Source of the DNA: Candidatus Amesbacteria bacterium RIFOXYB1_FULL_44_23
Lineage (GTDB): Bacteria > Patescibacteriota > Microgenomatia > CAZETR01 > Amesbacteraceae
Direction of reading: 5' to 3'
Assembly (NCBI GenBank): GCA_001773775.1
Contig: MEXR01000048.1
Span: 1-38,251, forward strand
Length of the DNA: 38,251 bases
Shown here: piece after piece, positions 1-38,251 of the stretch
Position numbering within the stretch: position 1 is the first letter of the stretch
Layout of the letters: each line of letters begins with the position of its first letter
Notes under the pieces: model-generated
The model's input: only the letters and a program-made list of their open reading frames with translations
What the model was told of the DNA's origin: nothing
Database searches by the model: none
Translations under genes and position numbers: made by a program

Positions 1-249
1 TTGAAGGTAAAAGAGATTAAAGTGTTAGGATTCCAGGAACATCTGTTTCATCGGATGAGTCAGTGTTTGTTTATTTTAGAAGTATAGGTGGTGGATAAAC
101 ACAATTTTTTACGCCAGAAGTTTTTCCTGTGACACGTAATAAATTTAGTCTTGGATGTCTAAACTTGAGCCGTGATTAAACTGTTAAAAAAATACAGGTG
201 TTGTAAGAAAATCAAAAAAGATTCGTCAATCTGTAGAAAACACTAAGGT

Positions 250-513
250 TTATTGCTTACTCAAACATGCATGTGACCCACTCGGGACGTTGACCCCCGC
301 ATTCCTTAAGGCCTGAAGAATGCAAGTTCCGCGTAATTCGCCATTATGTTCAAATCCATCGCAGGAGAGGCGAACTGCAAATCCACCATCAGGGGTATCT
401 CTTCTGACCACCATAGCTCTTGTTAAAATTGCCAGCATTTCCATGAGCTCCTCTTTCCGATTAGCCTGATCAGGGCCAAATTTCATCACCACGACTTCAT
501 TACATGAACTCAT
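250..513 (-). CDS. hypothetical protein (87 aa)
   Basis: ORF with TAGAAT -10 box 6 nt before the ATG; no recognisable motif. Confidence 0.5.
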   Translation of the reverse strand: MSSCNEVVVMKFGPDQANRKEELMEMLAILTRAMVVRRDTPDGGFAVRLSCDGFEHNGELRGTCILQALRNAGVNVPSGSHACLSKQ

Positions 514-583
514 GGCCGCATTCTACTCTCCCAAAAAAATGAAGTCAAATTGTTATAGGCTTCCGAGTTCAATGTCAATTACT

Positions 584-1264
584 TCAGGATAAATTCGGTC
601 TCATGGCCATAACTTCAAAGCCGCCACCACTTGCCGTATCTCTTAAATTAAGGTTCAAATCTTCTCTTAATTTTCGTTGTATTCTTGTACTGGTTGCTGC
701 AAAAAAAGCCAACTCATCCAGATTCACTGTTGCCGATGGACTTTCATAAATTCCGAAAGGTCCCAGTCCCCCAGCAATAGTAACCACATGATCGCTGCGG
801 CAATCAGTTACAGTCACATAATGTCCAAACAACTTATCTCCAAACATTGGATACGCACACGCCATCTGCACCAAGCAAATAGCTCCAGCTTCCAATGATG
901 ATGGAAAGCTCAAAAAGGATACCAATTGACCCGCTGTTGTAAATTCATAATCTTCTACAATCAAACTCTCTCTCACCTTACCGGCAAAAGCTGTCGACGG
1001 ATCGATGTCTTGATTAGGGTCAGTCTTTTTGCAAGCAAAGTCCTGTGATATCTTATAATGATTGGTCCATGAAAACTGAAATGGTAGGCAAGTTCTCCCG
1101 GTTTTGTTCAAAAGGCCGAAAATAACCGCGGCCGGATAACAAAGAAAAAAAGCTTCCCCATCTGTATATCTTTGTAAAACCTCAAACTGCCTCCATTCAT
1201 CACTTGAAACATCTTCGGATACTACCGGCGTCAGTGACGGCATCAATCGAGTGTTAAATCTCAC
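584..1264 (-). CDS. hypothetical protein (226 aa), 5' end uncertain
   Basis: Long ORF; minus-strand TATAAT lies further upstream (~1380-1385), so the N-terminus may be disrupted. Confidence 0.5.
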   Translation of the reverse strand: MRFNTRLMPSLTPVVSEDVSSDEWRQFEVLQRYTDGEAFFLCYPAAVIFGLLNKTGRTCLPFQFSWTNHYKISQDFACKKTDPNQDIDPSTAFAGKVRESLIVEDYEFTTAGQLVSFLSFPSSLEAGAICLVQMACAYPMFGDKLFGHYVTVTDCRSDHVVTIAGGLGPFGIYESPSATVNLDELAFFAATSTRIQRKLREDLNLNLRDTASGGGFEVMAMRPNLS

Positions 1265-1441
1265 GCAATACTGCCCATCGCCCTGTCTTTGTTCGATACG
1301 CGGAATCTAACTAACTTCTTTGGTAATGAATCGGCAATTTTTGAGGAATATCTCTCTGTATCTAGCACAATAGGCAGGTATTATAGAATGGTGCGCTTCT
1401 TTGTCCAATTCAGTCTGGTCGTGGGATAGTTGGCTACAAAA

Positions 1442-1759
1442 CTAATCTCTGCTTTCAGACGGGCAATGCACTTCATATACACTAAACCACAACTGACCTC
1501 TTGTTAAAGGTGAGTATCTAGTTCTAAATACTCTTAATCCGAGCAAACTGTTGAGAATGATCATTAATACAGCAAAACCAATAAGTAGTAAACTTGTGAA
1601 CATCAGACTTTTCTTTTTAGACTTGTCCCTAACTAGAAGGTAGTTACATAGAATTAAAACTGAGACAGAAATTAAAATTACCGGTAGGTTAGTAAGTAAT
1701 GTCCCTTGCAAATCAAATCTTCCCAAAACACACCCCAGACTTTGGAAGTATGGATCCAT
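1442..1759 (-). CDS. small membrane protein (2 TM)
   Basis: Two hydrophobic stretches; TATATT -10 6 nt before ATG 1759. Confidence 0.55.
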   Translation of the reverse strand: MDPYFQSLGCVLGRFDLQGTLLTNLPVILISVSVLILCNYLLVRDKSKKKSLMFTSLLLIGFAVLMIILNSLLGLRVFRTRYSPLTRGQLWFSVYEVHCPSESRD

Positions 1760-1785
1760 GATCAAAATATACTCTTTTTTTACCA

Positions 1786-1812
1786 GTGAGTCATCCGATC
1801 CCAGGTTAGAAC
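1786..1812 (+). repeat. att-like cassette boundary 1 (degraded family-1 tail follows)
   Basis: GTGA-17nt-TAGAAC; GAGCTTGGT (ELG) at 1889-1897 matches the tail at 7110. Confidence 0.45.
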
Positions 1813-1958
1813 AATTTAATCTCCATTTTAAGATCTCCCAAGAAAATCTTTATTGCTGAGGATATCGCCTATTTATTTTGAGATCCAGGAGCTTGGTATC
1901 CAAAGACTATGGGAAAGTTGACGTTTGGATATTATTGGAGTTGAACAATGTGCAAAAA

Positions 1959-2360
1959 TTACTTCGTGCTTTTACCATTTAATGTCAGAAGAGCAAAATA
2001 AACGGAATTTAAGATCATAATCAGAATCACAAAGCTTAATGTGTTTACAAACGCTCTCGTGGGAAGTTCTTGCATGGTCAATAGTCTTCTTCCGTCACAA
2101 AAATAATCCAATATTGTTTCACCTGTCATAGAAGAGTAAGGGCAAGAACTTTTTGATGCAAGTAAGGCAAGATTAGCTACGAACAAAACACTTGAACCAA
2201 TAACGCCCATGATAAGGCTACCTTTTAGGCCAACGAGATAAAATGCGACTTTTTGTTTTGCGTTTAGCTCCCTTAATAGTTTACTTTTTTGGGAAAAGGA
2301 TAAACGTGTATTAAAAAATTCTAAATTATTAAATAGTTCTCTGTAGACAACTTTTGCCAT
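1959..2360 (-). CDS. membrane protein (2 TM), probable start MAKVV
   Basis: Hydrophobic segments; the longer 2414 start runs into the repeat at 2398. Confidence 0.55.
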   Translation of the reverse strand: MAKVVYRELFNNLEFFNTRLSFSQKSKLLRELNAKQKVAFYLVGLKGSLIMGVIGSSVLFVANLALLASKSSCPYSSMTGETILDYFCDGRRLLTMQELPTRAFVNTLSFVILIMILNSVYFALLTLNGKSTK

Positions 2361-2397
2361 GTTCAGTATTGATTCAACAATTACTATACATTTATTT

Positions 2398-2523
2398 GTG
2401 ATCCAAATGGTCATAGTTCGGAATCATATAATTCCAGAACTCATTCAATATTATAAACTGTTTGCTTCCCAGATCTCTAACTTCGGCCTCCAGCCTCAGT
2501 ATAACTACGCTTCGGGATTAGAA
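2398..2523 (+). repeat. 126-bp direct repeat copy 1 (family-2 tail/att scar)
   Basis: Ungapped match to 6106-6231 with about 16 mismatches by manual alignment. Confidence 0.9.
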
Positions 2524-3443
2524 TCACTTAGAATCGCTTCTAATTTCGGCCAAATTTGTTTCCGCATTATTATCGAATCGGTTTTAAATCCTGATTTCAA
2601 TTTTGGGTAATTTAAGGCTTTAGAAAACGTGTTTGTGGATTCCGTATCAATTGTATGGAAAATATTGAACCCCTCTAATATGTCAATTCCGGTAAAGAAA
2701 ACGTAATCCAGATTATTTTCTTCTTTTAGTCTGCCTAGAACCATACTTAATTGGTCATTTAATTTTGTAAGAGTATTTTCTAAATCAGCAATTTCAATTT
2801 GAGCGATTCCAATCCTTTTACCACCTAAACTTTTTACGGCAAAATCCTGAGCTATTAACTGATACAGGTTATCAGCATTTATTGAAGACTTGGAAATAAA
2901 CATTTGTTTAATATAATCTTCAGGCAAAGATATTAAAGTTCTTAACCATTTAGCAGCGTCGATATCTCTTTGGGTTGTAACTGAGTTCTTGAAGTTAACG
3001 GTATTTGAAACAATTGCTGAGTAAAGATAAATAGCCGCATTGTTGGAAGGCTTGAGATTGTTTTTGATAAATTCTTCGGTAATCAGGGTAGCGCAGGAAC
3101 CTACCAGTTCGATATGATTTTTTGAATTAATAAATTTATCCAGAAACACTAATTGCCTATGGTCAAATATCTCAATTACTTTTTTTGAATCGATAGTCGG
3201 TTCAATGGCGTCCGGATCGGCAGTATCCACCAGTACAAACTTATCGTCGGTAGAATAGTTACCGGAATGTACTTCGAGTGGGAAGTAGTTAGTAAATCTC
3301 CTCACAAAATCTACTTCTAATCCCAAATTTCCAAAGCATGTTGCTTTAGCCTTTTTCCCTAAGCCGTTTAGGACTTCAGAATAGCCTATTGCACATGCAA
3401 TACCGTCAAGATCGGGGCCATTGTATGAAGTAACAATTATCAT
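2505..3443 (-). CDS. ppaC: DHH/DHHA2 family II manganese-dependent inorganic pyrophosphatase
   Basis: PDLDG, LVD, IFDHR (DHH variant), VGSCATLI, TTQRD, IAQIE and MRKQI motifs. Confidence 0.8.
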   Translation of the reverse strand: MIIVTSYNGPDLDGIACAIGYSEVLNGLGKKAKATCFGNLGLEVDFVRRFTNYFPLEVHSGNYSTDDKFVLVDTADPDAIEPTIDSKKVIEIFDHRQLVFLDKFINSKNHIELVGSCATLITEEFIKNNLKPSNNAAIYLYSAIVSNTVNFKNSVTTQRDIDAAKWLRTLISLPEDYIKQMFISKSSINADNLYQLIAQDFAVKSLGGKRIGIAQIEIADLENTLTKLNDQLSMVLGRLKEENNLDYVFFTGIDILEGFNIFHTIDTESTNTFSKALNYPKLKSGFKTDSIIMRKQIWPKLEAILSDSNPEA

Positions 3444-3678
3444 TATTTTCGCATTGTGGCGTTAAACACGTCCGGGTTGATTAACAGATCGAGAGCATTA
3501 TTGATCGAGGGGACAAGGATATCAATATGAGGAATTATTCCGGCGTGAATACCTTTAATTTATTTAGTCTCTCCTTAACTCCCTCAACCAATTCACCGTT
3601 TACTGCTAAGGTTCCATTCAAATCAAGAATTATATTAGTTAGTTCAATTTCGCCAACCCCGGTAGGTTTGTAAAGCAT
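3443..3678 (-). pseudogene. internally deleted HAD-family (soluble P-type ATPase-like) hydrolase
   Basis: MLYKPTGVGEIELTNIILDLNGTLAVNG... joined out of frame near 3553 to GIHAGIIPHIDILVPSINNALDLLINPDVFNATMRK*; TAATG overlap with ppaC start. Confidence 0.75.
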
Positions 3679-3712
3679 ACAACCCCTAGATTCTACTAAA
3701 AAATATCAAAAC

Positions 3713-3799
3713 AGTGAACTCACCGCTCCACATGTGGAACTCTTAATTGATGGTACACTCAAAATTTACGAGGAACTAACAATACCAGACTTAATTTAA
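3713..3799 (+). repeat. att-like boundary plus orphan tail, family 1
   Basis: GTGA-17nt-TGGAAC; startless frame SELTAPHVELLIDGTLKIYEELTIPDLI*. Confidence 0.7.
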
Positions 3800-3826
3800 C
3801 AACCGCGATAAGATCGCGGTTGTTAA
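3796..3826. terminator. perfect 14-bp hairpin, probable terminator
   Basis: TTAACAACCGCGAT-AAG-ATCGCGGTTGTTAA directly after the stop of 3828-4331. Confidence 0.7.
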
Positions 3827-3827
3827 T

Positions 3828-4331
3828 TCACGATAACTCAATTCTTGGATGAAGAGTCTTAAGGTGCCGTAACAGTTTATTTATTGTATCGGTATCCCAA
3901 ATGTTAAGGGAAAGGTCAAGATATGTACTGTCGTTATAATAAAAGCTCAGATAACGAACACTTTGGAACCCACGCCAGGTCCTCACAGGAAATCCTGCAT
4001 GCCACGGAACTTGTCTGACGTGACTGACGATCCGTTTCAGATTTGGTAAGTCAACGTTCACAACGTCCCTTTTACCTACACGCCCAAGACTATAAAATGT
4101 CAATATTCCACTATCAACAACCGCCTTTGACTGCATCCAGCCGAATATATAGATTAGTGTCAGGTACACGATCAGACTTCCAGAAACTAGGGTTGCAACT
4201 AACAAAATAGGATTGGTTGAATTATCACCGCCGATTAACTGAAAAAATCCCAGACCGACCGGAAAAATAGAAAGCCAAGCGACCATTCCGCCAAGTAATT
4301 TAATTGAAAACTTAGGCTTAAATACAACCAC
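3828..4331 (-). CDS. membrane protein (2 TM plus soluble beta-rich domain)
   Basis: Two N-terminal hydrophobic helices; CATAAT 6 nt before GTG. Confidence 0.65.
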   Translation of the reverse strand: MVVFKPKFSIKLLGGMVAWLSIFPVGLGFFQLIGGDNSTNPILLVATLVSGSLIVYLTLIYIFGWMQSKAVVDSGILTFYSLGRVGKRDVVNVDLPNLKRIVSHVRQVPWHAGFPVRTWRGFQSVRYLSFYYNDSTYLDLSLNIWDTDTINKLLRHLKTLHPRIELS

Positions 4332-4369
4332 TGCTTAATTATGAAACTCTAATGTATCTTTTCAAAAAA

Positions 4370-4476
4370 GGTGAGCTCGCAGGACTACAGGTGGAGCCCT
4401 GATCTCAGCTATCCTTACAACCTATTATAAACTCCGGGAACTCGGGTTTAAAGAAGATGATGAAAAAGTATTTTAA
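4370..4476 (+). repeat. att-like boundary plus frameshifted orphan tail, family 1
   Basis: GTGA-17nt-TGGAGC; GELAGLQVEP/LISAILTTYYKLRELGFKEDDEKVF* with a 1-nt deletion. Confidence 0.7.
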
Positions 4477-4616
4477 AATAACGGAACCATATCACACATT
4501 TCTTACATGATGACTTTCTGAATTTATATACAACATGAAAAAGGATTGAGACAGCATTTGATCTGGCGGTCAAAGTGCCTGCGGTGCAGGCACAAGGGGA
4601 CTGTATAATTTAGTAA

Positions 4617-5111
4617 ATGAAAATAGTTCTGTTGGGAATCACTGGATCCGGAAAATCGACAATTGCCCAAAAGTTAGCTGATCGCTTCGGCATAGATGTT
4701 GTTGAGGCAGACGACGAGGTCATTAGGTTAAATAATGACCTTTGGCCAAAGGATGAAAAAATAATAGATAAGTATTTTCAAGTCACAAGCGACAAAGTGT
4801 TTACCATGGACAACGTCCTATATGTCATTTCCTGGTTAAGTAAAAAAAGAATCAAACAATTTGCTAGCAATGGCTTCAAAATTATCGAGCTCCACGCAGA
4901 CATCAAAGAACTCCTAAAGAGAAAAATCCAACGCGATAATCCGACCAAAAATGAAATCAGCCGCTTCAAAGAAAATTCCAATGGCTACTATGAGGTTGTA
5001 TTCGATGATGAAATTAAGCCATTGATTAGCTTAAGTCTAGATACCACCACCATAAATCCGGAAGATGTTTTCAAAAAGATTACAAAAGCTCTAAATCAAA
5101 ATGGCCACTGA
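4617..5111 (+). CDS. P-loop kinase (nucleoside monophosphate/shikimate kinase-like)
   Basis: N-terminal Walker A GITGSGKST, EADD, LDTT. Confidence 0.8.
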   Translation: MKIVLLGITGSGKSTIAQKLADRFGIDVVEADDEVIRLNNDLWPKDEKIIDKYFQVTSDKVFTMDNVLYVISWLSKKRIKQFASNGFKIIELHADIKELLKRKIQRDNPTKNEISRFKENSNGYYEVVFDDEIKPLISLSLDTTTINPEDVFKKITKALNQNGH

Positions 5112-6027
5112 GACAAAATCAGTCGAAAGTATTCTTAGAATTGTGGACTTCGTTTCCCATCTTCCAGATTTTCGCGGCTCTGTCGTTGAAATTGTCGACG
5201 GCGGTGTTTCCACTGCGGTATATCGCCTTAAGCGTGATAACGAGGTGTTCTATTTGAGATTGGGTGACATTGGCGGCAATATGTCCTGTGAAGCGCTAGC
5301 CCATAAATTAATGCTGGAAAAAGGGGTATCGGTCCCAAAGGTGATTCAATTCGAAGACGCAAACCCGTTCTTAGGCAGGTCTTTTATGATTACCTCCGAA
5401 ATTCAGGGAGTAAGAACCGATAAAGACGTACATTCCTCAACTGGGATTATTGTCGAAGCGGGTAGGCAATTAGCCTTAATTAATTCCATATCAGTCGAGA
5501 GATTCGGTTGGATTGACAGAAGCGAGATGAATGTCAAAAAGCTATCTGGTACTTTTGGGACATGGGAAGAATTTGCTCTAGACTTAAATAATATTCATTC
5601 CCAATTGAGTAGTCTGGCAAAGACAAACGCGATTACACCTGATATGGTCAAAAAAGTGATAACCTACATCGAAGCCAATAGGGGTCTTATCTCCTGTCCT
5701 CAAGCGTTTCTCTCTCACGGGGATTTTGATGTTACTCACATTTTTTCTGTTAACGGCAAGTATAGCGGCATAATTGATTTCGGAGATATTAGATGTTGCA
5801 GTCCCTATCATGATTTAGCTCATTTTTATACATATAGTCGGAAACAATTTGACAATTTACTTAAAGGCTTCCTAGAGGTATCAAAACTGGAGGATCATCT
5901 GCCGGAGAAAATCAAATTCGAGGCTTTACTGTTTGGGATTGGCAAGCTCTGGTATACGATTGAACATTTTCCGGAAAAGTTCAACTCAAATCACCCGGCC
6001 ATGAGTCTCATTACTAATATAGTGTGA
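5101..6027 (+). CDS. aminoglycoside phosphotransferase (APH)-family kinase
   Basis: VPKV, HGDF (Brenner-like), IIDFGD, DLA motifs; overlaps kinase stop. Confidence 0.85.
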   Translation: MATETKSVESILRIVDFVSHLPDFRGSVVEIVDGGVSTAVYRLKRDNEVFYLRLGDIGGNMSCEALAHKLMLEKGVSVPKVIQFEDANPFLGRSFMITSEIQGVRTDKDVHSSTGIIVEAGRQLALINSISVERFGWIDRSEMNVKKLSGTFGTWEEFALDLNNIHSQLSSLAKTNAITPDMVKKVITYIEANRGLISCPQAFLSHGDFDVTHIFSVNGKYSGIIDFGDIRCCSPYHDLAHFYTYSRKQFDNLLKGFLEVSKLEDHLPEKIKFEALLFGIGKLWYTIEHFPEKFNSNHPAMSLITNIV

Positions 6028-6050
6028 GTTAAAAAAGCCCTTCGCATCGC

Positions 6051-6070
6051 TCCGTGCGTAGGCGCACGGA
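6051..6070. terminator. GC-rich hairpin after APH gene
   Basis: TCCGTGCG-TAGG-CGCACGGA; no U-tract. Confidence 0.4.
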
Positions 6071-6105
6071 CGATATCCCAGAAATCTGAGCGAAACTTCT
6101 TTGAA

Positions 6106-6231
6106 GTGACCCCAAGGGTCGTAGTTCAGAACCAGATAATCCCCGAACTCATTCAATATTATAAACTGTTTGCCTCTCAGATCTCTAGCTTCGACTTCCA
6201 GCCTCAATATAACTACGCTTAGGGATTAGAA
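6106..6231 (+). repeat. 126-bp direct repeat copy 2 (family-2 tail/att scar)
   Basis: GTGA-17nt-CAGAAC; frame VTPRVVVQNQIIPELIQYYKLFASQISSFDFQPQYNYA*. Confidence 0.9.
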
Positions 6232-6255
6232 CCAAGATAATAGTATAATTAATCA

Positions 6256-7029
6256 ATGTATAAACAGCTTAAGGTCGAGGATTTTCGAAAAATACTTAAG
6301 CTTCCGGAAGATTATCGAGTAGACGGGGTTCTGATTCATGGAGCAATGCGAAAGAAAAAGCATAAACAGGAGCTTGAGGAAACTATTGCTAAACTTGGAT
6401 ATAAAGCTAACTACAGCGTGATATATGAAAGTGGATTTTATGAAAACATTACCGTAATTGAAATCGACGGTAAAAGAATTTGGTTTGATTCCTCATATGG
6501 TGGTGCCTATTTATGTGAGGTATTACATATAGCTAGTCAATTAGGATCGAAGAAAAATATTTTGGTGGGATCATGTGGTGGATTAGCACCTTTGGGGCTG
6601 GCAGGTGATATTATTATTCCTTCTTCCAGTTATGGTAACGAAAGCACTACTAGAATGTATCAACCAGATAATGAGGAATTTACGTATTTTCCGGATACAC
6701 AATTAAACGAGAATATAAAAGCAAAGGTCAATCCGAAGTTTAAAATAATTGAAGGTAAACTATTGACTTGTCAGGGAGCTTTGCAGGAATCGTGGGAAGA
6801 TATTGAAAGGTGGTCCAATGAAGGCTACGTAGGCGTAGAAATGGAAAGCTCCACCATGTTTGCCGTATCTAGTTTTTTTAATATCCCCAGCACTGCCATT
6901 TTATTTATTGCAGATAATCTGATTAAAAAAGAAACGCTTTTCGGAGAGAATTTTGAACAATTAATGGAAAAATTTAAAGAATCAAAATTCGAAACCTTTA
7001 AAGTTGCTTTTGAAGAATTGCTCACCTAG
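6256..7029 (+). CDS. nucleoside phosphorylase (PNP/UDP family)
   Basis: VGSCGGL, GDIIIP, GVEMESS motifs. Confidence 0.85.
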   Translation: MYKQLKVEDFRKILKLPEDYRVDGVLIHGAMRKKKHKQELEETIAKLGYKANYSVIYESGFYENITVIEIDGKRIWFDSSYGGAYLCEVLHIASQLGSKKNILVGSCGGLAPLGLAGDIIIPSSSYGNESTTRMYQPDNEEFTYFPDTQLNENIKAKVNPKFKIIEGKLLTCQGALQESWEDIERWSNEGYVGVEMESSTMFAVSSFFNIPSTAILFIADNLIKKETLFGENFEQLMEKFKESKFETFKVAFEELLT

Positions 7030-7108
7030 CCTGACTATAAGTGAGTGGCACAAATAAGGGTATATAAGATCCTATCGATTGTGTTTCCTTTTAGGAAAAT
7101 ACCGAATT

Positions 7109-7246
7109 TGTGAGCTCACTGTACCACAGGTGGAACACCTACTCGAGAGCATTTTCAAAACCTACGAACGATTGAAAGAGCTTGGTTTTACCTACTATAA
7201 CGGCAAAATTGTAGTAATTGACGTTGAGGAGGTGGCTCATGAATAG
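7109..7246 (+). repeat. att-like boundary plus intact orphan tail, family 1
   Basis: GTGA-17nt-TGGAAC; startless frame CELTVPQVEHLLESIFKTYERLKELGFTYYNGKIVVIDVEEVAHE*. Confidence 0.75.
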
Positions 7247-8384
7247 TGATAATTCCTCACTTCAAATAGAAAAACGATGTGAATATGGTTATCATCCTAG
7301 AGGTAATACAATAAATAATATGTTAAAGGAATTAGCCAGTTATTCAGAATCAATTAAAGGTGCAATATTTCCAAGTAATGAACTAAGGTTTGTAAACTGG
7401 TATCTTCAGCATGGATGTGACTTAGATTGTTCCTATTGTAAAGTCCCGAAGCAAAAAATTGGGATTATGTCTCAAGGGGATCGAGATAGCGTTTTATTAA
7501 AAATTCGAAGTTTAAGTTCAAAACAGCCAATTATCAGTCTTTTGGGTGGAGAACTTACACTTCGACCAGATTTTTTAGTTGAAGCAGTTACTGATGCTGC
7601 AAACGTTGGATTTCTTGTTAATGTTGTCAGCAATGGTTGGGGATTAACACCTGATTTAATAAAAAAATTGAGTGCAGCTGGATTGCATTACCTAGGAATA
7701 TCCGTTGATAGTGATGAAAATTCTCTCAAACAAAATTTAGAAAAAGCATTATCACTTCATCGAACCACTCGAGAGATAGGTATTTTACCAGTAATAAATA
7801 CTGTTATCACAAAAGAAACAGATCCGGATACATTTATAAATTTTGCCACTAGGGTGATTAATACTGGTTGTTTTATTAGCCCACTGGCATGTTCCCCCGA
7901 AGTCCCTGGGGGTGTATTTTCCAGTGCATCAATCGACTCTGTGCCTACTCAAGAACAATTAAAAGAAATTGTCCCTTGGCTGGCAATGAAAAAACTCACA
8001 ACAGGTCTTGTTACTTCCAATCTAGGATACCTCTGGACACTTTATAATACCGGCGTATCGGGAGATAACGTTAAATTATGGCATTGCTCGCCACATTTTA
8101 GGTCAAAAAGTGAAACGAACGGAAGAGGGTCATTAACAATAGATTCAGACGGTCATATTGGTCCTTGCCAGGAATTTCCAAGAACTATTAATTTGTTAAA
8201 TTTGCCGCAAAGTCAGCTCTCACTTCAATTGTTAGATACCGCATTTGCACCAGTTACACAAAAATGTCCTGGATGTCTTTACAACTGTTACGTAATGGAA
8301 GAAGGAATTGGTGGTCCTCAACTTCTTGGAGAAATACCCACATTAATCCAAATGGCTAATATTAAGTCCAATAATCACAAATAA
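7239..8384 (+). CDS. radical SAM protein with C-terminal SPASM/twitch-like Cys cluster
   Basis: CDLDCSYC, GGE, SNG, ISVD, GPC and CPGCLYNC; start at 7239 (GGAGGTG upstream) or 7320. Confidence 0.85.
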   Translation: MNSDNSSLQIEKRCEYGYHPRGNTINNMLKELASYSESIKGAIFPSNELRFVNWYLQHGCDLDCSYCKVPKQKIGIMSQGDRDSVLLKIRSLSSKQPIISLLGGELTLRPDFLVEAVTDAANVGFLVNVVSNGWGLTPDLIKKLSAAGLHYLGISVDSDENSLKQNLEKALSLHRTTREIGILPVINTVITKETDPDTFINFATRVINTGCFISPLACSPEVPGGVFSSASIDSVPTQEQLKEIVPWLAMKKLTTGLVTSNLGYLWTLYNTGVSGDNVKLWHCSPHFRSKSETNGRGSLTIDSDGHIGPCQEFPRTINLLNLPQSQLSLQLLDTAFAPVTQKCPGCLYNCYVMEEGIGGPQLLGEIPTLIQMANIKSNNHK

Positions 8385-8470
8385 TTGCCGCCATCTGGGT
8401 ATGGAACTTTTTAGCCTTGAATTTTACGAACATAATTTATGACTAAAATATTTAGCCTTGAAAAGTTGAT

Positions 8471-8617
8471 TTGTGGGACAGCATTTCTGACATCGAACTA
8501 AAGCGTCAAGAAATCCTTCCTCTGCAATTTTACTACGACGACATAGATATTAAAATCCTCCACTACGCGACGAGTGCCAACGTATTTAAGCCTAGTTATC
8601 AAACTTTACAGGTATGA
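8471..8617 (+). other. left att junction carrying the displaced C-terminal tail of the recombinase
   Basis: Startless 49-codon frame L-WDSISDIELKRQEILPLQFYYDDIDIKILHYATSANVFKPSYQTLQV*, in the recombinase register across TTGTG. Confidence 0.7.
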
Positions 8618-9213
8618 GTAATAGTCTTGCAATTAAAACTACCAACGACGATTTTATAGAAAGGCACGTAACTGATAAGGTTTACCGTAAAATCGTTAAG
8701 GAACTATCGGCGGCCGAGGACACCAAAGGGCGAGGCAGGAAGCTAGAACTAACCGCCGAAAAACTTCACAACTTTTTATATTATTTATCCATCGGTGCAA
8801 ACTATAACTTAGCCTCGGAGGCGGCCCAAATCTCAGAAAGTACGCGCCAAAAATACATGGCAAGGTCAGAAGAATTTCGGCGGGTAGCCAGCCTGGCAAA
8901 AGAAAACCTTAAAATCATCGCTTTAGTGGCAATTTCGAAGGCTATGTTAGGAAGAAAACCAGGCTACTACCAATATATTCATCCTGTGACAAAAGAAGCG
9001 ATATACATTTTGGAAAAAGAAATCTCGCCCAACCTTAGAGCGTGCATGTGGTGGCTCGATAAAACGCGGTATTTCGAAGAGCGCCGAGAAGAAGGAAAGG
9101 AAAATAGAAGCCAACTAGGATACCCCCAGAACGAACGAGAGGCCGAACTACTGGAAATGGTATTAAATCGGCACTATGACTATGTGAGAAAAAGAGAGCA
9201 AGAAGATAAGTAG
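8614..9213 (+). CDS. HTH protein resembling phage terminase small subunit-like proteins
   Basis: LTAEKL..YLSIG.NY..ASEAAQISEST..KYM....EF and ACMWWLDK pattern, recognised by eye. Confidence 0.5.
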   Translation: MSNSLAIKTTNDDFIERHVTDKVYRKIVKELSAAEDTKGRGRKLELTAEKLHNFLYYLSIGANYNLASEAAQISESTRQKYMARSEEFRRVASLAKENLKIIALVAISKAMLGRKPGYYQYIHPVTKEAIYILEKEISPNLRACMWWLDKTRYFEERREEGKENRSQLGYPQNEREAELLEMVLNRHYDYVRKREQEDK

Positions 9214-9218
9214 TCGAA

Positions 9219-9686
9219 TTATTCTAATTCTGCTTTTAGCTTAGTGACGTACTCTAGTCTTTCTTCGGGTTTAGATAGAATACTCTTTTTAGTCATATTT
9301 TCGTTGTATAAATCGCCGTCGTAACGGGGGAAGATATGAAGGTGGTAGTGAAAGGCGTGCTGGTTTCCTGCTGGTTCGTTATTTTGTCGTAAAGTTGTGC
9401 CGTCACATTTGTAAGCCTTTTTCATGGCAAGAGCGATTTTCTGCGAAACATCGAAAACCCTATTCCCCACTTCGGGCGGTAATTCGTATAAGTTCTCGAA
9501 ATGGTCGTTAGGAACCACAATTACATGCCCCTTAGCAGTATCTATCCAGAAAGAGTTTATGTATACACTCACAAGCTCATCTTTGTAGACTAAGTCGGCC
9601 TGCTTTAGTAGGGTGTCATCGTTTTCAATTCCTTTTACGCCTAAACAAATAGGACACTTGTAGTTGTTAGGCGCGTGATTATGCAT
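9219..9686 (-). CDS. HIT family nucleotide hydrolase
   Basis: CPIC, GHVIVVP, HYHLHIFPR histidine triad. Confidence 0.92.
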   Translation of the reverse strand: MHNHAPNNYKCPICLGVKGIENDDTLLKQADLVYKDELVSVYINSFWIDTAKGHVIVVPNDHFENLYELPPEVGNRVFDVSQKIALAMKKAYKCDGTTLRQNNEPAGNQHAFHYHLHIFPRYDGDLYNENMTKKSILSKPEERLEYVTKLKAELE

Positions 9687-9731
9687 ATTTCGAGTTTAAC
9701 AATTTTAGTCGATAATTGCTATAATTCTTTC

Positions 9732-10313
9732 ATGAGAATCTATCTTATAAGGCACGGGCAGACCACGGGCGATATAGAAGACCGATACGGTGGAGATTAC
9801 GAAGACCATTTAACCGAAGAAGGCAAAGAACAAGGAAAAAATTTAGCTAATAAATTAGTCGATAAGAATATAGAGGTTGTTTTTTGCAGTCCTAGAATCA
9901 GAGCGCAAGAAACAGCAGAATTTATTAAGCGAAAAACTGGTGTGCTAGTCGAAGTTGTGGAAGATATTCGAGAAAGAAACCACTACGGCGTGATGACTGG
10001 CATGGTTAAGGCCGAAGCGAAACTTAAATATCCCATCCTAGTAGAACTTCTTAAAGACACAAAAAAGACAGTAGATGGGGGTGAAGACTACGAAACCTTT
10101 AAGAGCAGAGTTGTAGGCGCGTGGAATAACCTTACAAGTTCAGACCATAAAACGATAGCAATCCTCTCTCACGGTGGCCCTATCAGGCTTATTTTTAGGG
10201 AAATTCTAAATAAAGGGGAAATTAAAATCGGCGACTGCGCCTATGCTGTCATAGATACGGACGGTGAAGTTTTAAGTATAGCCGAAACAGACGGAATAGA
10301 AGTGCAAGAATAA
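9732..10313 (+). CDS. histidine phosphatase (phosphoglycerate mutase) family
   Basis: LIRHGQT, SPRIRAQET, SHGG; TATAAT 6 nt before ATG 9732. Confidence 0.92.
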   Translation: MRIYLIRHGQTTGDIEDRYGGDYEDHLTEEGKEQGKNLANKLVDKNIEVVFCSPRIRAQETAEFIKRKTGVLVEVVEDIRERNHYGVMTGMVKAEAKLKYPILVELLKDTKKTVDGGEDYETFKSRVVGAWNNLTSSDHKTIAILSHGGPIRLIFREILNKGEIKIGDCAYAVIDTDGEVLSIAETDGIEVQE

Positions 10314-10314
10314 G

Positions 10315-10336
10315 TGCGCCATGTGGCGCATATTTT
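10315..10336 (+). terminator. probable intrinsic terminator
   Basis: TGCGCC-ATGT-GGCGCA followed by TATTTT. Confidence 0.5.
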
Positions 10337-10357
10337 GTTAGAATATAGGTGTAAATT

Positions 10358-11335
10358 ATGAAGATAAAAATTGACGAATTAAAGCAACTAATGAAGACCG
10401 CTCTAACGAGTAAATACTACTCGCCAGAGGAAGCAGATTTAATGGTGGAAGTCTTTTTGCACGCCGAGCTTACTGGCAAAAATACGCAAGGGATTCTTAA
10501 ACTTCTAGGAACAGAGCCAGCGCAGGACATAAAACCCAAGCACCCGCCTAAAATAACAAAGGAAACTAATTTGTCTGTCCTAATTGACGGCGGCGGTGCG
10601 GCGGGGCCTCTTGTAGGGCAAATCGCCACAAATAAAGCGATAGAAATCGCCAAAAAGAACAACTTCGCAATCGTAGGCACGAACAATACCTTTTCCTCGG
10701 TAGGGGCAATCGGCTTTTATGCGCGTAAAATAGCTGATTCCGATTTAATTGGAATTGTCGCCGCGAGTTCGCCGCGTGGAGTACTTCACTTCGGCGGCAT
10801 TGACCCAGCTTACGGAACTAATCCGACAGCTTTCGGATTCCCCACAAACGAGTTTCCTATCGTTTTCGACATGGCCGCTTCTGCAATTACTTGGTATGGC
10901 CTAGTTAGAGCAAAAGCTTTAGGACAGAAACTTCCCGATAATGTCGCAGTAGATAAGGAAGGGAACCTTACCACTGACCCAGAAGAAGCCATGAAAGGCG
11001 CCATATTACCCTTCGACCGTTCGTATAAAGGTTCTGGCATGGCTATGGTGGTAGAGTTACTGGCTGGGCCTTTAGTAGGTGCCTCTTACGTACATGACAA
11101 TGGCGACTGGGGTACTGTTTTTATTGCTATTAACCCAGAATTACTTGTAGGCGTCGAGGACTTTAAGACTCATGCTTCCGACCTTGTTAAAAAGGTAAAA
11201 TCTGGCAGAACAAAAAATGGTGAGATAATTCACATTCCAGGGTACGATTCAGAGGCTACAAGGCAAACTATTTTAGATAGTGGCGAAATAGAAATGGAAG
11301 AAAAACTTATTAACGACTTAAAAGCAAAAATATAA
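10358..11335 (+). CDS. Ldh_2 family oxidoreductase (malate/L-lactate/ureidoglycolate dehydrogenase-like)
   Basis: GTNPTAF, FDMAAS, YKGSG, IPG motifs. Confidence 0.88.
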   Translation: MKIKIDELKQLMKTALTSKYYSPEEADLMVEVFLHAELTGKNTQGILKLLGTEPAQDIKPKHPPKITKETNLSVLIDGGGAAGPLVGQIATNKAIEIAKKNNFAIVGTNNTFSSVGAIGFYARKIADSDLIGIVAASSPRGVLHFGGIDPAYGTNPTAFGFPTNEFPIVFDMAASAITWYGLVRAKALGQKLPDNVAVDKEGNLTTDPEEAMKGAILPFDRSYKGSGMAMVVELLAGPLVGASYVHDNGDWGTVFIAINPELLVGVEDFKTHASDLVKKVKSGRTKNGEIIHIPGYDSEATRQTILDSGEIEMEEKLINDLKAKI

Positions 11336-11350
11336 AATCGGAGAATCTAT

Positions 11351-11968
11351 ATGTTAAATGAAAATTTCGTAATTGTAGGTACTTTAATAGGTGCGGTAGG
11401 TTCATTAGCCTATTTAATTGACACGGTAAAGGGAAAAGTGAAACCTAATAGGGTATCCTTTCTACTCTGGTCGATTGCGCCGTTTATAGCTTTTGCCGCA
11501 CAGATAAAACAGGGTGTAGGCTTAGAGTCGCTAATGACATTTAGCACGGGTTTTTTACCGTTTATTATCTTCTTAGCTTCATTCGTAAATAAAAAGGCTG
11601 AATGGAAACTAACGAGATTCGATATTATTTGCGGCGTTTTATCTATATTAGGCCTTATTTTATGGCTGGTAACTAGGGTCGGAAACATTGCGATAACATT
11701 TAGTATCCTGGCAGACGGACTTGCCGCAGTACCGACAATAATTAAAGCTTATAAATACCCAGATACAGAGATTGCCTGGCCCTGGATTGCTACCGCTTTC
11801 GGCGTAGTCCTCACCCTCCTAACGCTTGACGGTCTAACTTTCGCCAACTCTGGATTTATTATTTACATACTAATTGTAAACACCCTTATTTTCAGCCTAG
11901 TTCAGTTTAGAATCGGCGAAAAATTGGGATTTAAGTCAGAAGAAGAAGGCCCGTTAAGAGACAAGTAA
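11351..11968 (+). CDS. multi-pass membrane protein
   Basis: About 7 hydrophobic segments; KPNRVSFLLW and PTIIKAYKYPDTE loop motifs. Confidence 0.75.
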   Translation: MLNENFVIVGTLIGAVGSLAYLIDTVKGKVKPNRVSFLLWSIAPFIAFAAQIKQGVGLESLMTFSTGFLPFIIFLASFVNKKAEWKLTRFDIICGVLSILGLILWLVTRVGNIAITFSILADGLAAVPTIIKAYKYPDTEIAWPWIATAFGVVLTLLTLDGLTFANSGFIIYILIVNTLIFSLVQFRIGEKLGFKSEEEGPLRDK

Positions 11969-11974
11969 AATACG

Positions 11975-13447
11975 TTAGGCTTTAGAAGCAGACGGCTTAT
12001 TATCTTTCCTGGCGTCGATAAGTACGATGTTTTCTGCATCCGTTAAACCCAACCTTTTTAGAATATCCTGCACTCGCTTTAATTCCTTTAAGGTAAAGTA
12101 AATTATCACCTTAATGTTTTTATCGGTATCGTTGGCCTTTTCGTACACTCCTACCTGGTTTTGCAAATTTCTTTCTAATTGGGTATTAGTCGCAAGTTTT
12201 AGTTCGACCAAACTTTTATCGGCAGAGCCTTTAGAAACCTTTACGTCTACTGGGCCACGACCATTATTCACTTCGGTATTAAAGTCGAAGGTGGAACCGT
12301 ACCAGGTCAAGCGATAGGCTATTTTTAGGTCTTCCTCACGCCGTATAGGTTCTCCGTTAACGTAGAAGTACCTGTACCCGTCGTTATTTTCTATTACTGA
12401 CTTTAGGTACTGAACCCGCTGCATGGCTTCCTGGTAGGAGTCTGGGCTGGTTTTATAAAAGTCAGTCTTTTCGCCTAGAAGTAAGGCCAGAGCCTTAAAC
12501 TGCTCGGTATAGACCGTTTCAGAGAATGCCACTTTTTGCTCGCTAATGCTAGTCGCCCTATCGCCGTTATCCTCTTTACGCTTAATGTAATAATCAATTA
12601 GCTCTGGGAATTCGAGAATGGTCTTAATAGCCGCCTCTTTTTCATCCTTCCTTTTTGGCTCTTCGGGCAAGACGCTTTGGAAATAATTATTTACTTTCGC
12701 TCGTAATTCTTCGTTCGAAATTGCATAGGGAATGCTTGCAAATTCGTCTACCAGGTCGTCTTTATTTATCCAGGTTTCGTCCTTCGTAAGCATGTCTTTA
12801 GGAGTTAGAATTACAAAATCACCCTGGAAGCTAGGTAAATAATACCCGTCTTCTTCCCACGACTGGGTGTCATAGTTGAATCGTGCGCGGGGTACACGAA
12901 AATTACGGCAGAGCTTGGGGTCGAGATGTTTTTGTGCGAATACTTGGGTATATTGCAGTAGGTAGTCTTTTATGAGGTTTGTTGTAAAGTCGCTGATATT
13001 ATCTTTACCGACGCCATCTTTTATAAGGCACAACTTTTCTAAATGGGAACTTCTGGTAACTTTTTCCTGGCCGTAGTCGTTAAAAATTCTGGCGAAATTT
13101 TCATTTAATGCCCGCGCAAAATCATTACCTAGTGCGCTTCCCTTATTACCTTCTACCGAAAAGCCGAACCAGTTTTGCTCGACTTCCTTAAAACGATACC
13201 AGGCAGACAATAAGCCTTTGTTAATCGGTTGGGAAGTAGATTTATCACGCAAGAAACGCAGATAAGTAATTATCCCTTCGTGGAGTTGCTGGTACTCTGA
13301 TTTTTTGCTGTTAAAAAGCAGGAAGGGGTCAATAAAAAGAGGTAGGTCGGCGACCAGTGAAATATCGAACGCCCCGTAATCTTCTAGCGCCTTCTTACTG
13401 ATTCCGAAATAATCGGAAAATAATATCTTCGGCTGGTTATTTTCCAT
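11975..13447 (-). CDS. uncharacterised protein with C-terminal PD-(D/E)xK nuclease-like motif
   Basis: E..NGRGPVDVKV....LVELK...Q...Y; N-terminal DLPLFIDPFLLF. Confidence 0.6.
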   Translation of the reverse strand: MENNQPKILFSDYFGISKKALEDYGAFDISLVADLPLFIDPFLLFNSKKSEYQQLHEGIITYLRFLRDKSTSQPINKGLLSAWYRFKEVEQNWFGFSVEGNKGSALGNDFARALNENFARIFNDYGQEKVTRSSHLEKLCLIKDGVGKDNISDFTTNLIKDYLLQYTQVFAQKHLDPKLCRNFRVPRARFNYDTQSWEEDGYYLPSFQGDFVILTPKDMLTKDETWINKDDLVDEFASIPYAISNEELRAKVNNYFQSVLPEEPKRKDEKEAAIKTILEFPELIDYYIKRKEDNGDRATSISEQKVAFSETVYTEQFKALALLLGEKTDFYKTSPDSYQEAMQRVQYLKSVIENNDGYRYFYVNGEPIRREEDLKIAYRLTWYGSTFDFNTEVNNGRGPVDVKVSKGSADKSLVELKLATNTQLERNLQNQVGVYEKANDTDKNIKVIIYFTLKELKRVQDILKRLGLTDAENIVLIDARKDNKPSASKA

Positions 13448-13521
13448 AACATAGGACAGTTAAGTTATTATAACTCACCCAGGGTAACAATTTCATGCTA
13501 TTCTGCCGAAATTATTGCCAC

Positions 13522-13821
13522 CTACTGCGCTAATTTGCTTTCGATAAGTTCTCTAGCCTTCTTAGCGTCGTCGACTTTAATAAAGCCGCCTTCGAGTTTT
13601 TGGTCGCCAGTGCTATGGATGATAATTTTTGCCGCACCACCAGAGATAAACGGAATTTTTACCGCCTGAACTTTTAACTCTACCCCAGAAATGTTTTTAT
13701 AAAACAAGGTTTTAGAGTTATCTACGCCAAGCGCTTTAAGCTCTATAGCTACTCGGTCGTCATAAACGACTAAATGGCCGCCAGTACAGCGTGTCTTAAA
13801 TAATTGTTGCATTAGATTCAC
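13522..13821 (-). CDS. small beta-rich (PH-like) hypothetical protein
   Basis: 99-aa ORF preceded by AGGGGG; alternating beta pattern and terminal helix. Confidence 0.55.
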   Translation of the reverse strand: MNLMQQLFKTRCTGGHLVVYDDRVAIELKALGVDNSKTLFYKNISGVELKVQAVKIPFISGGAAKIIIHSTGDQKLEGGFIKVDDAKKARELIESKLAQ

Positions 13822-13882
13822 CCCCTTTCATAATTTTTAACCTTTAACTTAGGATTCTTATTTTTGCTGGGGGCTTTTCCAC

Positions 13883-14012
13883 AAAAAGCTCCCACCAGCG
13901 ATGGCTTGCGCCACCTGCTACCCTTTCGGATAACAGCCTCGACAGCGCTCTGGTAGGAGCTTGTTGCTGTCGAGGTCTTTGTGCCATGCCCCTTACGGGG
14001 TTTAGGCAACAC
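13883..14012 (-). ncRNA. candidate structured RNA of unknown family
   Basis: Four adjacent hairpins, three with GNRA loops (GUAA, GAAA, GCAA) on the minus strand, plus an alternative 13-bp helix ending in a U-tract. Confidence 0.6.
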
Positions 14013-14028
14013 TAGATTTTATTTAGCC

Positions 14029-14214
14029 TTACGGCTTAGTTGTACTATTCATTATTTTCTGTATGTCTGACAATTTGTATCGTCTATCCTTTCTCTTTCC
14101 TATTCTAACAGCGTTTAGACGGCCTTCGTTATCCCAACGTCGAAGCGTTTCGGGGTTTATCCCTAGTAGTTCGGCCGCTTCCCTAATTTTTATGAGTTTA
14201 CTATTATCATTCAT
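14029..14214 (-). CDS. MerR-like HTH excisionase / recombination directionality factor
   Basis: IREAAELLGINPETLRRWDNEG..R...RRY; divergent from the recombinase operon. Confidence 0.85.
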   Translation of the reverse strand: MNDNSKLIKIREAAELLGINPETLRRWDNEGRLNAVRIGKRKDRRYKLSDIQKIMNSTTKP

Positions 14215-14262
14215 AACTTCTATTAAATTATACTATAATAAACATACGAAAAGTAAAGAACT

Positions 14263-14667
14263 ATGAAAAATAAATCGGATAAGTACAAACTTCCCACAGG
14301 TGACGAATACGAAGGGCTTTTCAACCCAGAAGATTTAATGACCGTGTATTTCGTTAGGAATGGCGTCGGCTATAGGTGGGGTATTCCTTATAAAATTTTC
14401 GCTTCTAGTCGCTTCCAGGATATGAAGGAACCGTACGCAGATAAGGATTTAGTGGCGCTAGGCGGTGTTTTATTCGACATTTTAGTTATCGACAAGTATG
14501 CAATCGACTTCAAGCAAAAGACAGGCGTACAGAAGTTAAGCGTGGTCGTGAGGTCGTCCGAAACCGAGGATAAACAATTACTTCATAAACTGACGGGTAA
14601 GTTTCGAGAAAAAAGCGAAGTACTGAATAGAGATAGCATACCAGGAACTAATAAAGACCATGAATAG
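14263..14667 (+). CDS. hypothetical protein overlapping recombinase start
   Basis: 134-aa ORF with 8-nt overlap with the recombinase. Confidence 0.65.
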   Translation: MKNKSDKYKLPTGDEYEGLFNPEDLMTVYFVRNGVGYRWGIPYKIFASSRFQDMKEPYADKDLVALGGVLFDILVIDKYAIDFKQKTGVQKLSVVVRSSETEDKQLLHKLTGKFREKSEVLNRDSIPGTNKDHE

Positions 14668-16426
14668 TAAGCAAACAGTACCACTTCGGGCGGCAGTTTA
14701 CCTTCGGGTATCGACTGACGACCAGATAGAAAAATACGGCATTCCGCTACAAAAAGCGGCTGTAGACGCTGTAATTAACTCTAAAGGAAAGCTGGACGAC
14801 GGCTCGCCCGCTATGGTGCTTGCAGGAGAGCAATATATTTATAAGGACGAGGGTGTGAGCGGCGCTGACCCACTAGACGAACGACCAGCCTTTCTACGCA
14901 TGAAGGAAGATATAGAAAATGCGCCAGAGGGCGAAAAACCGTTCGATATTGTAGCCGTTTATCGAATTGACAGGTTCGCACGTAAGCTAAAAATTTTACT
15001 AGAGGTAATCGAATACTACGAAGCCCATGACATTCAGTTCATATCTGCCAATGAAAGTATCGACACTTCCACCCCGTTTGGTAAGGCTATGCTAGGTATT
15101 ATCGGCGTAATTGCCGAGCTGGAAAGAGAAACTACAAAAGCCAGAACCCAAGCTGGCAAAGTGCAAGCCATAGAACGAGGGGTCTATATGGGCGCACAAG
15201 CGCCTTATGGCTACCTAAAAGATAAGGACAAGCACCTACAAGTTTTTGCACCAGAGTCTAAAGTTGTCGAAGAAATCTTCGAATTGTTCGTATCACAGAA
15301 AAAGAATACCCAACAAATAGCAGACTACCTAGCTAGTAAGAAAATCCTTACCCCACTTCCTTCGGCAGTTCATTATGGAAAAAGACGAAAGGGACGCACA
15401 AAAGTTAACGACGAATACTTCTGGCGGGATTCTACCGTAAGAGGCATTGTTAAGGATGAAATATATCTGGGAATTTACTACTACAATAAGCACGAAGGAA
15501 AAAAACGCTTAGATAAATCACTCTGGAAAAAATCACCGACAGAACATGATTCCATTATCGACTATGGCACCTTTAGCATGGCCCAACAGCGTATTAAAGA
15601 AGATGTGGCCTTACGTAATAGCGCTAAAGCGGTCGAAAACCACTTATACCTACTATCTGGCCTCTTAAAATGCCACGCATGTTACGACCCATATTCTGGT
15701 CGCGACCCACTAAACTGGTCTGGTACAAGTAAGGTTATAAAGAAAAACGGCAAACGTGCCTACTACTATCATTGTGGGGCTAAAAACTCTAAGAAATACT
15801 CGACTGTGTGTAAAGCAATTCCATTCCCAGCCGATGAAATAGAAGCATTCGTTACCCAGTTTATTAAAGACTTGCTAAGCGACCCAGAGAACGTCTACAG
15901 GCATATTAACACGTTGCAATCTACGAAAATGGATAAAAGGAAGCTCCTAAAAAGACAGGTAGATATAACAAAAATGTTAAATCGAATACCTGGTAGCCGC
16001 CAGAATATAAAGCGCATGTACGGCAAAGGAGACATTACCGACGCAGACTACGACGAAAGAATGGCTAATGTTAAAAAGCAGGAAGCTGATTTAAGGAAAG
16101 ATTTATTAGTAATACAGGGACAAATCGGCGAAGATAAAATCTCGGAAATTTATGCTAGTACCTTTAAGCTGTTCGCGAAAAAATACAAGCCTTTCCTAGA
16201 CGGCCTAATGACCGACAGGCAGGAAGTATCCGACCTAATTCACCTTATTGTCGACAGAGTTAACGTTTATACGCGAAAAGCAACGAAAAAAGACAAAATC
16301 GCAGGCCGAAAAAAGGAAGACCAGGTAATCCCATACCAGGTGAGGATAGATTTACGCTTGCCGCAAGACATTATGCAACGCCTAGCACGGCAAGGTAAGT
16401 TCGAAGTCAGAAACGATAACTTGTGA
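14660..16426 (+). CDS. large serine recombinase (integrase)
   Basis: YLRVST catalytic Ser, DEGVSG, RP, DRFAR, APYGY, Zn-ribbon LLSGLLKCHAC...YYHC, coiled coil. Confidence 0.95.
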   Translation: MNSKQTVPLRAAVYLRVSTDDQIEKYGIPLQKAAVDAVINSKGKLDDGSPAMVLAGEQYIYKDEGVSGADPLDERPAFLRMKEDIENAPEGEKPFDIVAVYRIDRFARKLKILLEVIEYYEAHDIQFISANESIDTSTPFGKAMLGIIGVIAELERETTKARTQAGKVQAIERGVYMGAQAPYGYLKDKDKHLQVFAPESKVVEEIFELFVSQKKNTQQIADYLASKKILTPLPSAVHYGKRRKGRTKVNDEYFWRDSTVRGIVKDEIYLGIYYYNKHEGKKRLDKSLWKKSPTEHDSIIDYGTFSMAQQRIKEDVALRNSAKAVENHLYLLSGLLKCHACYDPYSGRDPLNWSGTSKVIKKNGKRAYYYHCGAKNSKKYSTVCKAIPFPADEIEAFVTQFIKDLLSDPENVYRHINTLQSTKMDKRKLLKRQVDITKMLNRIPGSRQNIKRMYGKGDITDADYDERMANVKKQEADLRKDLLVIQGQIGEDKISEIYASTFKLFAKKYKPFLDGLMTDRQEVSDLIHLIVDRVNVYTRKATKKDKIAGRKKEDQVIPYQVRIDLRLPQDIMQRLARQGKFEVRNDNL

Positions 16427-16496
16427 CTCCACGGGGACTCGAACCCCGGTTACCAGGATGAGAACCTGGTGTCCTAGACCGCTAGACGATGGAGCC
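16424..16496 (-). tRNA. tRNA-Glu (anticodon CTC), CCA not encoded
   Basis: GGCTCCA/TGGAGTC acceptor stem, CCAGG-TTCTCAT-CCTGG anticodon arm, GTTCGAGT T-loop. Confidence 0.95.
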
Positions 16497-16506
16497 TGGT
16501 AGCTTA

Positions 16507-16515
16507 ATTTTACCA
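16507..16515 (-). promoter_or_regulatory. extended -10 promoter for tRNA-Glu
   Basis: TGGTAAAAT 10 nt upstream of the tRNA 5' end. Confidence 0.55.
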
Positions 16516-16538
16516 TTATTTAGCCTGAGGCTAATCAA

Positions 16539-16567
16539 TTGACAAACCTGTCTCGTTAGAGTAACAT
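16539..16567 (+). promoter_or_regulatory. sigma70-type promoter of greA
   Basis: TTGACA-17nt-TAACAT. Confidence 0.7.
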
Positions 16568-16589
16568 TCTCCGTTGGTGTCTCTTTTTA

Positions 16590-16616
16590 TCCCCGCTTAA
16601 ACGGGGAATATTTTTT
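16590..16616 (+). terminator. terminator-like hairpin in the greA leader
   Basis: TCCCCG-CTTAAA-CGGGGA then ATATTTTTT, between promoter and ATG. Confidence 0.55.
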
Positions 16617-16628
16617 AAAGCCGCATTC

Positions 16629-17090
16629 ATGCAAAGTAATCAAGTTTTAATTACTCAGGCTGGCCTCGACCACCTCAAGGCCGAATTGACGGATCTACAA
16701 AACGTCAAGCGTCCACTGTTAGTGGAGCGTCTTTCCGTGGCCAGAAGCATGGGGGATTTAGCCGAAAACAGCGATTATCAAAGCGCCAAAGAAGAATTGG
16801 CTTTTATGGATAGCCGCATCGACGAATTGGACGAATTGATCAAAAATGCCAAAGTAGCCATCCCTACCTCTTCCACTTCAGTTAACTTCGGTCACACCGT
16901 AACCGTCAAGGTTAACTCCAGCCAAACTGCTTTCCAGATTGTCGGAGAGCCTGAAGCCGATCCATCCAAAAGAAAAATTTCCCACTCTTCACCCTTGGGC
17001 CTGGCTTTAATGGGTAAAAAAGTCGGAGACCAGATTGAAGTTGATGCACCGGTAGGCAAAATATCTTATACTATCATCAGCATTTCTTAA
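16629..17090 (+). CDS. greA: transcription elongation factor GreA
   Basis: GDLAENSDYQSAKE, IVGEPEAD, ISHSSPLGLALMGK. Confidence 0.97.
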   Translation: MQSNQVLITQAGLDHLKAELTDLQNVKRPLLVERLSVARSMGDLAENSDYQSAKEELAFMDSRIDELDELIKNAKVAIPTSSTSVNFGHTVTVKVNSSQTAFQIVGEPEADPSKRKISHSSPLGLALMGKKVGDQIEVDAPVGKISYTIISIS

Positions 17091-17093
17091 CTT

Positions 17094-17182
17094 ATGAAAT
17101 TAGTAGTTAGCGCCAAGAAGCACAACACTCCTTAAAGGGGGCGTTGTCTTTGTTGCACACACCCCCTTTAAGGGGGTTTTTT
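17094..17182 (+). promoter_or_regulatory. candidate attenuator: leader peptide MKLVVSAKKHNTP plus terminator
   Basis: ORF 17094-17135; terminator ACCCCCT-TTA-AGGGGGT-TTTTT at 17161-17182; competing 12-bp helix 17130-17141/17162-17173. Confidence 0.55.
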
Positions 17183-17183
17183 A

Positions 17184-18029
17184 GTGGAAAAAATGTCAGA
17201 AAAATTATCACCATCATTCGAAAAAGAGAACATTATTTCTCAGGCTCATCACGTCTCAAGTATGGATCAGCTGGCTAGTTTGGGGGAAGCAGGTCGTCTG
17301 TTGTCAGAAATAGGGACCCAGGTTTCATCCCAGATTGATCAGTACAATTCCGGACATCCCGACGAAATGTTGCCCAAATCCCCGGATGAAATTATGGCTC
17401 AATTTGCGGATAACCGCTCATTTGTCATACTATCGGCAGAAAAAAATGCCCGGGTTTTATTTCACGGAACCGTGTATCGCAATTTCACTCCCGGCCAGCA
17501 GGACGCATGGGGTTTTCAGGTGGTCGAGTTTGGTTCGGTTATTACTCACCCCGACTTTCGTTCACTGGGCTTAGGTTCATATGGTTGTCGTTCAGTTGTC
17601 GACCATGTTAAAAAAGAAAATCACAACACCATCTGTCTATCTACAGTCAAACAGGAAAACACTTTAAGAGTTATGTCCCGGGCCGGACTAAGCCCGGTTT
17701 CGTACTGGAAATATCCCCACCTAAGCTTTCTGACTTGCACCTGTGACAATTGTTCAGAGCGTCACGGCTTTTCGGCTTGTCCGTTTCGCCGGACTCCAAA
17801 AGCCAGTACCCCTCCTCGACTATTGCAATTAATGGATAAATCCACTCCATTAGGAAAAATTCCCTGTACTCTCATGTTGTCCGACTTATATTTAGCGGAT
17901 CTTTTTGAGAATCGTTGCCGTGAGTTATCGCGCCGATTTCAACTGCCCCAACTGGAGCCTGGGGTCATTAGCCCAGGCTCCATGCTCATGGCCCAGGCTT
18001 TATTTGCTAAAGTAGAAGCATATGCTTAA
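17184..18029 (+). CDS. GNAT-fold acetyltransferase with Cys-rich C-terminal region
   Basis: EFGSVITHPDFRSLGLGS acetyl-CoA motif A; CTCDNC...C. Confidence 0.7.
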   Translation: MEKMSEKLSPSFEKENIISQAHHVSSMDQLASLGEAGRLLSEIGTQVSSQIDQYNSGHPDEMLPKSPDEIMAQFADNRSFVILSAEKNARVLFHGTVYRNFTPGQQDAWGFQVVEFGSVITHPDFRSLGLGSYGCRSVVDHVKKENHNTICLSTVKQENTLRVMSRAGLSPVSYWKYPHLSFLTCTCDNCSERHGFSACPFRRTPKASTPPRLLQLMDKSTPLGKIPCTLMLSDLYLADLFENRCRELSRRFQLPQLEPGVISPGSMLMAQALFAKVEAYA

Positions 18030-19089
18030 TTCACCTGTAGTAGACACCTTTCTGGAACTGGTCCGAATTGACAGCCCTTCCGGTCAGGAAGCGGTGTTGG
18101 GACAGGCTATTCAAAACAAGCTGTCTGATCTGGGTATTTCATCTTCCATCGATGCTTTCGGAAATCTGTTTGCCAAAGTTGAAGGTCGAGGTCAGCCGGT
18201 TTTACTAAGCGCCCACTTAGACACCGTGGAACCAGGAAGAGGAGTCAAACCGACGGTTGAAGGCGGGATGATTAAAAGTGATGGCACTACCATCCTGGGG
18301 GCAGACAATAAAGCTGCTTTAGCGGCCATCCTGACTGCCATTTCTCAGGCGGATCGTTCAAAATTAAGACCCTTGGAAATAGTTTTTTCCGTTCGTGAAG
18401 AAACTGATGGTTGGATTTCAAAGTTTGATTTTTCTAATCTTACGGCCAAAACCGGTCTGATCGCCGATCGGGCCTCAGCTGTCGGTTCGGTTGTTTTATC
18501 ATCTCCCTGGATCATGAATTTAAACATTGCTGTTGTGGGAAAGCCGGCTCACTCCAGCCTCCCCGAGTTGGCCGTAAACGCGCTCACTGTTGCCGCCAAA
18601 GCAATTTCAGCTACCAAATGGGGCCGGATTGATTCCGTCACTACTGCCAACTTAGGTATCGTTTCCGGGGGCTCCGGTATGAACACTATTCCGGGCCGGG
18701 TGGATTTGGTGGGAGAAATCAGAAGTTTTTCCGAAACCAAGCTAAACGCGGTTCAGGCCAAAATAAAATCTGTTTTTTCTCAGGTTTGTTCAAAATATGG
18801 GGCCGAACTGATTTTCGACAACTCTCTGTATTGTCAGGGTTATTCTTACAAAAAATCCGACCCAGCTGTCAAACAGATCGTATCCGTTCTTCAAAGTTTA
18901 AACATCACTCCTTTTTACGAAGTAGTTTTCGGAGCCAGCGACGCCAATACTTTTGCCGCCAATAATTTCAAAGTGGTCACAATAGGTGACGGGTGTACCG
19001 ATCCGCACACCGTAAATGAAAGCATTTCAGAAGCCAGCTTAGAAAAGTTAACTCAGGTTTTTCTGGCATATATTACCAACTCCGGCTAA
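18022..19089 (+). CDS. M20 family metallopeptidase (peptidase T-like)
   Basis: SAHLDTV, LGADNKA, EE, HT..E motifs. Confidence 0.9.
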   Translation: MLNSPVVDTFLELVRIDSPSGQEAVLGQAIQNKLSDLGISSSIDAFGNLFAKVEGRGQPVLLSAHLDTVEPGRGVKPTVEGGMIKSDGTTILGADNKAALAAILTAISQADRSKLRPLEIVFSVREETDGWISKFDFSNLTAKTGLIADRASAVGSVVLSSPWIMNLNIAVVGKPAHSSLPELAVNALTVAAKAISATKWGRIDSVTTANLGIVSGGSGMNTIPGRVDLVGEIRSFSETKLNAVQAKIKSVFSQVCSKYGAELIFDNSLYCQGYSYKKSDPAVKQIVSVLQSLNITPFYEVVFGASDANTFAANNFKVVTIGDGCTDPHTVNESISEASLEKLTQVFLAYITNSG

Positions 19090-19098
19090 AATAGCCCT

Positions 19099-20979
19099 AT
19101 GAGCCTTTCCCGCTTAGAAGAAATCCGAAATATTCGCCTGGATAAACTGGCTAAATTAAAAAGCCTGGGGATTAATCCCTACCCATCCAAATTTTCCCGT
19201 GATTTTATTTCCATTTCCTCGGCCCGGGAAAAATTAGATCAACAGGTAAGTGTGGTCGGTCGTATTTGGCGCTGGCGGGAACACGGCAACGTCATTTTTG
19301 CCGATCTGCGAGATTCTTCAGGTCAGATCCAGCTTTTATTCCAAAAAAAGAATCTTCCGGACAATTTCTCCACCCTCAAACTTTTTGATGTGGGCGATTT
19401 TCTGGGGGTCACAGGAAAGGTTGTAACCACCCAGGCCGGGGAAGTTACCATCGATACAAATTATTTTGAGCTGTTGGGCAAATCACTGCGCCCACTTCCT
19501 GATGATTGGTATGGTCTCAAAGATACCGAGGAAAGATACCGTAAAAGATATCTTGAACTGTTACTGGATCCTGGCTCAAGACAAAGGTTTGGTCTTCGGA
19601 CCCAATTGATTAGGCAAGTGCGCAATTATTTGGACAATTTAGGTTTTGAGGAAGTCGAGACTCCTACTCTTCAAAGCCAATACGGCGGAGCCAACGCCAA
19701 ACCTTTCAAAACCCATCTTAATGCTCTGGATGTGGACATGTTCCTGCGCATCGCTGATGAGCTCTACCTAAAAAGACTGGTAGTGGGAGGTTACGAAAAA
19801 GTGTATGAAATTTGCAAGGATTTTCGAAATGAAGGTTTTGATCAAACCCACAATCCGGAATTTACCATGATTGAGTATTACGAAGCTTATGCCGATTACC
19901 ATCGGATTATGGATATTACCGAAGGTTTGTTTAAGCATTTGGCCAAAACGGTATTACAAAGTGACGTTCTAAAAGTGGGGGATCGGGAAATCAATATTCA
20001 AAAACCCTGGGCCAGAATAAAAATGGCCGACCTGTTAAAGGATAAATTAGAAATAGATGTTTCCACAATTACCCGACAGCAGTTGCTGGAATTTGCTAAA
20101 AATCATGCCGTTCCGGTTTTAGGAGAAGAAACCACAGGCCAGTTAATATTTACGATATTTGATCACCTGCTCACCGATTCACTGATTGAGCCTACCTGGA
20201 TACTGGATTACCCCAGTGACGTCTCGCCGCTTTCCAAAGGTAAACCCGACGCTCCGCAGTGGGTTGAGAGATTTGAAGGTTACATCGGAGGCAAAGAAAT
20301 TTGTGACGGTTGGTCGGAGTTAACCGATCCCTCCGTCCAAAGATCGCGTTTTGAAACGGATACCAAAGTGGCCAGGAAAGATAAAGAAGAGGCCCAGAAA
20401 GTTGACGAAGATTTTTTGGAAGCCATGGAATACGGCATGCCTCCCATTGGCGGCATCGGTATCGGTATTGACCGGCTGACCATGTTTTTTACCAACACCT
20501 GGTCGATTAAGGAAGTCATGCTCTATCCCACTCTGCGTCCAGAAAACCAGGTCAAAGTAAAACAGGATTTTGATCACAAGCTGGTCATTGTGATCGATTC
20601 AAAACTTCCGGCCTGGCAGGTCATGAACACTTCCGGTCATATTGCCGCATTTTTGGGCAATAAAATGGACCAGGCTTTTGACACCGGCAAATTTTTTGTT
20701 ACCAAAGACGGAAAAAATCTGCCCCGGAATACTCAGTTTGCCATCATTACTTTATCGGCTTCTCAGGCTGATTTAAAAGTCCTGATGGACAAAGTCAGAG
20801 ACAGCGGTTTGTTGCACATCGGTTATGTTCCGGAAATGATGGTTACCTCCAATGACAAAAAGCTTTCCCAAATGATTGGTGAAAAAACAGATGCTCAGAT
20901 TGAATACGCCGGTATTGGAATTTTTGGTCCAAAGGATAAAATAGATGCCTTAACTAAAAAATTCTCCCTGTGGGAGTGA
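19099..20979 (+). CDS. lysS: lysine--tRNA ligase (class II) with C-terminal DUF2000-like domain
   Basis: RYRKRYL, GGANAKPF, FRNEG, HNPEFTMIE, YGMPP.GG.GIGIDRL; extra ~140 aa C-terminus. Confidence 0.96.
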   Translation: MSLSRLEEIRNIRLDKLAKLKSLGINPYPSKFSRDFISISSAREKLDQQVSVVGRIWRWREHGNVIFADLRDSSGQIQLLFQKKNLPDNFSTLKLFDVGDFLGVTGKVVTTQAGEVTIDTNYFELLGKSLRPLPDDWYGLKDTEERYRKRYLELLLDPGSRQRFGLRTQLIRQVRNYLDNLGFEEVETPTLQSQYGGANAKPFKTHLNALDVDMFLRIADELYLKRLVVGGYEKVYEICKDFRNEGFDQTHNPEFTMIEYYEAYADYHRIMDITEGLFKHLAKTVLQSDVLKVGDREINIQKPWARIKMADLLKDKLEIDVSTITRQQLLEFAKNHAVPVLGEETTGQLIFTIFDHLLTDSLIEPTWILDYPSDVSPLSKGKPDAPQWVERFEGYIGGKEICDGWSELTDPSVQRSRFETDTKVARKDKEEAQKVDEDFLEAMEYGMPPIGGIGIGIDRLTMFFTNTWSIKEVMLYPTLRPENQVKVKQDFDHKLVIVIDSKLPAWQVMNTSGHIAAFLGNKMDQAFDTGKFFVTKDGKNLPRNTQFAIITLSASQADLKVLMDKVRDSGLLHIGYVPEMMVTSNDKKLSQMIGEKTDAQIEYAGIGIFGPKDKIDALTKKFSLWE

Positions 20980-20983
20980 TCAG

Positions 20984-21559
20984 ATGATTACCAAAGACCA
21001 GGCCTTAGATTTAATTCGCGCCCATGTCAAAAACGAAAATATCGTCAAACACATGTTGGCCTTGGGGGCCGTTATGGCCGCTTTTTATGATCACCTTCAG
21101 CCGGGGGACGGCAGTACTAAAGACGAGTGGTATATCGCAGGCCTTTTGCACGACGGCGATTACTGTGAGGGCGTGCCGCACAACATGCAGGGAGTAACCA
21201 TTACTCAATGGGCCAAAGATGCCGGTTACCAAATTCCGGAAAATGTCGCCCACGCCATGGCCGCTCATAATTGGAGTAATACCGGAGTCGAACCGGTTTC
21301 CCAAATGGATTGGTCCATTTTTTGCGCCGATTCGCTTACCGGTTTAATTACTGCCTGTACCTTGGTTTTACCTACCAAAAAATTGGCCGATGTAAAACTT
21401 GAAAGTGTGCTTAAGAAATTTAAACAGCCTTCCTTTGCTTCGGGCACCCGAAGAGAAGACATTCAGATGTGTGAAACTAAACTAAACATTCCTCTCGATC
21501 AATTCATCTCTGTCTCTCTTTCCGCGATGCAATCCGCTTCCGATCAGCTCGGCCTCTGA
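20984..21559 (+). CDS. HD-domain phosphohydrolase
   Basis: KHML, GLLHDGDY, AHN, ADSLTGLI, F..G..R. Confidence 0.88.
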   Translation: MITKDQALDLIRAHVKNENIVKHMLALGAVMAAFYDHLQPGDGSTKDEWYIAGLLHDGDYCEGVPHNMQGVTITQWAKDAGYQIPENVAHAMAAHNWSNTGVEPVSQMDWSIFCADSLTGLITACTLVLPTKKLADVKLESVLKKFKQPSFASGTRREDIQMCETKLNIPLDQFISVSLSAMQSASDQLGL

Positions 21560-21560
21560 T

Positions 21561-21600
21561 CTTCTGATATCTTCCAATATCTTCCAATATATTCTAATAT
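21561..21600 (+). repeat. 4 x 10-bp tandem repeat upstream of Fic gene
   Basis: CTTCTGATAT CTTCCAATAT CTTCCAATAT ATTCTAATAT. Confidence 0.85.
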
Positions 21601-21607
21601 ATCCCCA

Positions 21608-22558
21608 GTGGACATCTCAAAATATCATTGGCAGGAATCTGTCGCATCAAGACAGGTTTTAATTCAGATTGAAGCTTTAAAATTAACACTATTAAGCCTG
21701 CCTCGCCTTAAGACTAACTATGGTATCCTGCGTACAGCCTCACTTCTCAAAAGTGCAGTATATTCCGCTCGCATCGAAGGCTTTCCCGATACTGAGCAAA
21801 ATCCCCAAAAGGTCAGCCAAAACTTATTGAAAGCTTACAATTTCCTTATCTCTACACCTCAAAAAAAACTTTCAGTTGCACTTATTAAAAATCTCCACCG
21901 AAAAGTTTTAGACAATATTTCATCTTCCGCCGGTCATTTCCGCACTGAGCCCTGGGCTGTGTACGACCAATTTGGCTCGGCCATATACCTGGCTCCACTT
22001 CACATCCAAATTCCCGGTTTATTGTCAGATTATCTATCGTATCTGGAAAACAGCCAAAATCATCCGTTAATTAATGCCGCCATTGCCCAATTTATATTTG
22101 AAAAAATTCATCCCTTTGCTGACGGCAATGGCAGGGTAGGTCGACTTATTTCTGCATTCTTATTAAAGGTGTCAGGTTATCATTTTGATTATTTAATTCC
22201 CCTGGAAGAATATATCGAAAACCACAAAGACGTTTACTATTCATCTCTTATCCCCAGTCATGACCTGACCGAATTTATTAACTTTTTTTTAACCGCACTT
22301 ATTGAGCAGGGTAAAGCTGTCATATTAGCTGCCCAACAGGATACGCTACCTACAACAAATTTGCTTTCTCCCCGCCGTCAGGAAATATTAGCAATTCTTA
22401 AAGATCATCCACATGCTTCTTTTGATTTCATCCACCGTCGGTTTTTAAATTTAAATCCCAAAACTCTGCATTACGATTTAGGTCAACTCATTAAACGTGG
22501 TTTTATCCAAAAAGCTGGTATTACCCGCGGCGTTACCTATATAATAAAAAATAACTAA
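21608..22558 (+). CDS. Fic family protein with C-terminal winged HTH
   Basis: HPFADGNGRVGR catalytic motif; SARIEG inhibitory-helix-like motif. Confidence 0.93.
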   Translation: MDISKYHWQESVASRQVLIQIEALKLTLLSLPRLKTNYGILRTASLLKSAVYSARIEGFPDTEQNPQKVSQNLLKAYNFLISTPQKKLSVALIKNLHRKVLDNISSSAGHFRTEPWAVYDQFGSAIYLAPLHIQIPGLLSDYLSYLENSQNHPLINAAIAQFIFEKIHPFADGNGRVGRLISAFLLKVSGYHFDYLIPLEEYIENHKDVYYSSLIPSHDLTEFINFFLTALIEQGKAVILAAQQDTLPTTNLLSPRRQEILAILKDHPHASFDFIHRRFLNLNPKTLHYDLGQLIKRGFIQKAGITRGVTYIIKNN

Positions 22559-22560
22559 TA

Positions 22561-23184
22561 ATGGACACCGAATTCGAAGCCAAGTTTTATCCCGTCGACA
22601 AAAAAAGATTTTGCCAGAAACTGCTTCAAATTGGTGCCAAGTTAATCGTTCCCGAAAGGAAATTGCGTCGAGTGTTGGTCGACTCTCGTACTTACCCTCA
22701 AATTAAATGTACTTACATCAGAGTTAGGGATGAGGGTAATCATGTACGACTAAGTGCCAAAATTCATGCCGCCGCAGATGGCCGGGTTTCTGATCAAAAA
22801 GAATTAGACGTAATAGTTGATAGTTTTGAAAAGACAATCGAGATATTGCAAATCATGGGTTTTACCCCGGATCATTACCAGGAAAACTTACGAGAGACTT
22901 GGAAGTTGAATAATATTGAAATAGTCATTGATACCTGGCCGGGTCTTGAATCCTACTCGGAAATTGAAGCAAGTTCGGAGGATGAAGTAAAAAATACCGC
23001 ACAAAAATTAGGCTTTGATTGGGGCAAAAAAATTATTACCGGAGTAGGTAACATTATGAGCGAAAAATATCATTTGGATTTGGAGGTTGTCGATCAGATG
23101 CTAAGACATATCACTTTCGAACAAAATCCCTTTACTGATTTGCCTAGTTATCCGATAGCTAACACTCAAACTGCTTATTTGTAA
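22561..23184 (+). CDS. CYTH domain protein (class IV adenylate cyclase-like)
   Basis: EFEAK, IRVR, RETW, EIE motifs. Confidence 0.88.
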   Translation: MDTEFEAKFYPVDKKRFCQKLLQIGAKLIVPERKLRRVLVDSRTYPQIKCTYIRVRDEGNHVRLSAKIHAAADGRVSDQKELDVIVDSFEKTIEILQIMGFTPDHYQENLRETWKLNNIEIVIDTWPGLESYSEIEASSEDEVKNTAQKLGFDWGKKIITGVGNIMSEKYHLDLEVVDQMLRHITFEQNPFTDLPSYPIANTQTAYL

Positions 23185-23187
23185 ATA

Positions 23188-23475
23188 TTGCTTATGAAAT
23201 ATCTTTTTAGCACCAATGCGGATTGCAAAGCTTGTTTTGATGAAATTCTTCTTGGTTTACTGGAGCTGGAAAAGACTAAGCAAATAAGTGAAATTTATTA
23301 TCAGCTTCCGAGTGCTATTTTACTTGATTCACCCATGGGTCCAGATCAGCTTATTGCCAAAATGACAGCTTCGACTCACGTGGCTCATGATTTTTCCAAA
23401 TATACTGATTTGACCGATTCGGAATATTTCCAAAAAAAGAAATCGTTTAAACTATATACTCAAGCCATAATCTGA
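23188..23475 (+). CDS. hypothetical protein
   Basis: ORF fills the operon gap; start 23188 or 23194. Confidence 0.6.
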   Translation: MLMKYLFSTNADCKACFDEILLGLLELEKTKQISEIYYQLPSAILLDSPMGPDQLIAKMTASTHVAHDFSKYTDLTDSEYFQKKKSFKLYTQAII

Positions 23476-23479
23476 ATTT

Positions 23480-24091
23480 ATGAAAATTGCCCGTTTGGTT
23501 ATCGGTACCACAAATGCAGGGAAACTCGCGGAATGGAAATCGTTTTTGCAGGACCAGGTTGAAATTCTCGGACTTTCTGATTTTCCTAAAATGGCCGACA
23601 TATCGGAAACCGGCTCCACTTTTGCTGAAAATGCCCGTATCAAAGCCGGTACTTACGCCAAAGCATTAAATGAATTTGTTTACAGTGAAGACGGAGGCAT
23701 GGAGATTGATGCCCTAAACGGTTGGCCGGGGGTCAGTAGTCACCGTCTTTTGCCTGACGGGTCGCAAGCCTCGGATGACCAAGTGATGTCCTACACTCTA
23801 GAAAGAATGAAAGACATTCCGGCCTCAAGCCGCCAAGCCAGATTGGCATTTAGCGCCGCCATCGCCGATCCGTCAGGCCAGATAATTTTCGAAGGCCAGG
23901 GCGCTCTTGAGGGAGTCATAACTGATTCAATCGGTCCGGTTGTAATTCCCGGATACCCGTTTCGTTCTATTTTCTTTCTGCCTCAGGTAAATAAAACTTA
24001 TGCCGAGTTAAGTGATAATGAACACGATCAGTACAACCACAAAAAACCGGTAGCCCAAAAAGTCATTGAGTTTTTAAAAGCTGCCCAATAG
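23480..24091 (+). CDS. rdgB: non-canonical purine NTP pyrophosphatase (Ham1/RdgB family)
   Basis: TTNAGK, ETGSTFAENARIKA, EDGG, L.GWPGV.S.R; C-terminal motifs divergent. Confidence 0.85.
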   Translation: MKIARLVIGTTNAGKLAEWKSFLQDQVEILGLSDFPKMADISETGSTFAENARIKAGTYAKALNEFVYSEDGGMEIDALNGWPGVSSHRLLPDGSQASDDQVMSYTLERMKDIPASSRQARLAFSAAIADPSGQIIFEGQGALEGVITDSIGPVVIPGYPFRSIFFLPQVNKTYAELSDNEHDQYNHKKPVAQKVIEFLKAAQ

Positions 24092-24108
24092 CTGTATAAT
24101 ACCCACAA

Positions 24109-24227
24109 GGCGTTATCAGACAGCTTCCAACTGTTGAGCCGATTGGGGTAAAAAACCAATCCGGGATGGCCCGTAATAGCTTCAAATTAAGTATCCTCTC
24201 TCGCTGGCACCTCTCTTCCAGGGGCGA
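24109..24227 (+). promoter_or_regulatory. candidate atypical T-box riboswitch (Ser) in serS leader
   Basis: TATAAT 24095-24100; short stem with UCC in the terminal loop; UGGCACC bulge 24205-24211 flanked by UCGC/GCGA. Confidence 0.45.
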
Positions 24228-24269
24228 AAGAAAAGAATTTATAGTATTCTTATCTGGTATTTCACATCT

Positions 24270-25508
24270 ATGATTGACCTTAAACTTATTCGCGAAAAAC
24301 CGGAACTGGTTAAATCCGGAATTTTAACCAAGGGCTACGATGCTACCGTTGTCGACCGGGTATTGGAGTTGGACAAAAAACACCGGGAACTACTTTCTGA
24401 AACCGAAAATCTCAGGGCCGCCAGAAACAAGCTGACTCCAAAACAGATCGACGAAGGCAAAAGTATCAAAGAGCAATTAAAAATCCTTACTCCCCAACTT
24501 GATACTTTAGAAGCCGAGCTTAATCAGGCTCTAAGTCTTGTCCCCAATTTACCATCACCTCTGGCTCCTATTGGAAAAGGCGAATCCGAAAACTTAGAGC
24601 TTCGAAAATGGGGGACACCCAGATCCTTTGAATTCACTCCCAAAGACCATCTCGAACTAGGTAAGCATTTAAATATTTTAGATTTCGAGACCGGAGCCAA
24701 AGTCGTCGGTTCACAGTTTTATTATCTTTACGGAGACGGAGCCTTACTGGAGTTGGCTTTGATTCAATACGCCTTCAACTTATTGCAAAAATCAGGCTTT
24801 GTTCCGGTTATTACTCCGGATTTGGCCAAACCCCGCTTCTATTTGGGCACCGGCTACATTCCCAAAGGCAATGAAGCCCAGACTTATACCATCGAGGGTC
24901 AGGATATGGGATTAATTGCCACAGCCGAAGTCACCTTGGCCGGAAAACATGCTGACGAAATAATTCCTGAAGACCAACTCCCCATCAAGTACATCGGTTA
25001 CTCGCATTGTTTTAGGCAAGAAGAGGGTGCTTACGGAAAATACTCCAAAGGTTTATATAGGGTGCATCAGTTTACCAAGGCCGAAATGTTTATTTATTGC
25101 ACGCCGGATGAATCAGAAAAAATGCATCAGTTGATTTTGTCGCTTGAAGAAAAAATATATCAGGAATTAGGTATTCCGTATCGGGTTTTGGAAATGTGTA
25201 CCGGCGATCTCGGTGCCATGGCCGCCAGAAAATTCGATATCGAAGCCTGGATGCCCGGTCGGGGAGATTATGGTGAAGTGACTTCTACTTCAAACTGTAC
25301 CGACTATCAGGCCCGAAATTTAAACATTCGTTACAAAAGAAAAAATGGAGTTATTGAGCATGTCCACATGTTAAACGGGACCGCCATCGCTACCTCCAGG
25401 ACCCCCCTGGCCATCATGGAAAATTACCAAAACGCTGATGGAACAATCACCATCCCCGAAGTACTCCGCCCCATTATGGGCAAAGACAAAATCACTCCCA
25501 GGATCTAA
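24270..25508 (+). CDS. serS: serine--tRNA ligase
   Basis: MIDLKLIRE, LIATAE, CFRQE, GLYRVHQFTK, KFDIEAW, EVTSTSNCTDYQAR, LNGT. Confidence 0.98.
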   Translation: MIDLKLIREKPELVKSGILTKGYDATVVDRVLELDKKHRELLSETENLRAARNKLTPKQIDEGKSIKEQLKILTPQLDTLEAELNQALSLVPNLPSPLAPIGKGESENLELRKWGTPRSFEFTPKDHLELGKHLNILDFETGAKVVGSQFYYLYGDGALLELALIQYAFNLLQKSGFVPVITPDLAKPRFYLGTGYIPKGNEAQTYTIEGQDMGLIATAEVTLAGKHADEIIPEDQLPIKYIGYSHCFRQEEGAYGKYSKGLYRVHQFTKAEMFIYCTPDESEKMHQLILSLEEKIYQELGIPYRVLEMCTGDLGAMAARKFDIEAWMPGRGDYGEVTSTSNCTDYQARNLNIRYKRKNGVIEHVHMLNGTAIATSRTPLAIMENYQNADGTITIPEVLRPIMGKDKITPRI

Positions 25509-25517
25509 AATTGATCC

Positions 25518-27350
25518 ATGGCCAAAAAACCTTCCTCAGCTTCTGCCTCCGCCTCCTCATTTGCCCAGATGTTTTTCATAATTAAATTTGCCTTAGCTTT
25601 TTTATGGAAAACCGACAAAAAAGCATTTCTTCTGGTGGTATTTTTAAATTCTGTCGCCAGCTTTATCATCATTCCCAATCTTTACCTGGATAAGATTTTT
25701 TTAGACACTTTAATCGGCAATATCGGCAGTCCGGACCCTTTTCGCATTCTGAATTTAATATTGTTAATAGTCGCCGCCCGTTTTGGCTTGGCCGCGGTCA
25801 GAACGTTATCAACCAGGGTCGCCGGCTACTTTAGCCGCATCATTTTTTGGAAAAATAATCAGCGCCTGGAAATTCTTATTGGCAAAAAATATGCCAGTAT
25901 CAGCGTTCCGGTCCTGGAGTCTCCGGAATTCAAAAACCGCTACAACCGTATCGAAAGGGAAAGCTTAAACCGGTTTCACCGTGTCACTGAAAACGTAGTC
26001 AGGATTCCTCAACATATCTCAGCCATTGTTTCTTCTTTATCGTTTTTTGTCATCACTCAGCCGTTTGTCATCGTTTTCTCTCTGGCTTCTCTTCTGCCAT
26101 CAGTGATCGTCGATCGCATTTTTATTAAAAAAGACTACCAGTTAGACACCCAGATAGCCGTATTACATCGTACCCGCGGATTTTATTACTCCCAGCTGGC
26201 CAGAAACCGTTCATACATGGAAATACGGCTTTTAGGAATAGCAGATTACTTAGCCGGTCACATCATCCGGATCTGGAATGACATTATTGCCAAACGCCTG
26301 GCCATGTTCAGGTCCTGGCGCACCTGGAGTTTTCTGGCCGGACTGGTTGATGATATTACCTCTTATTCATTTGATGCCCTGTTTGCGTATCAGGCCATTA
26401 TTCAGCAAATCACCATCGGTACCGCCCAGGCTTATATTCGGGCCATTTCCAGTTTCAAAAGAAGCGTTTCCGATTTAACCGCTGCCACCATGGAGTTGTA
26501 CGAAAATTATTTCTATCTCAATGACTTAGTTTGGTTTTTAAACCTGGATGAACCGTACTTTAACAGTAATGGCCATCTGGTTACAGCTCCGCTTAACCAG
26601 GGGTTTGAATTCAAAAACGTTTGGTTTAAATATCCCGAAACCGATAACTGGATTCTTAAGGGCATTTCTTTCAAAGTCGACTTTAATGAAAACATAGCCA
26701 TTGTCGGCAAAAACGGCGCCGGAAAAACAACTTTGGTTAAACTTTTGTGCGGCTTTTATTCTCCCACCAAAGGCCAGGTTTTAGTTGGCGGCCGGCCGGT
26801 GTCCGGGTTAAACAAACCCTCGTATTGGAAAAAGCTGTCCGTGTTATTCCAGGATTTTGATCAGTTCGGGCTGTCAGCAACCGAGCGCATCGGCATTTCT
26901 GATTTAAACCGGATGTCCGATCCGGATCAGATTATCCACTTTAGTAAATTGGTGGGTATTCATGATTGGATTAAAGGTTTGCCCAAAGGTTACGAAAATC
27001 CGCTTTCCCGGGATTTTGAACACGGGATTATGCCTTCAACCGGCCAGGCCCAAAGAGTCGGCATCGCCAGGACCTTATTCAGAAAAGATGCCGATTTGTT
27101 AATTCTGGATGAACCCACCAGCAACGTCGACCCTGAATCAGAAGAACAAATCTTTGAAGAGATCATCAAACTGGGATTAAAGAAAAACCTGATTTTCATT
27201 TCCCATCGTTTCAGCACCGTTCGAAAAGCCGATCGTATTTTACTGGTTGAAGACGGTCAAATAACCGAAAACGGATCGCATGAAAAATTGATGGCCGAAA
27301 ACGGCACCTATGCCCGGCTTTTCTCTCTCCAGGCCAAAAGTTATCAGTAG
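25518..27350 (+). CDS. ABC exporter, fused permease/ATPase
   Basis: TM domain; GKNGAGKT, PSTGQ, LLILDEPT, ISHR. Confidence 0.93.
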   Translation: MAKKPSSASASASSFAQMFFIIKFALAFLWKTDKKAFLLVVFLNSVASFIIIPNLYLDKIFLDTLIGNIGSPDPFRILNLILLIVAARFGLAAVRTLSTRVAGYFSRIIFWKNNQRLEILIGKKYASISVPVLESPEFKNRYNRIERESLNRFHRVTENVVRIPQHISAIVSSLSFFVITQPFVIVFSLASLLPSVIVDRIFIKKDYQLDTQIAVLHRTRGFYYSQLARNRSYMEIRLLGIADYLAGHIIRIWNDIIAKRLAMFRSWRTWSFLAGLVDDITSYSFDALFAYQAIIQQITIGTAQAYIRAISSFKRSVSDLTAATMELYENYFYLNDLVWFLNLDEPYFNSNGHLVTAPLNQGFEFKNVWFKYPETDNWILKGISFKVDFNENIAIVGKNGAGKTTLVKLLCGFYSPTKGQVLVGGRPVSGLNKPSYWKKLSVLFQDFDQFGLSATERIGISDLNRMSDPDQIIHFSKLVGIHDWIKGLPKGYENPLSRDFEHGIMPSTGQAQRVGIARTLFRKDADLLILDEPTSNVDPESEEQIFEEIIKLGLKKNLIFISHRFSTVRKADRILLVEDGQITENGSHEKLMAENGTYARLFSLQAKSYQ

Positions 27351-27359
27351 TCAAAATGT

Positions 27360-29150
27360 ATGTCCGAAAAAATTAAGTTGGTAAAAATCATTAAATACGT
27401 GTTTTCCTCGCTTTGGCGAATAGATAAGTGGCGCACAATTTTGTATTTGGTTGTAACAAATCTTCGCAGCCTGTTTTCCATTCCGGAATTATATTTAAAC
27501 AAATTATTCATCGAGACCTTATTGGCTGCCATCGCAGCTGGATCTTTTACTTCGTACTCTCAACCGCTTCTCCTGTTAGTTATTGTCAGATTTCTTGTGC
27601 AGCTGTCAGAATCCATCCTTAGTAGAATTGGCTATTTTCTTGGTTACCAGTTGCGACTTAAGTACCAGGCATCAACAGACGATTTTATTAGCGACAAACT
27701 TTATCAGCTGGAGATCCCGGTAATCGAATCTGCCGAGTTTACCACTCGTTTCTCCAGACTCAGATCAAACCGATATCGAGGTTTTAACTTGGCCAACTCC
27801 GTTATTTCAATTCCCAGCGAAATCGCCAGTATTTTTTCCTCTTTGGCCTTAATTTACATTCTCAAGCCTTGGATGGTTCTAATTTCACTGCTTTTTTCCC
27901 TGCCCAAACTGTTTATCAGACGCAAGCTGGCACATAACAGGTTTAAAAATGATGAAATCATTCAGCAAAAATATTCTACTCGAAATGAGGTGGAAAATTT
28001 ACTAAATCACCAGCAGGAAGAAGTCCGCACACTCGGAGCTTTTTCGTTCTTGAAAGAAAAGCGCAGACAGATACGCGATGAAATAAACAACTTAAATTTG
28101 TCATCAGACAAACGCATGTATTTACTCGGCATTTTTCAGGAATTCTTAGATCAGCTTTTTTCCCGCGGCTTCGAAATCTATTTGGTTATTAATGCAATAT
28201 TAGGCAGAATCACCTTTGGCGATTTTCAGGCAGCCAGTAGCGCTTTAAATCGCTTAACGGTAAGTTTGGGTAACGTGTTAAACGTCATAGGTGATAGCAT
28301 GGAGAATCAAATTTATCTTTCTGATTTGATGTGGTTTATCGATCATCCGGTAGAGCCCTTTTTCAGTCACAAAAACTCAGTCAATTTGTCTCCGAAAAAT
28401 TCGCTCATAAAATTTAATCACGTCAATTTCCATTACCCGGGCCACCAGAAATTCTCTTTAAAAAATCTTAATTTTGAGATAAAGCCCGCAGAAAAAATAG
28501 CTTTGGTTGGATTAAACGGTGCCGGAAAGTCAACCATTGTTAAACTCCTTTGCGGCTTTTATAAACCTACCAGTGGGCAGGTTTCATTCGGCAGTCACAA
28601 TATTTTTTCCTATCCCCCTGAAGTATACCGTTCTCATTTGGCGGTTCTTTATCAGAATTTCTGCTACTATTCTGTATCAGCCAAAGAAAGTATTGGCTTA
28701 GGTAACATTCTCAAACTCGAAGACTTTCAGGCTATTCAATCAGTCGCTAAATTGACCAAGATTGACTCCTGGATCAAAAGTTTGCCCCAACAGTATCAAA
28801 CTCCATTGGCCACCCATTATCCCAACGGAGTCCAGCCGTCTGGTGGCCAAAGACAGCGTATTGCTCTGGCTAGGATTATGCTCAAATCAGCCGAGGTTTA
28901 TATTTTAGACGAACCCACCAGTCAGGTCGACGCATTGGCTGAAGAAGAAATATTCTCTGAAGTGCTTGACCTTTTAAAAGACAAAACGGTTATTTTTATT
29001 TCCCACCGTTTTTGCACAGTTAGACGAGCCGATCGCATTCTTTTGATCGAAGACGGTCAAATCACCGAAAACGAATCTCATGAGAAATTGATGGCCCAAA
29101 ACGGCACCTATGCCCGGCTTTTCTCTCTCCAGGCCAAAAGTTATCAGTAA
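27360..29150 (+). CDS. ABC exporter, fused permease/ATPase (paralogue)
   Basis: TM domain; GLNGAGKS, PSGGQ, YILDEPT, ISHR. Confidence 0.93.
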   Translation: MSEKIKLVKIIKYVFSSLWRIDKWRTILYLVVTNLRSLFSIPELYLNKLFIETLLAAIAAGSFTSYSQPLLLLVIVRFLVQLSESILSRIGYFLGYQLRLKYQASTDDFISDKLYQLEIPVIESAEFTTRFSRLRSNRYRGFNLANSVISIPSEIASIFSSLALIYILKPWMVLISLLFSLPKLFIRRKLAHNRFKNDEIIQQKYSTRNEVENLLNHQQEEVRTLGAFSFLKEKRRQIRDEINNLNLSSDKRMYLLGIFQEFLDQLFSRGFEIYLVINAILGRITFGDFQAASSALNRLTVSLGNVLNVIGDSMENQIYLSDLMWFIDHPVEPFFSHKNSVNLSPKNSLIKFNHVNFHYPGHQKFSLKNLNFEIKPAEKIALVGLNGAGKSTIVKLLCGFYKPTSGQVSFGSHNIFSYPPEVYRSHLAVLYQNFCYYSVSAKESIGLGNILKLEDFQAIQSVAKLTKIDSWIKSLPQQYQTPLATHYPNGVQPSGGQRQRIALARIMLKSAEVYILDEPTSQVDALAEEEIFSEVLDLLKDKTVIFISHRFCTVRRADRILLIEDGQITENESHEKLMAQNGTYARLFSLQAKSYQ

Positions 29151-29152
29151 CT

Positions 29153-29833
29153 ATGAAATTATCTTCCCCTCCATTTGAAATCTTCGTGTATCCTTCTCTG
29201 GGTACCAGCCGTACCTACTTAATCAAAACTAAATCGGAAAAGATATTAATCGACCCCGGATGGCCTTCTTTTGTCCTCCCGATTTTAAAATCCCACCCCG
29301 ACATCTCTTTGATCGTTCTTACGCATCGCCACTACGATCACCATGGTGCGGCCCCCTTAGTAAATAAACTGACCCGGGCCCCCATCGTTGCCGCTGCTAC
29401 GGCTAACACTACAGCTATCGAAATTCCCCCAGTGCATACATTTATATTTAAACTCATTCGCTCTTGGGCCAGAGCCGGCTTCTTTTTTCCCAGACTCACC
29501 GACTTTGCAAATATCGCCCTCAAGCTTCAGTCAGTGGACGCCATCTTAAAAGACGGCGACTTTATCGATAAGTCGGGTTTATTTAAGGTGGTTTCCACTC
29601 CTGGTCACACTTCAGACAGTATTTGTATCTATAGTCCCAAATATCAAATCCTTTTTTCCGGAGACACCATCGTCAATCCGTTTAATAAGCCCAGATGGGT
29701 TCGCCTGATAACCAACCGTCAGCAATTTTCCGATACCCAGCACAAGATCGCTCGTTTGCAGATCAAAAAAGTGTATCCCGGCCACGGAGAGCCATTCTTA
29801 CTTACAGATGCTAAAATGCTTTATGAGCACTAA
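29153..29833 (+). CDS. MBL-fold metallo-hydrolase
   Basis: THRHYDHH, TPGHT, FSGD, PGHG. Confidence 0.92.
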   Translation: MKLSSPPFEIFVYPSLGTSRTYLIKTKSEKILIDPGWPSFVLPILKSHPDISLIVLTHRHYDHHGAAPLVNKLTRAPIVAAATANTTAIEIPPVHTFIFKLIRSWARAGFFFPRLTDFANIALKLQSVDAILKDGDFIDKSGLFKVVSTPGHTSDSICIYSPKYQILFSGDTIVNPFNKPRWVRLITNRQQFSDTQHKIARLQIKKVYPGHGEPFLLTDAKMLYEH

Positions 29834-30290
29834 TTTGGTCACTTCCTCCCAAATTACTGACGAACTGATTCGTCAGTTAAATCAAAAAAATGAATCCCAG
29901 GTAGGCGATGCGGATGTTTTAGAAGGCGAGGTGGTGGGAGACTCTGCTTCTTCATCTTCCGTTCAATCTTCTGCCTCCACTTTTCCTGCTGACTCCAGTC
30001 CGGAAAAAGAACTTAGGTCCAGAATTGAATCTGGGGAATGGGACAACCTTGACGATCTGGAGGCTTTTAAAGCCAGAACCCCGGAAGGCCAACTCATGGC
30101 CAGAACCGAAGCTCTGGACTTTCGGGTCAGACAACTAGAGCTTCGTCTGCCGATGCTTTTAAATGAGCACCTGCACGACGCCTATATTCAGGTCCTAAAA
30201 AAGATTCACGCTTTAAGAAAAACCAAAGGCGCCATTTTTTATTATTTCTATAAAGATTCCGGTCAAAGGGATTTAGGAGACGGCAGGTAA
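29823..30290 (+). CDS. hypothetical protein
   Basis: ORF; probable ATG 29823 after TAAAAT; Ser-rich linker. Confidence 0.6.
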   Translation: MSTNLVTSSQITDELIRQLNQKNESQVGDADVLEGEVVGDSASSSSVQSSASTFPADSSPEKELRSRIESGEWDNLDDLEAFKARTPEGQLMARTEALDFRVRQLELRLPMLLNEHLHDAYIQVLKKIHALRKTKGAIFYYFYKDSGQRDLGDGR

Positions 30291-30302
30291 CCAGTCTAAA
30301 AA

Positions 30303-30944
30303 ATGTTTGATTTTTTAAAACCCAAGGTTTTGGAAGAGGCCCACTCCAAATATAGTGGCCTACTCAAAGTCATTTCCGGTTTTGGTTATAAGTACATTAG
30401 TACCGGCCCCCTGACTCAAACCGGAGGCATCGTCAAAGATGTATGGGAACCGGTCTTAAAAAAATACGGAAAAACCAGAAAATCCTGGTTAATTTTGGGA
30501 TTGGCCGGCGGCACTATCGCCAAAATCGTTTCCGAACGTTTTTCACCGATCGAAATTGTGGGTGTGGAAATTGATCCGGTCATGATCCAGCTGGGCCGCA
30601 AATACCTGGATTTGGACAAAATAGCCCATTTAAAAGTAGAGGTCACCGATGCCAAACAATACGTCCACAACTTAAGCCTTAAACCCACCCCTAAATCCGG
30701 CAGCCACTTTGATTACATCTTGGTAGATATGTATTTAGGAGACCAGTTGCCTTCGTTTGTTTACGATCCCAAATTTTTGCAAAAGCTTAAATCATCCGGC
30801 TCCATCGTTATTTTTAACCATCTTTTTTATGATGCTCCCAAAAAGACCCTGGCCCACTCGCTGATCGAACAACTAAAGACCGTCTTTTCTGACATTCAGC
30901 TGTCCCGCCAGCTGACTAATTTATTGATTGTTTGCAAAGCGTAA
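30303..30944 (+). CDS. SAM-dependent methyltransferase (spermidine synthase-like)
   Basis: LILGLAGG, VEIDP, DA, FDYILVD. Confidence 0.85.
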   Translation: MFDFLKPKVLEEAHSKYSGLLKVISGFGYKYISTGPLTQTGGIVKDVWEPVLKKYGKTRKSWLILGLAGGTIAKIVSERFSPIEIVGVEIDPVMIQLGRKYLDLDKIAHLKVEVTDAKQYVHNLSLKPTPKSGSHFDYILVDMYLGDQLPSFVYDPKFLQKLKSSGSIVIFNHLFYDAPKKTLAHSLIEQLKTVFSDIQLSRQLTNLLIVCKA

Positions 30945-30982
30945 CTGGGACAATTCAGGTATAATAAACGCCGCATATATTT

Positions 30983-33781
30983 ATGGCTCTTTTTAACAAA
31001 CTTTTTTCTAAATTCTTAGACTTTAACCAAAAGGAAATCAATCGTTTGGTAGCGACTGTCGCCGAAGTAAATTTGCTTACCGCCAAATTTGCCAAGCTCA
31101 AAAAACCTGAGGATTTTAGTAGTTACACTGCCGACTTGAAAAATCGCCTGACTGAAGGTCAGACTCTCAACCAGGTTCTTCCCGAAGCCTTTGCTTTAGC
31201 TCGCGAAGCTTCCGAAAGAGCCATTGGTTTGCGTCCTTACGACGTTCAGCTGATGGCCGCTATGTGTTTTCATGAAGGAAAAGTCGCCGAACAGCGCACC
31301 GGTGAGGGAAAAACCCTCTCAGCCGTTCCTGCCTTGTACCTAAACGCCTTAACCGGCAAGGGAGCCCATTTGGTGACCGTTAACGATTACCTGGCCCGGC
31401 GTGACGCCGGCTGGAATGGTCCCACTTTCCACTTGCTGGGGCTTTCGGTGGGAGTCATCATGCACGAGAAGTCATTTTTGTACGATCCGCAGTATTTCGA
31501 TCCTGCTCACGGCGATGATCGGCTGGCCCATTTGCGGCCGTGTGACAGAAAAGTGGCCTACAGTGCCGACATCACTTATGGCACCAACAATGAATTCGGT
31601 TTTGATTATCTGCGAGACAATATGGTAGGCAGCCTTGAGGAAAAATCCCAACGCGGTCATCATTTTGCCATTGTCGACGAGGTCGATTCCATTCTCATCG
31701 ACGAAGCCCGCACTCCTCTGATCATTTCCATGCCCGATACCGAGCCCACGCAAAAATATTATGAATTTGCCAAATTAGTCGACCGTCTGTCAGCCGATAC
31801 CGATTACATTATCGACGAAAAACACAGAACCGCCAATCTTTCCGAACACGGACTGAAAAAAGTCGAAAAAATGCTCAATGTGGAAAATCTTTATGAAAAA
31901 GATTTCGATACCATTCATCATGTCGAAAATGCTCTCAAAGCCCGGGCCTTGTTCATCAAAGACAAAGACTACATCATCCGCGAAAACCAGGTGGTCATCG
32001 TTGATGAATTTACCGGTCGTCTGATGCCCGGTCGCCGTTGGTCGGAAGGAATTCATCAGGCGGTTGAAGCCAAGGAAAACGTTACCATTCAGCAGGAATC
32101 AAAAACTATGGCCACCATTTCTTTCCAAAATTACTTCCGTATGTACGAAAAACTATCCGGTATGACCGGAACTGCCGCTACCGAAGCCGAAGAGCTGAAC
32201 AAAATTTACAAATTAGAAGTAGTGATTATCCCTACTAACAAACCCATGGTCAGGGCCGACCATGCCGATATCATTTATAAAACTACTCGGGCCAAATACA
32301 CGGCTTTAGCCAATTTAATTGGCGAACTGCATAAAAAAGGCCAGCCGATTCTGGTTGGTACCACTTCAATTGAAAAAAACGAAATTGTTTCTGATCTGCT
32401 TCATCACAAAAAGATTCCTCACCAACTTCTTAATGCTAAAAACCATGAAAAGGAAGCTACCATTATTTCCGAAGCTGGTAGGCTTGGTGCAGTCACTATC
32501 GCCACCAACATTGCCGGTCGCGGTGTGGACATTATTCTGGGCGGAACTCCTCCGCCAAACCCTAAGTTTGTTTTAGGGGACGATCGCCTCACCGAAGCAG
32601 CTTACAAAAAAGAATTGGCCAAATGGCAAAAAGCCCACGACGACGTTGTGGCTGCCGGAGGCCTATATGTAATAGGTACCGAGCGTCATGAATCCAGACG
32701 CATCGACAACCAGCTTCGCGGCCGCTCCGGCCGTCAGGGAGACCCGGGCGCTACCAGATTTTATTTGTCTCTGGATGACGACATCATGCGCATTTTTGGC
32801 GGAGACCAGGTAGCTAAAATTATGGGTTTTCTGAAAATTCCCGAAGACGAACCGATTGAACACGGCATGGTCAGTAAAGCCATCGAACAGGCCCAGGTCA
32901 AAGTCGAAGGCTTCAATTTTGACGCCAGAAAGAGCGTCGTCGAATATGACGATGTCATGAATAAGCAAAGAGAAATTGTTTATGGCTTAAGAAACAGGGT
33001 CTTAAACGGAGAAGTTACCGATCAGGAAATATTGGAGAAGCTTCAGAAGAATCTTAAAAATGTCATCAACATGTATGCCCCGCGGGGAATTGTTGAATCT
33101 GAAGTTCTGCCGATAACTACCGCCCTGGTCGACATTATTCCTTTTGATGATGCTTCCCAACAAGCTTTATCCGATCAGTTTCAAAAATTAGGTACGGCTG
33201 ATGAAATTTCCAAAATGACCGACGGAATTGTCGCCGACACTTTAGAAAAACGTAAAGACCAGGTGGGGGAGCAAAATTGGCAGCAAATCAAAAAGTTTGC
33301 CTATCTCTCTTCAATCGACCATTTGTGGGTAGAGCATTTGGACGCAGTGGATGATCTGCGTTCCGGAATCAGTCTTCGTGGTTATGGTCAGCGTGATCCC
33401 TTGGTGGAATATAAAGGTGAAGCCTTTTCCATGTTTGAAAGATTGGTTACTCAGATTGATTCCGAATTTGGCAAAAGACTATTCAGAATCCAAATCGGAG
33501 ATCCGCGCCAGGCTCCTCCTCCAAAAGCCATCGAAATTAAACCCAACTTTGATATCTCCACCCAGGACTCTGTGCCTTCGACCCAAAATCAAGCTGATTC
33601 ACCAGCTAGAAAGCTGCCGTTTATGAAAGGAAAACCCAAAACAGTTTCTCCTGATTTTCTCTCAGCCATGCAGGGATTACAAAAAGGTGGTGTCGAAAAT
33701 AAAACCAAAAACTTAGGCAGAAACGATCCCTGCTGGTGTGGAAGTGGAAAAAAGTACAAACGTTGCCACTATCCAAATTAG
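30983..33781 (+). CDS. secA: preprotein translocase ATPase SecA
   Basis: TGEGKT, VTVNDYLA, DEVDSILIDEARTPLIIS, RIDNQLRGRSGRQGDPG, SEC-C GRNDPCWCGSGKKYKRCH. Confidence 0.99.
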   Translation: MALFNKLFSKFLDFNQKEINRLVATVAEVNLLTAKFAKLKKPEDFSSYTADLKNRLTEGQTLNQVLPEAFALAREASERAIGLRPYDVQLMAAMCFHEGKVAEQRTGEGKTLSAVPALYLNALTGKGAHLVTVNDYLARRDAGWNGPTFHLLGLSVGVIMHEKSFLYDPQYFDPAHGDDRLAHLRPCDRKVAYSADITYGTNNEFGFDYLRDNMVGSLEEKSQRGHHFAIVDEVDSILIDEARTPLIISMPDTEPTQKYYEFAKLVDRLSADTDYIIDEKHRTANLSEHGLKKVEKMLNVENLYEKDFDTIHHVENALKARALFIKDKDYIIRENQVVIVDEFTGRLMPGRRWSEGIHQAVEAKENVTIQQESKTMATISFQNYFRMYEKLSGMTGTAATEAEELNKIYKLEVVIIPTNKPMVRADHADIIYKTTRAKYTALANLIGELHKKGQPILVGTTSIEKNEIVSDLLHHKKIPHQLLNAKNHEKEATIISEAGRLGAVTIATNIAGRGVDIILGGTPPPNPKFVLGDDRLTEAAYKKELAKWQKAHDDVVAAGGLYVIGTERHESRRIDNQLRGRSGRQGDPGATRFYLSLDDDIMRIFGGDQVAKIMGFLKIPEDEPIEHGMVSKAIEQAQVKVEGFNFDARKSVVEYDDVMNKQREIVYGLRNRVLNGEVTDQEILEKLQKNLKNVINMYAPRGIVESEVLPITTALVDIIPFDDASQQALSDQFQKLGTADEISKMTDGIVADTLEKRKDQVGEQNWQQIKKFAYLSSIDHLWVEHLDAVDDLRSGISLRGYGQRDPLVEYKGEAFSMFERLVTQIDSEFGKRLFRIQIGDPRQAPPPKAIEIKPNFDISTQDSVPSTQNQADSPARKLPFMKGKPKTVSPDFLSAMQGLQKGGVENKTKNLGRNDPCWCGSGKKYKRCHYPN

Positions 33782-33993
33782 GGCTATATATAGGAATATT
33801 ATCGATACCAGGATTAACAGTTTTTAAGAATAAACTGCATCAAACCGAATTTCTAATCCCCAGCCTCAATGGTCTAGTTGTTGAAAATCATCCTTAACCA
33901 CATGGTATAAATTTCTTGTCTATAATCTGCGCTAATAATTTAATCCTTGAGTATAAATTATTAATTTGGGTACGAACTGTTAAAATGTAGAAT

Positions 33994-34761
33994 ATGGATG
34001 ACGGTTCTACAGAAAATACATCTTCTGAAGAACAGAGAATGATTCTGACTCCCTTAAGATTTGCGAAGGAATTTACAAACATTTGGCCACAAATAAGGAG
34101 AAACGGTCATTTTAATTATTTTTTTGCAGGGAGTCTTGCAACGAATATCCTAATGCACGCAAAAAATATCCAAGATGTTGGATCTTCCAAAGCTATACCA
34201 ATTACTCCTGAAATTAGAAGACTGTTTGTAACAAACAAAATAAAGGATATAGATATTGCATACAGCCCAGATCATGAAGTTTGGATGGACGATGTTTTCA
34301 GCAAAGAATTTGAGAAATTCGAGAGATGTATTCAAAAATACAGATCTATAAGTGCATCGCCAAAAGGTATGGGGCTTGACCTGGCTTTAGAAGAATCATC
34401 GATTAATACTAGATATAAAGTTGTTACCACTGATGGAAATGAGTTCTATATTGTAGGATTAGACGCTATGATTGCCCATAAATTGGTATCTTTGGTTCGA
34501 GTTCATCGGGCTTATCCTGAAACAGCAAATGCCCAAATCGAGAGTATTTACAAAGCAGCGACAAGTGTTTATGGAACAGAGCATATTAAAGGTGTTATTA
34601 TTGGATTGTTTAAATTTTATAGAAAATACCTAAAACACTATAATGATTTATTTGGGACGCTTGAAACAGTCGCGTCTGAACTGGATACCAACAAAAAGAT
34701 TTCCCCATTTGTTAAAAATTTGTTCTCTTTAGCTGTAAAATCTAGCCAAAGGGGCATATAA
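33994..34761 (+). CDS. hypothetical protein, nucleotidyltransferase-like
   Basis: FAGSLA...KDIDI (GS plus DxD) and later LD / IAHKL. Confidence 0.55.
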   Translation: MDDGSTENTSSEEQRMILTPLRFAKEFTNIWPQIRRNGHFNYFFAGSLATNILMHAKNIQDVGSSKAIPITPEIRRLFVTNKIKDIDIAYSPDHEVWMDDVFSKEFEKFERCIQKYRSISASPKGMGLDLALEESSINTRYKVVTTDGNEFYIVGLDAMIAHKLVSLVRVHRAYPETANAQIESIYKAATSVYGTEHIKGVIIGLFKFYRKYLKHYNDLFGTLETVASELDTNKKISPFVKNLFSLAVKSSQRGI

Positions 34762-34814
34762 CTGGTTCGGTCTTCTTTTTATTCCGGATCCTACTTTCAT
34801 GAGGTACCCATTAT

Positions 34815-34845
34815 GCTAGCATTTCAAAAATGTCATTATCCAAAC
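34815..34845 (+). repeat. secA 3'-end copy 1
   Basis: GCTAGCATTTCAAAAA-TGTCATTATCCAAAC (KCHYPN). Confidence 0.75.
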
Positions 34846-34877
34846 AAGTATGTATTTGTCCCATCAAGCGCTTAATT

Positions 34878-35189
34878 TCAAACCGAGCGTTGTTCTTCTC
34901 TGCTTAGTTTAACTGCTTTTAGGAATCTTTCTGCTACTCTAATATCATTATATAGCTCAGATTTAGGATCTCTGTTTCCTGCGTAAAATTTCAATACGCC
35001 ATCCACACGATCAATAGGCATTGTAATAGCAACTGCAACTTGATTAAGTCTCTTCTCTTCGGAAATGTCCGGAAACTTAACAGAAAAATCATCAGCAACC
35101 AAAGCGTCCATTATTAGCATGCCAAGGGCTGCGTCCTGAGTTAATCTCTCCCTATCAGATAAACGCACTTCAGGACTGTTTGTATCCAT
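34878..35189 (-). CDS. hypothetical protein
   Basis: 103-aa ORF filling one cassette. Confidence 0.65.
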   Translation of the reverse strand: MDTNSPEVRLSDRERLTQDAALGMLIMDALVADDFSVKFPDISEEKRLNQVAVAITMPIDRVDGVLKFYAGNRDPKSELYNDIRVAERFLKAVKLSREEQRSV

Positions 35190-35234
35190 ATTTATATGAA
35201 TGACTCTCTAACAACTGAAATTATACACTATCAA

Positions 35235-35271
35235 GCTAACACCTCAAAAAAAATGCCACTATCCGAATTAA
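35235..35271 (+). repeat. secA 3'-end copy 2
   Basis: GCTAACACCTCAAAAAAAA-TGCCACTATCCGAATTAA (KCHYPN*). Confidence 0.85.
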
Positions 35272-35417
35272 ATCTAAATATATGGCCCTAGCAAATTAAG
35301 TATTCTAAGAACAAATTAAAGCGGATTATATATTATTTTTCAGCCTCACTTCTTCACTTCCCCACAACCGCCAGTGAGCATATAGTATTTTCTTGTAAGT
35401 ATTTCTATACTTAGAGT

Positions 35418-35858
35418 ATGAAACCTCTTCCGGTATTAATTAAAAACAATTATTTAAAAGTAGCCATTGTATTGGGTTTCATACTTCCTTTAGTCATTTT
35501 AGATTTTCTAGGCAGAAGAAGTGATATCGTTGATGACCGCTTGGCTTATCCTCTGCTGTTATATTTTTCTGGAAGTATGGTTTTGTTTCCGCTGACAGGT
35601 ATATTACGAGATTTAGTCAATATGCTTCCCAAAAACACTATTTTTAACATGTCACAACAAGTTGCTAAACATCCCATAGATCTTGAAAAGAGTCTGTCCA
35701 CAACGAACTTGAGCCCCCAAGAAGTTGAACAGAAAAAATCAGCTGTCTATAGTTTATTTAGTTTTAGTATTATCACCGGTTTAGAATTTATCTCGTTTAG
35801 TATGGGACTAGTAATTATCGCTGCTTTAATTTTGGGATTGATAAGTAAATTACTGTGA
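35418..35858 (+). CDS. membrane protein (3 TM)
   Basis: Hydrophobic segments; TATACT 6 nt before ATG. Confidence 0.7.
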   Translation: MKPLPVLIKNNYLKVAIVLGFILPLVILDFLGRRSDIVDDRLAYPLLLYFSGSMVLFPLTGILRDLVNMLPKNTIFNMSQQVAKHPIDLEKSLSTTNLSPQEVEQKKSAVYSLFSFSIITGLEFISFSMGLVIIAALILGLISKLL

Positions 35859-35870
35859 GGCACCGGTTTT

Positions 35871-35917
35871 GTTGGCACTTCAGGAAATGTCACTATCCCA
35901 CTTAAGGTCTATATATA
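35871..35917 (+). repeat. secA 3'-end copy 3
   Basis: GTTGGCACTTCAGGAAA-TGTCACTATCCCACTTAA-GGTCTATATATA (KCHYPT*); also matches the post-stop GGCTATATATA of secA. Confidence 0.85.
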
Positions 35918-35939
35918 AGCCTTATTCTGTAGTCTCCTT

Positions 35940-36428
35940 CTAAATAATATCAACCACAATTGGATCAACCAGCTTTCTGTAATCTTCGGATTTCATTGCT
36001 ATGGAAAATCTTCTATCTCCGGCATTAAAAATAATTTTTTCATTCTCAAACACAGACTTGTCTGCGAACACTTTTAGTCCGGTTAAATTGCCAAAAGGCG
36101 GTACTCCTCCCGGTTCTACCCCGTTTGTAAGTTGTGCTACTTCTTCAACTGTCGCAAACCTGATATCCTTTGCATTTAATATATTTTTAGCTTTAGCGTT
36201 ATCAAACCTTTTATCTCCTGGTATAACGATCATTACAAAGTATTTTCTACCATCATCTTCTTTAACTCTGACTATCATGGCTTTGGTCCCTTGTTTTAGT
36301 GTATATCCGGTTCTTATTTTTGCCGCCTCTTCACTGGTTCTAACAGCTTCATGCTCAAAAGTTTCAAACCACATTCCGGATTTTTTCAATAGATCCTTTA
36401 TGGTTGTAACTAGTGGATGATATTCCAT
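35940..36428 (-). CDS. YbaK/ProXp-family aminoacyl-tRNA deacylase
   Basis: H..VRTSEEAA, TKAMIV, GGVPPFG, FNAG; probable start MEYHP. Confidence 0.88.
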   Translation of the reverse strand: MEYHPLVTTIKDLLKKSGMWFETFEHEAVRTSEEAAKIRTGYTLKQGTKAMIVRVKEDDGRKYFVMIVIPGDKRFDNAKAKNILNAKDIRFATVEEVAQLTNGVEPGGVPPFGNLTGLKVFADKSVFENEKIIFNAGDRRFSIAMKSEDYRKLVDPIVVDII

Positions 36429-36624
36429 AAACTGTTTACGAAGTCTATTATAAATTGGACGTAGATGTTGTGTATATTCAAAATAGTAAGCTGGGTCAAA
36501 TATCCAAACCACTCCTTTCAGGCACAATTGTTCGGTTATCGTTTTTCTGTCAGGGATATAACTCCAATGATGTCACAATCAGTCGCACTTCAGTAAGAAT
36601 TTGACTCAAGATTATAATTGATTC

Positions 36625-37596
36625 ATGCCTTATACCTCTAAAGCACTGCCCTGGTTATTGGAAGAAGATGGTAGCGGGGTACGGTATTTGGCTTTAAAAG
36701 AACTGGTTGGCTTACCCAGGGATAATACTGAATTACTTCAGGCCAGACAAGTAGCCTACACCAAAGGACAGATTTCAAGAATCCTTAAGCATGTTGAACC
36801 TGAGGGCTTTTGGAATAAGCCCGGTGGAGGTTATTCACCCAAATATTTCTCGACTGTCTGGTCATTGATCTTGCTTTCGCAATTGGGGGCATCGGTCAAC
36901 GATGACAAACGCATTGCCCAGTCATGTCGGTATTATCTGGATCATGCTTACTCCAAAGATGGTTCAATTTCATACAACGGCACTCCGTCGGGCACCATTG
37001 ATTGTCTTCAGGGTAATATGTGTGCTGCACTAACTGATTTGGGATATCAGGATCAGCGGCTTACTGACACTTTTGAATGGATGGCCAGAAGTGTTACCGG
37101 AGGGGTGAAATATTATGCATACAAGTGTGGACCGAATTTTGCCTGCGGGGCCAACGGAAAAAAGCCATGCGCTTGGGGCGCCGCAAAAGTCCTATTGGCA
37201 CTGGGAAAAATTCCGAAGTCCAAAAGAAGTCAAACTGTCAATCGGGCAATTAAAGCCGGCGTGGATTTTTTGTTTTCCGTTGACCCGGTAACAGCAAAAT
37301 ATCCCACAACCAACGACGAGAAGCCCAATAGCAGTTGGTGGAAACTCGGGTTTCCCACCTTTTATTGTACCGACCTGCTCCAGCTGGCTGAAGCATTAAC
37401 GTCAGTCGGTTGCGGCCATGATCCCCGTTTAAAAAACGTTTTGGATTTTATTATGAGTAAACAGGATGACAGTGAGCGGTGGAAATTAGAACATGAATAT
37501 ACTAAAAAAACCTGGGGGGAGTTTGGTAAGAAAGGTGAACCCAGTAAGTGGGTGACTTATCGAGTCTTAAAATTACTGAAGATGCTCGAACAATAA
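36625..37596 (+). CDS. prenyltransferase/squalene-cyclase-like alpha-barrel protein
   Basis: WLLE, G.W...G..YSPKY.STVW.L, Q....RW, SKWVT. Confidence 0.65.
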   Translation: MPYTSKALPWLLEEDGSGVRYLALKELVGLPRDNTELLQARQVAYTKGQISRILKHVEPEGFWNKPGGGYSPKYFSTVWSLILLSQLGASVNDDKRIAQSCRYYLDHAYSKDGSISYNGTPSGTIDCLQGNMCAALTDLGYQDQRLTDTFEWMARSVTGGVKYYAYKCGPNFACGANGKKPCAWGAAKVLLALGKIPKSKRSQTVNRAIKAGVDFLFSVDPVTAKYPTTNDEKPNSSWWKLGFPTFYCTDLLQLAEALTSVGCGHDPRLKNVLDFIMSKQDDSERWKLEHEYTKKTWGEFGKKGEPSKWVTYRVLKLLKMLEQ

Positions 37597-37796
37597 TTCA
37601 CTGAAAATTAATTGTTTCACGCCTTCGGTTTTCCTGGTTCGCCGACCATAAGCCGGGTTGGTCTTCTGGAAATCAGATTATTGTCGATAATGCAGTTTCA
37701 CCGGGTGATTCATGCATCGCCTTATTTCTAAAAAAAGCCAACTTTACATTGGCGCAATTGTTGACTCAGTGGTCTAATTGCTAAATACTATATTCA

Positions 37797-38251
37797 GTGG
37801 ATTTAAATTCTGCCATTGAGTACATTAAATCCCAGCTTCAGGCAGGCAAAACTGCCGCTCAAATCACCTCGGACCTGGAAGCAGCTGGTTGGTCGCATGA
37901 ATCAGTTGTTCAGGCCTTAAGTCAGGCCCAATCGCCAGTAAGTGAGGCCAAGCCGCCAGTGGGTGATTACTTTTCTCGTGTACTCACCGGTCAAAAAAAG
38001 TTTCATGTCTTTTTGGCGGGTATCGTTTTAGGCCTGCTTATCACCATCAAGCCTTCTTTCTACTTAATCAAATACGGCTTGCCCTATATTAATAACTTAG
38101 AAAGCCAGGTTGTGTCGATTGTTGATGAAGTATTTCCCCAAGACTTGGAAATTACCATAAAAGATGGCATTGCTTCTACCAACGTAAAAGAACCGTACCA
38201 TATCGATGTCAACCGGGCTGCTATCGAAAGAATTTTTAATTTCCAAGACAG
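37797..38251 (+). CDS. membrane-anchored hypothetical protein, partial (runs off window)
   Basis: Open frame MDLNSAIEYIKSQLQAGKTAAQITSDLEAAGW... with one TM segment. Confidence 0.7.
   Translation, partial: MDLNSAIEYIKSQLQAGKTAAQITSDLEAAGWSHESVVQALSQAQSPVSEAKPPVGDYFSRVLTGQKKFHVFLAGIVLGLLITIKPSFYLIKYGLPYINNLESQVVSIVDEVFPQDLEITIKDGIASTNVKEPYHIDVNRAAIERIFNFQD

What the first reader, a model, noticed from the sequence alone, without database searches (positions are those of the whole stretch)
1786..16496. Integron-like cassette array at tRNA-Glu, punctuated by orphan recombinase-tail scars
Seen: six same-strand motifs with identical spacing, GTGA-N17-YRGARY (1786, 2398, 3714, 4371, 6106, 7110), plus GTGG-N16-TCGAAC at the island end (8473). 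The tRNA 3' end reads GTGA-N12-TCGAAC on this strand. Each motif is followed by a ~30-48 codon peptide remnant and then only 1-2 cargo genes; units are ~0.6-1.7 kb and none keeps a recombinase body. Inference: each unit entered at the tRNA 3' end through an attP lying inside a recombinase gene, pushing older units leftwards. They are either minimal cassettes moved in trans or islands trimmed to tail plus cargo, giving a serine-recombinase analogue of an integron.
Basis: partly seen in the sequence, partly recalled or inferred. Interest (0 to 1): 0.93.

Follow-up and report, generated by a model that had tools for sequence, protein, structure and literature searches.

The report
Orphan serine-recombinase tails beside tRNA-Glu
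Next to a tRNA-Glu gene of a small groundwater bacterium lies a row of leftover end-pieces of recombinase genes, scars of mobile islands that inserted there one after another and were later cut down to one or two genes each.

Summary
GTGA-N17-YRGARY occurs 6 times in the window, all on the + strand between 1786 and 7136. Shuffles expect 0.81.

The sites are right-hand halves (P') of attachment sites of large serine recombinases (LSRs), each with the displaced 3' end of an LSR gene. A large Patescibacteria LSR family keeps a conserved end up to one Val codon (GTG) and diverges after it. In 72 of 96 members the frame then runs into an antisense tRNA 3' end in one fixed register. A few members carry tails like those in the window.

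The site at 8473 is the P' arm of the resident 588-aa LSR. It mirrors that gene's 3' end about a GT dinucleotide, so 8473-16423 is one intact island.

Shared DNA with other genomes starts within a few bases of the GTG sites. One unit keeps an 80-nt LSR 3' stub.

So "attP inside the recombinase gene" is supported. "Integron analogue" is not. There is no cognate LSR in this genome, cargo lies on both strands, and one strain-level indel misses the GTG sites. Serial insertion followed by decay fits best.

The parts
1786..1859 (+). Site a: degenerate family-A-like P' half-site (GTGA-N17-TAGAAC) and short tail remnant. The unit runs to 2397 and carries a 151-aa membrane-like ORF at 1959-2414 on the minus strand.
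   Evidence: The tail resembles family A only by eye (E-S-S-D-P-R-L-E-Q-F). It had no significant match elsewhere.
2398..2526 (+). Site b: family-B tail in the GTG frame, with its stop lost. The unit runs to 3713 and carries a DHH/DHHA2 phosphoesterase at 2505-3443 on the minus strand.
   Evidence: 129-nt repeat with 6106. Changes between the two copies are mostly synonymous in the GTG frame (read). Weak match to the P0155 tail: 44% over 25 aa, E 0.055. Homologs in 9 of 400 class genomes. Pfam.
3714..3799 (+). Site c: family-A tail, short. The unit runs to 4370 and carries a 167-aa membrane-like ORF at 3828-4331 on the minus strand.
   Evidence: tblastn to tail 7110: 52% over 21 aa.
4371..4476 (+). 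Site d: family-A tail with a one-base frameshift. The unit runs to 6105 and carries a P-loop kinase (4617-5111) and an APH-family phosphotransferase (5101-6027).
6026..6105 (+). Stub of an LSR gene 3' end (P arm), degenerate, directly in front of site e.
   Evidence: 87.7% identical over 81 nt to L020 20055-20135. That stretch is hit by LSR C-terminal queries (tblastn L020 20007-20120) and follows L020's LSR hit.
6106..6222 (+). Site e: family-B tail of 38 codons, ending about where the tail of LSR P0155 ends. The unit runs to 7109 and carries a PNP_UDP_1 phosphorylase (6256-7029).
7110..7246 (+). Site f: intact family-A tail. The LSR frame (GTG AGC ...) is open for 21 codons. An overlapping small ORF in the next frame (45 codons from the junction) is conserved in many genomes. 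The unit runs to 8472 and carries a radical SAM protein (7218-8384).
   Evidence: 93.5% DNA identity to L015/L016. 26 real loci in other genomes. 209 representative proteins with E<=1e-3. Sharp junction.
8391..8475 (+). Conserved ~85-nt right end ('RE') that stops at the GT junction. Origin unexplained.
   Evidence: nhmmer hits in L015, L016, L018 (two), L020, L021 and L023. Each ends at |GTG followed by a different partner: tRNA-Glu ctc, tRNA-Glu ttc, tail A, or other tail families. Not seen next to tRNA-Glu in 24 relatives.
8473..8617 (+). attL of the resident island: the P' arm and the displaced 47-codon 3' end of the resident LSR gene.
   Evidence: Mirror symmetry with the LSR 3' end about GT: 19 of 32 positions, 1 of 20000 random 32-mers reaches this. 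In frame with the LSR. Same tail joined to unrelated N-parts in 3 database proteins. Contigs in runs X1 and X11 diverge exactly at 8473.
8614..14667 (.). Cargo of the resident island: a 199-aa ORF, HIT, histidine phosphatase, Ldh_2 dehydrogenase, a membrane protein, 490-aa and 99-aa ORFs, LOOT RNA (13900-14008, minus), an HTH_17/MerR excisionase-like gene (14029-14214, minus), and a 134-aa ORF.
14660..16426 (+). Resident large serine recombinase, 588 aa as integrated. Its TGA stop lies inside the tRNA 3' end.
   Evidence: Pfam Resolvase, Recombinase and Zn_ribbon_recom. Sequence.
16423..16496 (-). tRNA-Glu(ctc). Its 3' end is the B' half-site, and the GT at 16423-16424 is the inferred crossover.
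   Evidence: tRNA-Glu(ctc)-greA synteny in 22 of 27 relatives' loci.

Best explanation
The seven sites are right-hand half-sites (P') of attachment sites of large serine recombinases. Each comes with the 3' end of the recombinase gene that integration cut off. In these Patescibacteria elements the attP lies in the last codons of the LSR gene. Recombination at a GT dinucleotide with the 3' end of a tRNA gene leaves the LSR body reading into the antisense tRNA (attR). The native tail is left stranded at the far end of the island (attL). The window records at least six older insertions of elements of one LSR family (tail families A and B) in the flank of tRNA-Glu(ctc). Each was later reduced to tail plus 1-2 genes. 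One intact, most recent 7.95-kb island (8473-16423) carries an LSR of another family. Shown: the sites, their homology to LSR tails, the junction precision, tRNA targeting by the family, and the symmetry of the resident attP. Inferred: the order of entry, the way the LSR bodies were lost (deletion, possibly LSR-mediated), and activity of any kind.
For: Motif enrichment and repeats. Tail A occurs at 26 real loci in other Patescibacteria genomes, and homology always starts at N|GTGAG with unrelated DNA upstream. 209 representative proteins carry the tail. Nearly all are 33-124 aa, and the long ones are chance fusions to a subtilase, a DDAH-like protein and an AbiEii protein. L015 holds a 512-aa LSR that reads through GTGAG. 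The LSR family has 188 hits with E<=1e-5. Of the 120 listed, a junction could be located in 96, and 72 of those 96 have a T-loop-like G/R-[FILVM]-E-[PL] at residue 5 after the Val. Others end in family B (P0155), family A in frame (P0230) or family C tails. The tRNA half reads GTGA-N12-TCGAAC and the tails read GTGA-N17-YGGAAC. This matches the 5-bp inward shift of the zinc-ribbon motif in attB relative to attP reported for serine integrases (PMC3783163, passages seen). Resident attP: arms match at 19 of 32 positions only when GT is the centre, and the frame stays open to 635 codons. An LSR stub lies at 6026-6105. Relatives G026 and G021 have the same LSR type abutting the same tRNA-Glu, and G021 holds a 0.84-kb remnant with a tail and a 36-codon stub. 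Tail B lies 0.65-0.9 kb from tRNA-Glu in G050 and G393. In this genome a second LSR reads into tRNA-Gln on contig C3. GC is 0.34-0.41 across 1500-8500 against 0.44-0.47 to the right of the tRNA.
Against: No LSR carrying the resident tail (8473) in one frame was found. The 3 database hits are all junction fusions. The family-B match to P0155 is weak for the window copies (E 0.055), though a copy on contig C14 scores 3e-6. Family-A tails are mostly out of frame with the LSR: only about 14-21 LSR-frame codons follow the junction, and the conserved 45-codon ORF is in the next frame. Only P0230 fuses them. An in-frame profile of LSR C-termini finds no stub upstream of any window site. The RE right end is not an LSR 3' end and is unexplained. 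A joint 1437 to 3835 in contigs of runs X7 and X12 removes three tails without using GTG sites (short sides of 63-64 letters, likeness threshold 90). LSRs are not expected to recombine attP with attR or attL, so the way repeated entry happens is not explained by textbook directionality.
Confidence: 0.76

Rival explanations
1. An active cassette system. Each unit (tail, 1-2 genes, retained right end) is a non-autonomous element that LSRs excise and re-insert in trans at any X-GT-(tRNA end or resident tail) junction. This would give an integron-like store of genes at tRNA loci.
For: Two of the seven junctions have conserved left partners that recur elsewhere: RE at 8391-8475 and the LSR stub at 6026-6105. 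L018 shows RE|tail A ... RE|tRNA-Glu, a unit with both ends and no tblastn match to the resident LSR; its ORFs were not scanned. In L015 an LSR element sits between an RE and a resident tail, so such junctions can be targets. Cargo differs while the ends are conserved.
Against: No cognate LSR was found in this genome. The best match is 30% identical, on contig C3, with a different C-terminus. Four of six tails are degenerate, frameshifted or truncated. Cargo is on the minus strand in 3 of 6 units, so there is no common promoter logic. No circular or excised junction was seen in the laid contigs, and contigs cannot show rare forms. Five of seven left arms have no recognisable conserved end.
Confidence: 0.17
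2. The sites are displaced tRNA 3' fragments left by tyrosine-integrase islands, the usual signature at tRNA genes.
For: The first 11-13 bases of some sites resemble the tRNA-Glu acceptor end (GTGACCCCAAGGG at 6106 against GTGACTCCACGGGG). Islands at tRNA genes are normally of this kind (PMC4383910, passages seen).
Against: Spacing is N17 instead of the N12 fixed by tRNA geometry. Similarity to the tRNA ends after about 13 bases. The sequences are homologous to LSR C-termini. No Phage_integrase domain was found in the 20 ORFs scanned. ARAGORN finds only one tRNA.
Confidence: 0.02
3. Chance motif matches or a chimeric metagenome assembly.
For: The motif was chosen after looking. The contig comes from a metagenome bin. 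Logan contigs break near 7139-7150, 8485-8502 and 16468-16482.
Against: 0 of 100 shuffles reach 6. The tails are homologous to sequences in dozens of other genomes. One contig of run X1 spans 1375-7139 without a difference, and others bridge 7150-8502 and 8485-14160 (X1 may be the source sample, so this is not independent).
Confidence: 0.02

Closest known systems
Serine-integrase (LSR) integrative elements with attP x attB recombination (A118, Bxb1, phiC31 type)
   Same: Resolvase, Recombinase and zinc-ribbon domains. Short att sites that are imperfect inverted repeats about a central dinucleotide. The outer motif lies 4-5 bp closer to the centre in the bacterial half-site.
   Different: The target is the 3' end of tRNA genes, many isoacceptors in one register. 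[quoted passage not shown] The main text of the large LSR survey PMC10083194 does not contain the word tRNA. The attP lies inside the LSR reading frame, so integration swaps the enzyme's C-terminus.
Tandem accretion and CIMEs (cis-mobilizable elements) of ICE/IME families; SCCmec-type composite islands (the latter recalled, not read here)
   Same: An incoming element inserts at an att site of a resident, often decayed element. This builds arrays of recombinase-less units beside one intact element (PMC5704250, section 2.3 passages).
   Different: Those arrays are mostly made by tyrosine recombinases, and their repeats are pieces of the target gene. Here the repeated pieces are ends of the recombinase gene itself, and the units are much smaller (0.6-1.7 kb).
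SSV-type archaeal integrases, whose attP lies inside the int gene
   Same: Integration splits the integrase gene at a tRNA, leaving gene fragments as markers of old insertions. Islander notes that integrases of Mx8 and SSV extend across attP. The rest is recalled.
   Different: Those are tyrosine recombinases with a long identity segment copied from the tRNA. Here the enzyme is a serine recombinase with a 2-bp crossover, and only the last 14-47 codons are displaced.
Integrons
   Same: A row of short units, each headed by a recombination site, next to a recombinase gene.
   Different: No IntI tyrosine recombinase, no attI with a promoter, no attC hairpin sites. Cargo lies on both strands. The adjacent recombinase is not the one the tails belong to.

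Membership tests
Large serine recombinase integrative element | Recombinase with Resolvase catalytic domain, Recombinase domain and zinc ribbon | tested here: met
   Window 14660-16426: E 2.6e-31, 2.7e-18 and 1e-08. L015 7298-8836: E 5.2e-21, 1.9e-11 and 8.1e-10.
Large serine recombinase integrative element | attP is an imperfect inverted repeat about a central dinucleotide | tested here: met
   Resident P and P' arms match at 19 of 32 positions with GT as centre and at 5-10 with other centres. 1 of 20000 random 32-mers reaches 19.
Large serine recombinase integrative element | Outer (zinc-ribbon) motif shifted about 5 bp towards the centre in attB relative to attP | tested here: met
   N12 in the tRNA against N17 in six tails and N16 at 8473. 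Criterion from PMC3783163. That TCGAAC/TGGAAC is the zinc-ribbon motif is my assumption.
Large serine recombinase integrative element | Catalysis of attP x attB recombination | not testable with these tools
   No experiment was possible. No circular junction was seen in the laid contigs.
Integron | IntI-type tyrosine recombinase next to attI | tested here: not met
   No Phage_integrase hit in the 20 ORFs scanned across 250-16426. The only recombinase is an LSR.
Integron | Co-oriented, mostly promoterless cassettes read from one promoter | tested here: not met
   Cargo is on the minus strand in 3 of 6 units.
Integron | attC sites that fold as imperfect hairpins | not tested
   I did not fold the sites. 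They are explained as duplex LSR half-sites.
Accretion array with CIME-like units | Units that keep both att arms but have lost the recombinase, in tandem with an intact element | tested here: inconclusive
   Both arms are seen for 4371-6105 (tail plus LSR stub) and 7110-8475 (tail plus RE). The other four units show only the tail.

The most novel reading that the evidence does not exclude
The recombinase-less units are real non-autonomous cassettes. Each consists of a tail with a P' site, one or two genes, and a retained right end (an LSR 3' stub or the 85-nt RE). LSRs of this family would move them in trans into any X-GT-(tRNA 3' end or resident tail) junction. tRNA genes of Patescibacteria would then carry a serine-recombinase-driven gene-cassette store. 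Because attP sits inside the LSR frame and inside the overlapping small conserved ORF, integration would change both products and act as a built-in switch between the free and the integrated state.
Probability: 0.18. Interest if true: 0.85.

Novelty: new variant of a known kind. Interest (0 to 1): 0.62.

Why it matters
Serine integrases are the standard tools for one-way DNA insertion, and their natural targets are usually described as protein genes. In the papers I read, they were either said not to be known to target tRNA genes (PMC4383910, 2015 database issue; passages) or tRNA was not mentioned (PMC10083194, main text).

This window led to a large Patescibacteria LSR family that inserts at the 3' end of many different tRNA genes in one fixed register. 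Its attP lies inside its own reading frame. That gives three things:
- a simple sequence marker (orphan tails) for tracing old insertions in very small genomes;
- a set of natural attP/attB pairs whose bacterial half is a universal tRNA feature;
- a testable idea that integration alters the enzyme's own C-terminus.

It also shows how accessory genes (kinases, a phosphorylase, a radical SAM enzyme) pile up beside one tRNA in a 1.1-Mb genome.

Tried and rejected
Tail as the end of a host gene. 'Longer' searches with tail 7110 and tail 8473 found only short or unrelated fusions, so no common host gene exists.

Pfam on the tails: no family.

Tails elsewhere in the genome. tblastn found none outside C48 with my seven queries. 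A later query with the P0155 tail found one more orphan tail on contig C14.

Left-flank synteny. The 226-aa ORF at 584-1264 was not found in 60 relatives with this query, so the outer boundary of the variable region could not be set.

In-frame profile of LSR C-termini against all 23369 GTG sites of the genome. No window site scored among the 970 reported, and the best score anywhere was 10 bits.

RE as the native tRNA-Glu flank. Rejected, because none of 24 relatives has it next to tRNA-Glu. RE as the end of a PLD gene. Rejected, because the two ORFs that overlap RE (L015 4015-4482, L023 10101-10619) are not PLD homologs.

Tail B fused to an LSR in species genomes. In 400 class genomes all 9 other hits are orphan, with open frames of 38-67 aa.

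Laid contigs showed no joint at any GTG site and no circle. Contigs drop rare forms, so this says nothing either way. Parts of the stretch without cover in X11 and X12 are not interpreted.

Rfam: nothing at the sites. L041 and L042 are EAL-like chance matches and were dropped from all counts.

Literature searches found no description of tRNA-targeting LSRs or of these arrays. That is not proof that none exists. Supplements were not seen, and those of PMC10083194 may list tRNA targets.

Full report
**Setting.** The window is the whole contig C48 of a 1.11-Mb, 62-contig genome bin, 92% complete. By its relatives it belongs to the Patescibacteria. One tRNA is present, tRNA-Glu(ctc), at 16423-16496 on the minus strand. 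greA lies to its right. This tRNA-Glu-greA pair is kept in 22 of 27 relatives' loci examined. To its left a 588-aa ORF (14660-16426) carries Resolvase, Recombinase and Zn_ribbon_recom domains. Its TGA stop lies inside the tRNA 3' end.

**The observation.** GTGA-N17-YRGARY matches 6 times, all on the + strand, at the six stated places. 100 shuffles give a mean of 0.81, and none reaches 6. The other 22 matches in the genome are scattered. Sites 2398 and 6106 head a 129-nt repeat (87% identity), and 3714, 4371 and 7110 share a 25-nt family.

**What the tails are.**
- In the frame xGT GAG, sites 7110, 3714, 4371 (frameshifted) and 1786 give related peptides (family A).
- In the frame GTG Axx, sites 2398 and 6106 give another peptide (family B).
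- Family A has relatives at 26 real loci in other Patescibacteria genomes (two further hits are EAL-like and were dropped). It also occurs in 209 representative proteins.
- In every case homology begins at N|GTGAG and the upstream DNA is unrelated.
- The few long proteins that carry the tail are a subtilase, a truncated DDAH-like protein and an AbiEii protein. These are insertion junctions inside host genes.

**The link to recombinases.** In locus L015 a 512-aa LSR (7298-8836) reads through GTGAG and ends 14 codons later. The family-A ORF overlaps it in the next frame. A search with that LSR's C-terminal half gave 188 proteins with E<=1e-5.
- Of the 120 listed, I could locate the conserved end (...ISFLV or ...ISKMV) in 96.
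- After that Val the sequences diverge.
- In 72 of the 96, a G/R-[FILVM]-E-[PL] motif starts at residue 5. This is the translation of an antisense tRNA T-loop in one fixed register.
- Several members read V-T-P-R-G-I-E-P-R-L-P-G, which is the window's own tRNA-Glu read the same way.
- Other members carry native tails. P0155 (a cluster of 123 sequences) ends like family B. P0230 runs in frame into family A. Six others share a third tail family, which also occurs at L015 4471 and L020 13813.

So the attP of this family lies in the last codons of the LSR gene, the target is the tRNA 3' end, and the orphan tails mark attL.

**Geometry.** The tRNA half reads GTGA-N12-TCGAAC. The tails read GTGA-N17-(T/C)GGAA(C/T). 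In the A118-type integrase the zinc-ribbon motif of attB is shifted 5 bp towards the centre relative to attP (PMC3783163, passages). That this hexamer is the zinc-ribbon motif is my assumption.

**The resident island.** The 32 bases left of the GT at 16423, read outward, match the 32 bases right of the GT at 8473 at 19 positions, including a 16-of-17 block. Any other centre gives 5-10 matches. 1 of 20000 random 32-mers reaches 19. Joined by coordinates, the LSR frame stays open through the 47-codon ORF at 8473-8617 and gives 635 codons. That tail occurs in three database proteins, each joined to a different N-part at the same residue. Contigs of runs X1 and X11 match rightwards from 8473 with other DNA to the left. 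Hence 8473-16423 is one island with GT as the crossover. Its LSR is too distant from the L015 family for tblastn. The six older tails therefore do not belong to it.

**Ends of the older units.** Window 6026-6105, just before tail B at 6106, is 87.7% identical to the 3' end of an LSR ORF in L020. It is a degenerate P arm, so unit 4371-6105 keeps both arms. Window 8391-8475 is a conserved 85-nt right end (RE). RE is found seven more times in six loci and always stops at |GTG, in front of a tRNA-Glu (ctc or ttc), a tail A or another tail family. It is absent from the tRNA-Glu flank of 24 relatives. Its origin is unexplained. No conserved left arm was found for the other five sites. DNA shared with other loci is limited to the tails (starts at 7105-7110, 6097-6106 and 2389-2398), RE, the stub and the tRNA.

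**Relatives at the same site.** G026 and G021 have an L015-type LSR 3' end abutting tRNA-Glu(ctc). In G021 only a 36-codon stub remains, with a family-C tail 840 nt to the left. G050 and G393 have a tail B 0.65-0.9 kb from tRNA-Glu(ctc). L018 and L021 have a tail A 3.7-4.2 kb from a tRNA-Glu. Small recombinase-less remnants at this tRNA are therefore common.

**How the array arose (inferred).** Tail decay increases leftwards. Site 7110 is intact and 93.5% identical to copies elsewhere. Site 6106 keeps its natural stop. Site 4371 is frameshifted, 3714 is short, 2398 has lost its stop, and 1786 is barely recognisable. This fits entry near the tRNA with older units pushed left. It does not prove it. 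In L015 an LSR element lies between an RE and a resident tail, so att junctions of residents can be targets. This is how accretion of ICE/IME and CIME elements is described (PMC5704250, passages). Loss of the LSR bodies needs deletions. The stub at 6026-6105 and the G021 remnant show that such trimming happens.

**Against an active, integron-like system.**
- No cognate LSR was found in this genome.
- Four of the six tails are damaged.
- Cargo is on the minus strand in 3 of 6 units.
- A strain-level joint 1437 to 3835 (runs X7 and X12) removes three tails without using GTG sites.

**Verdict.** 'Orphan recombinase tails, attP inside the recombinase gene, tRNA 3' end as target' is supported. 'Serine-recombinase integron' is not supported. 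The closest known processes are accretion and decay of site-specific elements. The unusual features are the tRNA targeting by a serine recombinase and the split of the enzyme's own gene. I did not find either described in the papers I could search.

Noticed in passing
window 13900-14008 (-): LOOT RNA (Rfam RF03000): 80.9 bits against a gathering score of 46.4. It lies inside the resident LSR island, between a 99-aa ORF and the HTH_17 excisionase-like gene, and overlaps a probably spurious 64-aa ORF.
   Followed up: no
loci L015, L017, L021, L022, L024, L026-L034, L039 (just after tail A): 15 of 17 ORFs that follow tail A are homologous ~150-180-aa PLD-like proteins with an HxKxxxxD motif (52-81% identity). 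A small conserved ORF plus a PLD-like gene therefore sits next to the P' end of these elements. The window's tail 7110 is followed by a radical SAM gene instead.
   Followed up: partly
G000 contig C3 28176-29705 and C60 23047-24546; C14 13350-13454 (-): The same genome holds a second LSR that reads into tRNA-Gln(ctg). It holds a third LSR whose end looks like antisense tRNA, though no tRNA is called there. It also holds one more orphan family-B tail on C14.
   Followed up: partly
L074 (G026:C7) 12782-15450: Two tRNA-Glu(ctc) copies face each other. Pieces of an LSR gene on the minus strand lie between them, and a 27-codon LSR 3' fragment abuts the second copy. This looks like an inversion between att sites.
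   Followed up: no
L015 7149-7250 (-) and L016 4338-4472 (-): An inverted copy of the LSR 3' end joined at GTG to a family-C tail (an attP-like site) lies just upstream of the intact LSR gene.
   Followed up: no
window 1437/3835: Contigs of runs X7 and X12 join 1437 to 3835 with GTA between, skipping 2397 bases that include three tails. Both breakpoints lie within a few bases of the stop-codon ends of two minus-strand membrane-protein ORFs.
   Followed up: partly
window 3535-3678 (-): A 47-aa ORF with an LDLNGTL motif looks like the N-terminal piece of a HAD-type hydrolase (recalled motif). It is probably a gene remnant inside unit b.
   Followed up: no
upstream of tail A in L017, L019, L020, L022: The DNA just left of GTGAG is often a hairpin followed by a T run, like an intrinsic terminator (read by eye).
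   Followed up: no

Follow-up and report, generated by a model that had tools for sequence, protein, structure and literature searches.

The window that we analyzed, the whole 38,251-base stretch, holds a large serine recombinase gene that runs into the antisense 3′ end of a tRNA gene, and at the far end of the same element lies an open frame with no start codon of its own. The locus therefore raises the question of whether these are two parts of one gene, separated when the element integrates and rejoined when it is excised. We favor this reading, with a probability of about 0.8: a tRNA-end element with its attP in the 3′ end of int, whose integration detaches a 47-codon C terminus that the circle rejoins, an arrangement that would be family-wide. 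The features concerned are collected in Table 1.

Table 1. Coordinates of the element, its attachment-site arms and its genes in the window
Feature	Position	Strand	Basis or remark
Integrative element, 7.95 kb	8474-16423		3′ end of tRNA-Glu(CTC); in silico junction and comparison
B arm of attL	8448..8473	.	Chromosomal flank; downstream of tRNA in the unoccupied site; last base is G of the GT crossover
Central GT, left junction (putative crossover)	8473..8474	.	Symmetry center of in silico attP
P′ arm of attP	8474..8499	+	Doubles as first 9 codons of tail; complementary to 16398-16423
Detached integrase C terminus, 47 codons (WDSISDIELK...QTLQV)	8474..8614	+	TGA stop 8615-8617; conserved, only open frame
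199-aa core gene, weak helix-turn-helix match	8614..9213	+	ATG overlaps tail stop
HIT protein, cargo	9219-9686	-	Pfam
Histidine phosphatase, cargo	9675-10313	+	Pfam
Ldh_2 dehydrogenase, cargo	10358-11335	+	Pfam
205-aa protein without known function, cargo	11351-11968	+	ORF
490-aa protein, phrog_30194 (function unassigned)	11975..13447	-	E 1.1e-35; among relatives only in L009
99-aa ORF	13522-13821	-	Matches L022 and L007
64-aa ORF	13818-14012	-	Matches L022
61-aa HTH_17/MerR-type DNA-binding protein	14029..14214	-	Pfam HTH_17 5.5e-11; PHROG excisionase families
67-aa core ORF	14063-14266	+	Upstream of int; in L007, L009, L022, L024
134-aa core ORF	14263-14667	+	Just upstream of int; in L007, L009, L022, L024
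Large serine recombinase gene, chromosomal truncated form, 588 aa	14660..16426	+	Pfam domains
P arm of attP	16398..16423	+	Within last 9 codons of int
Central GT, right junction	16423..16424	.	Complement of discriminator A73 and following base
tRNA-Glu(CTC), target gene	16423..16496	-	ARAGORN; B′ arm made up of acceptor stem and T arm

The integrase gene and the ends of the element

The integrase ORF ends ...GAT AAC TTG TGA, and a sequence-only reading of this DNA had the stop supplied by the antisense 3′ end of a tRNA. This is borne out by ARAGORN, which finds one tRNA in the window: the TGA at 16424-16426 is made of tRNA bases, with T16424 the complement of the discriminator A73, G16425 of C72, and A16426 of U71, the latter forming the G2·U71 wobble pair of the acceptor stem. 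Under translation table 11, frames of at least 150 codons span 31,929 of the 38,251 bases of the window, and because 7 of the 33 such frames close with TGA, this codon is a stop in this organism.

Pfam searches with the 588-aa product identify Resolvase (PF00239, 2.6e-31, residues 11-175), Recombinase (PF07508, 2.7e-18), and Zn_ribbon_recom (PF13408, 1e-8) domains, and the catalytic residues R16 and S18 do not vary among 26 homologues. The AlphaFold2 model has a mean pLDDT of 81, with low confidence at the end (578-588), and predicts long helices at residues 409-490, after the zinc ribbon, that would fit a coiled coil. TP901-1 integrase, another integrase, and SPbeta SprA are the closest solved structures. 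The catalytic domain with its serine, the Recombinase domain with zinc ribbon and coiled coil, and the short dyad att sites place the enzyme among the large serine recombinases; only serine recombinase domains were found in it, with no tyrosine recombinase fold.

TTGTG is the sole stretch common to both ends of the element, five bases that at the left end belong to TTG TGG GAC, read from 8471. Joined in silico, the two ends form an attP that is an imperfect inverted repeat with GT at its center (8473/8474 and 16423/16424); 18 of the 26 positions are complementary, including 15 of the outer 16 (8474-8499 against 16398-16423). When the 76 TTGTG sites of the window are ranked by inverted-repeat score, the left end comes first with 18 and the runner-up reaches 11; in a scan of 76,450 positions on both strands (top score 26), a complementarity of 18 was reached by only 3. 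We compared the window's own element (WIN) with four relatives (L007, L009, L022, and L024): similarity ends at the B arm, and the flanks of all five are unrelated until the base before TGG. Contigs of related elements, from two runs, likewise part from the window exactly at 8473. Given the symmetry of attP, the rank of the left end among the TTGTG sites, and the conservation of the adjoining tail in relatives, this end is not a chance match, and the placing of the island ends and the crossover in the shared core is upheld by both the in silico join and the divergence of the relatives' flanks.

The same crossover geometry recurs in 15 elements, the central pair being GA where the target is tRNA-Gly. 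Across these 15 the half-site motif GAAC occupies positions 22-25 from the center in P and P′ and 18-21 in B′, which brings the outer motif 4 bp nearer the crossover in B′ than in the attP arms. At positions 16-22 the B′ consensus reads TCGAACC, the T loop and stem in antisense, and the B arms have only CAaa next to the center in common. The integrase family apparently targets its many tRNA species through the universal T-loop sequence, read as the outer B′ motif.

Inside these ends, the 199-aa gene next to the tail contains a PHROG terminase-small-subunit-like region (E 1.5e-4) and, together with the 61-aa HTH_17 protein, is present in L007, L009, L022, and L024, whereas the four cargo genes (9219..11968) were found in none of these relatives. 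Searches against Pfam and PHROG gave no family match for the 99-aa and 64-aa ORFs, and the family searches gave none for the 67-aa and 134-aa core ORFs. No recognizable replication gene was found in the element core by family searches and comparison with the four relatives. The 61-aa protein is a candidate excisionase, directionality factor, or regulator.

Coding character of the detached tail

From 8471 a frame of 48 codons (TTG plus 47) runs to the TGA at 8615-8617, overlapping the ATG of the 199-aa gene, and the earlier claim of a startless left-end frame in register with int across the shared TTGTG therefore stands, with 47 codons counted from 8474. The same tail occurs in the four related elements, where similarity begins exactly at the crossover, and its length is 47 codons in all five. 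Within codons 1-34 of the tail, variable sites number 3, 3, and 15 at the three codon positions (binomial P = 4e-4), and the variable codon columns comprise 10 that are purely synonymous and 7 that change the residue. The tail cores of WIN and L007 are identical at 34 of 34 residues, although the integrases of this pair are 79% identical. With a profile from which the window's group was left out, the window's tail ranked first among the six-frame segments of the window, at a weakly significant E of 0.06 (the next being 1.3). Judged from these substitution patterns, the tail is a conserved coding segment under protein-level selection.

Beyond these five elements, an antisense tRNA was found at the 3′ end of int in 28 of 33 loci, covering 11 tRNA species, and 3 more loci run into tRNA-like sequence. 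In 21 related elements a tail lies at the far end in frame with int across the junction, with crossovers in all three codon phases and with integrase identity falling to about 40%; the tails have the protein motif YPL..LTY.DID..I.RIG in common. Integration removes between the last 28 and the last 96 codons across the family. For L032 and L049 the junction was set at the tRNA discriminator position and not at the top symmetry score. The tail was not found in L029, L037, L038, L043, L045, and L047, nor in L103 and four genomes of the tRNA-Val(GAC) subgroup, where extra upstream DNA was searched in two and 52 kb in one. By this comparison, the split integrase is a property of the integrase family in small-genome (Patescibacteria-type) bacteria.

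Conservation at the left end might instead act on the DNA only, through the attP arm and promoter or binding sites, with the open frame being incidental. The first 26 bases are indeed an attP arm by symmetry, which would account for the conserved first 9 codons, but past the arm the changes are mainly third-position and synonymous, the amino-acid motif survives even where integrase identity between elements is only 40-45%, and just one of the six frames is free of stops in all five elements, the other five containing them. We consider this explanation extremely unlikely.

It is also very improbable, if less so, that 8471-8617 is a separate small gene or leader peptide that starts at TTG 8471 and is coupled to the 199-aa gene, with no part in the integrase. 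Such a peptide would be of 48 aa, and TTG does precede the first tryptophan of the tail in WIN, L009, and L022, in which the stop and the next start also overlap as ATGA; the codon at this place is, however, host flank, and it reads CAG in L007 and TGG in L024, such that no conserved start codon was found among the five elements. The tail is present, moreover, in seven database proteins, six of them short and one of 390 aa, all similar from the tryptophan onward and unrelated in the N-terminal residues before it, and the residue ahead of the tail in these seven varies (W, L, G, Q, L, M, or L). The int frame is, in addition, kept in the 21 elements despite crossover in all three phases. Given the protein-level selection and the lack of a start codon of its own, the tail must be translated as the C terminus of the integrase from the circle.

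Integrated and proposed excised forms of the integrase

In the mechanism that we propose, the large serine recombinase would insert the element immediately after the discriminator base of tRNA-Glu(CTC), where the tRNA gene ends, leaving the tRNA whole. The attP would lie within the 3′ coding end of int, its P arm formed by the final 9 codons of the integrated ORF and P′ by the first 9 of the tail, and integration would move the 47-codon segment 7.9 kb away to the other end of the element, at the cost of the natural C terminus. The remaining ORF would enter the antisense tRNA and meet an immediate TGA, giving 588 aa, and excision to a circle would rejoin the gene to encode 635 aa. The long form would carry out integration, the short form would be the one available to an integrated copy, and the tail may influence activity, direction, or stability.

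That circularization turns 588 into 635 aa, as the sequence-only reading had held, finds support in the comparison, in which the tail is coding and in frame in 21 elements. The query and its 119 best homologues, 120 proteins in all, include none with the tail, yet these homologues do not simply end without it: they come from integrated copies, each with its tail at the opposite end of the element. Contigs joining 16423 to 8474 or 8473 to 16424 were found in none of 4 runs, searched as assembled contigs, which drop rare forms. Database searches returned no fused integrase-plus-tail (635-aa) protein, the genome has a single copy of each element end and no second one, and no close relative showing an empty site was found. 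From the conserved tail and its register we infer that the excised circle forms.

Large serine recombinases catalyze attP × attB recombination, and attL × attR recombination needs a directionality factor. As a tentative and rather doubtful extension, the topology of the DNA might set the direction, with the tailed integrase of the circle favoring or permitting attP × attB and the tail-less form excising, by itself or helped by the 61-aa HTH_17 protein, and with T-loop reading allowing moves between tRNAs. If this were true, the enzyme made would always fit the reaction available, and the element family could move between tRNA genes.

Somewhat less likely still is one-way ("suicidal") integration, for which the SSV-type integrases set a precedent in the account given in a review (PMC8371274). 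The tail would then be needed for activity, the chromosomal truncated protein would be inactive, and there would be no two-isoform switch; an integrated copy would excise only if a circular copy gave full-length integrase in trans. The stronger conservation of the tail core relative to the remaining protein would agree with this, as would the arbitrary read-through tails from antisense tRNA, up to about 100 residues, that are tolerated on integrated ORFs, and the integrated copies L037 and L045, which look frameshifted near the 3′ end of int. However, the truncated protein retains all catalytic and DNA-binding domains, and a core without a recognizable replication gene gives no sign of a purely episomal life. 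Purifying selection on the tail and the presence of near-identical elements in different tRNAs also point to a frequent circular state, and elements that are often circular require excision from integrated copies.

What sets the direction of recombination is the main question posed by serine integrases, in practical as well as mechanistic terms. If integration detaches the tail and the circle rejoins it, the family would offer a natural isoform pair, differing by the tail only and linked to whether the element is integrated or excised, for a direct experiment with two proteins and two site pairs. Target recognition would be unusual in a serine integrase family found on at least 11 tRNA species, apparently via the invariant T loop, and the family could provide an integration tool for organisms without genetics, including its uncultured small-genome carriers. 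The copies of these integrases in databases are truncated, and the true C termini, if annotated, are orphan small ORFs kilobases away; a C-terminus pattern match flags spurious antisense-tRNA-like tails in 28 of the 120 proteins compared.

Comparison with known integration systems

To our knowledge, attP lies in non-coding DNA next to int in the serine integrases studied so far, each of which has a single protein-coding or intergenic target. The present enzyme resembles the large serine recombinases (A118/LI, Bxb1, phiC31, TP901-1, and SPbeta SprA) in its order of resolvase, recombinase, and zinc ribbon with coiled coil domains, and in an attP of about 50 bp with imperfect inverted arms, a 2-bp center, and no long direct repeat. 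Unlike the studied members, it has attP in its own coding end, with a product that depends on the state of the DNA, and its family targets the 3′ ends of many different tRNA genes. The outer motif lies nearer the center in the bacterial half-site as in LI integrase, by 4 bp here and by 5 bp in LI, the zinc-ribbon motif being shifted by the latter distance in the solved Listeria enzyme (PMC3783163).

Islander-type islands use tyrosine integrases and restore the tRNA from an island copy, with the displaced tRNA fragment left as a direct repeat. They target the 3′ part of a tRNA gene and have an integrase gene that adjoins the tRNA (PMC4383910). The present element shares the tRNA 3′ target and the adjoining int with these, but it has a serine integrase, one tRNA in the window, five shared bases, and a tRNA that is never split.

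In integration-dependent immunity, which relies on a tyrosine integrase, integration alters the C terminus of the phage repressor, and with it the behavior of that protein, by removing a degradation tag. The attP of mycobacteriophage BPs and its relatives lies inside a phage gene (PMC4557955, PMC3694055). The likeness is in an attP within an own gene and a protein whose C terminus changes on integration; the differences are that the gene split here is the integrase and not the repressor, and that the recombinase is of the serine and not the tyrosine type.

A similar design is found in the "suicidal" SSV-type tyrosine integrases that archaeal viruses and plasmids encode, in which, as a review describes them, the att site lies inside int, the target is a tRNA gene, and integration splits int into Int(N) and the catalytic Int(C), neither of which is active (PMC8371274). 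The element described here likewise has its att site inside an integrase gene that is split on integration into a tRNA gene, but the enzyme is a serine recombinase in a bacterial host and only the last 28-96 codons are removed. For IME_Spy2096_SNF2, a streptococcal mobilizable element with a serine integrase, one sentence places the recombination site in the integrase gene (PMC5357655). Its target is snf2 rather than a tRNA gene, and the conserved detached tail and the isoforms analyzed here do not appear in the passage on that element (PMC5357655). Attachment sites within integrase genes are therefore already known, from archaeal tyrosine integrases and the one streptococcal serine integrase noted. 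The review regards this architecture as exclusive to archaea and to their tyrosine recombinases (PMC8371274), whereas the family described here would extend the design to bacteria and to an unrelated family of enzymes.

The integrase gene and the limits of the element

The 588-aa protein encoded on the forward strand contains resolvase, recombinase and zinc-ribbon domains and is, as judged from its sequence, a large serine recombinase, with Arg16 and Ser18 unchanged across 26 homologues; by every sequence feature tested it is a serine integrase. Its gene, int, ends ...GAT AAC TTG TGA, and the one tRNA gene that ARAGORN detects in the window, tRNA-Glu(CTC), overlaps this end on the opposite strand. 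T16424 is the partner of the discriminator base A73; in the acceptor stem, which contains a G2-U71 wobble, C72 is matched by G16425 and U71 by A16426. Hence the stop codon of int is tRNA sequence, its bases being the complements of A73, C72 and U71, as the sequence-only reading had claimed. A recoded TGA was also considered and was ruled out, TGA being a genuine stop in this organism. AlphaFold2 models the 588-aa form (mean pLDDT 81) with the expected domains, followed by a beta hairpin and then by a helix, and with low confidence over the final 11 residues (578-588), which would be compatible with a linker leading into a missing tail.

Positions of the features discussed (nucleotides, in the window or in the related locus named)
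Locus	Feature	Position	Strand
Window	Radical SAM gene	7218-8384	
Window	TTG TGG GAC, left end	8471	
Window	Left crossover	8473/8474	
Window	Element, as delimited here	8474-16423	
Window	Stop codon of the tail	8615-8617	
Window	Cargo genes limited to this copy	9219-11968	
Window	Small-ORF region, variant in public runs	13579-13932	
Window	int	14660-16426	+
Window	Right crossover	16423/16424	
Window	Stop codon of int	16424-16426	+
Window	tRNA-Glu(CTC)	16423-16496	-
L102	int and ends, without tRNA 3' of int	5631-9948; 2336-2542	
L010	Region without tRNA after int	2791-2830	
L037	Apparent frameshift region of int	4474-4570	
L045	Apparent frameshift region of int	4349-4455	

At the left end, a start-less frame that begins TTG TGG GAC is open for TTG plus 47 codons, up to a TGA that shares bases with the ATG of the following ORF; we refer to the 47 codons (WDSISDIELK...QTLQV) as the tail. 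Because serine integrases leave no long direct repeat, the TTGTG shared by the two ends proves nothing alone. Their attP consists of two imperfectly inverted arms. We built attP by joining both element ends in silico and compared its arms over 26 bases each. The 26 bases left of the right crossover are complementary to the 26 right of the left crossover at 18 positions, including 15 of the outer 16, and the centre of symmetry is the G/T boundary within the shared core. When the same P arm was compared as a control with 76,450 window positions on both strands, three reached 18, the top score being 26; among the 76 TTGTG sites in the window the one at the left end scores 18 and the second best 11.

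Breakpoints in other sequences fall at the same place. The tail is found in six short database proteins and in one of 390 aa, with the match starting at the W of WDSISD in each and unrelated residues ahead of the W in all seven. The DNA of four related loci (L007, L009, L022 and L024, which with the window form the window's group) matches the window from TGG on and is unlike it before TGG, and contigs from public runs part from the window exactly at 8473, one such loose end being the L007 flank. Delimited by the attP symmetry together with these breakpoints, the element is ∼7.95 kb long, with its crossover at the central GT. An island of differing composition was rejected, since GC content is 0.40-0.45 inside and 0.37-0.47 outside. 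Insertion leaves the radical SAM gene to the left (Pfam, 4.6e-15) untouched, as 87 bases separate its end from the crossover; the longest ORF of this gene has TTG as its start codon. At some sites host ORFs read across attL into the tail, giving a chromosomal protein a chimeric C-terminus, as in the 390-aa P0129 and in the database proteins P0125 and P0126.

Besides the tail and the integrase, the core common to the window's group comprises a 199-aa protein weakly matching a helix-turn-helix, a 61-aa protein of HTH_17/MerR type and two ORFs of 67 and 134 aa; no recognisable replication gene was found in it. Four cargo genes, for a HIT protein, a histidine phosphatase, an Ldh_2 dehydrogenase and a 205-aa protein, are limited to the window's copy and absent from all four other loci, and a 490-aa protein (phrog_30194) is common only to the window and L009. 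Where both ends could be mapped, the elements are 4.3-11.4 kb long.

The tail as coding sequence

In all five members of the window's group the tail is exactly 47 codons long. Over the first 34 codons of the five tails the variable sites number 3, 3 and 15 by codon position (binomial probability of at least 15 of 21 at one position, 4e-4); 10 of the variable codon columns are purely synonymous and 7 change the residue, mostly conservatively (I/M/L, D/E, D/N, Y/F). The final 13 codons vary at all positions, yet the length is constant. Each of the five tails has stops in all other five frames, and they have no conserved start codon; the codon before the W, part of the host flank, reads TTG, CAG, TTG, TTG and TGG. 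Because conserved coding starts exactly at the crossover without a start of its own, the tail is best explained, on this comparative evidence, as the missing 3' end of the gene that stops at the opposite crossover. The proposal that circularisation would extend int in frame, from 588 to 635 aa, is thus supported by the codon-position bias, the sole open frame and the lack of a conserved start. We put at about 0.8 the probability that the integrase gene is split by integration and regains the tail, as its translated C-terminus, in the circular form.

The tail has no usable match in the ESM Atlas and none in Pfam or PHROGs, and integrase residues 320-588 modelled in complex with the tail scored 0.24, against a mark of 0.32, which lends no support. 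P0128, an 1880-aa repeat protein, has 14 stretches that match tail residues 24-46 (E 3.7e-9), a likeness that may be compositional.

Related elements and their tRNA targets

Among 8000 candidates scored, 873 were relatives of the integrase at E <= 1e-3, and we examined the query with the 119 best of these. None of these 120 database integrases carries the tail: the homologues end at the equivalent L or continue as W..RDSNP-like peptides, which are translated antisense tRNA T arms (a pattern match flags 28 of the 120). A fused integrase-tail protein was found neither with the tail against 1.84 billion representative proteins nor among longer proteins with the tail or its alignment as query, these searches returning only short ORFs, P0128 and the non-integrase P0129.

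Metagenomes and species-representative genomes yielded 33 loci whose integrases are 39% or more identical. An antisense tRNA stands at the end of the int ORF in 28 (ARAGORN), the targets being Glu-CTC, Glu-TTC, Ile-TAT, Arg-TCG, Lys-CTT, Lys-TTT, Val-TAC, Ala-TGC, Gly-TCC, Gly-CCC and Leu-CAG; three further loci run into tRNA-like sequence, at a contig end or in a gene missed by ARAGORN, and of the last two, one contig ends too early and L010 has no tRNA. For each locus the crossover was set beside the discriminator base and a partner arm with the same central dinucleotide was sought upstream. This gave a clear left end in 14 elements, where the frame continuing from the integrase is open for 28-96 codons, and an additional one in L044, whose tail is masked in part. 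Searching with a profile of those tails brought eight more to light, of which L022, L032, L033, L034, L041 and L049 have both junctions present and in frame, the junction in L032 and L049 being chosen by the tRNA rule and not by the top symmetry score. L102, one of two related loci on viral contigs, is likewise in frame, making 21 elements whose tail is in frame with int. All three codon phases (0, 1 and 2) occur at the crossover, depending on lineage, and the frame is always kept. Beyond the attP arm a motif, roughly YPL..LTY.DID..I.RIG, is common to tails whose integrases share 40-47% identity. With the window's group left out of the profile, the window's tail comes first of all six-frame segments of the window, at a modest E of 0.06 (1.3 for the runner-up).

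L102 has its in-frame tail but no tRNA after int; in the other viral locus, L103, int reads into tRNA-Val and there is no clear tail. In both L102 and L010, GGAACC lies 22-27 from the junction, near attP-type spacing, and in L102, whose contig encodes only one integrase, a further tail-type end faces the other way; a target other than a tRNA, nesting of elements or rearrangement of the ends could each account for this layout. The integrated copies in L037 and L045 seem frameshifted in the last 30-40 int codons, which could be decay or assembly error.

No tail was found in L029, L037, L038, L043, L045 and L047, nor in L103 and L184-L187 (four genomes from another bacterial family, an out-of-sample test). 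L184-L187 have no convincing left end, and extra upstream DNA for two of these genomes (52 kb in G394) still contained neither tail nor left end. With L103 they form a subgroup at tRNA-Val(GAC) whose integrase ends ...DGWW and then runs into the tRNA; these elements may be larger, decayed or domesticated. Against 140 loci with distant serine recombinases (∼1.9 Mb) the tail profile matched nothing at E <= 1, so no unsplit, ancestor-like form was found there.

The four half-sites of 15 elements were aligned by distance from the centre. Common to the attP arms P and P' is ..TTT....CCcGAACT, where GAAC occupies positions 22-25. The tRNA side, B', has GGGA.TCGAACC, with GAAC at positions 18-21, the antisense of G53-T54-T55-C56 in the T loop and stem; in B, downstream of the tRNA, CAaa beside the centre are the only common bases. 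GAAC is therefore 4 bp nearer the crossover in the bacterial half-site than in P and P'. For a Listeria integrase, a passage in PMC3783163 has the zinc-ribbon motif of attB moved 5 bp toward the centre. On our inference, it is the universal T loop that the zinc-ribbon domain recognises; this would account for one family's use of so many tRNA genes, and also for two mirrored peptide motifs that are the attP arms read as codons: KF(G/E)V closes the shortened protein, and (Y)PEL or IEL opens the tail.

Integrated and proposed circular states, and known systems

A left-flank DNA search for the empty site in 41 genomes, which include no relative from the window's genus, returned only the window itself and four stretches of 24-30 bases. 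Neither a circle joint nor an empty-site joint occurs among the assembled contigs of four public runs; the loose ends listed at 16421-16424 enter other sequences, none like the window's left flank. Lower-depth contigs in the public runs carry many base differences over the small-ORF region, and the samples seem to harbour more than one variant of the element.

If the gene is split and restored in this way, two readings of the tail's role have similar, fairly low probabilities, the first slightly the higher. In the first, the two forms would differ in direction, the long one integrating and the short one excising, perhaps with the HTH_17 protein. In the second, the short form would be inactive and integration one-way unless full-length integrase comes in trans, as with the SSV-type archaeal integrases. 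Selection on the tail, together with the presence of near-identical elements at different tRNAs, suggests that the circular state is visited often, and this in turn favours, though it does not prove, an active short form.

An att site within the integrase gene is established for SSV-type archaeal tyrosine integrases, and the relevant statement of one review calls it exclusive to archaea (PMC8371274). For serine integrases, the one printed case of an att site in the integrase's own gene that we found in main texts is a single sentence on a streptococcal element (PMC5357655), and our search of full-text literature, main texts only, returned no tRNA-targeting serine integrase with a split gene. 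In mycobacteriophage integration-dependent immunity it is the repressor gene that is split, whereas here it is the integrase gene. The target choice of this integrase family is distinctive, and its gene architecture is one so far in print mainly for an unrelated enzyme family.

Follow-up and report, generated by a model that had tools for sequence, protein, structure and literature searches.

The structured RNA encoded next to a serine-recombinase operon on a Candidatus Amesbacteria contig is a genuine member of the known orphan RNA family LOOT, and not a new kind of RNA, and it continues into a conserved and covarying 3′ extension that the Rfam model does not contain. LOOT has been listed in Rfam since 2020 as a metagenome-only orphan that is typed as sRNA, without a function. 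What is added here are its hosts (30 of the 151 sampled genomes of the phylum), its genetic home on small tRNA-gene islands with a serine recombinase, and the 3′ extension, which resembles a built-in terminator that competes with the P2 hairpin. The reading to which we lean is that LOOT belongs to a cargo cassette on a small island that uses a serine recombinase to insert itself at tRNA genes, and that it serves this cassette both as a 5′ leader that terminates itself and as a small-RNA gene; this reading is supported by the family membership, the covariation of the helices, the exclusion of the P2 apical hairpin, a promoter-like box, the orientation of the genes, and the mobile context. In the following, the window refers to the whole stretch of DNA that was analysed, which comprises 38,251 nt.

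The LOOT match and its core fold

In a cmscan of the whole window, the sequence at 13900–14008 on the minus strand matched LOOT (Rfam RF03000) with 80.9 bits and an E-value of 7e-14, the gathering score of the family being 46.4 bits, and the match spans positions 1–121 of the 121 model positions and thus the full length. The original prediction had placed the RNA on the minus strand, which was right, and had regarded it as unassigned, which was wrong; it was the Infernal/Rfam search suggested there as a check that matched LOOT over the full model. At the gathering score, the whole-window scan returned only LOOT and a tRNA-Glu (16423–16496), and a permissive scan of 13700–14200 added merely two chance-level matches. 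LOOT originates from the alignment collection of Weinberg and Breaker (Weinberg et al., 2017, NAR, PMC5737381), and it is absent from the main text of that discovery paper, the supplement being the part that describes it. Rfam types the family as 'Gene; sRNA', and the Rfam 14 publication shows it among the "metagenomic-based RNAs" (PMC7779021). About 43 base pairs in six helices are given for LOOT by Rivas (2020; PMC7657543), and two added covarying pairs are listed in Rfam 15 (PMC11701678). Full-text literature searches gave database and method papers only, and no functional study of LOOT was found.

Four hairpins make up the core of the RNA (13900–14008, minus strand): P1 with P1a, the long P2, P3 (GAAA loop), and P4 (GCAA loop). 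The sequence of P1 including the internal loop is UGCC-UAAA-CCCC[GUAA]GGGG-CAU-GGCA (14008–13982, minus strand), which can be written as UGCCUAAACCCC[GUAA]GGGGCAUGGCA, and a receptor-like internal loop, CCUAAA...CAUGG, thereby surrounds a short capped hairpin. It is followed by a 10-bp helix of CCUCGACAGC (13975–13966) with GCUGUCGAGG (13946–13937), by a third hairpin, CUGUUAUCC[GAAA]GGGUAGCAG (13936–13915), and by a fourth hairpin, GGUGGC[GCAA]GCCAUC, which ends at 13900. A further helix of AGCUCCUACCAG (13961–13950) with CUGGUGGGAGCU (13898–13887), after which a U-run follows (13887–13883), crosses the 10-bp helix. All of these hairpins and helices had been proposed from the sequence before, including the GAAA loop and an internal loop resembling the 11-nt tetraloop receptor, and every one of them was found on the minus strand at its predicted place. 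The 161-nt stretch folds at −71.9 kcal/mol; its dinucleotide shuffles average −49.0 kcal/mol (n = 200, z = −5.7), and not one of them reaches the stability of the native sequence.

For the comparison of homologs, 30 copies were examined, 20 from the class search (without the sub-threshold L021) and ten from new loci of the phylum search. In the 20 class-level copies, the receptor loop positions C4, U5, A6, and A7 and the A, U, G, and G on the 3′ side are invariant. The alignment to the model and the fold leave essentially no linkers between P2, P3 with its GAAA loop, and the tetraloop hairpin P4, and compensatory changes were seen in all eight pairs of P3 and all six pairs of P4 (35 copies). 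Conservation at the level of single bases is almost confined to the receptor, GAAA loop, A-rich linker, tip, and tail (see below), and is not seen in a junction pocket. The copies range from 109 to 133 nt with lengths in all three classes modulo 3, and any given reading frame stays open across LOOT in at most 11 of the 30 copies. The overlapping 64-aa ORF is therefore not a gene; conservation of this ORF, which according to the original prediction would have spoken against a structured RNA, was looked for in the 30 copies and not found.

Pairing of the 3′ tail with the P2 tip

Neither the 3′ tail nor the helix that this tail can form with P2 is part of the Rfam model of LOOT, which ends at P4. 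The 5′ arm of this long-range helix is the apical 'tip' of P2, AGCUCCUACCAG (13950–13961, minus strand), which overlaps the GCUC 5′ strand of the P2 apical hairpin, and its 3′ arm is the tail GCUGGUGGGAGC (13888–13899, minus strand). The tail is immediately followed by UUUUU (13883–13887, minus strand), a U-run that is able to pair with the A-rich sequence on the 5′ side of the tip and that represents the putative termination point. A similar tail directly follows P4 in 30 of 30 copies, and in all 30 Patescibacteria copies this tail pairs better with the P2 tip than with any other part of LOOT. The resulting tip:tail helix has 11–24 bp (mean 15.2) in these copies, and its mean energy is −24.0 kcal/mol, compared with −17.6 kcal/mol when the tip is combined with the tails of other copies. 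Among the 20 class-level copies, the values are −25.0 kcal/mol for self and −17.0 kcal/mol for non-self pairs, and the own tail ranks first in 14 of them. The pairing is kept despite a wide sequence divergence, as evidenced by UGGUUAUCCAACCG with CGGCUUGGGUAACC in L250 and ACCCAUCAUAUGGG with CCCAUGUGGUGGG in L013. It is also specific for the strand, as had been claimed: 81 of the 456 pairs in the tip:tail helices of the 30 copies are G·U pairs, and the opposite strand pairs more weakly (mean −16.3 versus −24.0 kcal/mol).

Since MAFFT with RNAalifold misaligned P2 in the 20 copies and thereby left the P2 pairs uncountable, we modeled the tip:tail conformer with a covariance model (R1), which found all 30 copies and five IMG/VR contigs at full length. 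In the 35-copy alignment that is based on R1, all 16 tip:tail pairs are changed on both sides, and 94.8% of the cells are paired; as this alignment (A4) was fitted to the counted structure itself, these counts lean towards the tip:tail helix. The alignment-free comparison of self and non-self pairs points in the same direction. For the whole R1 structure, 96.1% of the cells are paired, compared with 73.6% in shuffles, none of 500 shuffles reaching the observed value, and the paired fraction drops to 37.7–51.1% when the partners in the 35-copy alignment are slid against each other. The U-run contributes as well: a mean of 3.9 A:U pairs with the A-tract extends the helix in the 20 class-level copies, columns 69–72 with 172–175 are mostly A:U in the 35-copy alignment, and at least three U's follow the tail in 28 of 30 copies, the exceptions being L018 and L248. 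The "13-bp alternative helix" ending in UUUUU that had been proposed on the basis of a single sequence is thus real, conserved, and covarying, and the covariation among homologs that had been named as a check is present, with the above reservation as to the fitted alignment. A search model for LOOT that includes the tail thus suggests itself as an improvement.

The tip:tail helix excludes the P2 apical hairpin, as the GCUC strand has two rival partners, a GAGC in P2 and a GAGC in the tail. When the tail is held unpaired, the P2 apical hairpin forms in 20 of 20 class-level copies; with a free tail, ten of these copies adopt the tip:tail form as their nested minimum-energy fold, and the other ten do not. 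The two forms are separated by an energy gap of 1.7–12.2 kcal/mol in the 20 copies. In a subfamily (L247, L248, L252, and L043), the P2 apical hairpin is formed in another register, CUGAAC...GUUCAG, and the tail still invades it. By a geometric estimate rather than a computation, a full helix of 13–17 bp would not be able to fully coexist with a closed P2, because about 16 of the approximately 20 bases of the P2 loop would be used and only 1 and 3 linker bases would be left; a partial pseudoknot of about 7–8 bp may form on a closed P2. Based on the exclusion of the P2 apical hairpin and on this estimate, we infer that the tip:tail helix acts as a terminator or switch rather than as a static knot. 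The earlier view of a "switch or pseudoknot" was a fair reading, as the crossing helix that ends in U's is conserved and covarying.

Intrinsic terminators are recognized by a GC-rich helix with a U-run at its 3′ edge, and LOOT has this arrangement on the transcribed strand, the U-run directly following the helix in 28 of 30 copies. A compact hairpin with a short loop, which is the other trait of intrinsic terminators, was not found: about 50 nt, with the 3′ strand of P2 as well as P3 and P4, lie between the two arms. A terminator whose 5′ arm lies about 50 nt upstream and whose loop contains two hairpins is unusual, and this counts against the terminator reading. Downstream of the U-run, a candidate 'anti-tail', AAAAGCCCCCAGCA (13865–13878, minus strand), is complementary to the tail. 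In the window, the anti-tail:tail duplex has −15.9 kcal/mol, a value that is reached by none of 200 shuffles; across the 20 loci, the observed value is reached by at most 10 of 200 shuffles in only 11, and self barely beats non-self (−13.8 versus −11.5 kcal/mol). We tentatively suggest that an anti-tail could re-capture the tail in read-through transcripts, which is partly supported and not general.

Hosts, islands, and neighboring genes

The Rfam model search detected one copy of LOOT in the window's own genome, and the wider occurrence is patchy, with LOOT in 3 of 27 genomes of the family, 18 of 151 sampled genomes of the class, and 30 of 151 sampled genomes of the phylum, and in none of the 14 control genomes of each search. 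Full-length LOOT with a tail was also found on five IMG/VR contigs, and three of the four LOOT-bearing IMG/VR contigs with usable flanks encode a serine recombinase. The first pattern scan of IMG/VR gave at least 120 stretches, six of which passed the pairing filter, and a stricter pattern returned only two contigs, both already contained in the first scan. Two of the six that passed, L025 and L092, which have the same sequence, were rejected as LOOT, L025 being unmatched by R1. As to the host of the window, the nearest named relatives of its lysyl-tRNA synthetase come from Candidatus Woesebacteria and other Microgenomates/Patescibacteria MAGs, with 62–69% identity, and the stretch is present in DNA runs labelled as groundwater and soil metagenomes.

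In the window, a divergent operon (14263–16426, plus strand) contains a 134-aa ORF and, after it, the gene of a large serine recombinase of 588 aa; the recombinase was identified by Pfam (Resolvase, 2.6e-31; Recombinase, 2.7e-18; Zn_ribbon_recom, 1e-8) and PHROGs (phrog_95, integrase, 6e-101). On the strand of LOOT and directly upstream of it lies the gene of a 61-aa HTH_17/MerR-type excisionase-like protein (14029–14214, minus strand; Pfam HTH_17, 5.5e-11; phrog_66 'excisionase and transcriptional regulator', 9.5e-10). These matches bear out the mobile element with a serine recombinase and an adjacent excisionase-like gene that the original prediction had described. The location of the RNA directly after the excisionase-like gene, as described there, is not typical of LOOT: an HTH_17 gene directly upstream on the same strand occurs in 3 of 30 loci (the window, L022, and L247). 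On the 3′ side, the first gene (13522–13812, minus strand; ATG at 13812, with GGGGGUG before the ATG) encodes a 96-aa protein without a match in Pfam, PHROGs, or PADLOC; homology of this protein to the DUF4429/SHOCT protein that follows LOOT in L248 was considered and rejected (E = 0.17). The second gene (11975–13447, minus strand) encodes a 490-aa candidate anti-phage defense protein (PADLOC PDC-M36A, 1.8e-22; phrog_30194, function unknown, 1.1e-35).

The recombinase stop codon meets the 3′ end of a tRNA-Glu(CUC) gene (16423–16496, minus strand; ARAGORN), which probably represents the integration site and the right border of the island. In its two nearest relatives within the family, the tRNA-Glu and greA are retained and no recombinase is present within about 10 kb, and the similarity of these genomes to the window stops at the 3′ end of the tRNA-Glu. 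The island has about 4.5 kb, from about 11975 to 16426; its left end is approximate, because the relatives are not syntenic beyond the tRNA, and none of the direct repeats in the window that could mark island ends involves the tRNA. The traits of an integrative element with a large serine recombinase are seen in the position of the recombinase at the tRNA-Glu, its absence from this place in the relatives, and the patchy occurrence of LOOT. Phage satellites of the PICI/P4 type combine an integrase, a primase-helicase, and packaging-hijack genes and lack capsid genes; the island of the window has only the recombinase, the HTH_17 gene, the 134-aa ORF, and the cargo.

The same setting recurs at the other loci. 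Within 7 kb of LOOT, a large serine recombinase was detected at 15 of 20 loci, using an HMM that was built locally from ten Pfam-confirmed recombinases, and three of the five loci without it are cut by a contig end; DUF5659 proteins are encoded within this distance at 10 of 20 loci, and a primase-helicase at 4 of 20. Typically, a tRNA gene is followed by the recombinase, small genes, in some cases a primase-helicase, and DUF5659; next comes a divergent promoter region, and LOOT with one to several cargo genes starts there and is read in the opposite direction at most loci. At four loci (G052, G064a, G038, and G064b), LOOT is instead the first element of an operon with the recombinase as its last gene. 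The end of the recombinase gene touches or overlaps a tRNA gene in the window as well as in G013, G005, G122, G064a, and G132, LOOT lies 2.4–7 kb from the tRNA junction, and a tRNA gene was found at 13 of 23 scanned loci as a raw count. A terminase-large-subunit-like (TerL-like) gene is present on the islands of G013 and G005 (phrog_2, E = 4.5e-25 and 1.8e-26, respectively) and at the IMG/VR locus L144. With regard to the cargo, a strongly hydrophobic segment is present at the N-terminus of the first downstream protein at 11 of 20 loci; other cargo proteins include zinc-ribbon membrane proteins, a DUF4352 protein, nucleases, and a subtilase, and 5 of 46 co-oriented downstream proteins, including the 490-aa protein of the window, match PADLOC models. 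A common pathway is not apparent among the downstream genes, which form no coherent gene set.

LOOT most likely begins its own transcript, because a −10-like box is enriched directly upstream. In the window, this is the hexamer TAAAAT (14016–14021, minus strand), which matches the consensus and lies 7 nt upstream of LOOT position 1, just past the stop codon of the HTH_17 gene, and hexamers that match at least five of six positions were found within the 21 nt upstream of 19 of 30 copies, compared with 16 of 180 control windows. The next downstream ORF of at least 60 aa is co-oriented with LOOT at 27 of 30 loci, and at one of the three exceptions, L015, a co-oriented ORF had been removed by the overlap filter. 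The upstream ORF is divergent at 22 of 30 loci; the entry of the window in this count is a spurious antisense ORF, its true upstream gene being the co-oriented HTH_17 gene. LOOT and the next start codon are separated by a widely varying distance of 18–213 nt. At 4 of 30 loci, a copy of the P2 5′ strand abuts the downstream start codon, as an exact copy of 10–11 nt in L244, L247, and L252 and as a near-copy in L006; overall, self and non-self combinations do not differ in this respect (7.4 versus 7.1 nt). Contigs from RNA libraries, which come from two metatranscriptome runs of one study and give no ends, strand, or level and may reflect DNA carry-over, contain a relative of about 90–95% identity that is unbroken over 13565–14153 and hence through the U-run, which is a weak hint in favor of the leader reading. 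In the P1a of this relative, a C-to-U exchange keeps a wobble pair and the loop is changed from GUAA to GCAA; both changes preserve the fold.

Possible roles of LOOT

As a self-terminating leader, LOOT would function in the following way. Transcription would start a few bases upstream of P1, and the four-hairpin core would fold first, probably clamped by docking of the P3 GAAA loop on the receptor-like loop of P1. The emerging 3′ tail would then invade the P2 apical hairpin, initially at the loop bases and subsequently by displacing GAGC from GCUC, and the outcome would be an 11–17-bp helix between A-tract and U-run that resembles an intrinsic terminator. Termination at the U-run would release a LOOT RNA of about 125–145 nt, and transcripts that escape would run into the cargo, which in the window comprises the 96-aa protein and the 490-aa candidate defense protein and elsewhere often membrane-anchored proteins. 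We consider it plausible that the tip:tail helix terminates transcription and that this is regulated.

The main rival to the self-terminating leader is an RNA that acts purely in trans, with a tip:tail helix and U-run that serve as terminator or as 3′-end protection and with an unrelated downstream gene; such an RNA would have its site of action elsewhere and might, for instance, take part in the copy control or immunity of the island or serve as a decoy or scaffold. The 'Gene; sRNA' type in Rfam agrees with this, the promoter-like box and the terminator-like end would bound an RNA of about 125–145 nt, and the fold is more elaborate than simple attenuators need; the variable distance to the start codon and the heterogeneous cargo fit as well. 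We nevertheless consider it unlikely, as the co-orientation of the next ORF at 27 of 30 loci goes beyond the need of an independent gene, and as the copies and near-copy of the P2 5′ strand at four start codons tie the fold to the downstream gene. Furthermore, a second tail-like or tip-like site within 7 kb on either side was not recurrent in 20 loci (12 nt, at most two mismatches), and the window has 3 tail-like matches versus 1.57 expected by chance. Finally, the two G136 copies share identical tips and tails, and co-resident islands thus lack orthogonality.

Quite improbable, in our estimation, is a static tertiary pseudoknot of the mature RNA, in which the tip:tail helix is partly formed on a closed P2 and the U-run is a part of the helix with the A-tract. 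The pairing of the U-run with the A-rich stretch would be expected for such a knot, and a pseudoknot had also been considered in the original prediction. However, the helix takes the GCUC that is needed by the covarying P2 apical hairpin, a hairpin present in 20 of 20 copies, the 1 and 3 linker bases are, according to the geometric estimate, too few to span 13–17 bp on a closed stem, and a GC-rich helix with a U-run at its 3′ edge is characteristic of an intrinsic terminator.

A small-molecule riboswitch with the tail helix as expression platform has the same layout of promoter, structured domain, competing terminator-like helix, and gene, and we regard it as very improbable. The downstream genes, which code for membrane proteins of unknown family, zinc-ribbon proteins, nucleases, a subtilase, and candidate defense proteins, share no common pathway, and this argues against a metabolite riboswitch; the conserved bases almost all lie elsewhere than in a junction pocket, and LOOT is found on mobile islands rather than in housekeeping operons. 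GAAA/GNRA loops and a receptor-like loop are RNA motifs. The single-strand origin that had been offered as an alternative, or more generally a function of LOOT as DNA in replication or as a recombinase site, would agree with the location on mobile elements and with hairpins that form in single-stranded DNA, too, but it is extremely improbable in view of these RNA motifs, the G·U pairs in the tip:tail helix and the poorer pairing of the opposite strand, the frame of promoter-like box and U-run, the distance of 2.4–7 kb to the tRNA junction where recombination is expected, the primase-helicases of the islands, and the lack of any rolling-circle Rep family in the Pfam scans of the ORFs, the last 107 of the 347 ORFs being compared with four local HMMs only.

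C4/CI immunity RNAs have two or more complementary targets in the transcript that they control, and they are matured by RNase P from a leader. Like CI of the satellite phage P4 and C4 of P1/P7, LOOT is a small structured leader RNA on an integrative satellite-type element, and as in these systems, a loop pairs with a complementary site on the same transcript, the pairing being linked to premature termination, which for LOOT would follow from the proposed terminator. Unlike P4 CI and C4, LOOT has a single complementary site that lies directly after the RNA, with no recurrent second one within 7 kb at 20 loci, and unlike P4 CI, it mostly heads cargo genes and diverges from the replication and recombinase genes. 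The analogy to the P4 CI RNA, as drawn in the original prediction, does not extend to family membership, as the window has no C4/CI-type Rfam match at the gathering score. It is possible, if on balance doubtful, that LOOT is the control element of undescribed mini integrative satellite-like islands of Patescibacteria (CPR), a factor-responsive switch in which a tail-into-loop terminator gates surface or defense cargo, and thus an RNA-based lysogeny or immunity device. If so, this device would work like P4 CI while being unrelated to it, and a LOOT that heads the whole operon, as in G052, G064a, G038, and G064b, would also control the replication genes and the recombinase of the island. To our knowledge, few regulatory RNAs are known and few mobile elements are described in CPR bacteria, and a leader cassette that is shared by CPR islands should for this reason be helpful for annotation.

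In transcription attenuators, such as pT181-type leaders and the expression platforms of riboswitches, a small upstream helix pre-empts an arm of the terminator. LOOT resembles them in that two exclusive pairings compete for one strand, and in that the second of these pairings ends in a U-run. What sets LOOT apart from attenuators is the place of the 5′ arm, which belongs to the apical loop of a long hairpin and is separated from the 3′ arm by about 50 nt and two hairpins. As an orphan structured RNA on mobile or phage-like DNA, often near tRNA genes, LOOT is also similar to ROOL (PMC5737381) and GOLLD. It differs from ROOL, which has about 580 nt, by its size of only about 110–130 nt, by the conserved terminator-like 3′ extension, and by the gene directly downstream.

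P2 5′-strand copies at downstream start codons

At three LOOT loci (L244, L247 and L252), the downstream ORF has, immediately before its start codon, a 10–11-nt copy of the 5′ strand of the long hairpin P2 (CCGACCAAGG-like), and a near-copy is placed in the same way at a fourth locus, L006; all four lie 19–28 nt past the U-run. As the copy directly precedes the start codon, the 3′ strand of P2, when freed by the opening of the hairpin, could cover the downstream ribosome-binding region at these loci. Such a copy or near-copy was found at the downstream start codon in only 4 of the 30 LOOT copies compared.

Satellite-like islands and a distinct small structure

Two LOOT islands of ~7–9 kb, L004 (genome G013, 10185–17525) and L005 (genome G005, 10178–15266), are satellite-like in make-up: each carries a terminase-large-subunit-like gene (phrog_2) preceded by a small ORF and, besides DUF5659, a serine recombinase located at a tRNA. 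The G013 island additionally encodes a primase-helicase, and neither island showed capsid genes.

The IMG/VR contigs L025 and L092 hold a distinct small structure, CCUAAAC...GCAUGG with a 7-bp hairpin capped by CGAAAG, which lacks the LOOT layout and may represent a further tetraloop–receptor RNA; R1, the covariance model of the tip:tail conformer, gave no match to L025.

Other features of the window

Downstream of LOOT, the gene at 11975–13447 (minus strand) encodes a 490-aa protein that hits PDC-M36A, a candidate defence family of PADLOC (1.8e-22), and phrog_30194, of unknown function (1.1e-35); the Pfam scan assigned it no family. The 61-aa HTH_17 protein (14029–14214, minus strand) matches the PADLOC model mad1 (7.9e-13), which probably reflects only the common helix-turn-helix domain.

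Between tRNA-Glu and greA, a terminator-like hairpin, CCCCGCTTAAACGGGG, is followed by a T-run (~16560–16600, plus strand); alignment A5 shows it conserved in both of the closest family genomes. This hairpin perhaps ends an upstream transcript or serves as a greA leader. Elsewhere, a 129-nt direct repeat occurs at 2398–2526 and 6106–6234, its copies 3.7 kb apart and 87% identical.

Follow-up and report, generated by a model that had tools for sequence, protein, structure and literature searches.

Microgenomates-type CPR bacteria probably have a cassette-accretion system that docks at the 3' end of secA, with the enzyme acting in trans. We analysed a stretch of 38,251 nucleotides from contig MEXR01000048.1 of the tiny groundwater organism Candidatus Amesbacteria bacterium RIFOXYB1_FULL_44_23 (hereafter the window), in which secA is followed by an array of three or four small foreign gene units. 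The presence of the same docking site behind secA in many relatives points to an undescribed gene-capture system. In the mechanism that we propose, a circular unit would recombine conservatively, at a presumed crossover point, with either the end of secA or an array site that is already present, and the inserted unit would end up between two copies of the shared segment. The codons brought by the unit would complete secA, later units would stack in tandem, and the recombinase would be encoded elsewhere in the genome. Serial site-specific insertion at the secA 3' end had been proposed in the initial annotation and is supported here, as neither a genome-wide scatter of the repeat nor an invariant synteny of the region was found and the predicted pattern was present in relatives.

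The SecA protein of the window carries the Pfam domains SecA_DEAD, P-loop_SecA, SecA_SW, SecA_PP_bind, and SEC-C (residues 913-931), and its gene ends TGC CAC TAT CCA AAT TAG. The motif TGYCAYTATCC occurs at 33764, 34831, 35254, and 35888, all on the + strand and within 2.1 kb of the window, and the spacings of 1067, 423, and 634 nt had been given correctly. These four occurrences compare with 0.02 expected, and four were reached in none of 100 shuffles. Across the whole 1.11-Mb genome, four of the five matches to the motif lie at the secA locus, which argues against a repeat that is common in intergenic DNA. The fifth match (on contig C34) has no flank in common with the array copies, and an nhmmer profile of the arm and core matched only the three downstream copies in the genome. 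Each of these three copies closes a low-GC, single-gene unit; the G+C content is 34-39% in 33601-36800 vs 43-55% in secA. As had been noted, every interval holds one ORF, in either orientation. None of these ORFs is a recombinase, and a Pfam search assigned none to a family. The features of the array are collected in Table 1.

Table 1. Coordinates of secA, the repeated sites, and the intervening units in the window
Feature	Position	Strand	Description
secA, target gene	30983..33781	+	932 aa, ends CWCGSGKKYKRCHYPN and stop; ORF and Pfam
Copy 1, attB/attL-like site	33752..33795	+	last secA codons, core 33764-33781
Unit 1	33782..34797	+	ORF 33994-34761 (+, 255 aa), without Pfam family
Site 2	34798..34845	+	conserved arm and secA-end copy, core 34831, stop lost; nhmmer E 1.2e-9
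Unit 2	34846..35223	-	ORF 34878-35189 (-, 103 aa), no family
Site 3	35224..35269	+	diverged arm, core 35254, CHYPN, stop TAA; nhmmer E 1.9e-6
Unit 3	35270..35853	+	ORF 35418-35858 (+, 146 aa), no family, hydrophobic by eye
Site 4	35854..35917	+	arm, core 35888, CHYPT, stop TAA; nhmmer E 7.6e-10
Possible unit 4	35918..36600	-	low G+C, far end undefined; ORF 35940-36527 (-) with aminoacyl-tRNA editing domain (Pfam)

Over the five sense codons, the copies differ from secA by six synonymous changes and one non-synonymous change (AAT>ACT, in copy 4), confirming that the differences are nearly all synonymous. The stop TAA is kept in two copies, and in copy 2, which has no stop, the reading would extend by nine codons. 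Each downstream copy is preceded by an arm of 25-30 nt. The initial annotation had described this arm, GYTRRCAYYTCARRAAA, as common to all three copies and absent from secA; this holds for the arm as a whole, but its inner part continues secA-like codons. The inner 9 nt (TTC AAR AAR) correspond to the F-K-K codons that precede CHYP in native secA of many class members, so this part of the arm cannot be called foreign to the secA family at large. Likeness among the copies extends ∼20 nt beyond the stop (TTARGGYCTATATATA). The ∼14 nt beyond the stop of copy 1 (GGGCTATATATAGG) are found again after copies 3 and 4, and site 4 is followed by TAAGGTCTATATATA, the same as behind secA. At the left end of unit 1, the family-type motifs CTATATATAGG (33784) and TTAAGAATAAAC (33824) are present, and the ORF of this unit gives a weak structural lead to AbiEii-like nucleotidyltransferases. 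The TGA stop of the unit 3 ORF falls within the first bases of the site 4 arm. Beyond possible unit 4 no significant fifth site was found; the score was reached in 49 of 500 shuffles.

The search of relatives returned the pattern expected from the window. Behind secA and on the same strand, the arm and secA-end copy are present in eight of 27 genomes of the family, with differing cargo, and the arm behind secA covers seven of 18 genera. A scan of the family matched nine of the 27 genomes (reversed-pattern control, 0), and the remaining two matches (G010:C5 and G022:C3) lack the TTCAA of the arm. The downstream region is not syntenic, as none of the six downstream proteins was found within 10 kb behind secA in 20 relatives. 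At the level of the class, an arm-only pattern, which recovers 33 of 60 known sites, matched ten of 251 genomes of at least 95% completeness in nine families, eight of them besides that of the window (control, 0). Presence or absence of the site differs among genera. Pattern searches found the site in 35 stretches of genome contigs and 117 stretches of metagenome contigs, with the ascertainment that most loci were retrieved using patterns that require the core. The titles of the 35 genome stretches are Candidatus Amesbacteria, Levybacteria, Daviesbacteria, Gottesmanbacteria, Roizmanbacteria, and "Patescibacteria group", together with one Candidatus Saccharibacteria, two plain "bacterium", and 11 "uncultured Gammaproteobacteria". 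Wherever both share a contig, the site lies downstream of secA on the same strand; at the other loci, secA is at a contig end. Two patterns did not find the site in IMG/VR viral contigs.

Comparison of these loci defines a site of ∼50 nt at the secA-distal end of each unit, which consists of the arm (25-30 nt, class consensus TGTGGTACCCTATTTGRCTRRCAYTTCA) followed by a copy of the last 7-12 secA codons and a stop. In 24 aligned sites from more than ten families, conservation covers the 30 nt left of the core and ends ∼33 nt out, and the left boundary of secA likeness is identical in all sites. A 9+2+9 imperfect palindrome, TRRCAYTTC-AA-GAARTGYCA, runs from the inner arm into the opening codons of the secA-end copy, and its centre precedes the Cys codon. 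When folded, the bottom-strand consensus gives −6.6 kcal vs 0.00 for 200 column shuffles (minimum −0.51), and the consensus of the top strand, the sense strand of most cargo, gives 0.0 kcal. With this palindrome, the site looks like one at which a dimeric recombinase would bind and cross over, with one half made of secA coding sequence.

An arm-only profile found 60 unique arms, of which 54 are followed by intact CHYP codons; a stop occurs within ten codons in 53 of these 54 copies, and their tails resemble native secA tails. These conserved frames, together with a palindrome centre that precedes the Cys codon, suggest that each unit may supply a replacement SecA C-terminus. The other six arms abut sequence that is not an intact core, and their break points vary, so no single crossover point is marked. 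In some lineages (G088, L123), the likeness of the copies continues 35-65 nt beyond the core into non-coding DNA, which is more than a simple crossover site needs. No Rfam family matched the site at an E-value of 1 or below, and neither promoter-like sites (14 vs 11.5 ± 3.5) nor terminator-like sites (1 vs 1.6) are enriched.

The units are small and their contents diverse. The 83 bounded intervals (67 non-identical) have a median length of 1427 nt and a range of 171-8439 nt; the 8.4-kb unit is in G012, and larger ones are found in G157 (∼12.5 kb) and between two sites in G231 (∼24 kb). Most ORFs (115 of 145, 79%) are oriented with secA. Clustering left 118 of the 130 cargo protein clusters as singletons, and 128 Pfam families were matched by the 145 ORFs, each family in three ORFs at most; HepT, nucleotidyltransferase, Fic, GNAT, APH, NUDIX, and glycosyltransferases are among them. 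Pairing between the left and right ends of a unit was not seen (matched 6.63, mismatched 6.54).

No recombinase was found in or beside any array, which fits the earlier suggestion of an enzyme that acts in trans or has been lost. In the window, Pfam analysis of all ORFs between a point 18 kb upstream and the end of the contig gave no recombinase in or beside the array; the nearest one, a large serine recombinase, lies 17 kb upstream and adjoins tRNA-Glu. The genome encodes two Xer-like tyrosine recombinases, three large serine recombinases, and one Y1 (HUH) transposase-like protein as candidates. Homologues of its five recombinases were absent from 1744 ORFs at 75 loci and from 1343 ORFs at 80 loci, such that no tyrosine or serine recombinase homologue was found in about 155 loci, large units included, and Pfam found none among the ten ORFs of the 8.4-kb unit. 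When large serine, Y1, and Xer-like proteins were compared, no family tracked the arrays. Large serine recombinases occur in six of eight array-bearing vs 14 of 19 array-less genomes of the family, Y1_Tnp-like ORFs (∼230 aa) occur in 26 of 27 and so do not discriminate, and every one of the 11 array-bearing genomes tested has Xer-like genes. On the integron integrase model TIGR02249, the two tyrosine recombinases score 62-69 bits against a cut-off of 265, and the large serine recombinases give weak CcrA/B/C scores far under the cut-off. Judged against the shape expected of serine recombinase sites, the half-sites abutting a 2-nt centre and the 25-nt conserved half would best fit an enzyme of this type.

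Similarity of cargo between hosts hints at transfer. A HepT module is 95% identical in amino acids and 82% in nucleotides over 551 nt between hosts vs 74% in nucleotides for secA, and two more comparisons of cargo with secA gave 67% vs 42% and 62% vs 51% amino acid identity. Some of this shared cargo may be vertically inherited: units of G016 and G009 that are 65% alike occupy the same position, and the HepT module is at the far end of the array in both hosts. We infer that the units may still be mobile today. The circles that the initial annotation suggested looking for were not seen, with circular ends in none of 80 contigs. Public sequencing runs likewise gave no clean excision joint; such joints as they contain are only 21-23 letters long on each side and are probably derived from the secA ends of other organisms. 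The window array is identical in runs from several studies, and a search for near-identical hosts carrying different arrays yielded none.

It is unlikely that the units are instead decayed stumps of self-integrating elements, such as prophages, plasmids, or ICE-like islands, that became immobile after deletion of the integrase and most cargo. Integration at a 3' end with a duplicated gene end is what elements of this kind classically leave behind, and large units (8.4, ∼12.5, and ∼24 kb), damaged cores at six of 60 arms, an undefined far end in the window, and the failure to see present mobility in the joints, host pairs, and circular contigs examined would all agree with decay. However, none of the roughly 155 loci retains a tyrosine or serine recombinase homologue even in large units, the site was not found by two patterns in IMG/VR viral contigs, and the full site is kept in units as short as 0.4-1 kb. 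Random deletion would also not yield a median unit of one gene with 79% of ORFs in one direction.

Duplication of a secA-end stretch by homologous (Campbell-type) or homology-facilitated illegitimate recombination, which would require no dedicated recombinase, is less probable still. The same 25-30-nt arm abuts a constant left boundary in families whose SecA C-terminal parts are 30-60% identical, a constancy not expected from varied donors and crossover points, and the arm completes a palindrome with secA codons. The stretch shared in the window (∼30-40 nt with mismatches) is also a poor RecA-type substrate, although the long lineage-specific duplicates that reach into non-coding DNA (∼44 nt in G088, ∼65 nt in L123) and the lack of a recombinase in cis are what such recombination would leave. 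We consider it very improbable that the site is a functional host element, for example an operator or a transcript-end structure, that resembles the secA end while the genes turn over otherwise. The in-frame CHYP codons and stop would be needless for an operator, the top strand has no consensus fold, and neither Rfam nor the promoter-like and terminator-like counts support such a role. The site is moreover confined to the region behind secA, always in one orientation, and varies in presence among genera; against this stand the conservation of the palindrome over a long evolutionary distance and the sameness of the array in runs of several studies. Taken together, accretion at the secA docking site is the reading that we favor.

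Among known systems, the array resembles ccr-less SCC units, CIME accretion, and integrons, and by the features that define each it belongs to none of them. Composite islands of the staphylococcal cassette chromosome (SCC) are known in which SCC and ccr-less pseudo-SCC elements occur together. At the conserved housekeeping gene rlmH (orfX), SCC is described as inserting at the 3' end, with the gene end repeated at junctions and with tandem stacking, and many pseudo-SCC units are described as having no recombinase and depending on one in trans (PMC13739063, bioRxiv 10.1101/336396). The secA arrays likewise repeat the gene end at each junction and consist of tandem recombinase-less units. They differ in that none of about 155 loci carries a recombinase, whereas SCC units at least sometimes do, in that most units are single genes (∼1.4 kb, against 3-60 kb for SCC), and in that they target secA in CPR hosts, a long conserved arm is on one side only, and large serine recombinases do not track the arrays. 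At fda, ICESt1 and its cis-mobilisable CIME remnants accrete at the 3' end, with non-autonomous units bounded by att sites. SGI1 is described as inserting site-specifically at the 3' end of trmE (PMC8409611, PMC2297512). Restoration of a protein-gene 3' end by the element, tandem arrays, and non-autonomous units are shared with these elements. ICE/CIME families have autonomous members with a tyrosine integrase at the same site; for the secA site no such relative was found in the ∼155 loci, and the site itself was not found in viral contigs. The secA units are also far smaller, and their distribution is class-wide.

Recombinase-less modules with short sites that are moved by host enzymes are also known as IMEX at dif and as the pdif modules of Acinetobacter plasmids. 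The secA units are similar in being recombinase-less modules of one or few genes with short sites, in genomes that all (11 of 11 array-bearing) have Xer-like genes. In four complete genomes, secA is 0.23-0.42 genome lengths from dnaA and thus not at the terminus, and in five genomes (four in one contig, one in three) no second palindrome-like site rose above control level. The palindrome centre is 2 nt rather than the 6-8 bp of dif sites, and all copies are direct, unlike the alternation of dif/pdif. IS200/IS605 or REP/RAYT-type single-strand elements have short subterminal hairpins on which a Y1 HUH transposase, sometimes provided in trans, acts. The secA-array site has a 9-bp hairpin favored on one strand, its copies are not dispersed, and conservation is at one unit end only.

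The likeness to integrons, and to the integrase-less attC clusters known as CALINs, is in the units, which are small, mostly one-gene, and mostly co-oriented, with very diverse and largely unknown cargo that includes toxin-antitoxin genes, and in a recombination site at the 3' end of the unit only, whose bottom strand folds better than the top. In contrast to integrons, no integron integrase (intI) lies beside the secA array, the site is conserved in sequence and not in structure only, and a 50-nt site with a 9-bp stem replaces the long bulged hairpin of attC. In attC, R''/R' and L''/L' boxes pair into an imperfect hairpin, with the box consensus GTTRRRY/RYYYAAC; no such boxes were seen by eye in the window copies, and the two ends of a secA-array unit, unlike attC boxes, are without complementarity. 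The equivalent of attI would be the coding end of an essential gene. A tentative, rather doubtful extension of the docking-site reading is that Microgenomates-type CPR bacteria possess a platform of their own with an integron-like role and unrelated parts, in which an unlinked, domesticated chromosomal recombinase captures circular single-gene cassettes at secA and the cassette sites have evolved to mimic and replace the codons of the last two zinc ligands of SecA. If true, this platform would be a main path by which accessory genes spread among these reduced genomes of roughly 1 Mb.

The genome holding the window contig C48 comprises 1.11 Mb in 62 contigs with 43.7% G+C. Within this contig, G+C falls from 43-55% before the secA stop to 34-39% directly after it and stays low until about 36600-36800. 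As the initial annotation had proposed, the last secA codons recur behind the gene. Counting the native end, four copies of the core, TGYCAYTATCC (encoding CHYP), were found on the plus strand, where 0.02 are expected and where four were reached in none of 100 shuffles. The copies are spaced by 1067, 423, and 634 nt with one ORF per interval, and an arm of 25-30 nt that is absent from secA stands in front of each downstream copy. The claim of mostly synonymous recoding stands for the CHYPN codons, in which the copies carry six synonymous changes and one nonsynonymous change relative to secA, and for the stop in two copies; the stop is lost in copy 2. Likeness among the copies extends ∼20 nt beyond the stop codon. 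A genome-wide scatter of the 11-mer, named beforehand as counter-evidence, was not seen, with a single extra match in the genome whose flanks are unrelated.

Features of the window and its genome relevant to the secA array (positions in the window unless a contig is named)
Feature	Position	Strand	Description
129-nt direct repeat	2398-2526 and 6106-6234		intergenic
Large serine recombinase	14660-16426	+	one of three in the genome, the others on contigs C3 and C60; abuts tRNA-Glu
tRNA-Glu	16423-16496	-	
Genes upstream of secA			housekeeping: two class II aminoacyl-tRNA synthetases, two ABC ATPases, metallo-beta-lactamase-fold protein
secA	30983..33781	+	all SecA domains; C-terminal SEC-C zinc motif, protein end ...CWCGSGKKYKRCHYPN*
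Core copy 1	33764	+	native secA end
Unit 1	33782..34797		ORF of 255 aa (+), no Pfam family
Core copy 2 (site 2)	34831	+	arm and core
Unit 2	34846..35223		ORF of 103 aa (-), no Pfam family
Core copy 3 (site 3)	35254	+	arm and core
Unit 3	35270..35853		ORF of 146 aa (+), no Pfam family
Core copy 4 (site 4)	35888	+	arm and core
Possible unit 4	35918..36600		
Tyrosine recombinases, Xer-like (two)	contigs C62 and C16		
Y1 transposase-like ORF (one)	contig C57		

For the 255-aa protein of unit 1, AbiEii-like nucleotidyltransferases are a weak fold-level lead, and nothing stronger was obtained. The far end of the array has no defined boundary in the window. A candidate fifth copy closing unit 4 had a score equalled by 49 of 500 shuffles and is not significant, and a profile of the site searched against the whole genome returned exactly the three downstream copies. 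The diverged arm of site 3 contains, on the minus strand at 35220-35247, a promoter-like TTGAGG and TATAAT separated by 16 nt, immediately before the unit 2 ORF, which lies on that strand; judging from these motifs, the arm may double as the promoter of that gene.

The secA 3′ end plus up to 10 kb downstream was fetched from 20 relatives. A second secA-end copy lies behind secA in the genomes G004 (two extra copies), G012 (two), G016, G017, G022, G009, and G007, at 0.17-8.4 kb downstream, on the strand of secA and always with the same arm in front. None of the six proteins behind the window secA recurs in the 10 kb behind secA of the 20 relatives; the region is thus not syntenic, and the invariant, syntenic neighborhood that the initial annotation had named as its other counter-evidence was not seen. 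In the closest relative, G010, the C-terminal part of SecA is 79% identical, and its contig C4 (locus L031) reads N for 100 bases right behind the secA stop. A pattern of inner arm plus core matched 9 of 27 genomes of the family, with none for the reversed-pattern control. Eight of the matching genomes, from 7 of 18 genera, have arm-bearing sites behind secA, and the remaining two matches (G010:C5 and G022:C3) lack the TTCAA of the arm.

The site also recurs beyond the family. In a database of one genome per species (185,579 species), the exact arm-plus-core pattern occurs in 35 stretches, most of them titled Candidatus Amesbacteria, Levybacteria, Daviesbacteria, Gottesmanbacteria, Roizmanbacteria, or "Patescibacteria group"; the other titles are one Candidatus Saccharibacteria, two plain "bacterium", and 11 third-party "uncultured Gammaproteobacteria". 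Metagenome contigs contributed 117 stretches. An arm-only pattern, which recovers 33 of 60 known sites and cannot match the window's own, too diverged arms, gave hits in nine families (eight besides that of the window), in 10 of the 251 class genomes that are at least 95% complete, with a control of 0. On every contig that carries both secA and a site, the site follows secA in the same orientation, at a distance of up to 12.5 kb. With the site profile, 64 of the 75 fetched loci show one to three copies. In three genomes (G231, G301, and G053), secA lies at the edge of its contig and the site falls on a separate short one, and 7 of 80 metagenome loci stop within 150 nt past a site, which fits assembly breakage at a repeated, variable locus. 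Among the 50 loci having 400 nt of secA, there were no near-identical hosts with differing arrays, and all pairs at 90% identity or above were identical duplicates. That the locus is an insertion hotspot throughout the class, with a defined site, is well supported.

An alignment of 24 sites from more than 10 families gives the consensus TGTGGTACCCTATTTGRCTRRCAYTTCAARAAR followed by TGYCAYTAYCC. Conservation starts ∼30-33 nt left of the core, with none farther out, and the right flanks of the copies have no class-wide conservation. The 9 nt of the arm nearest the core (TTC AAR AAR) correspond to the F-K-K codons that precede CHYP in native secA of many class members; in the family of the window, the native codons at this position are Y-K-R/K. 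To the left of these codons stands an in-frame TGA CAC, so the outer arm is not coding. Outer-arm homology to the secA CWCG codons is a possibility raised by sequence likeness (10 of 24 positions by eye, or TG-TGGTAC versus TGCTGGTGC with one gap), and it is not significant. The inner arm and first core codons form an imperfect palindrome, TRRCAYTTC-AA-GAARTGYCA, which is a perfect 9+2+9 in the genome G062. The bottom-strand consensus folds at -6.6 kcal versus 0.00 in 200 column shuffles. The value for the top strand is 0.0, since its C·A mismatches are G·T pairs on the bottom strand. From the palindrome center to an outer GGTACC block, the conserved half measures ∼25 nt. Serine recombinase sites typically have half-sites of ∼25 nt abutting a 2-nt nonpalindromic center, and by analogy the arm-plus-core shape may be said to bear a resemblance to them.

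Five units from three genera of the window's family share a left end, CTATAYATAGG, ∼27 nt, and then TTAAGAAYAAAC. Attempts to read the site as another kind of element gave little: attC-like pairing between unit ends was the same for matched and mismatched ends (6.63 versus 6.54), an Rfam search of the site returned nothing at E up to 1, and promoter-like or terminator-like sites were not enriched. In G088 and the locus L123, likeness between copies reaches 35-65 nt past the core. In G011 (L048) and G015 (L033), the first ∼170 nt contain a secA end that runs directly into the inner arm, then ∼30 nt of GC-rich insert and another copy of the end, giving "empty" units of ∼60 nt. A similar insert in G017 (L041, oriented nt 991-1075) parts arm from core exactly at the palindrome center.

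To characterize the cargo, 134 arm-bearing loci, partly redundant, were resolved into 83 bounded intervals, 67 of them non-identical. The intervals have a median size of 1427 nt (range 171-8439), and 115 of 145 ORFs point in the direction of secA. The content is highly diverse: 118 of 130 protein clusters are singletons, and a Pfam search of the 145 ORFs found 128 families, each in at most three ORFs. HepT with its nucleotidyltransferase partner, Fic, GNAT, APH, NUDIX, cupredoxin, radical SAM, and glycosyltransferases are among the 25 commonest families. A HepT module is shared between G012 and a metagenome contig at 95% amino acid and 82% nucleotide identity, while the secA of that contig is 74% identical, and three further shared cargo genes are more alike than the SecA proteins of their hosts. 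Two of the shared units could have been inherited vertically, and the evidence that cargo may pass between lineages is modest.

The initial annotation also held that each unit brings a replacement SecA terminus. An arm-only profile in which the core was not rewarded collected 60 unique arms and missed those of the window. Intact CHYP codons follow 54 of the 60 arms, with a stop within 10 codons in 53 of the 54; it should be noted that most of these loci were fetched by core-requiring patterns and that, after only one insertion, the copy next to the arm may be the native end, displaced. Tails of the copies (N, DPGPN, QLPT, QYG, and others) resemble the native secA tails of their respective lineages. 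We read the unit as a putative supplier of the terminus, since one of the two copies must be unit-borne and both are intact.

Conservative site-specific recombination is the most likely origin of these arrays, as suggested by the sequence features of the site. Circular units carrying arm and core would recombine with the secA end and pile up in tandem, with the enzyme supplied from elsewhere. Homologous recombination at the secA end would require no dedicated site; it is argued against by the constant left boundary, by the palindrome, and by the conservation of the arm across families that share only 30-60% identity in the C-terminal part of SecA. Alternatively, the units could be the remains of large elements that have decayed. 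The size distribution, the common ORF direction, and the complete lack of integrases speak against this and indicate that small units are the normal state. Under site-specific recombination, the crossover may fall inside TGYCAYTAYCC rather than at the palindrome center, because the native Arg codon right of the center is kept in the window secA and occurs in none of its copies. Arms that continue into non-core sequence break at differing points, after TTCAAA (L123), TGT or TGC (L077 and L186), or TGCCACT (L117).

That the units themselves carry no integrase, as initially annotated, was borne out by phmmer, which found no homologues of the recombinases of the window's genome among 1744 ORFs of 75 genome loci and 1343 ORFs of 80 metagenome loci; a Pfam search of the 8.4-kb unit of G012 likewise gave no recombinase. 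Recombinase genes are all far from secA in G231, G088, G012, G004, and G017. None of the enzyme classes could be assigned by association: the presence of large serine recombinases does not track the arrays, Y1 transposase-like genes are near-universal and do not track them either, and the same is true of Xer-like genes, which are universal in the genomes tested. Y1 (IS200-like, HUH) ORFs of ∼225-250 aa (for example G000:C57:7535-7807) occur in 26 of 27 family genomes at one to eight copies each, unusually many for genomes of ∼1 Mb. A chromosomal dif or Xer target was rejected, as secA lies 0.23-0.42 genome lengths from dnaA (G088, G223, G239, and G355), and five genomes (four in one contig, one in three) contain no second palindrome-like site above control level. 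The serine recombinase of the window is full-length, with Resolvase, Recombinase, and zinc-ribbon domains, and its 3′ end overlaps the tRNA-Glu gene by 4 nt; family-less ORFs lie upstream at 11975-14667. The recombinase probably marks an independent element integrated at tRNA-Glu.

Neither a free nor a viral form of the site was recovered: two patterns had no matches in viral contigs, and terminal direct repeats occurred in 0 of 80 metagenome loci. Fourteen public sequencing runs were found, ten possibly from the source sample, and four (X11, X12, X13, and X1) were compared as contigs, which cannot show circles. The array is unchanged in contigs from the runs of several studies, two of which are not flagged as possible sources. 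X11 and X12, from other studies, contain low-depth pieces in 30/30 and 27/30 bins. Pieces with 0 differences join secA to unit 1 in X11 (33392-34044) and unit 2 to unit 3 in X12 (34983-35296), and the same junctions therefore exist in these runs. In X12, contigs with loose ends at 33930 and 36446 hint at a variant whose content differs in the interval. The joints 33742>35248 and 33755>35248, with sides of 21 letters, which is too little to be reliable, are probably from secA ends of other organisms. X13 (share 0.09) has scattered pieces only. In X1, part of unit 3 (35562-35757) is spanned by two contigs, one matching exactly and the other differing at 10 positions (depth 12.3 versus 4.6), which suggests that two strains or alleles coexist.

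Two further features of the window were observed. The copies of the 129-nt direct repeat are 87% identical, are the only two in the genome, and flank 3.6 kb encoding a DHH phosphoesterase, a small kinase-like P-loop protein, and an APH-family phosphotransferase; this region may be the "first cassette array" implied when the initial annotation called the secA array the second. At the window end, 38183-38251 equals positions 1-69 of contig C18 exactly. These are the last 23 codons of the open ORF there, and because they recur at its start, C18 probably continues C48.

CPR bacteria have tiny genomes; to our knowledge, they are not yet genetically tractable, and little is known of their means of gene gain. 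The secA locus offers a conserved 50-nt docking site at an essential gene in many families, with hyper-diverse single-gene cargo and no enzyme on the spot. The question of the acting enzyme is directly testable, since the substrate is defined and the window's genome has only six candidate recombinases. In practice, accessory genes of such genomes can be located by means of the site, which would also account for frequent assembly breaks just behind secA and may one day serve genetic tools for these bacteria as a natural landing pad. Our full-text literature search, covering listings and abstract openings, returned no description of a secA-end docking locus, which is no proof of absence. If the units are mobile, they would constitute a system for gene capture whose role resembles that of integrons or SCC islands but whose parts differ. 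Among known systems, the nearest are SCC islands with ccr-less units at rlmH, the accretion of ICE remnants at gene 3′ ends, integron arrays, and Xer-dependent modules; the secA locus works like these but, by their defining tests, belongs to none of the four families.
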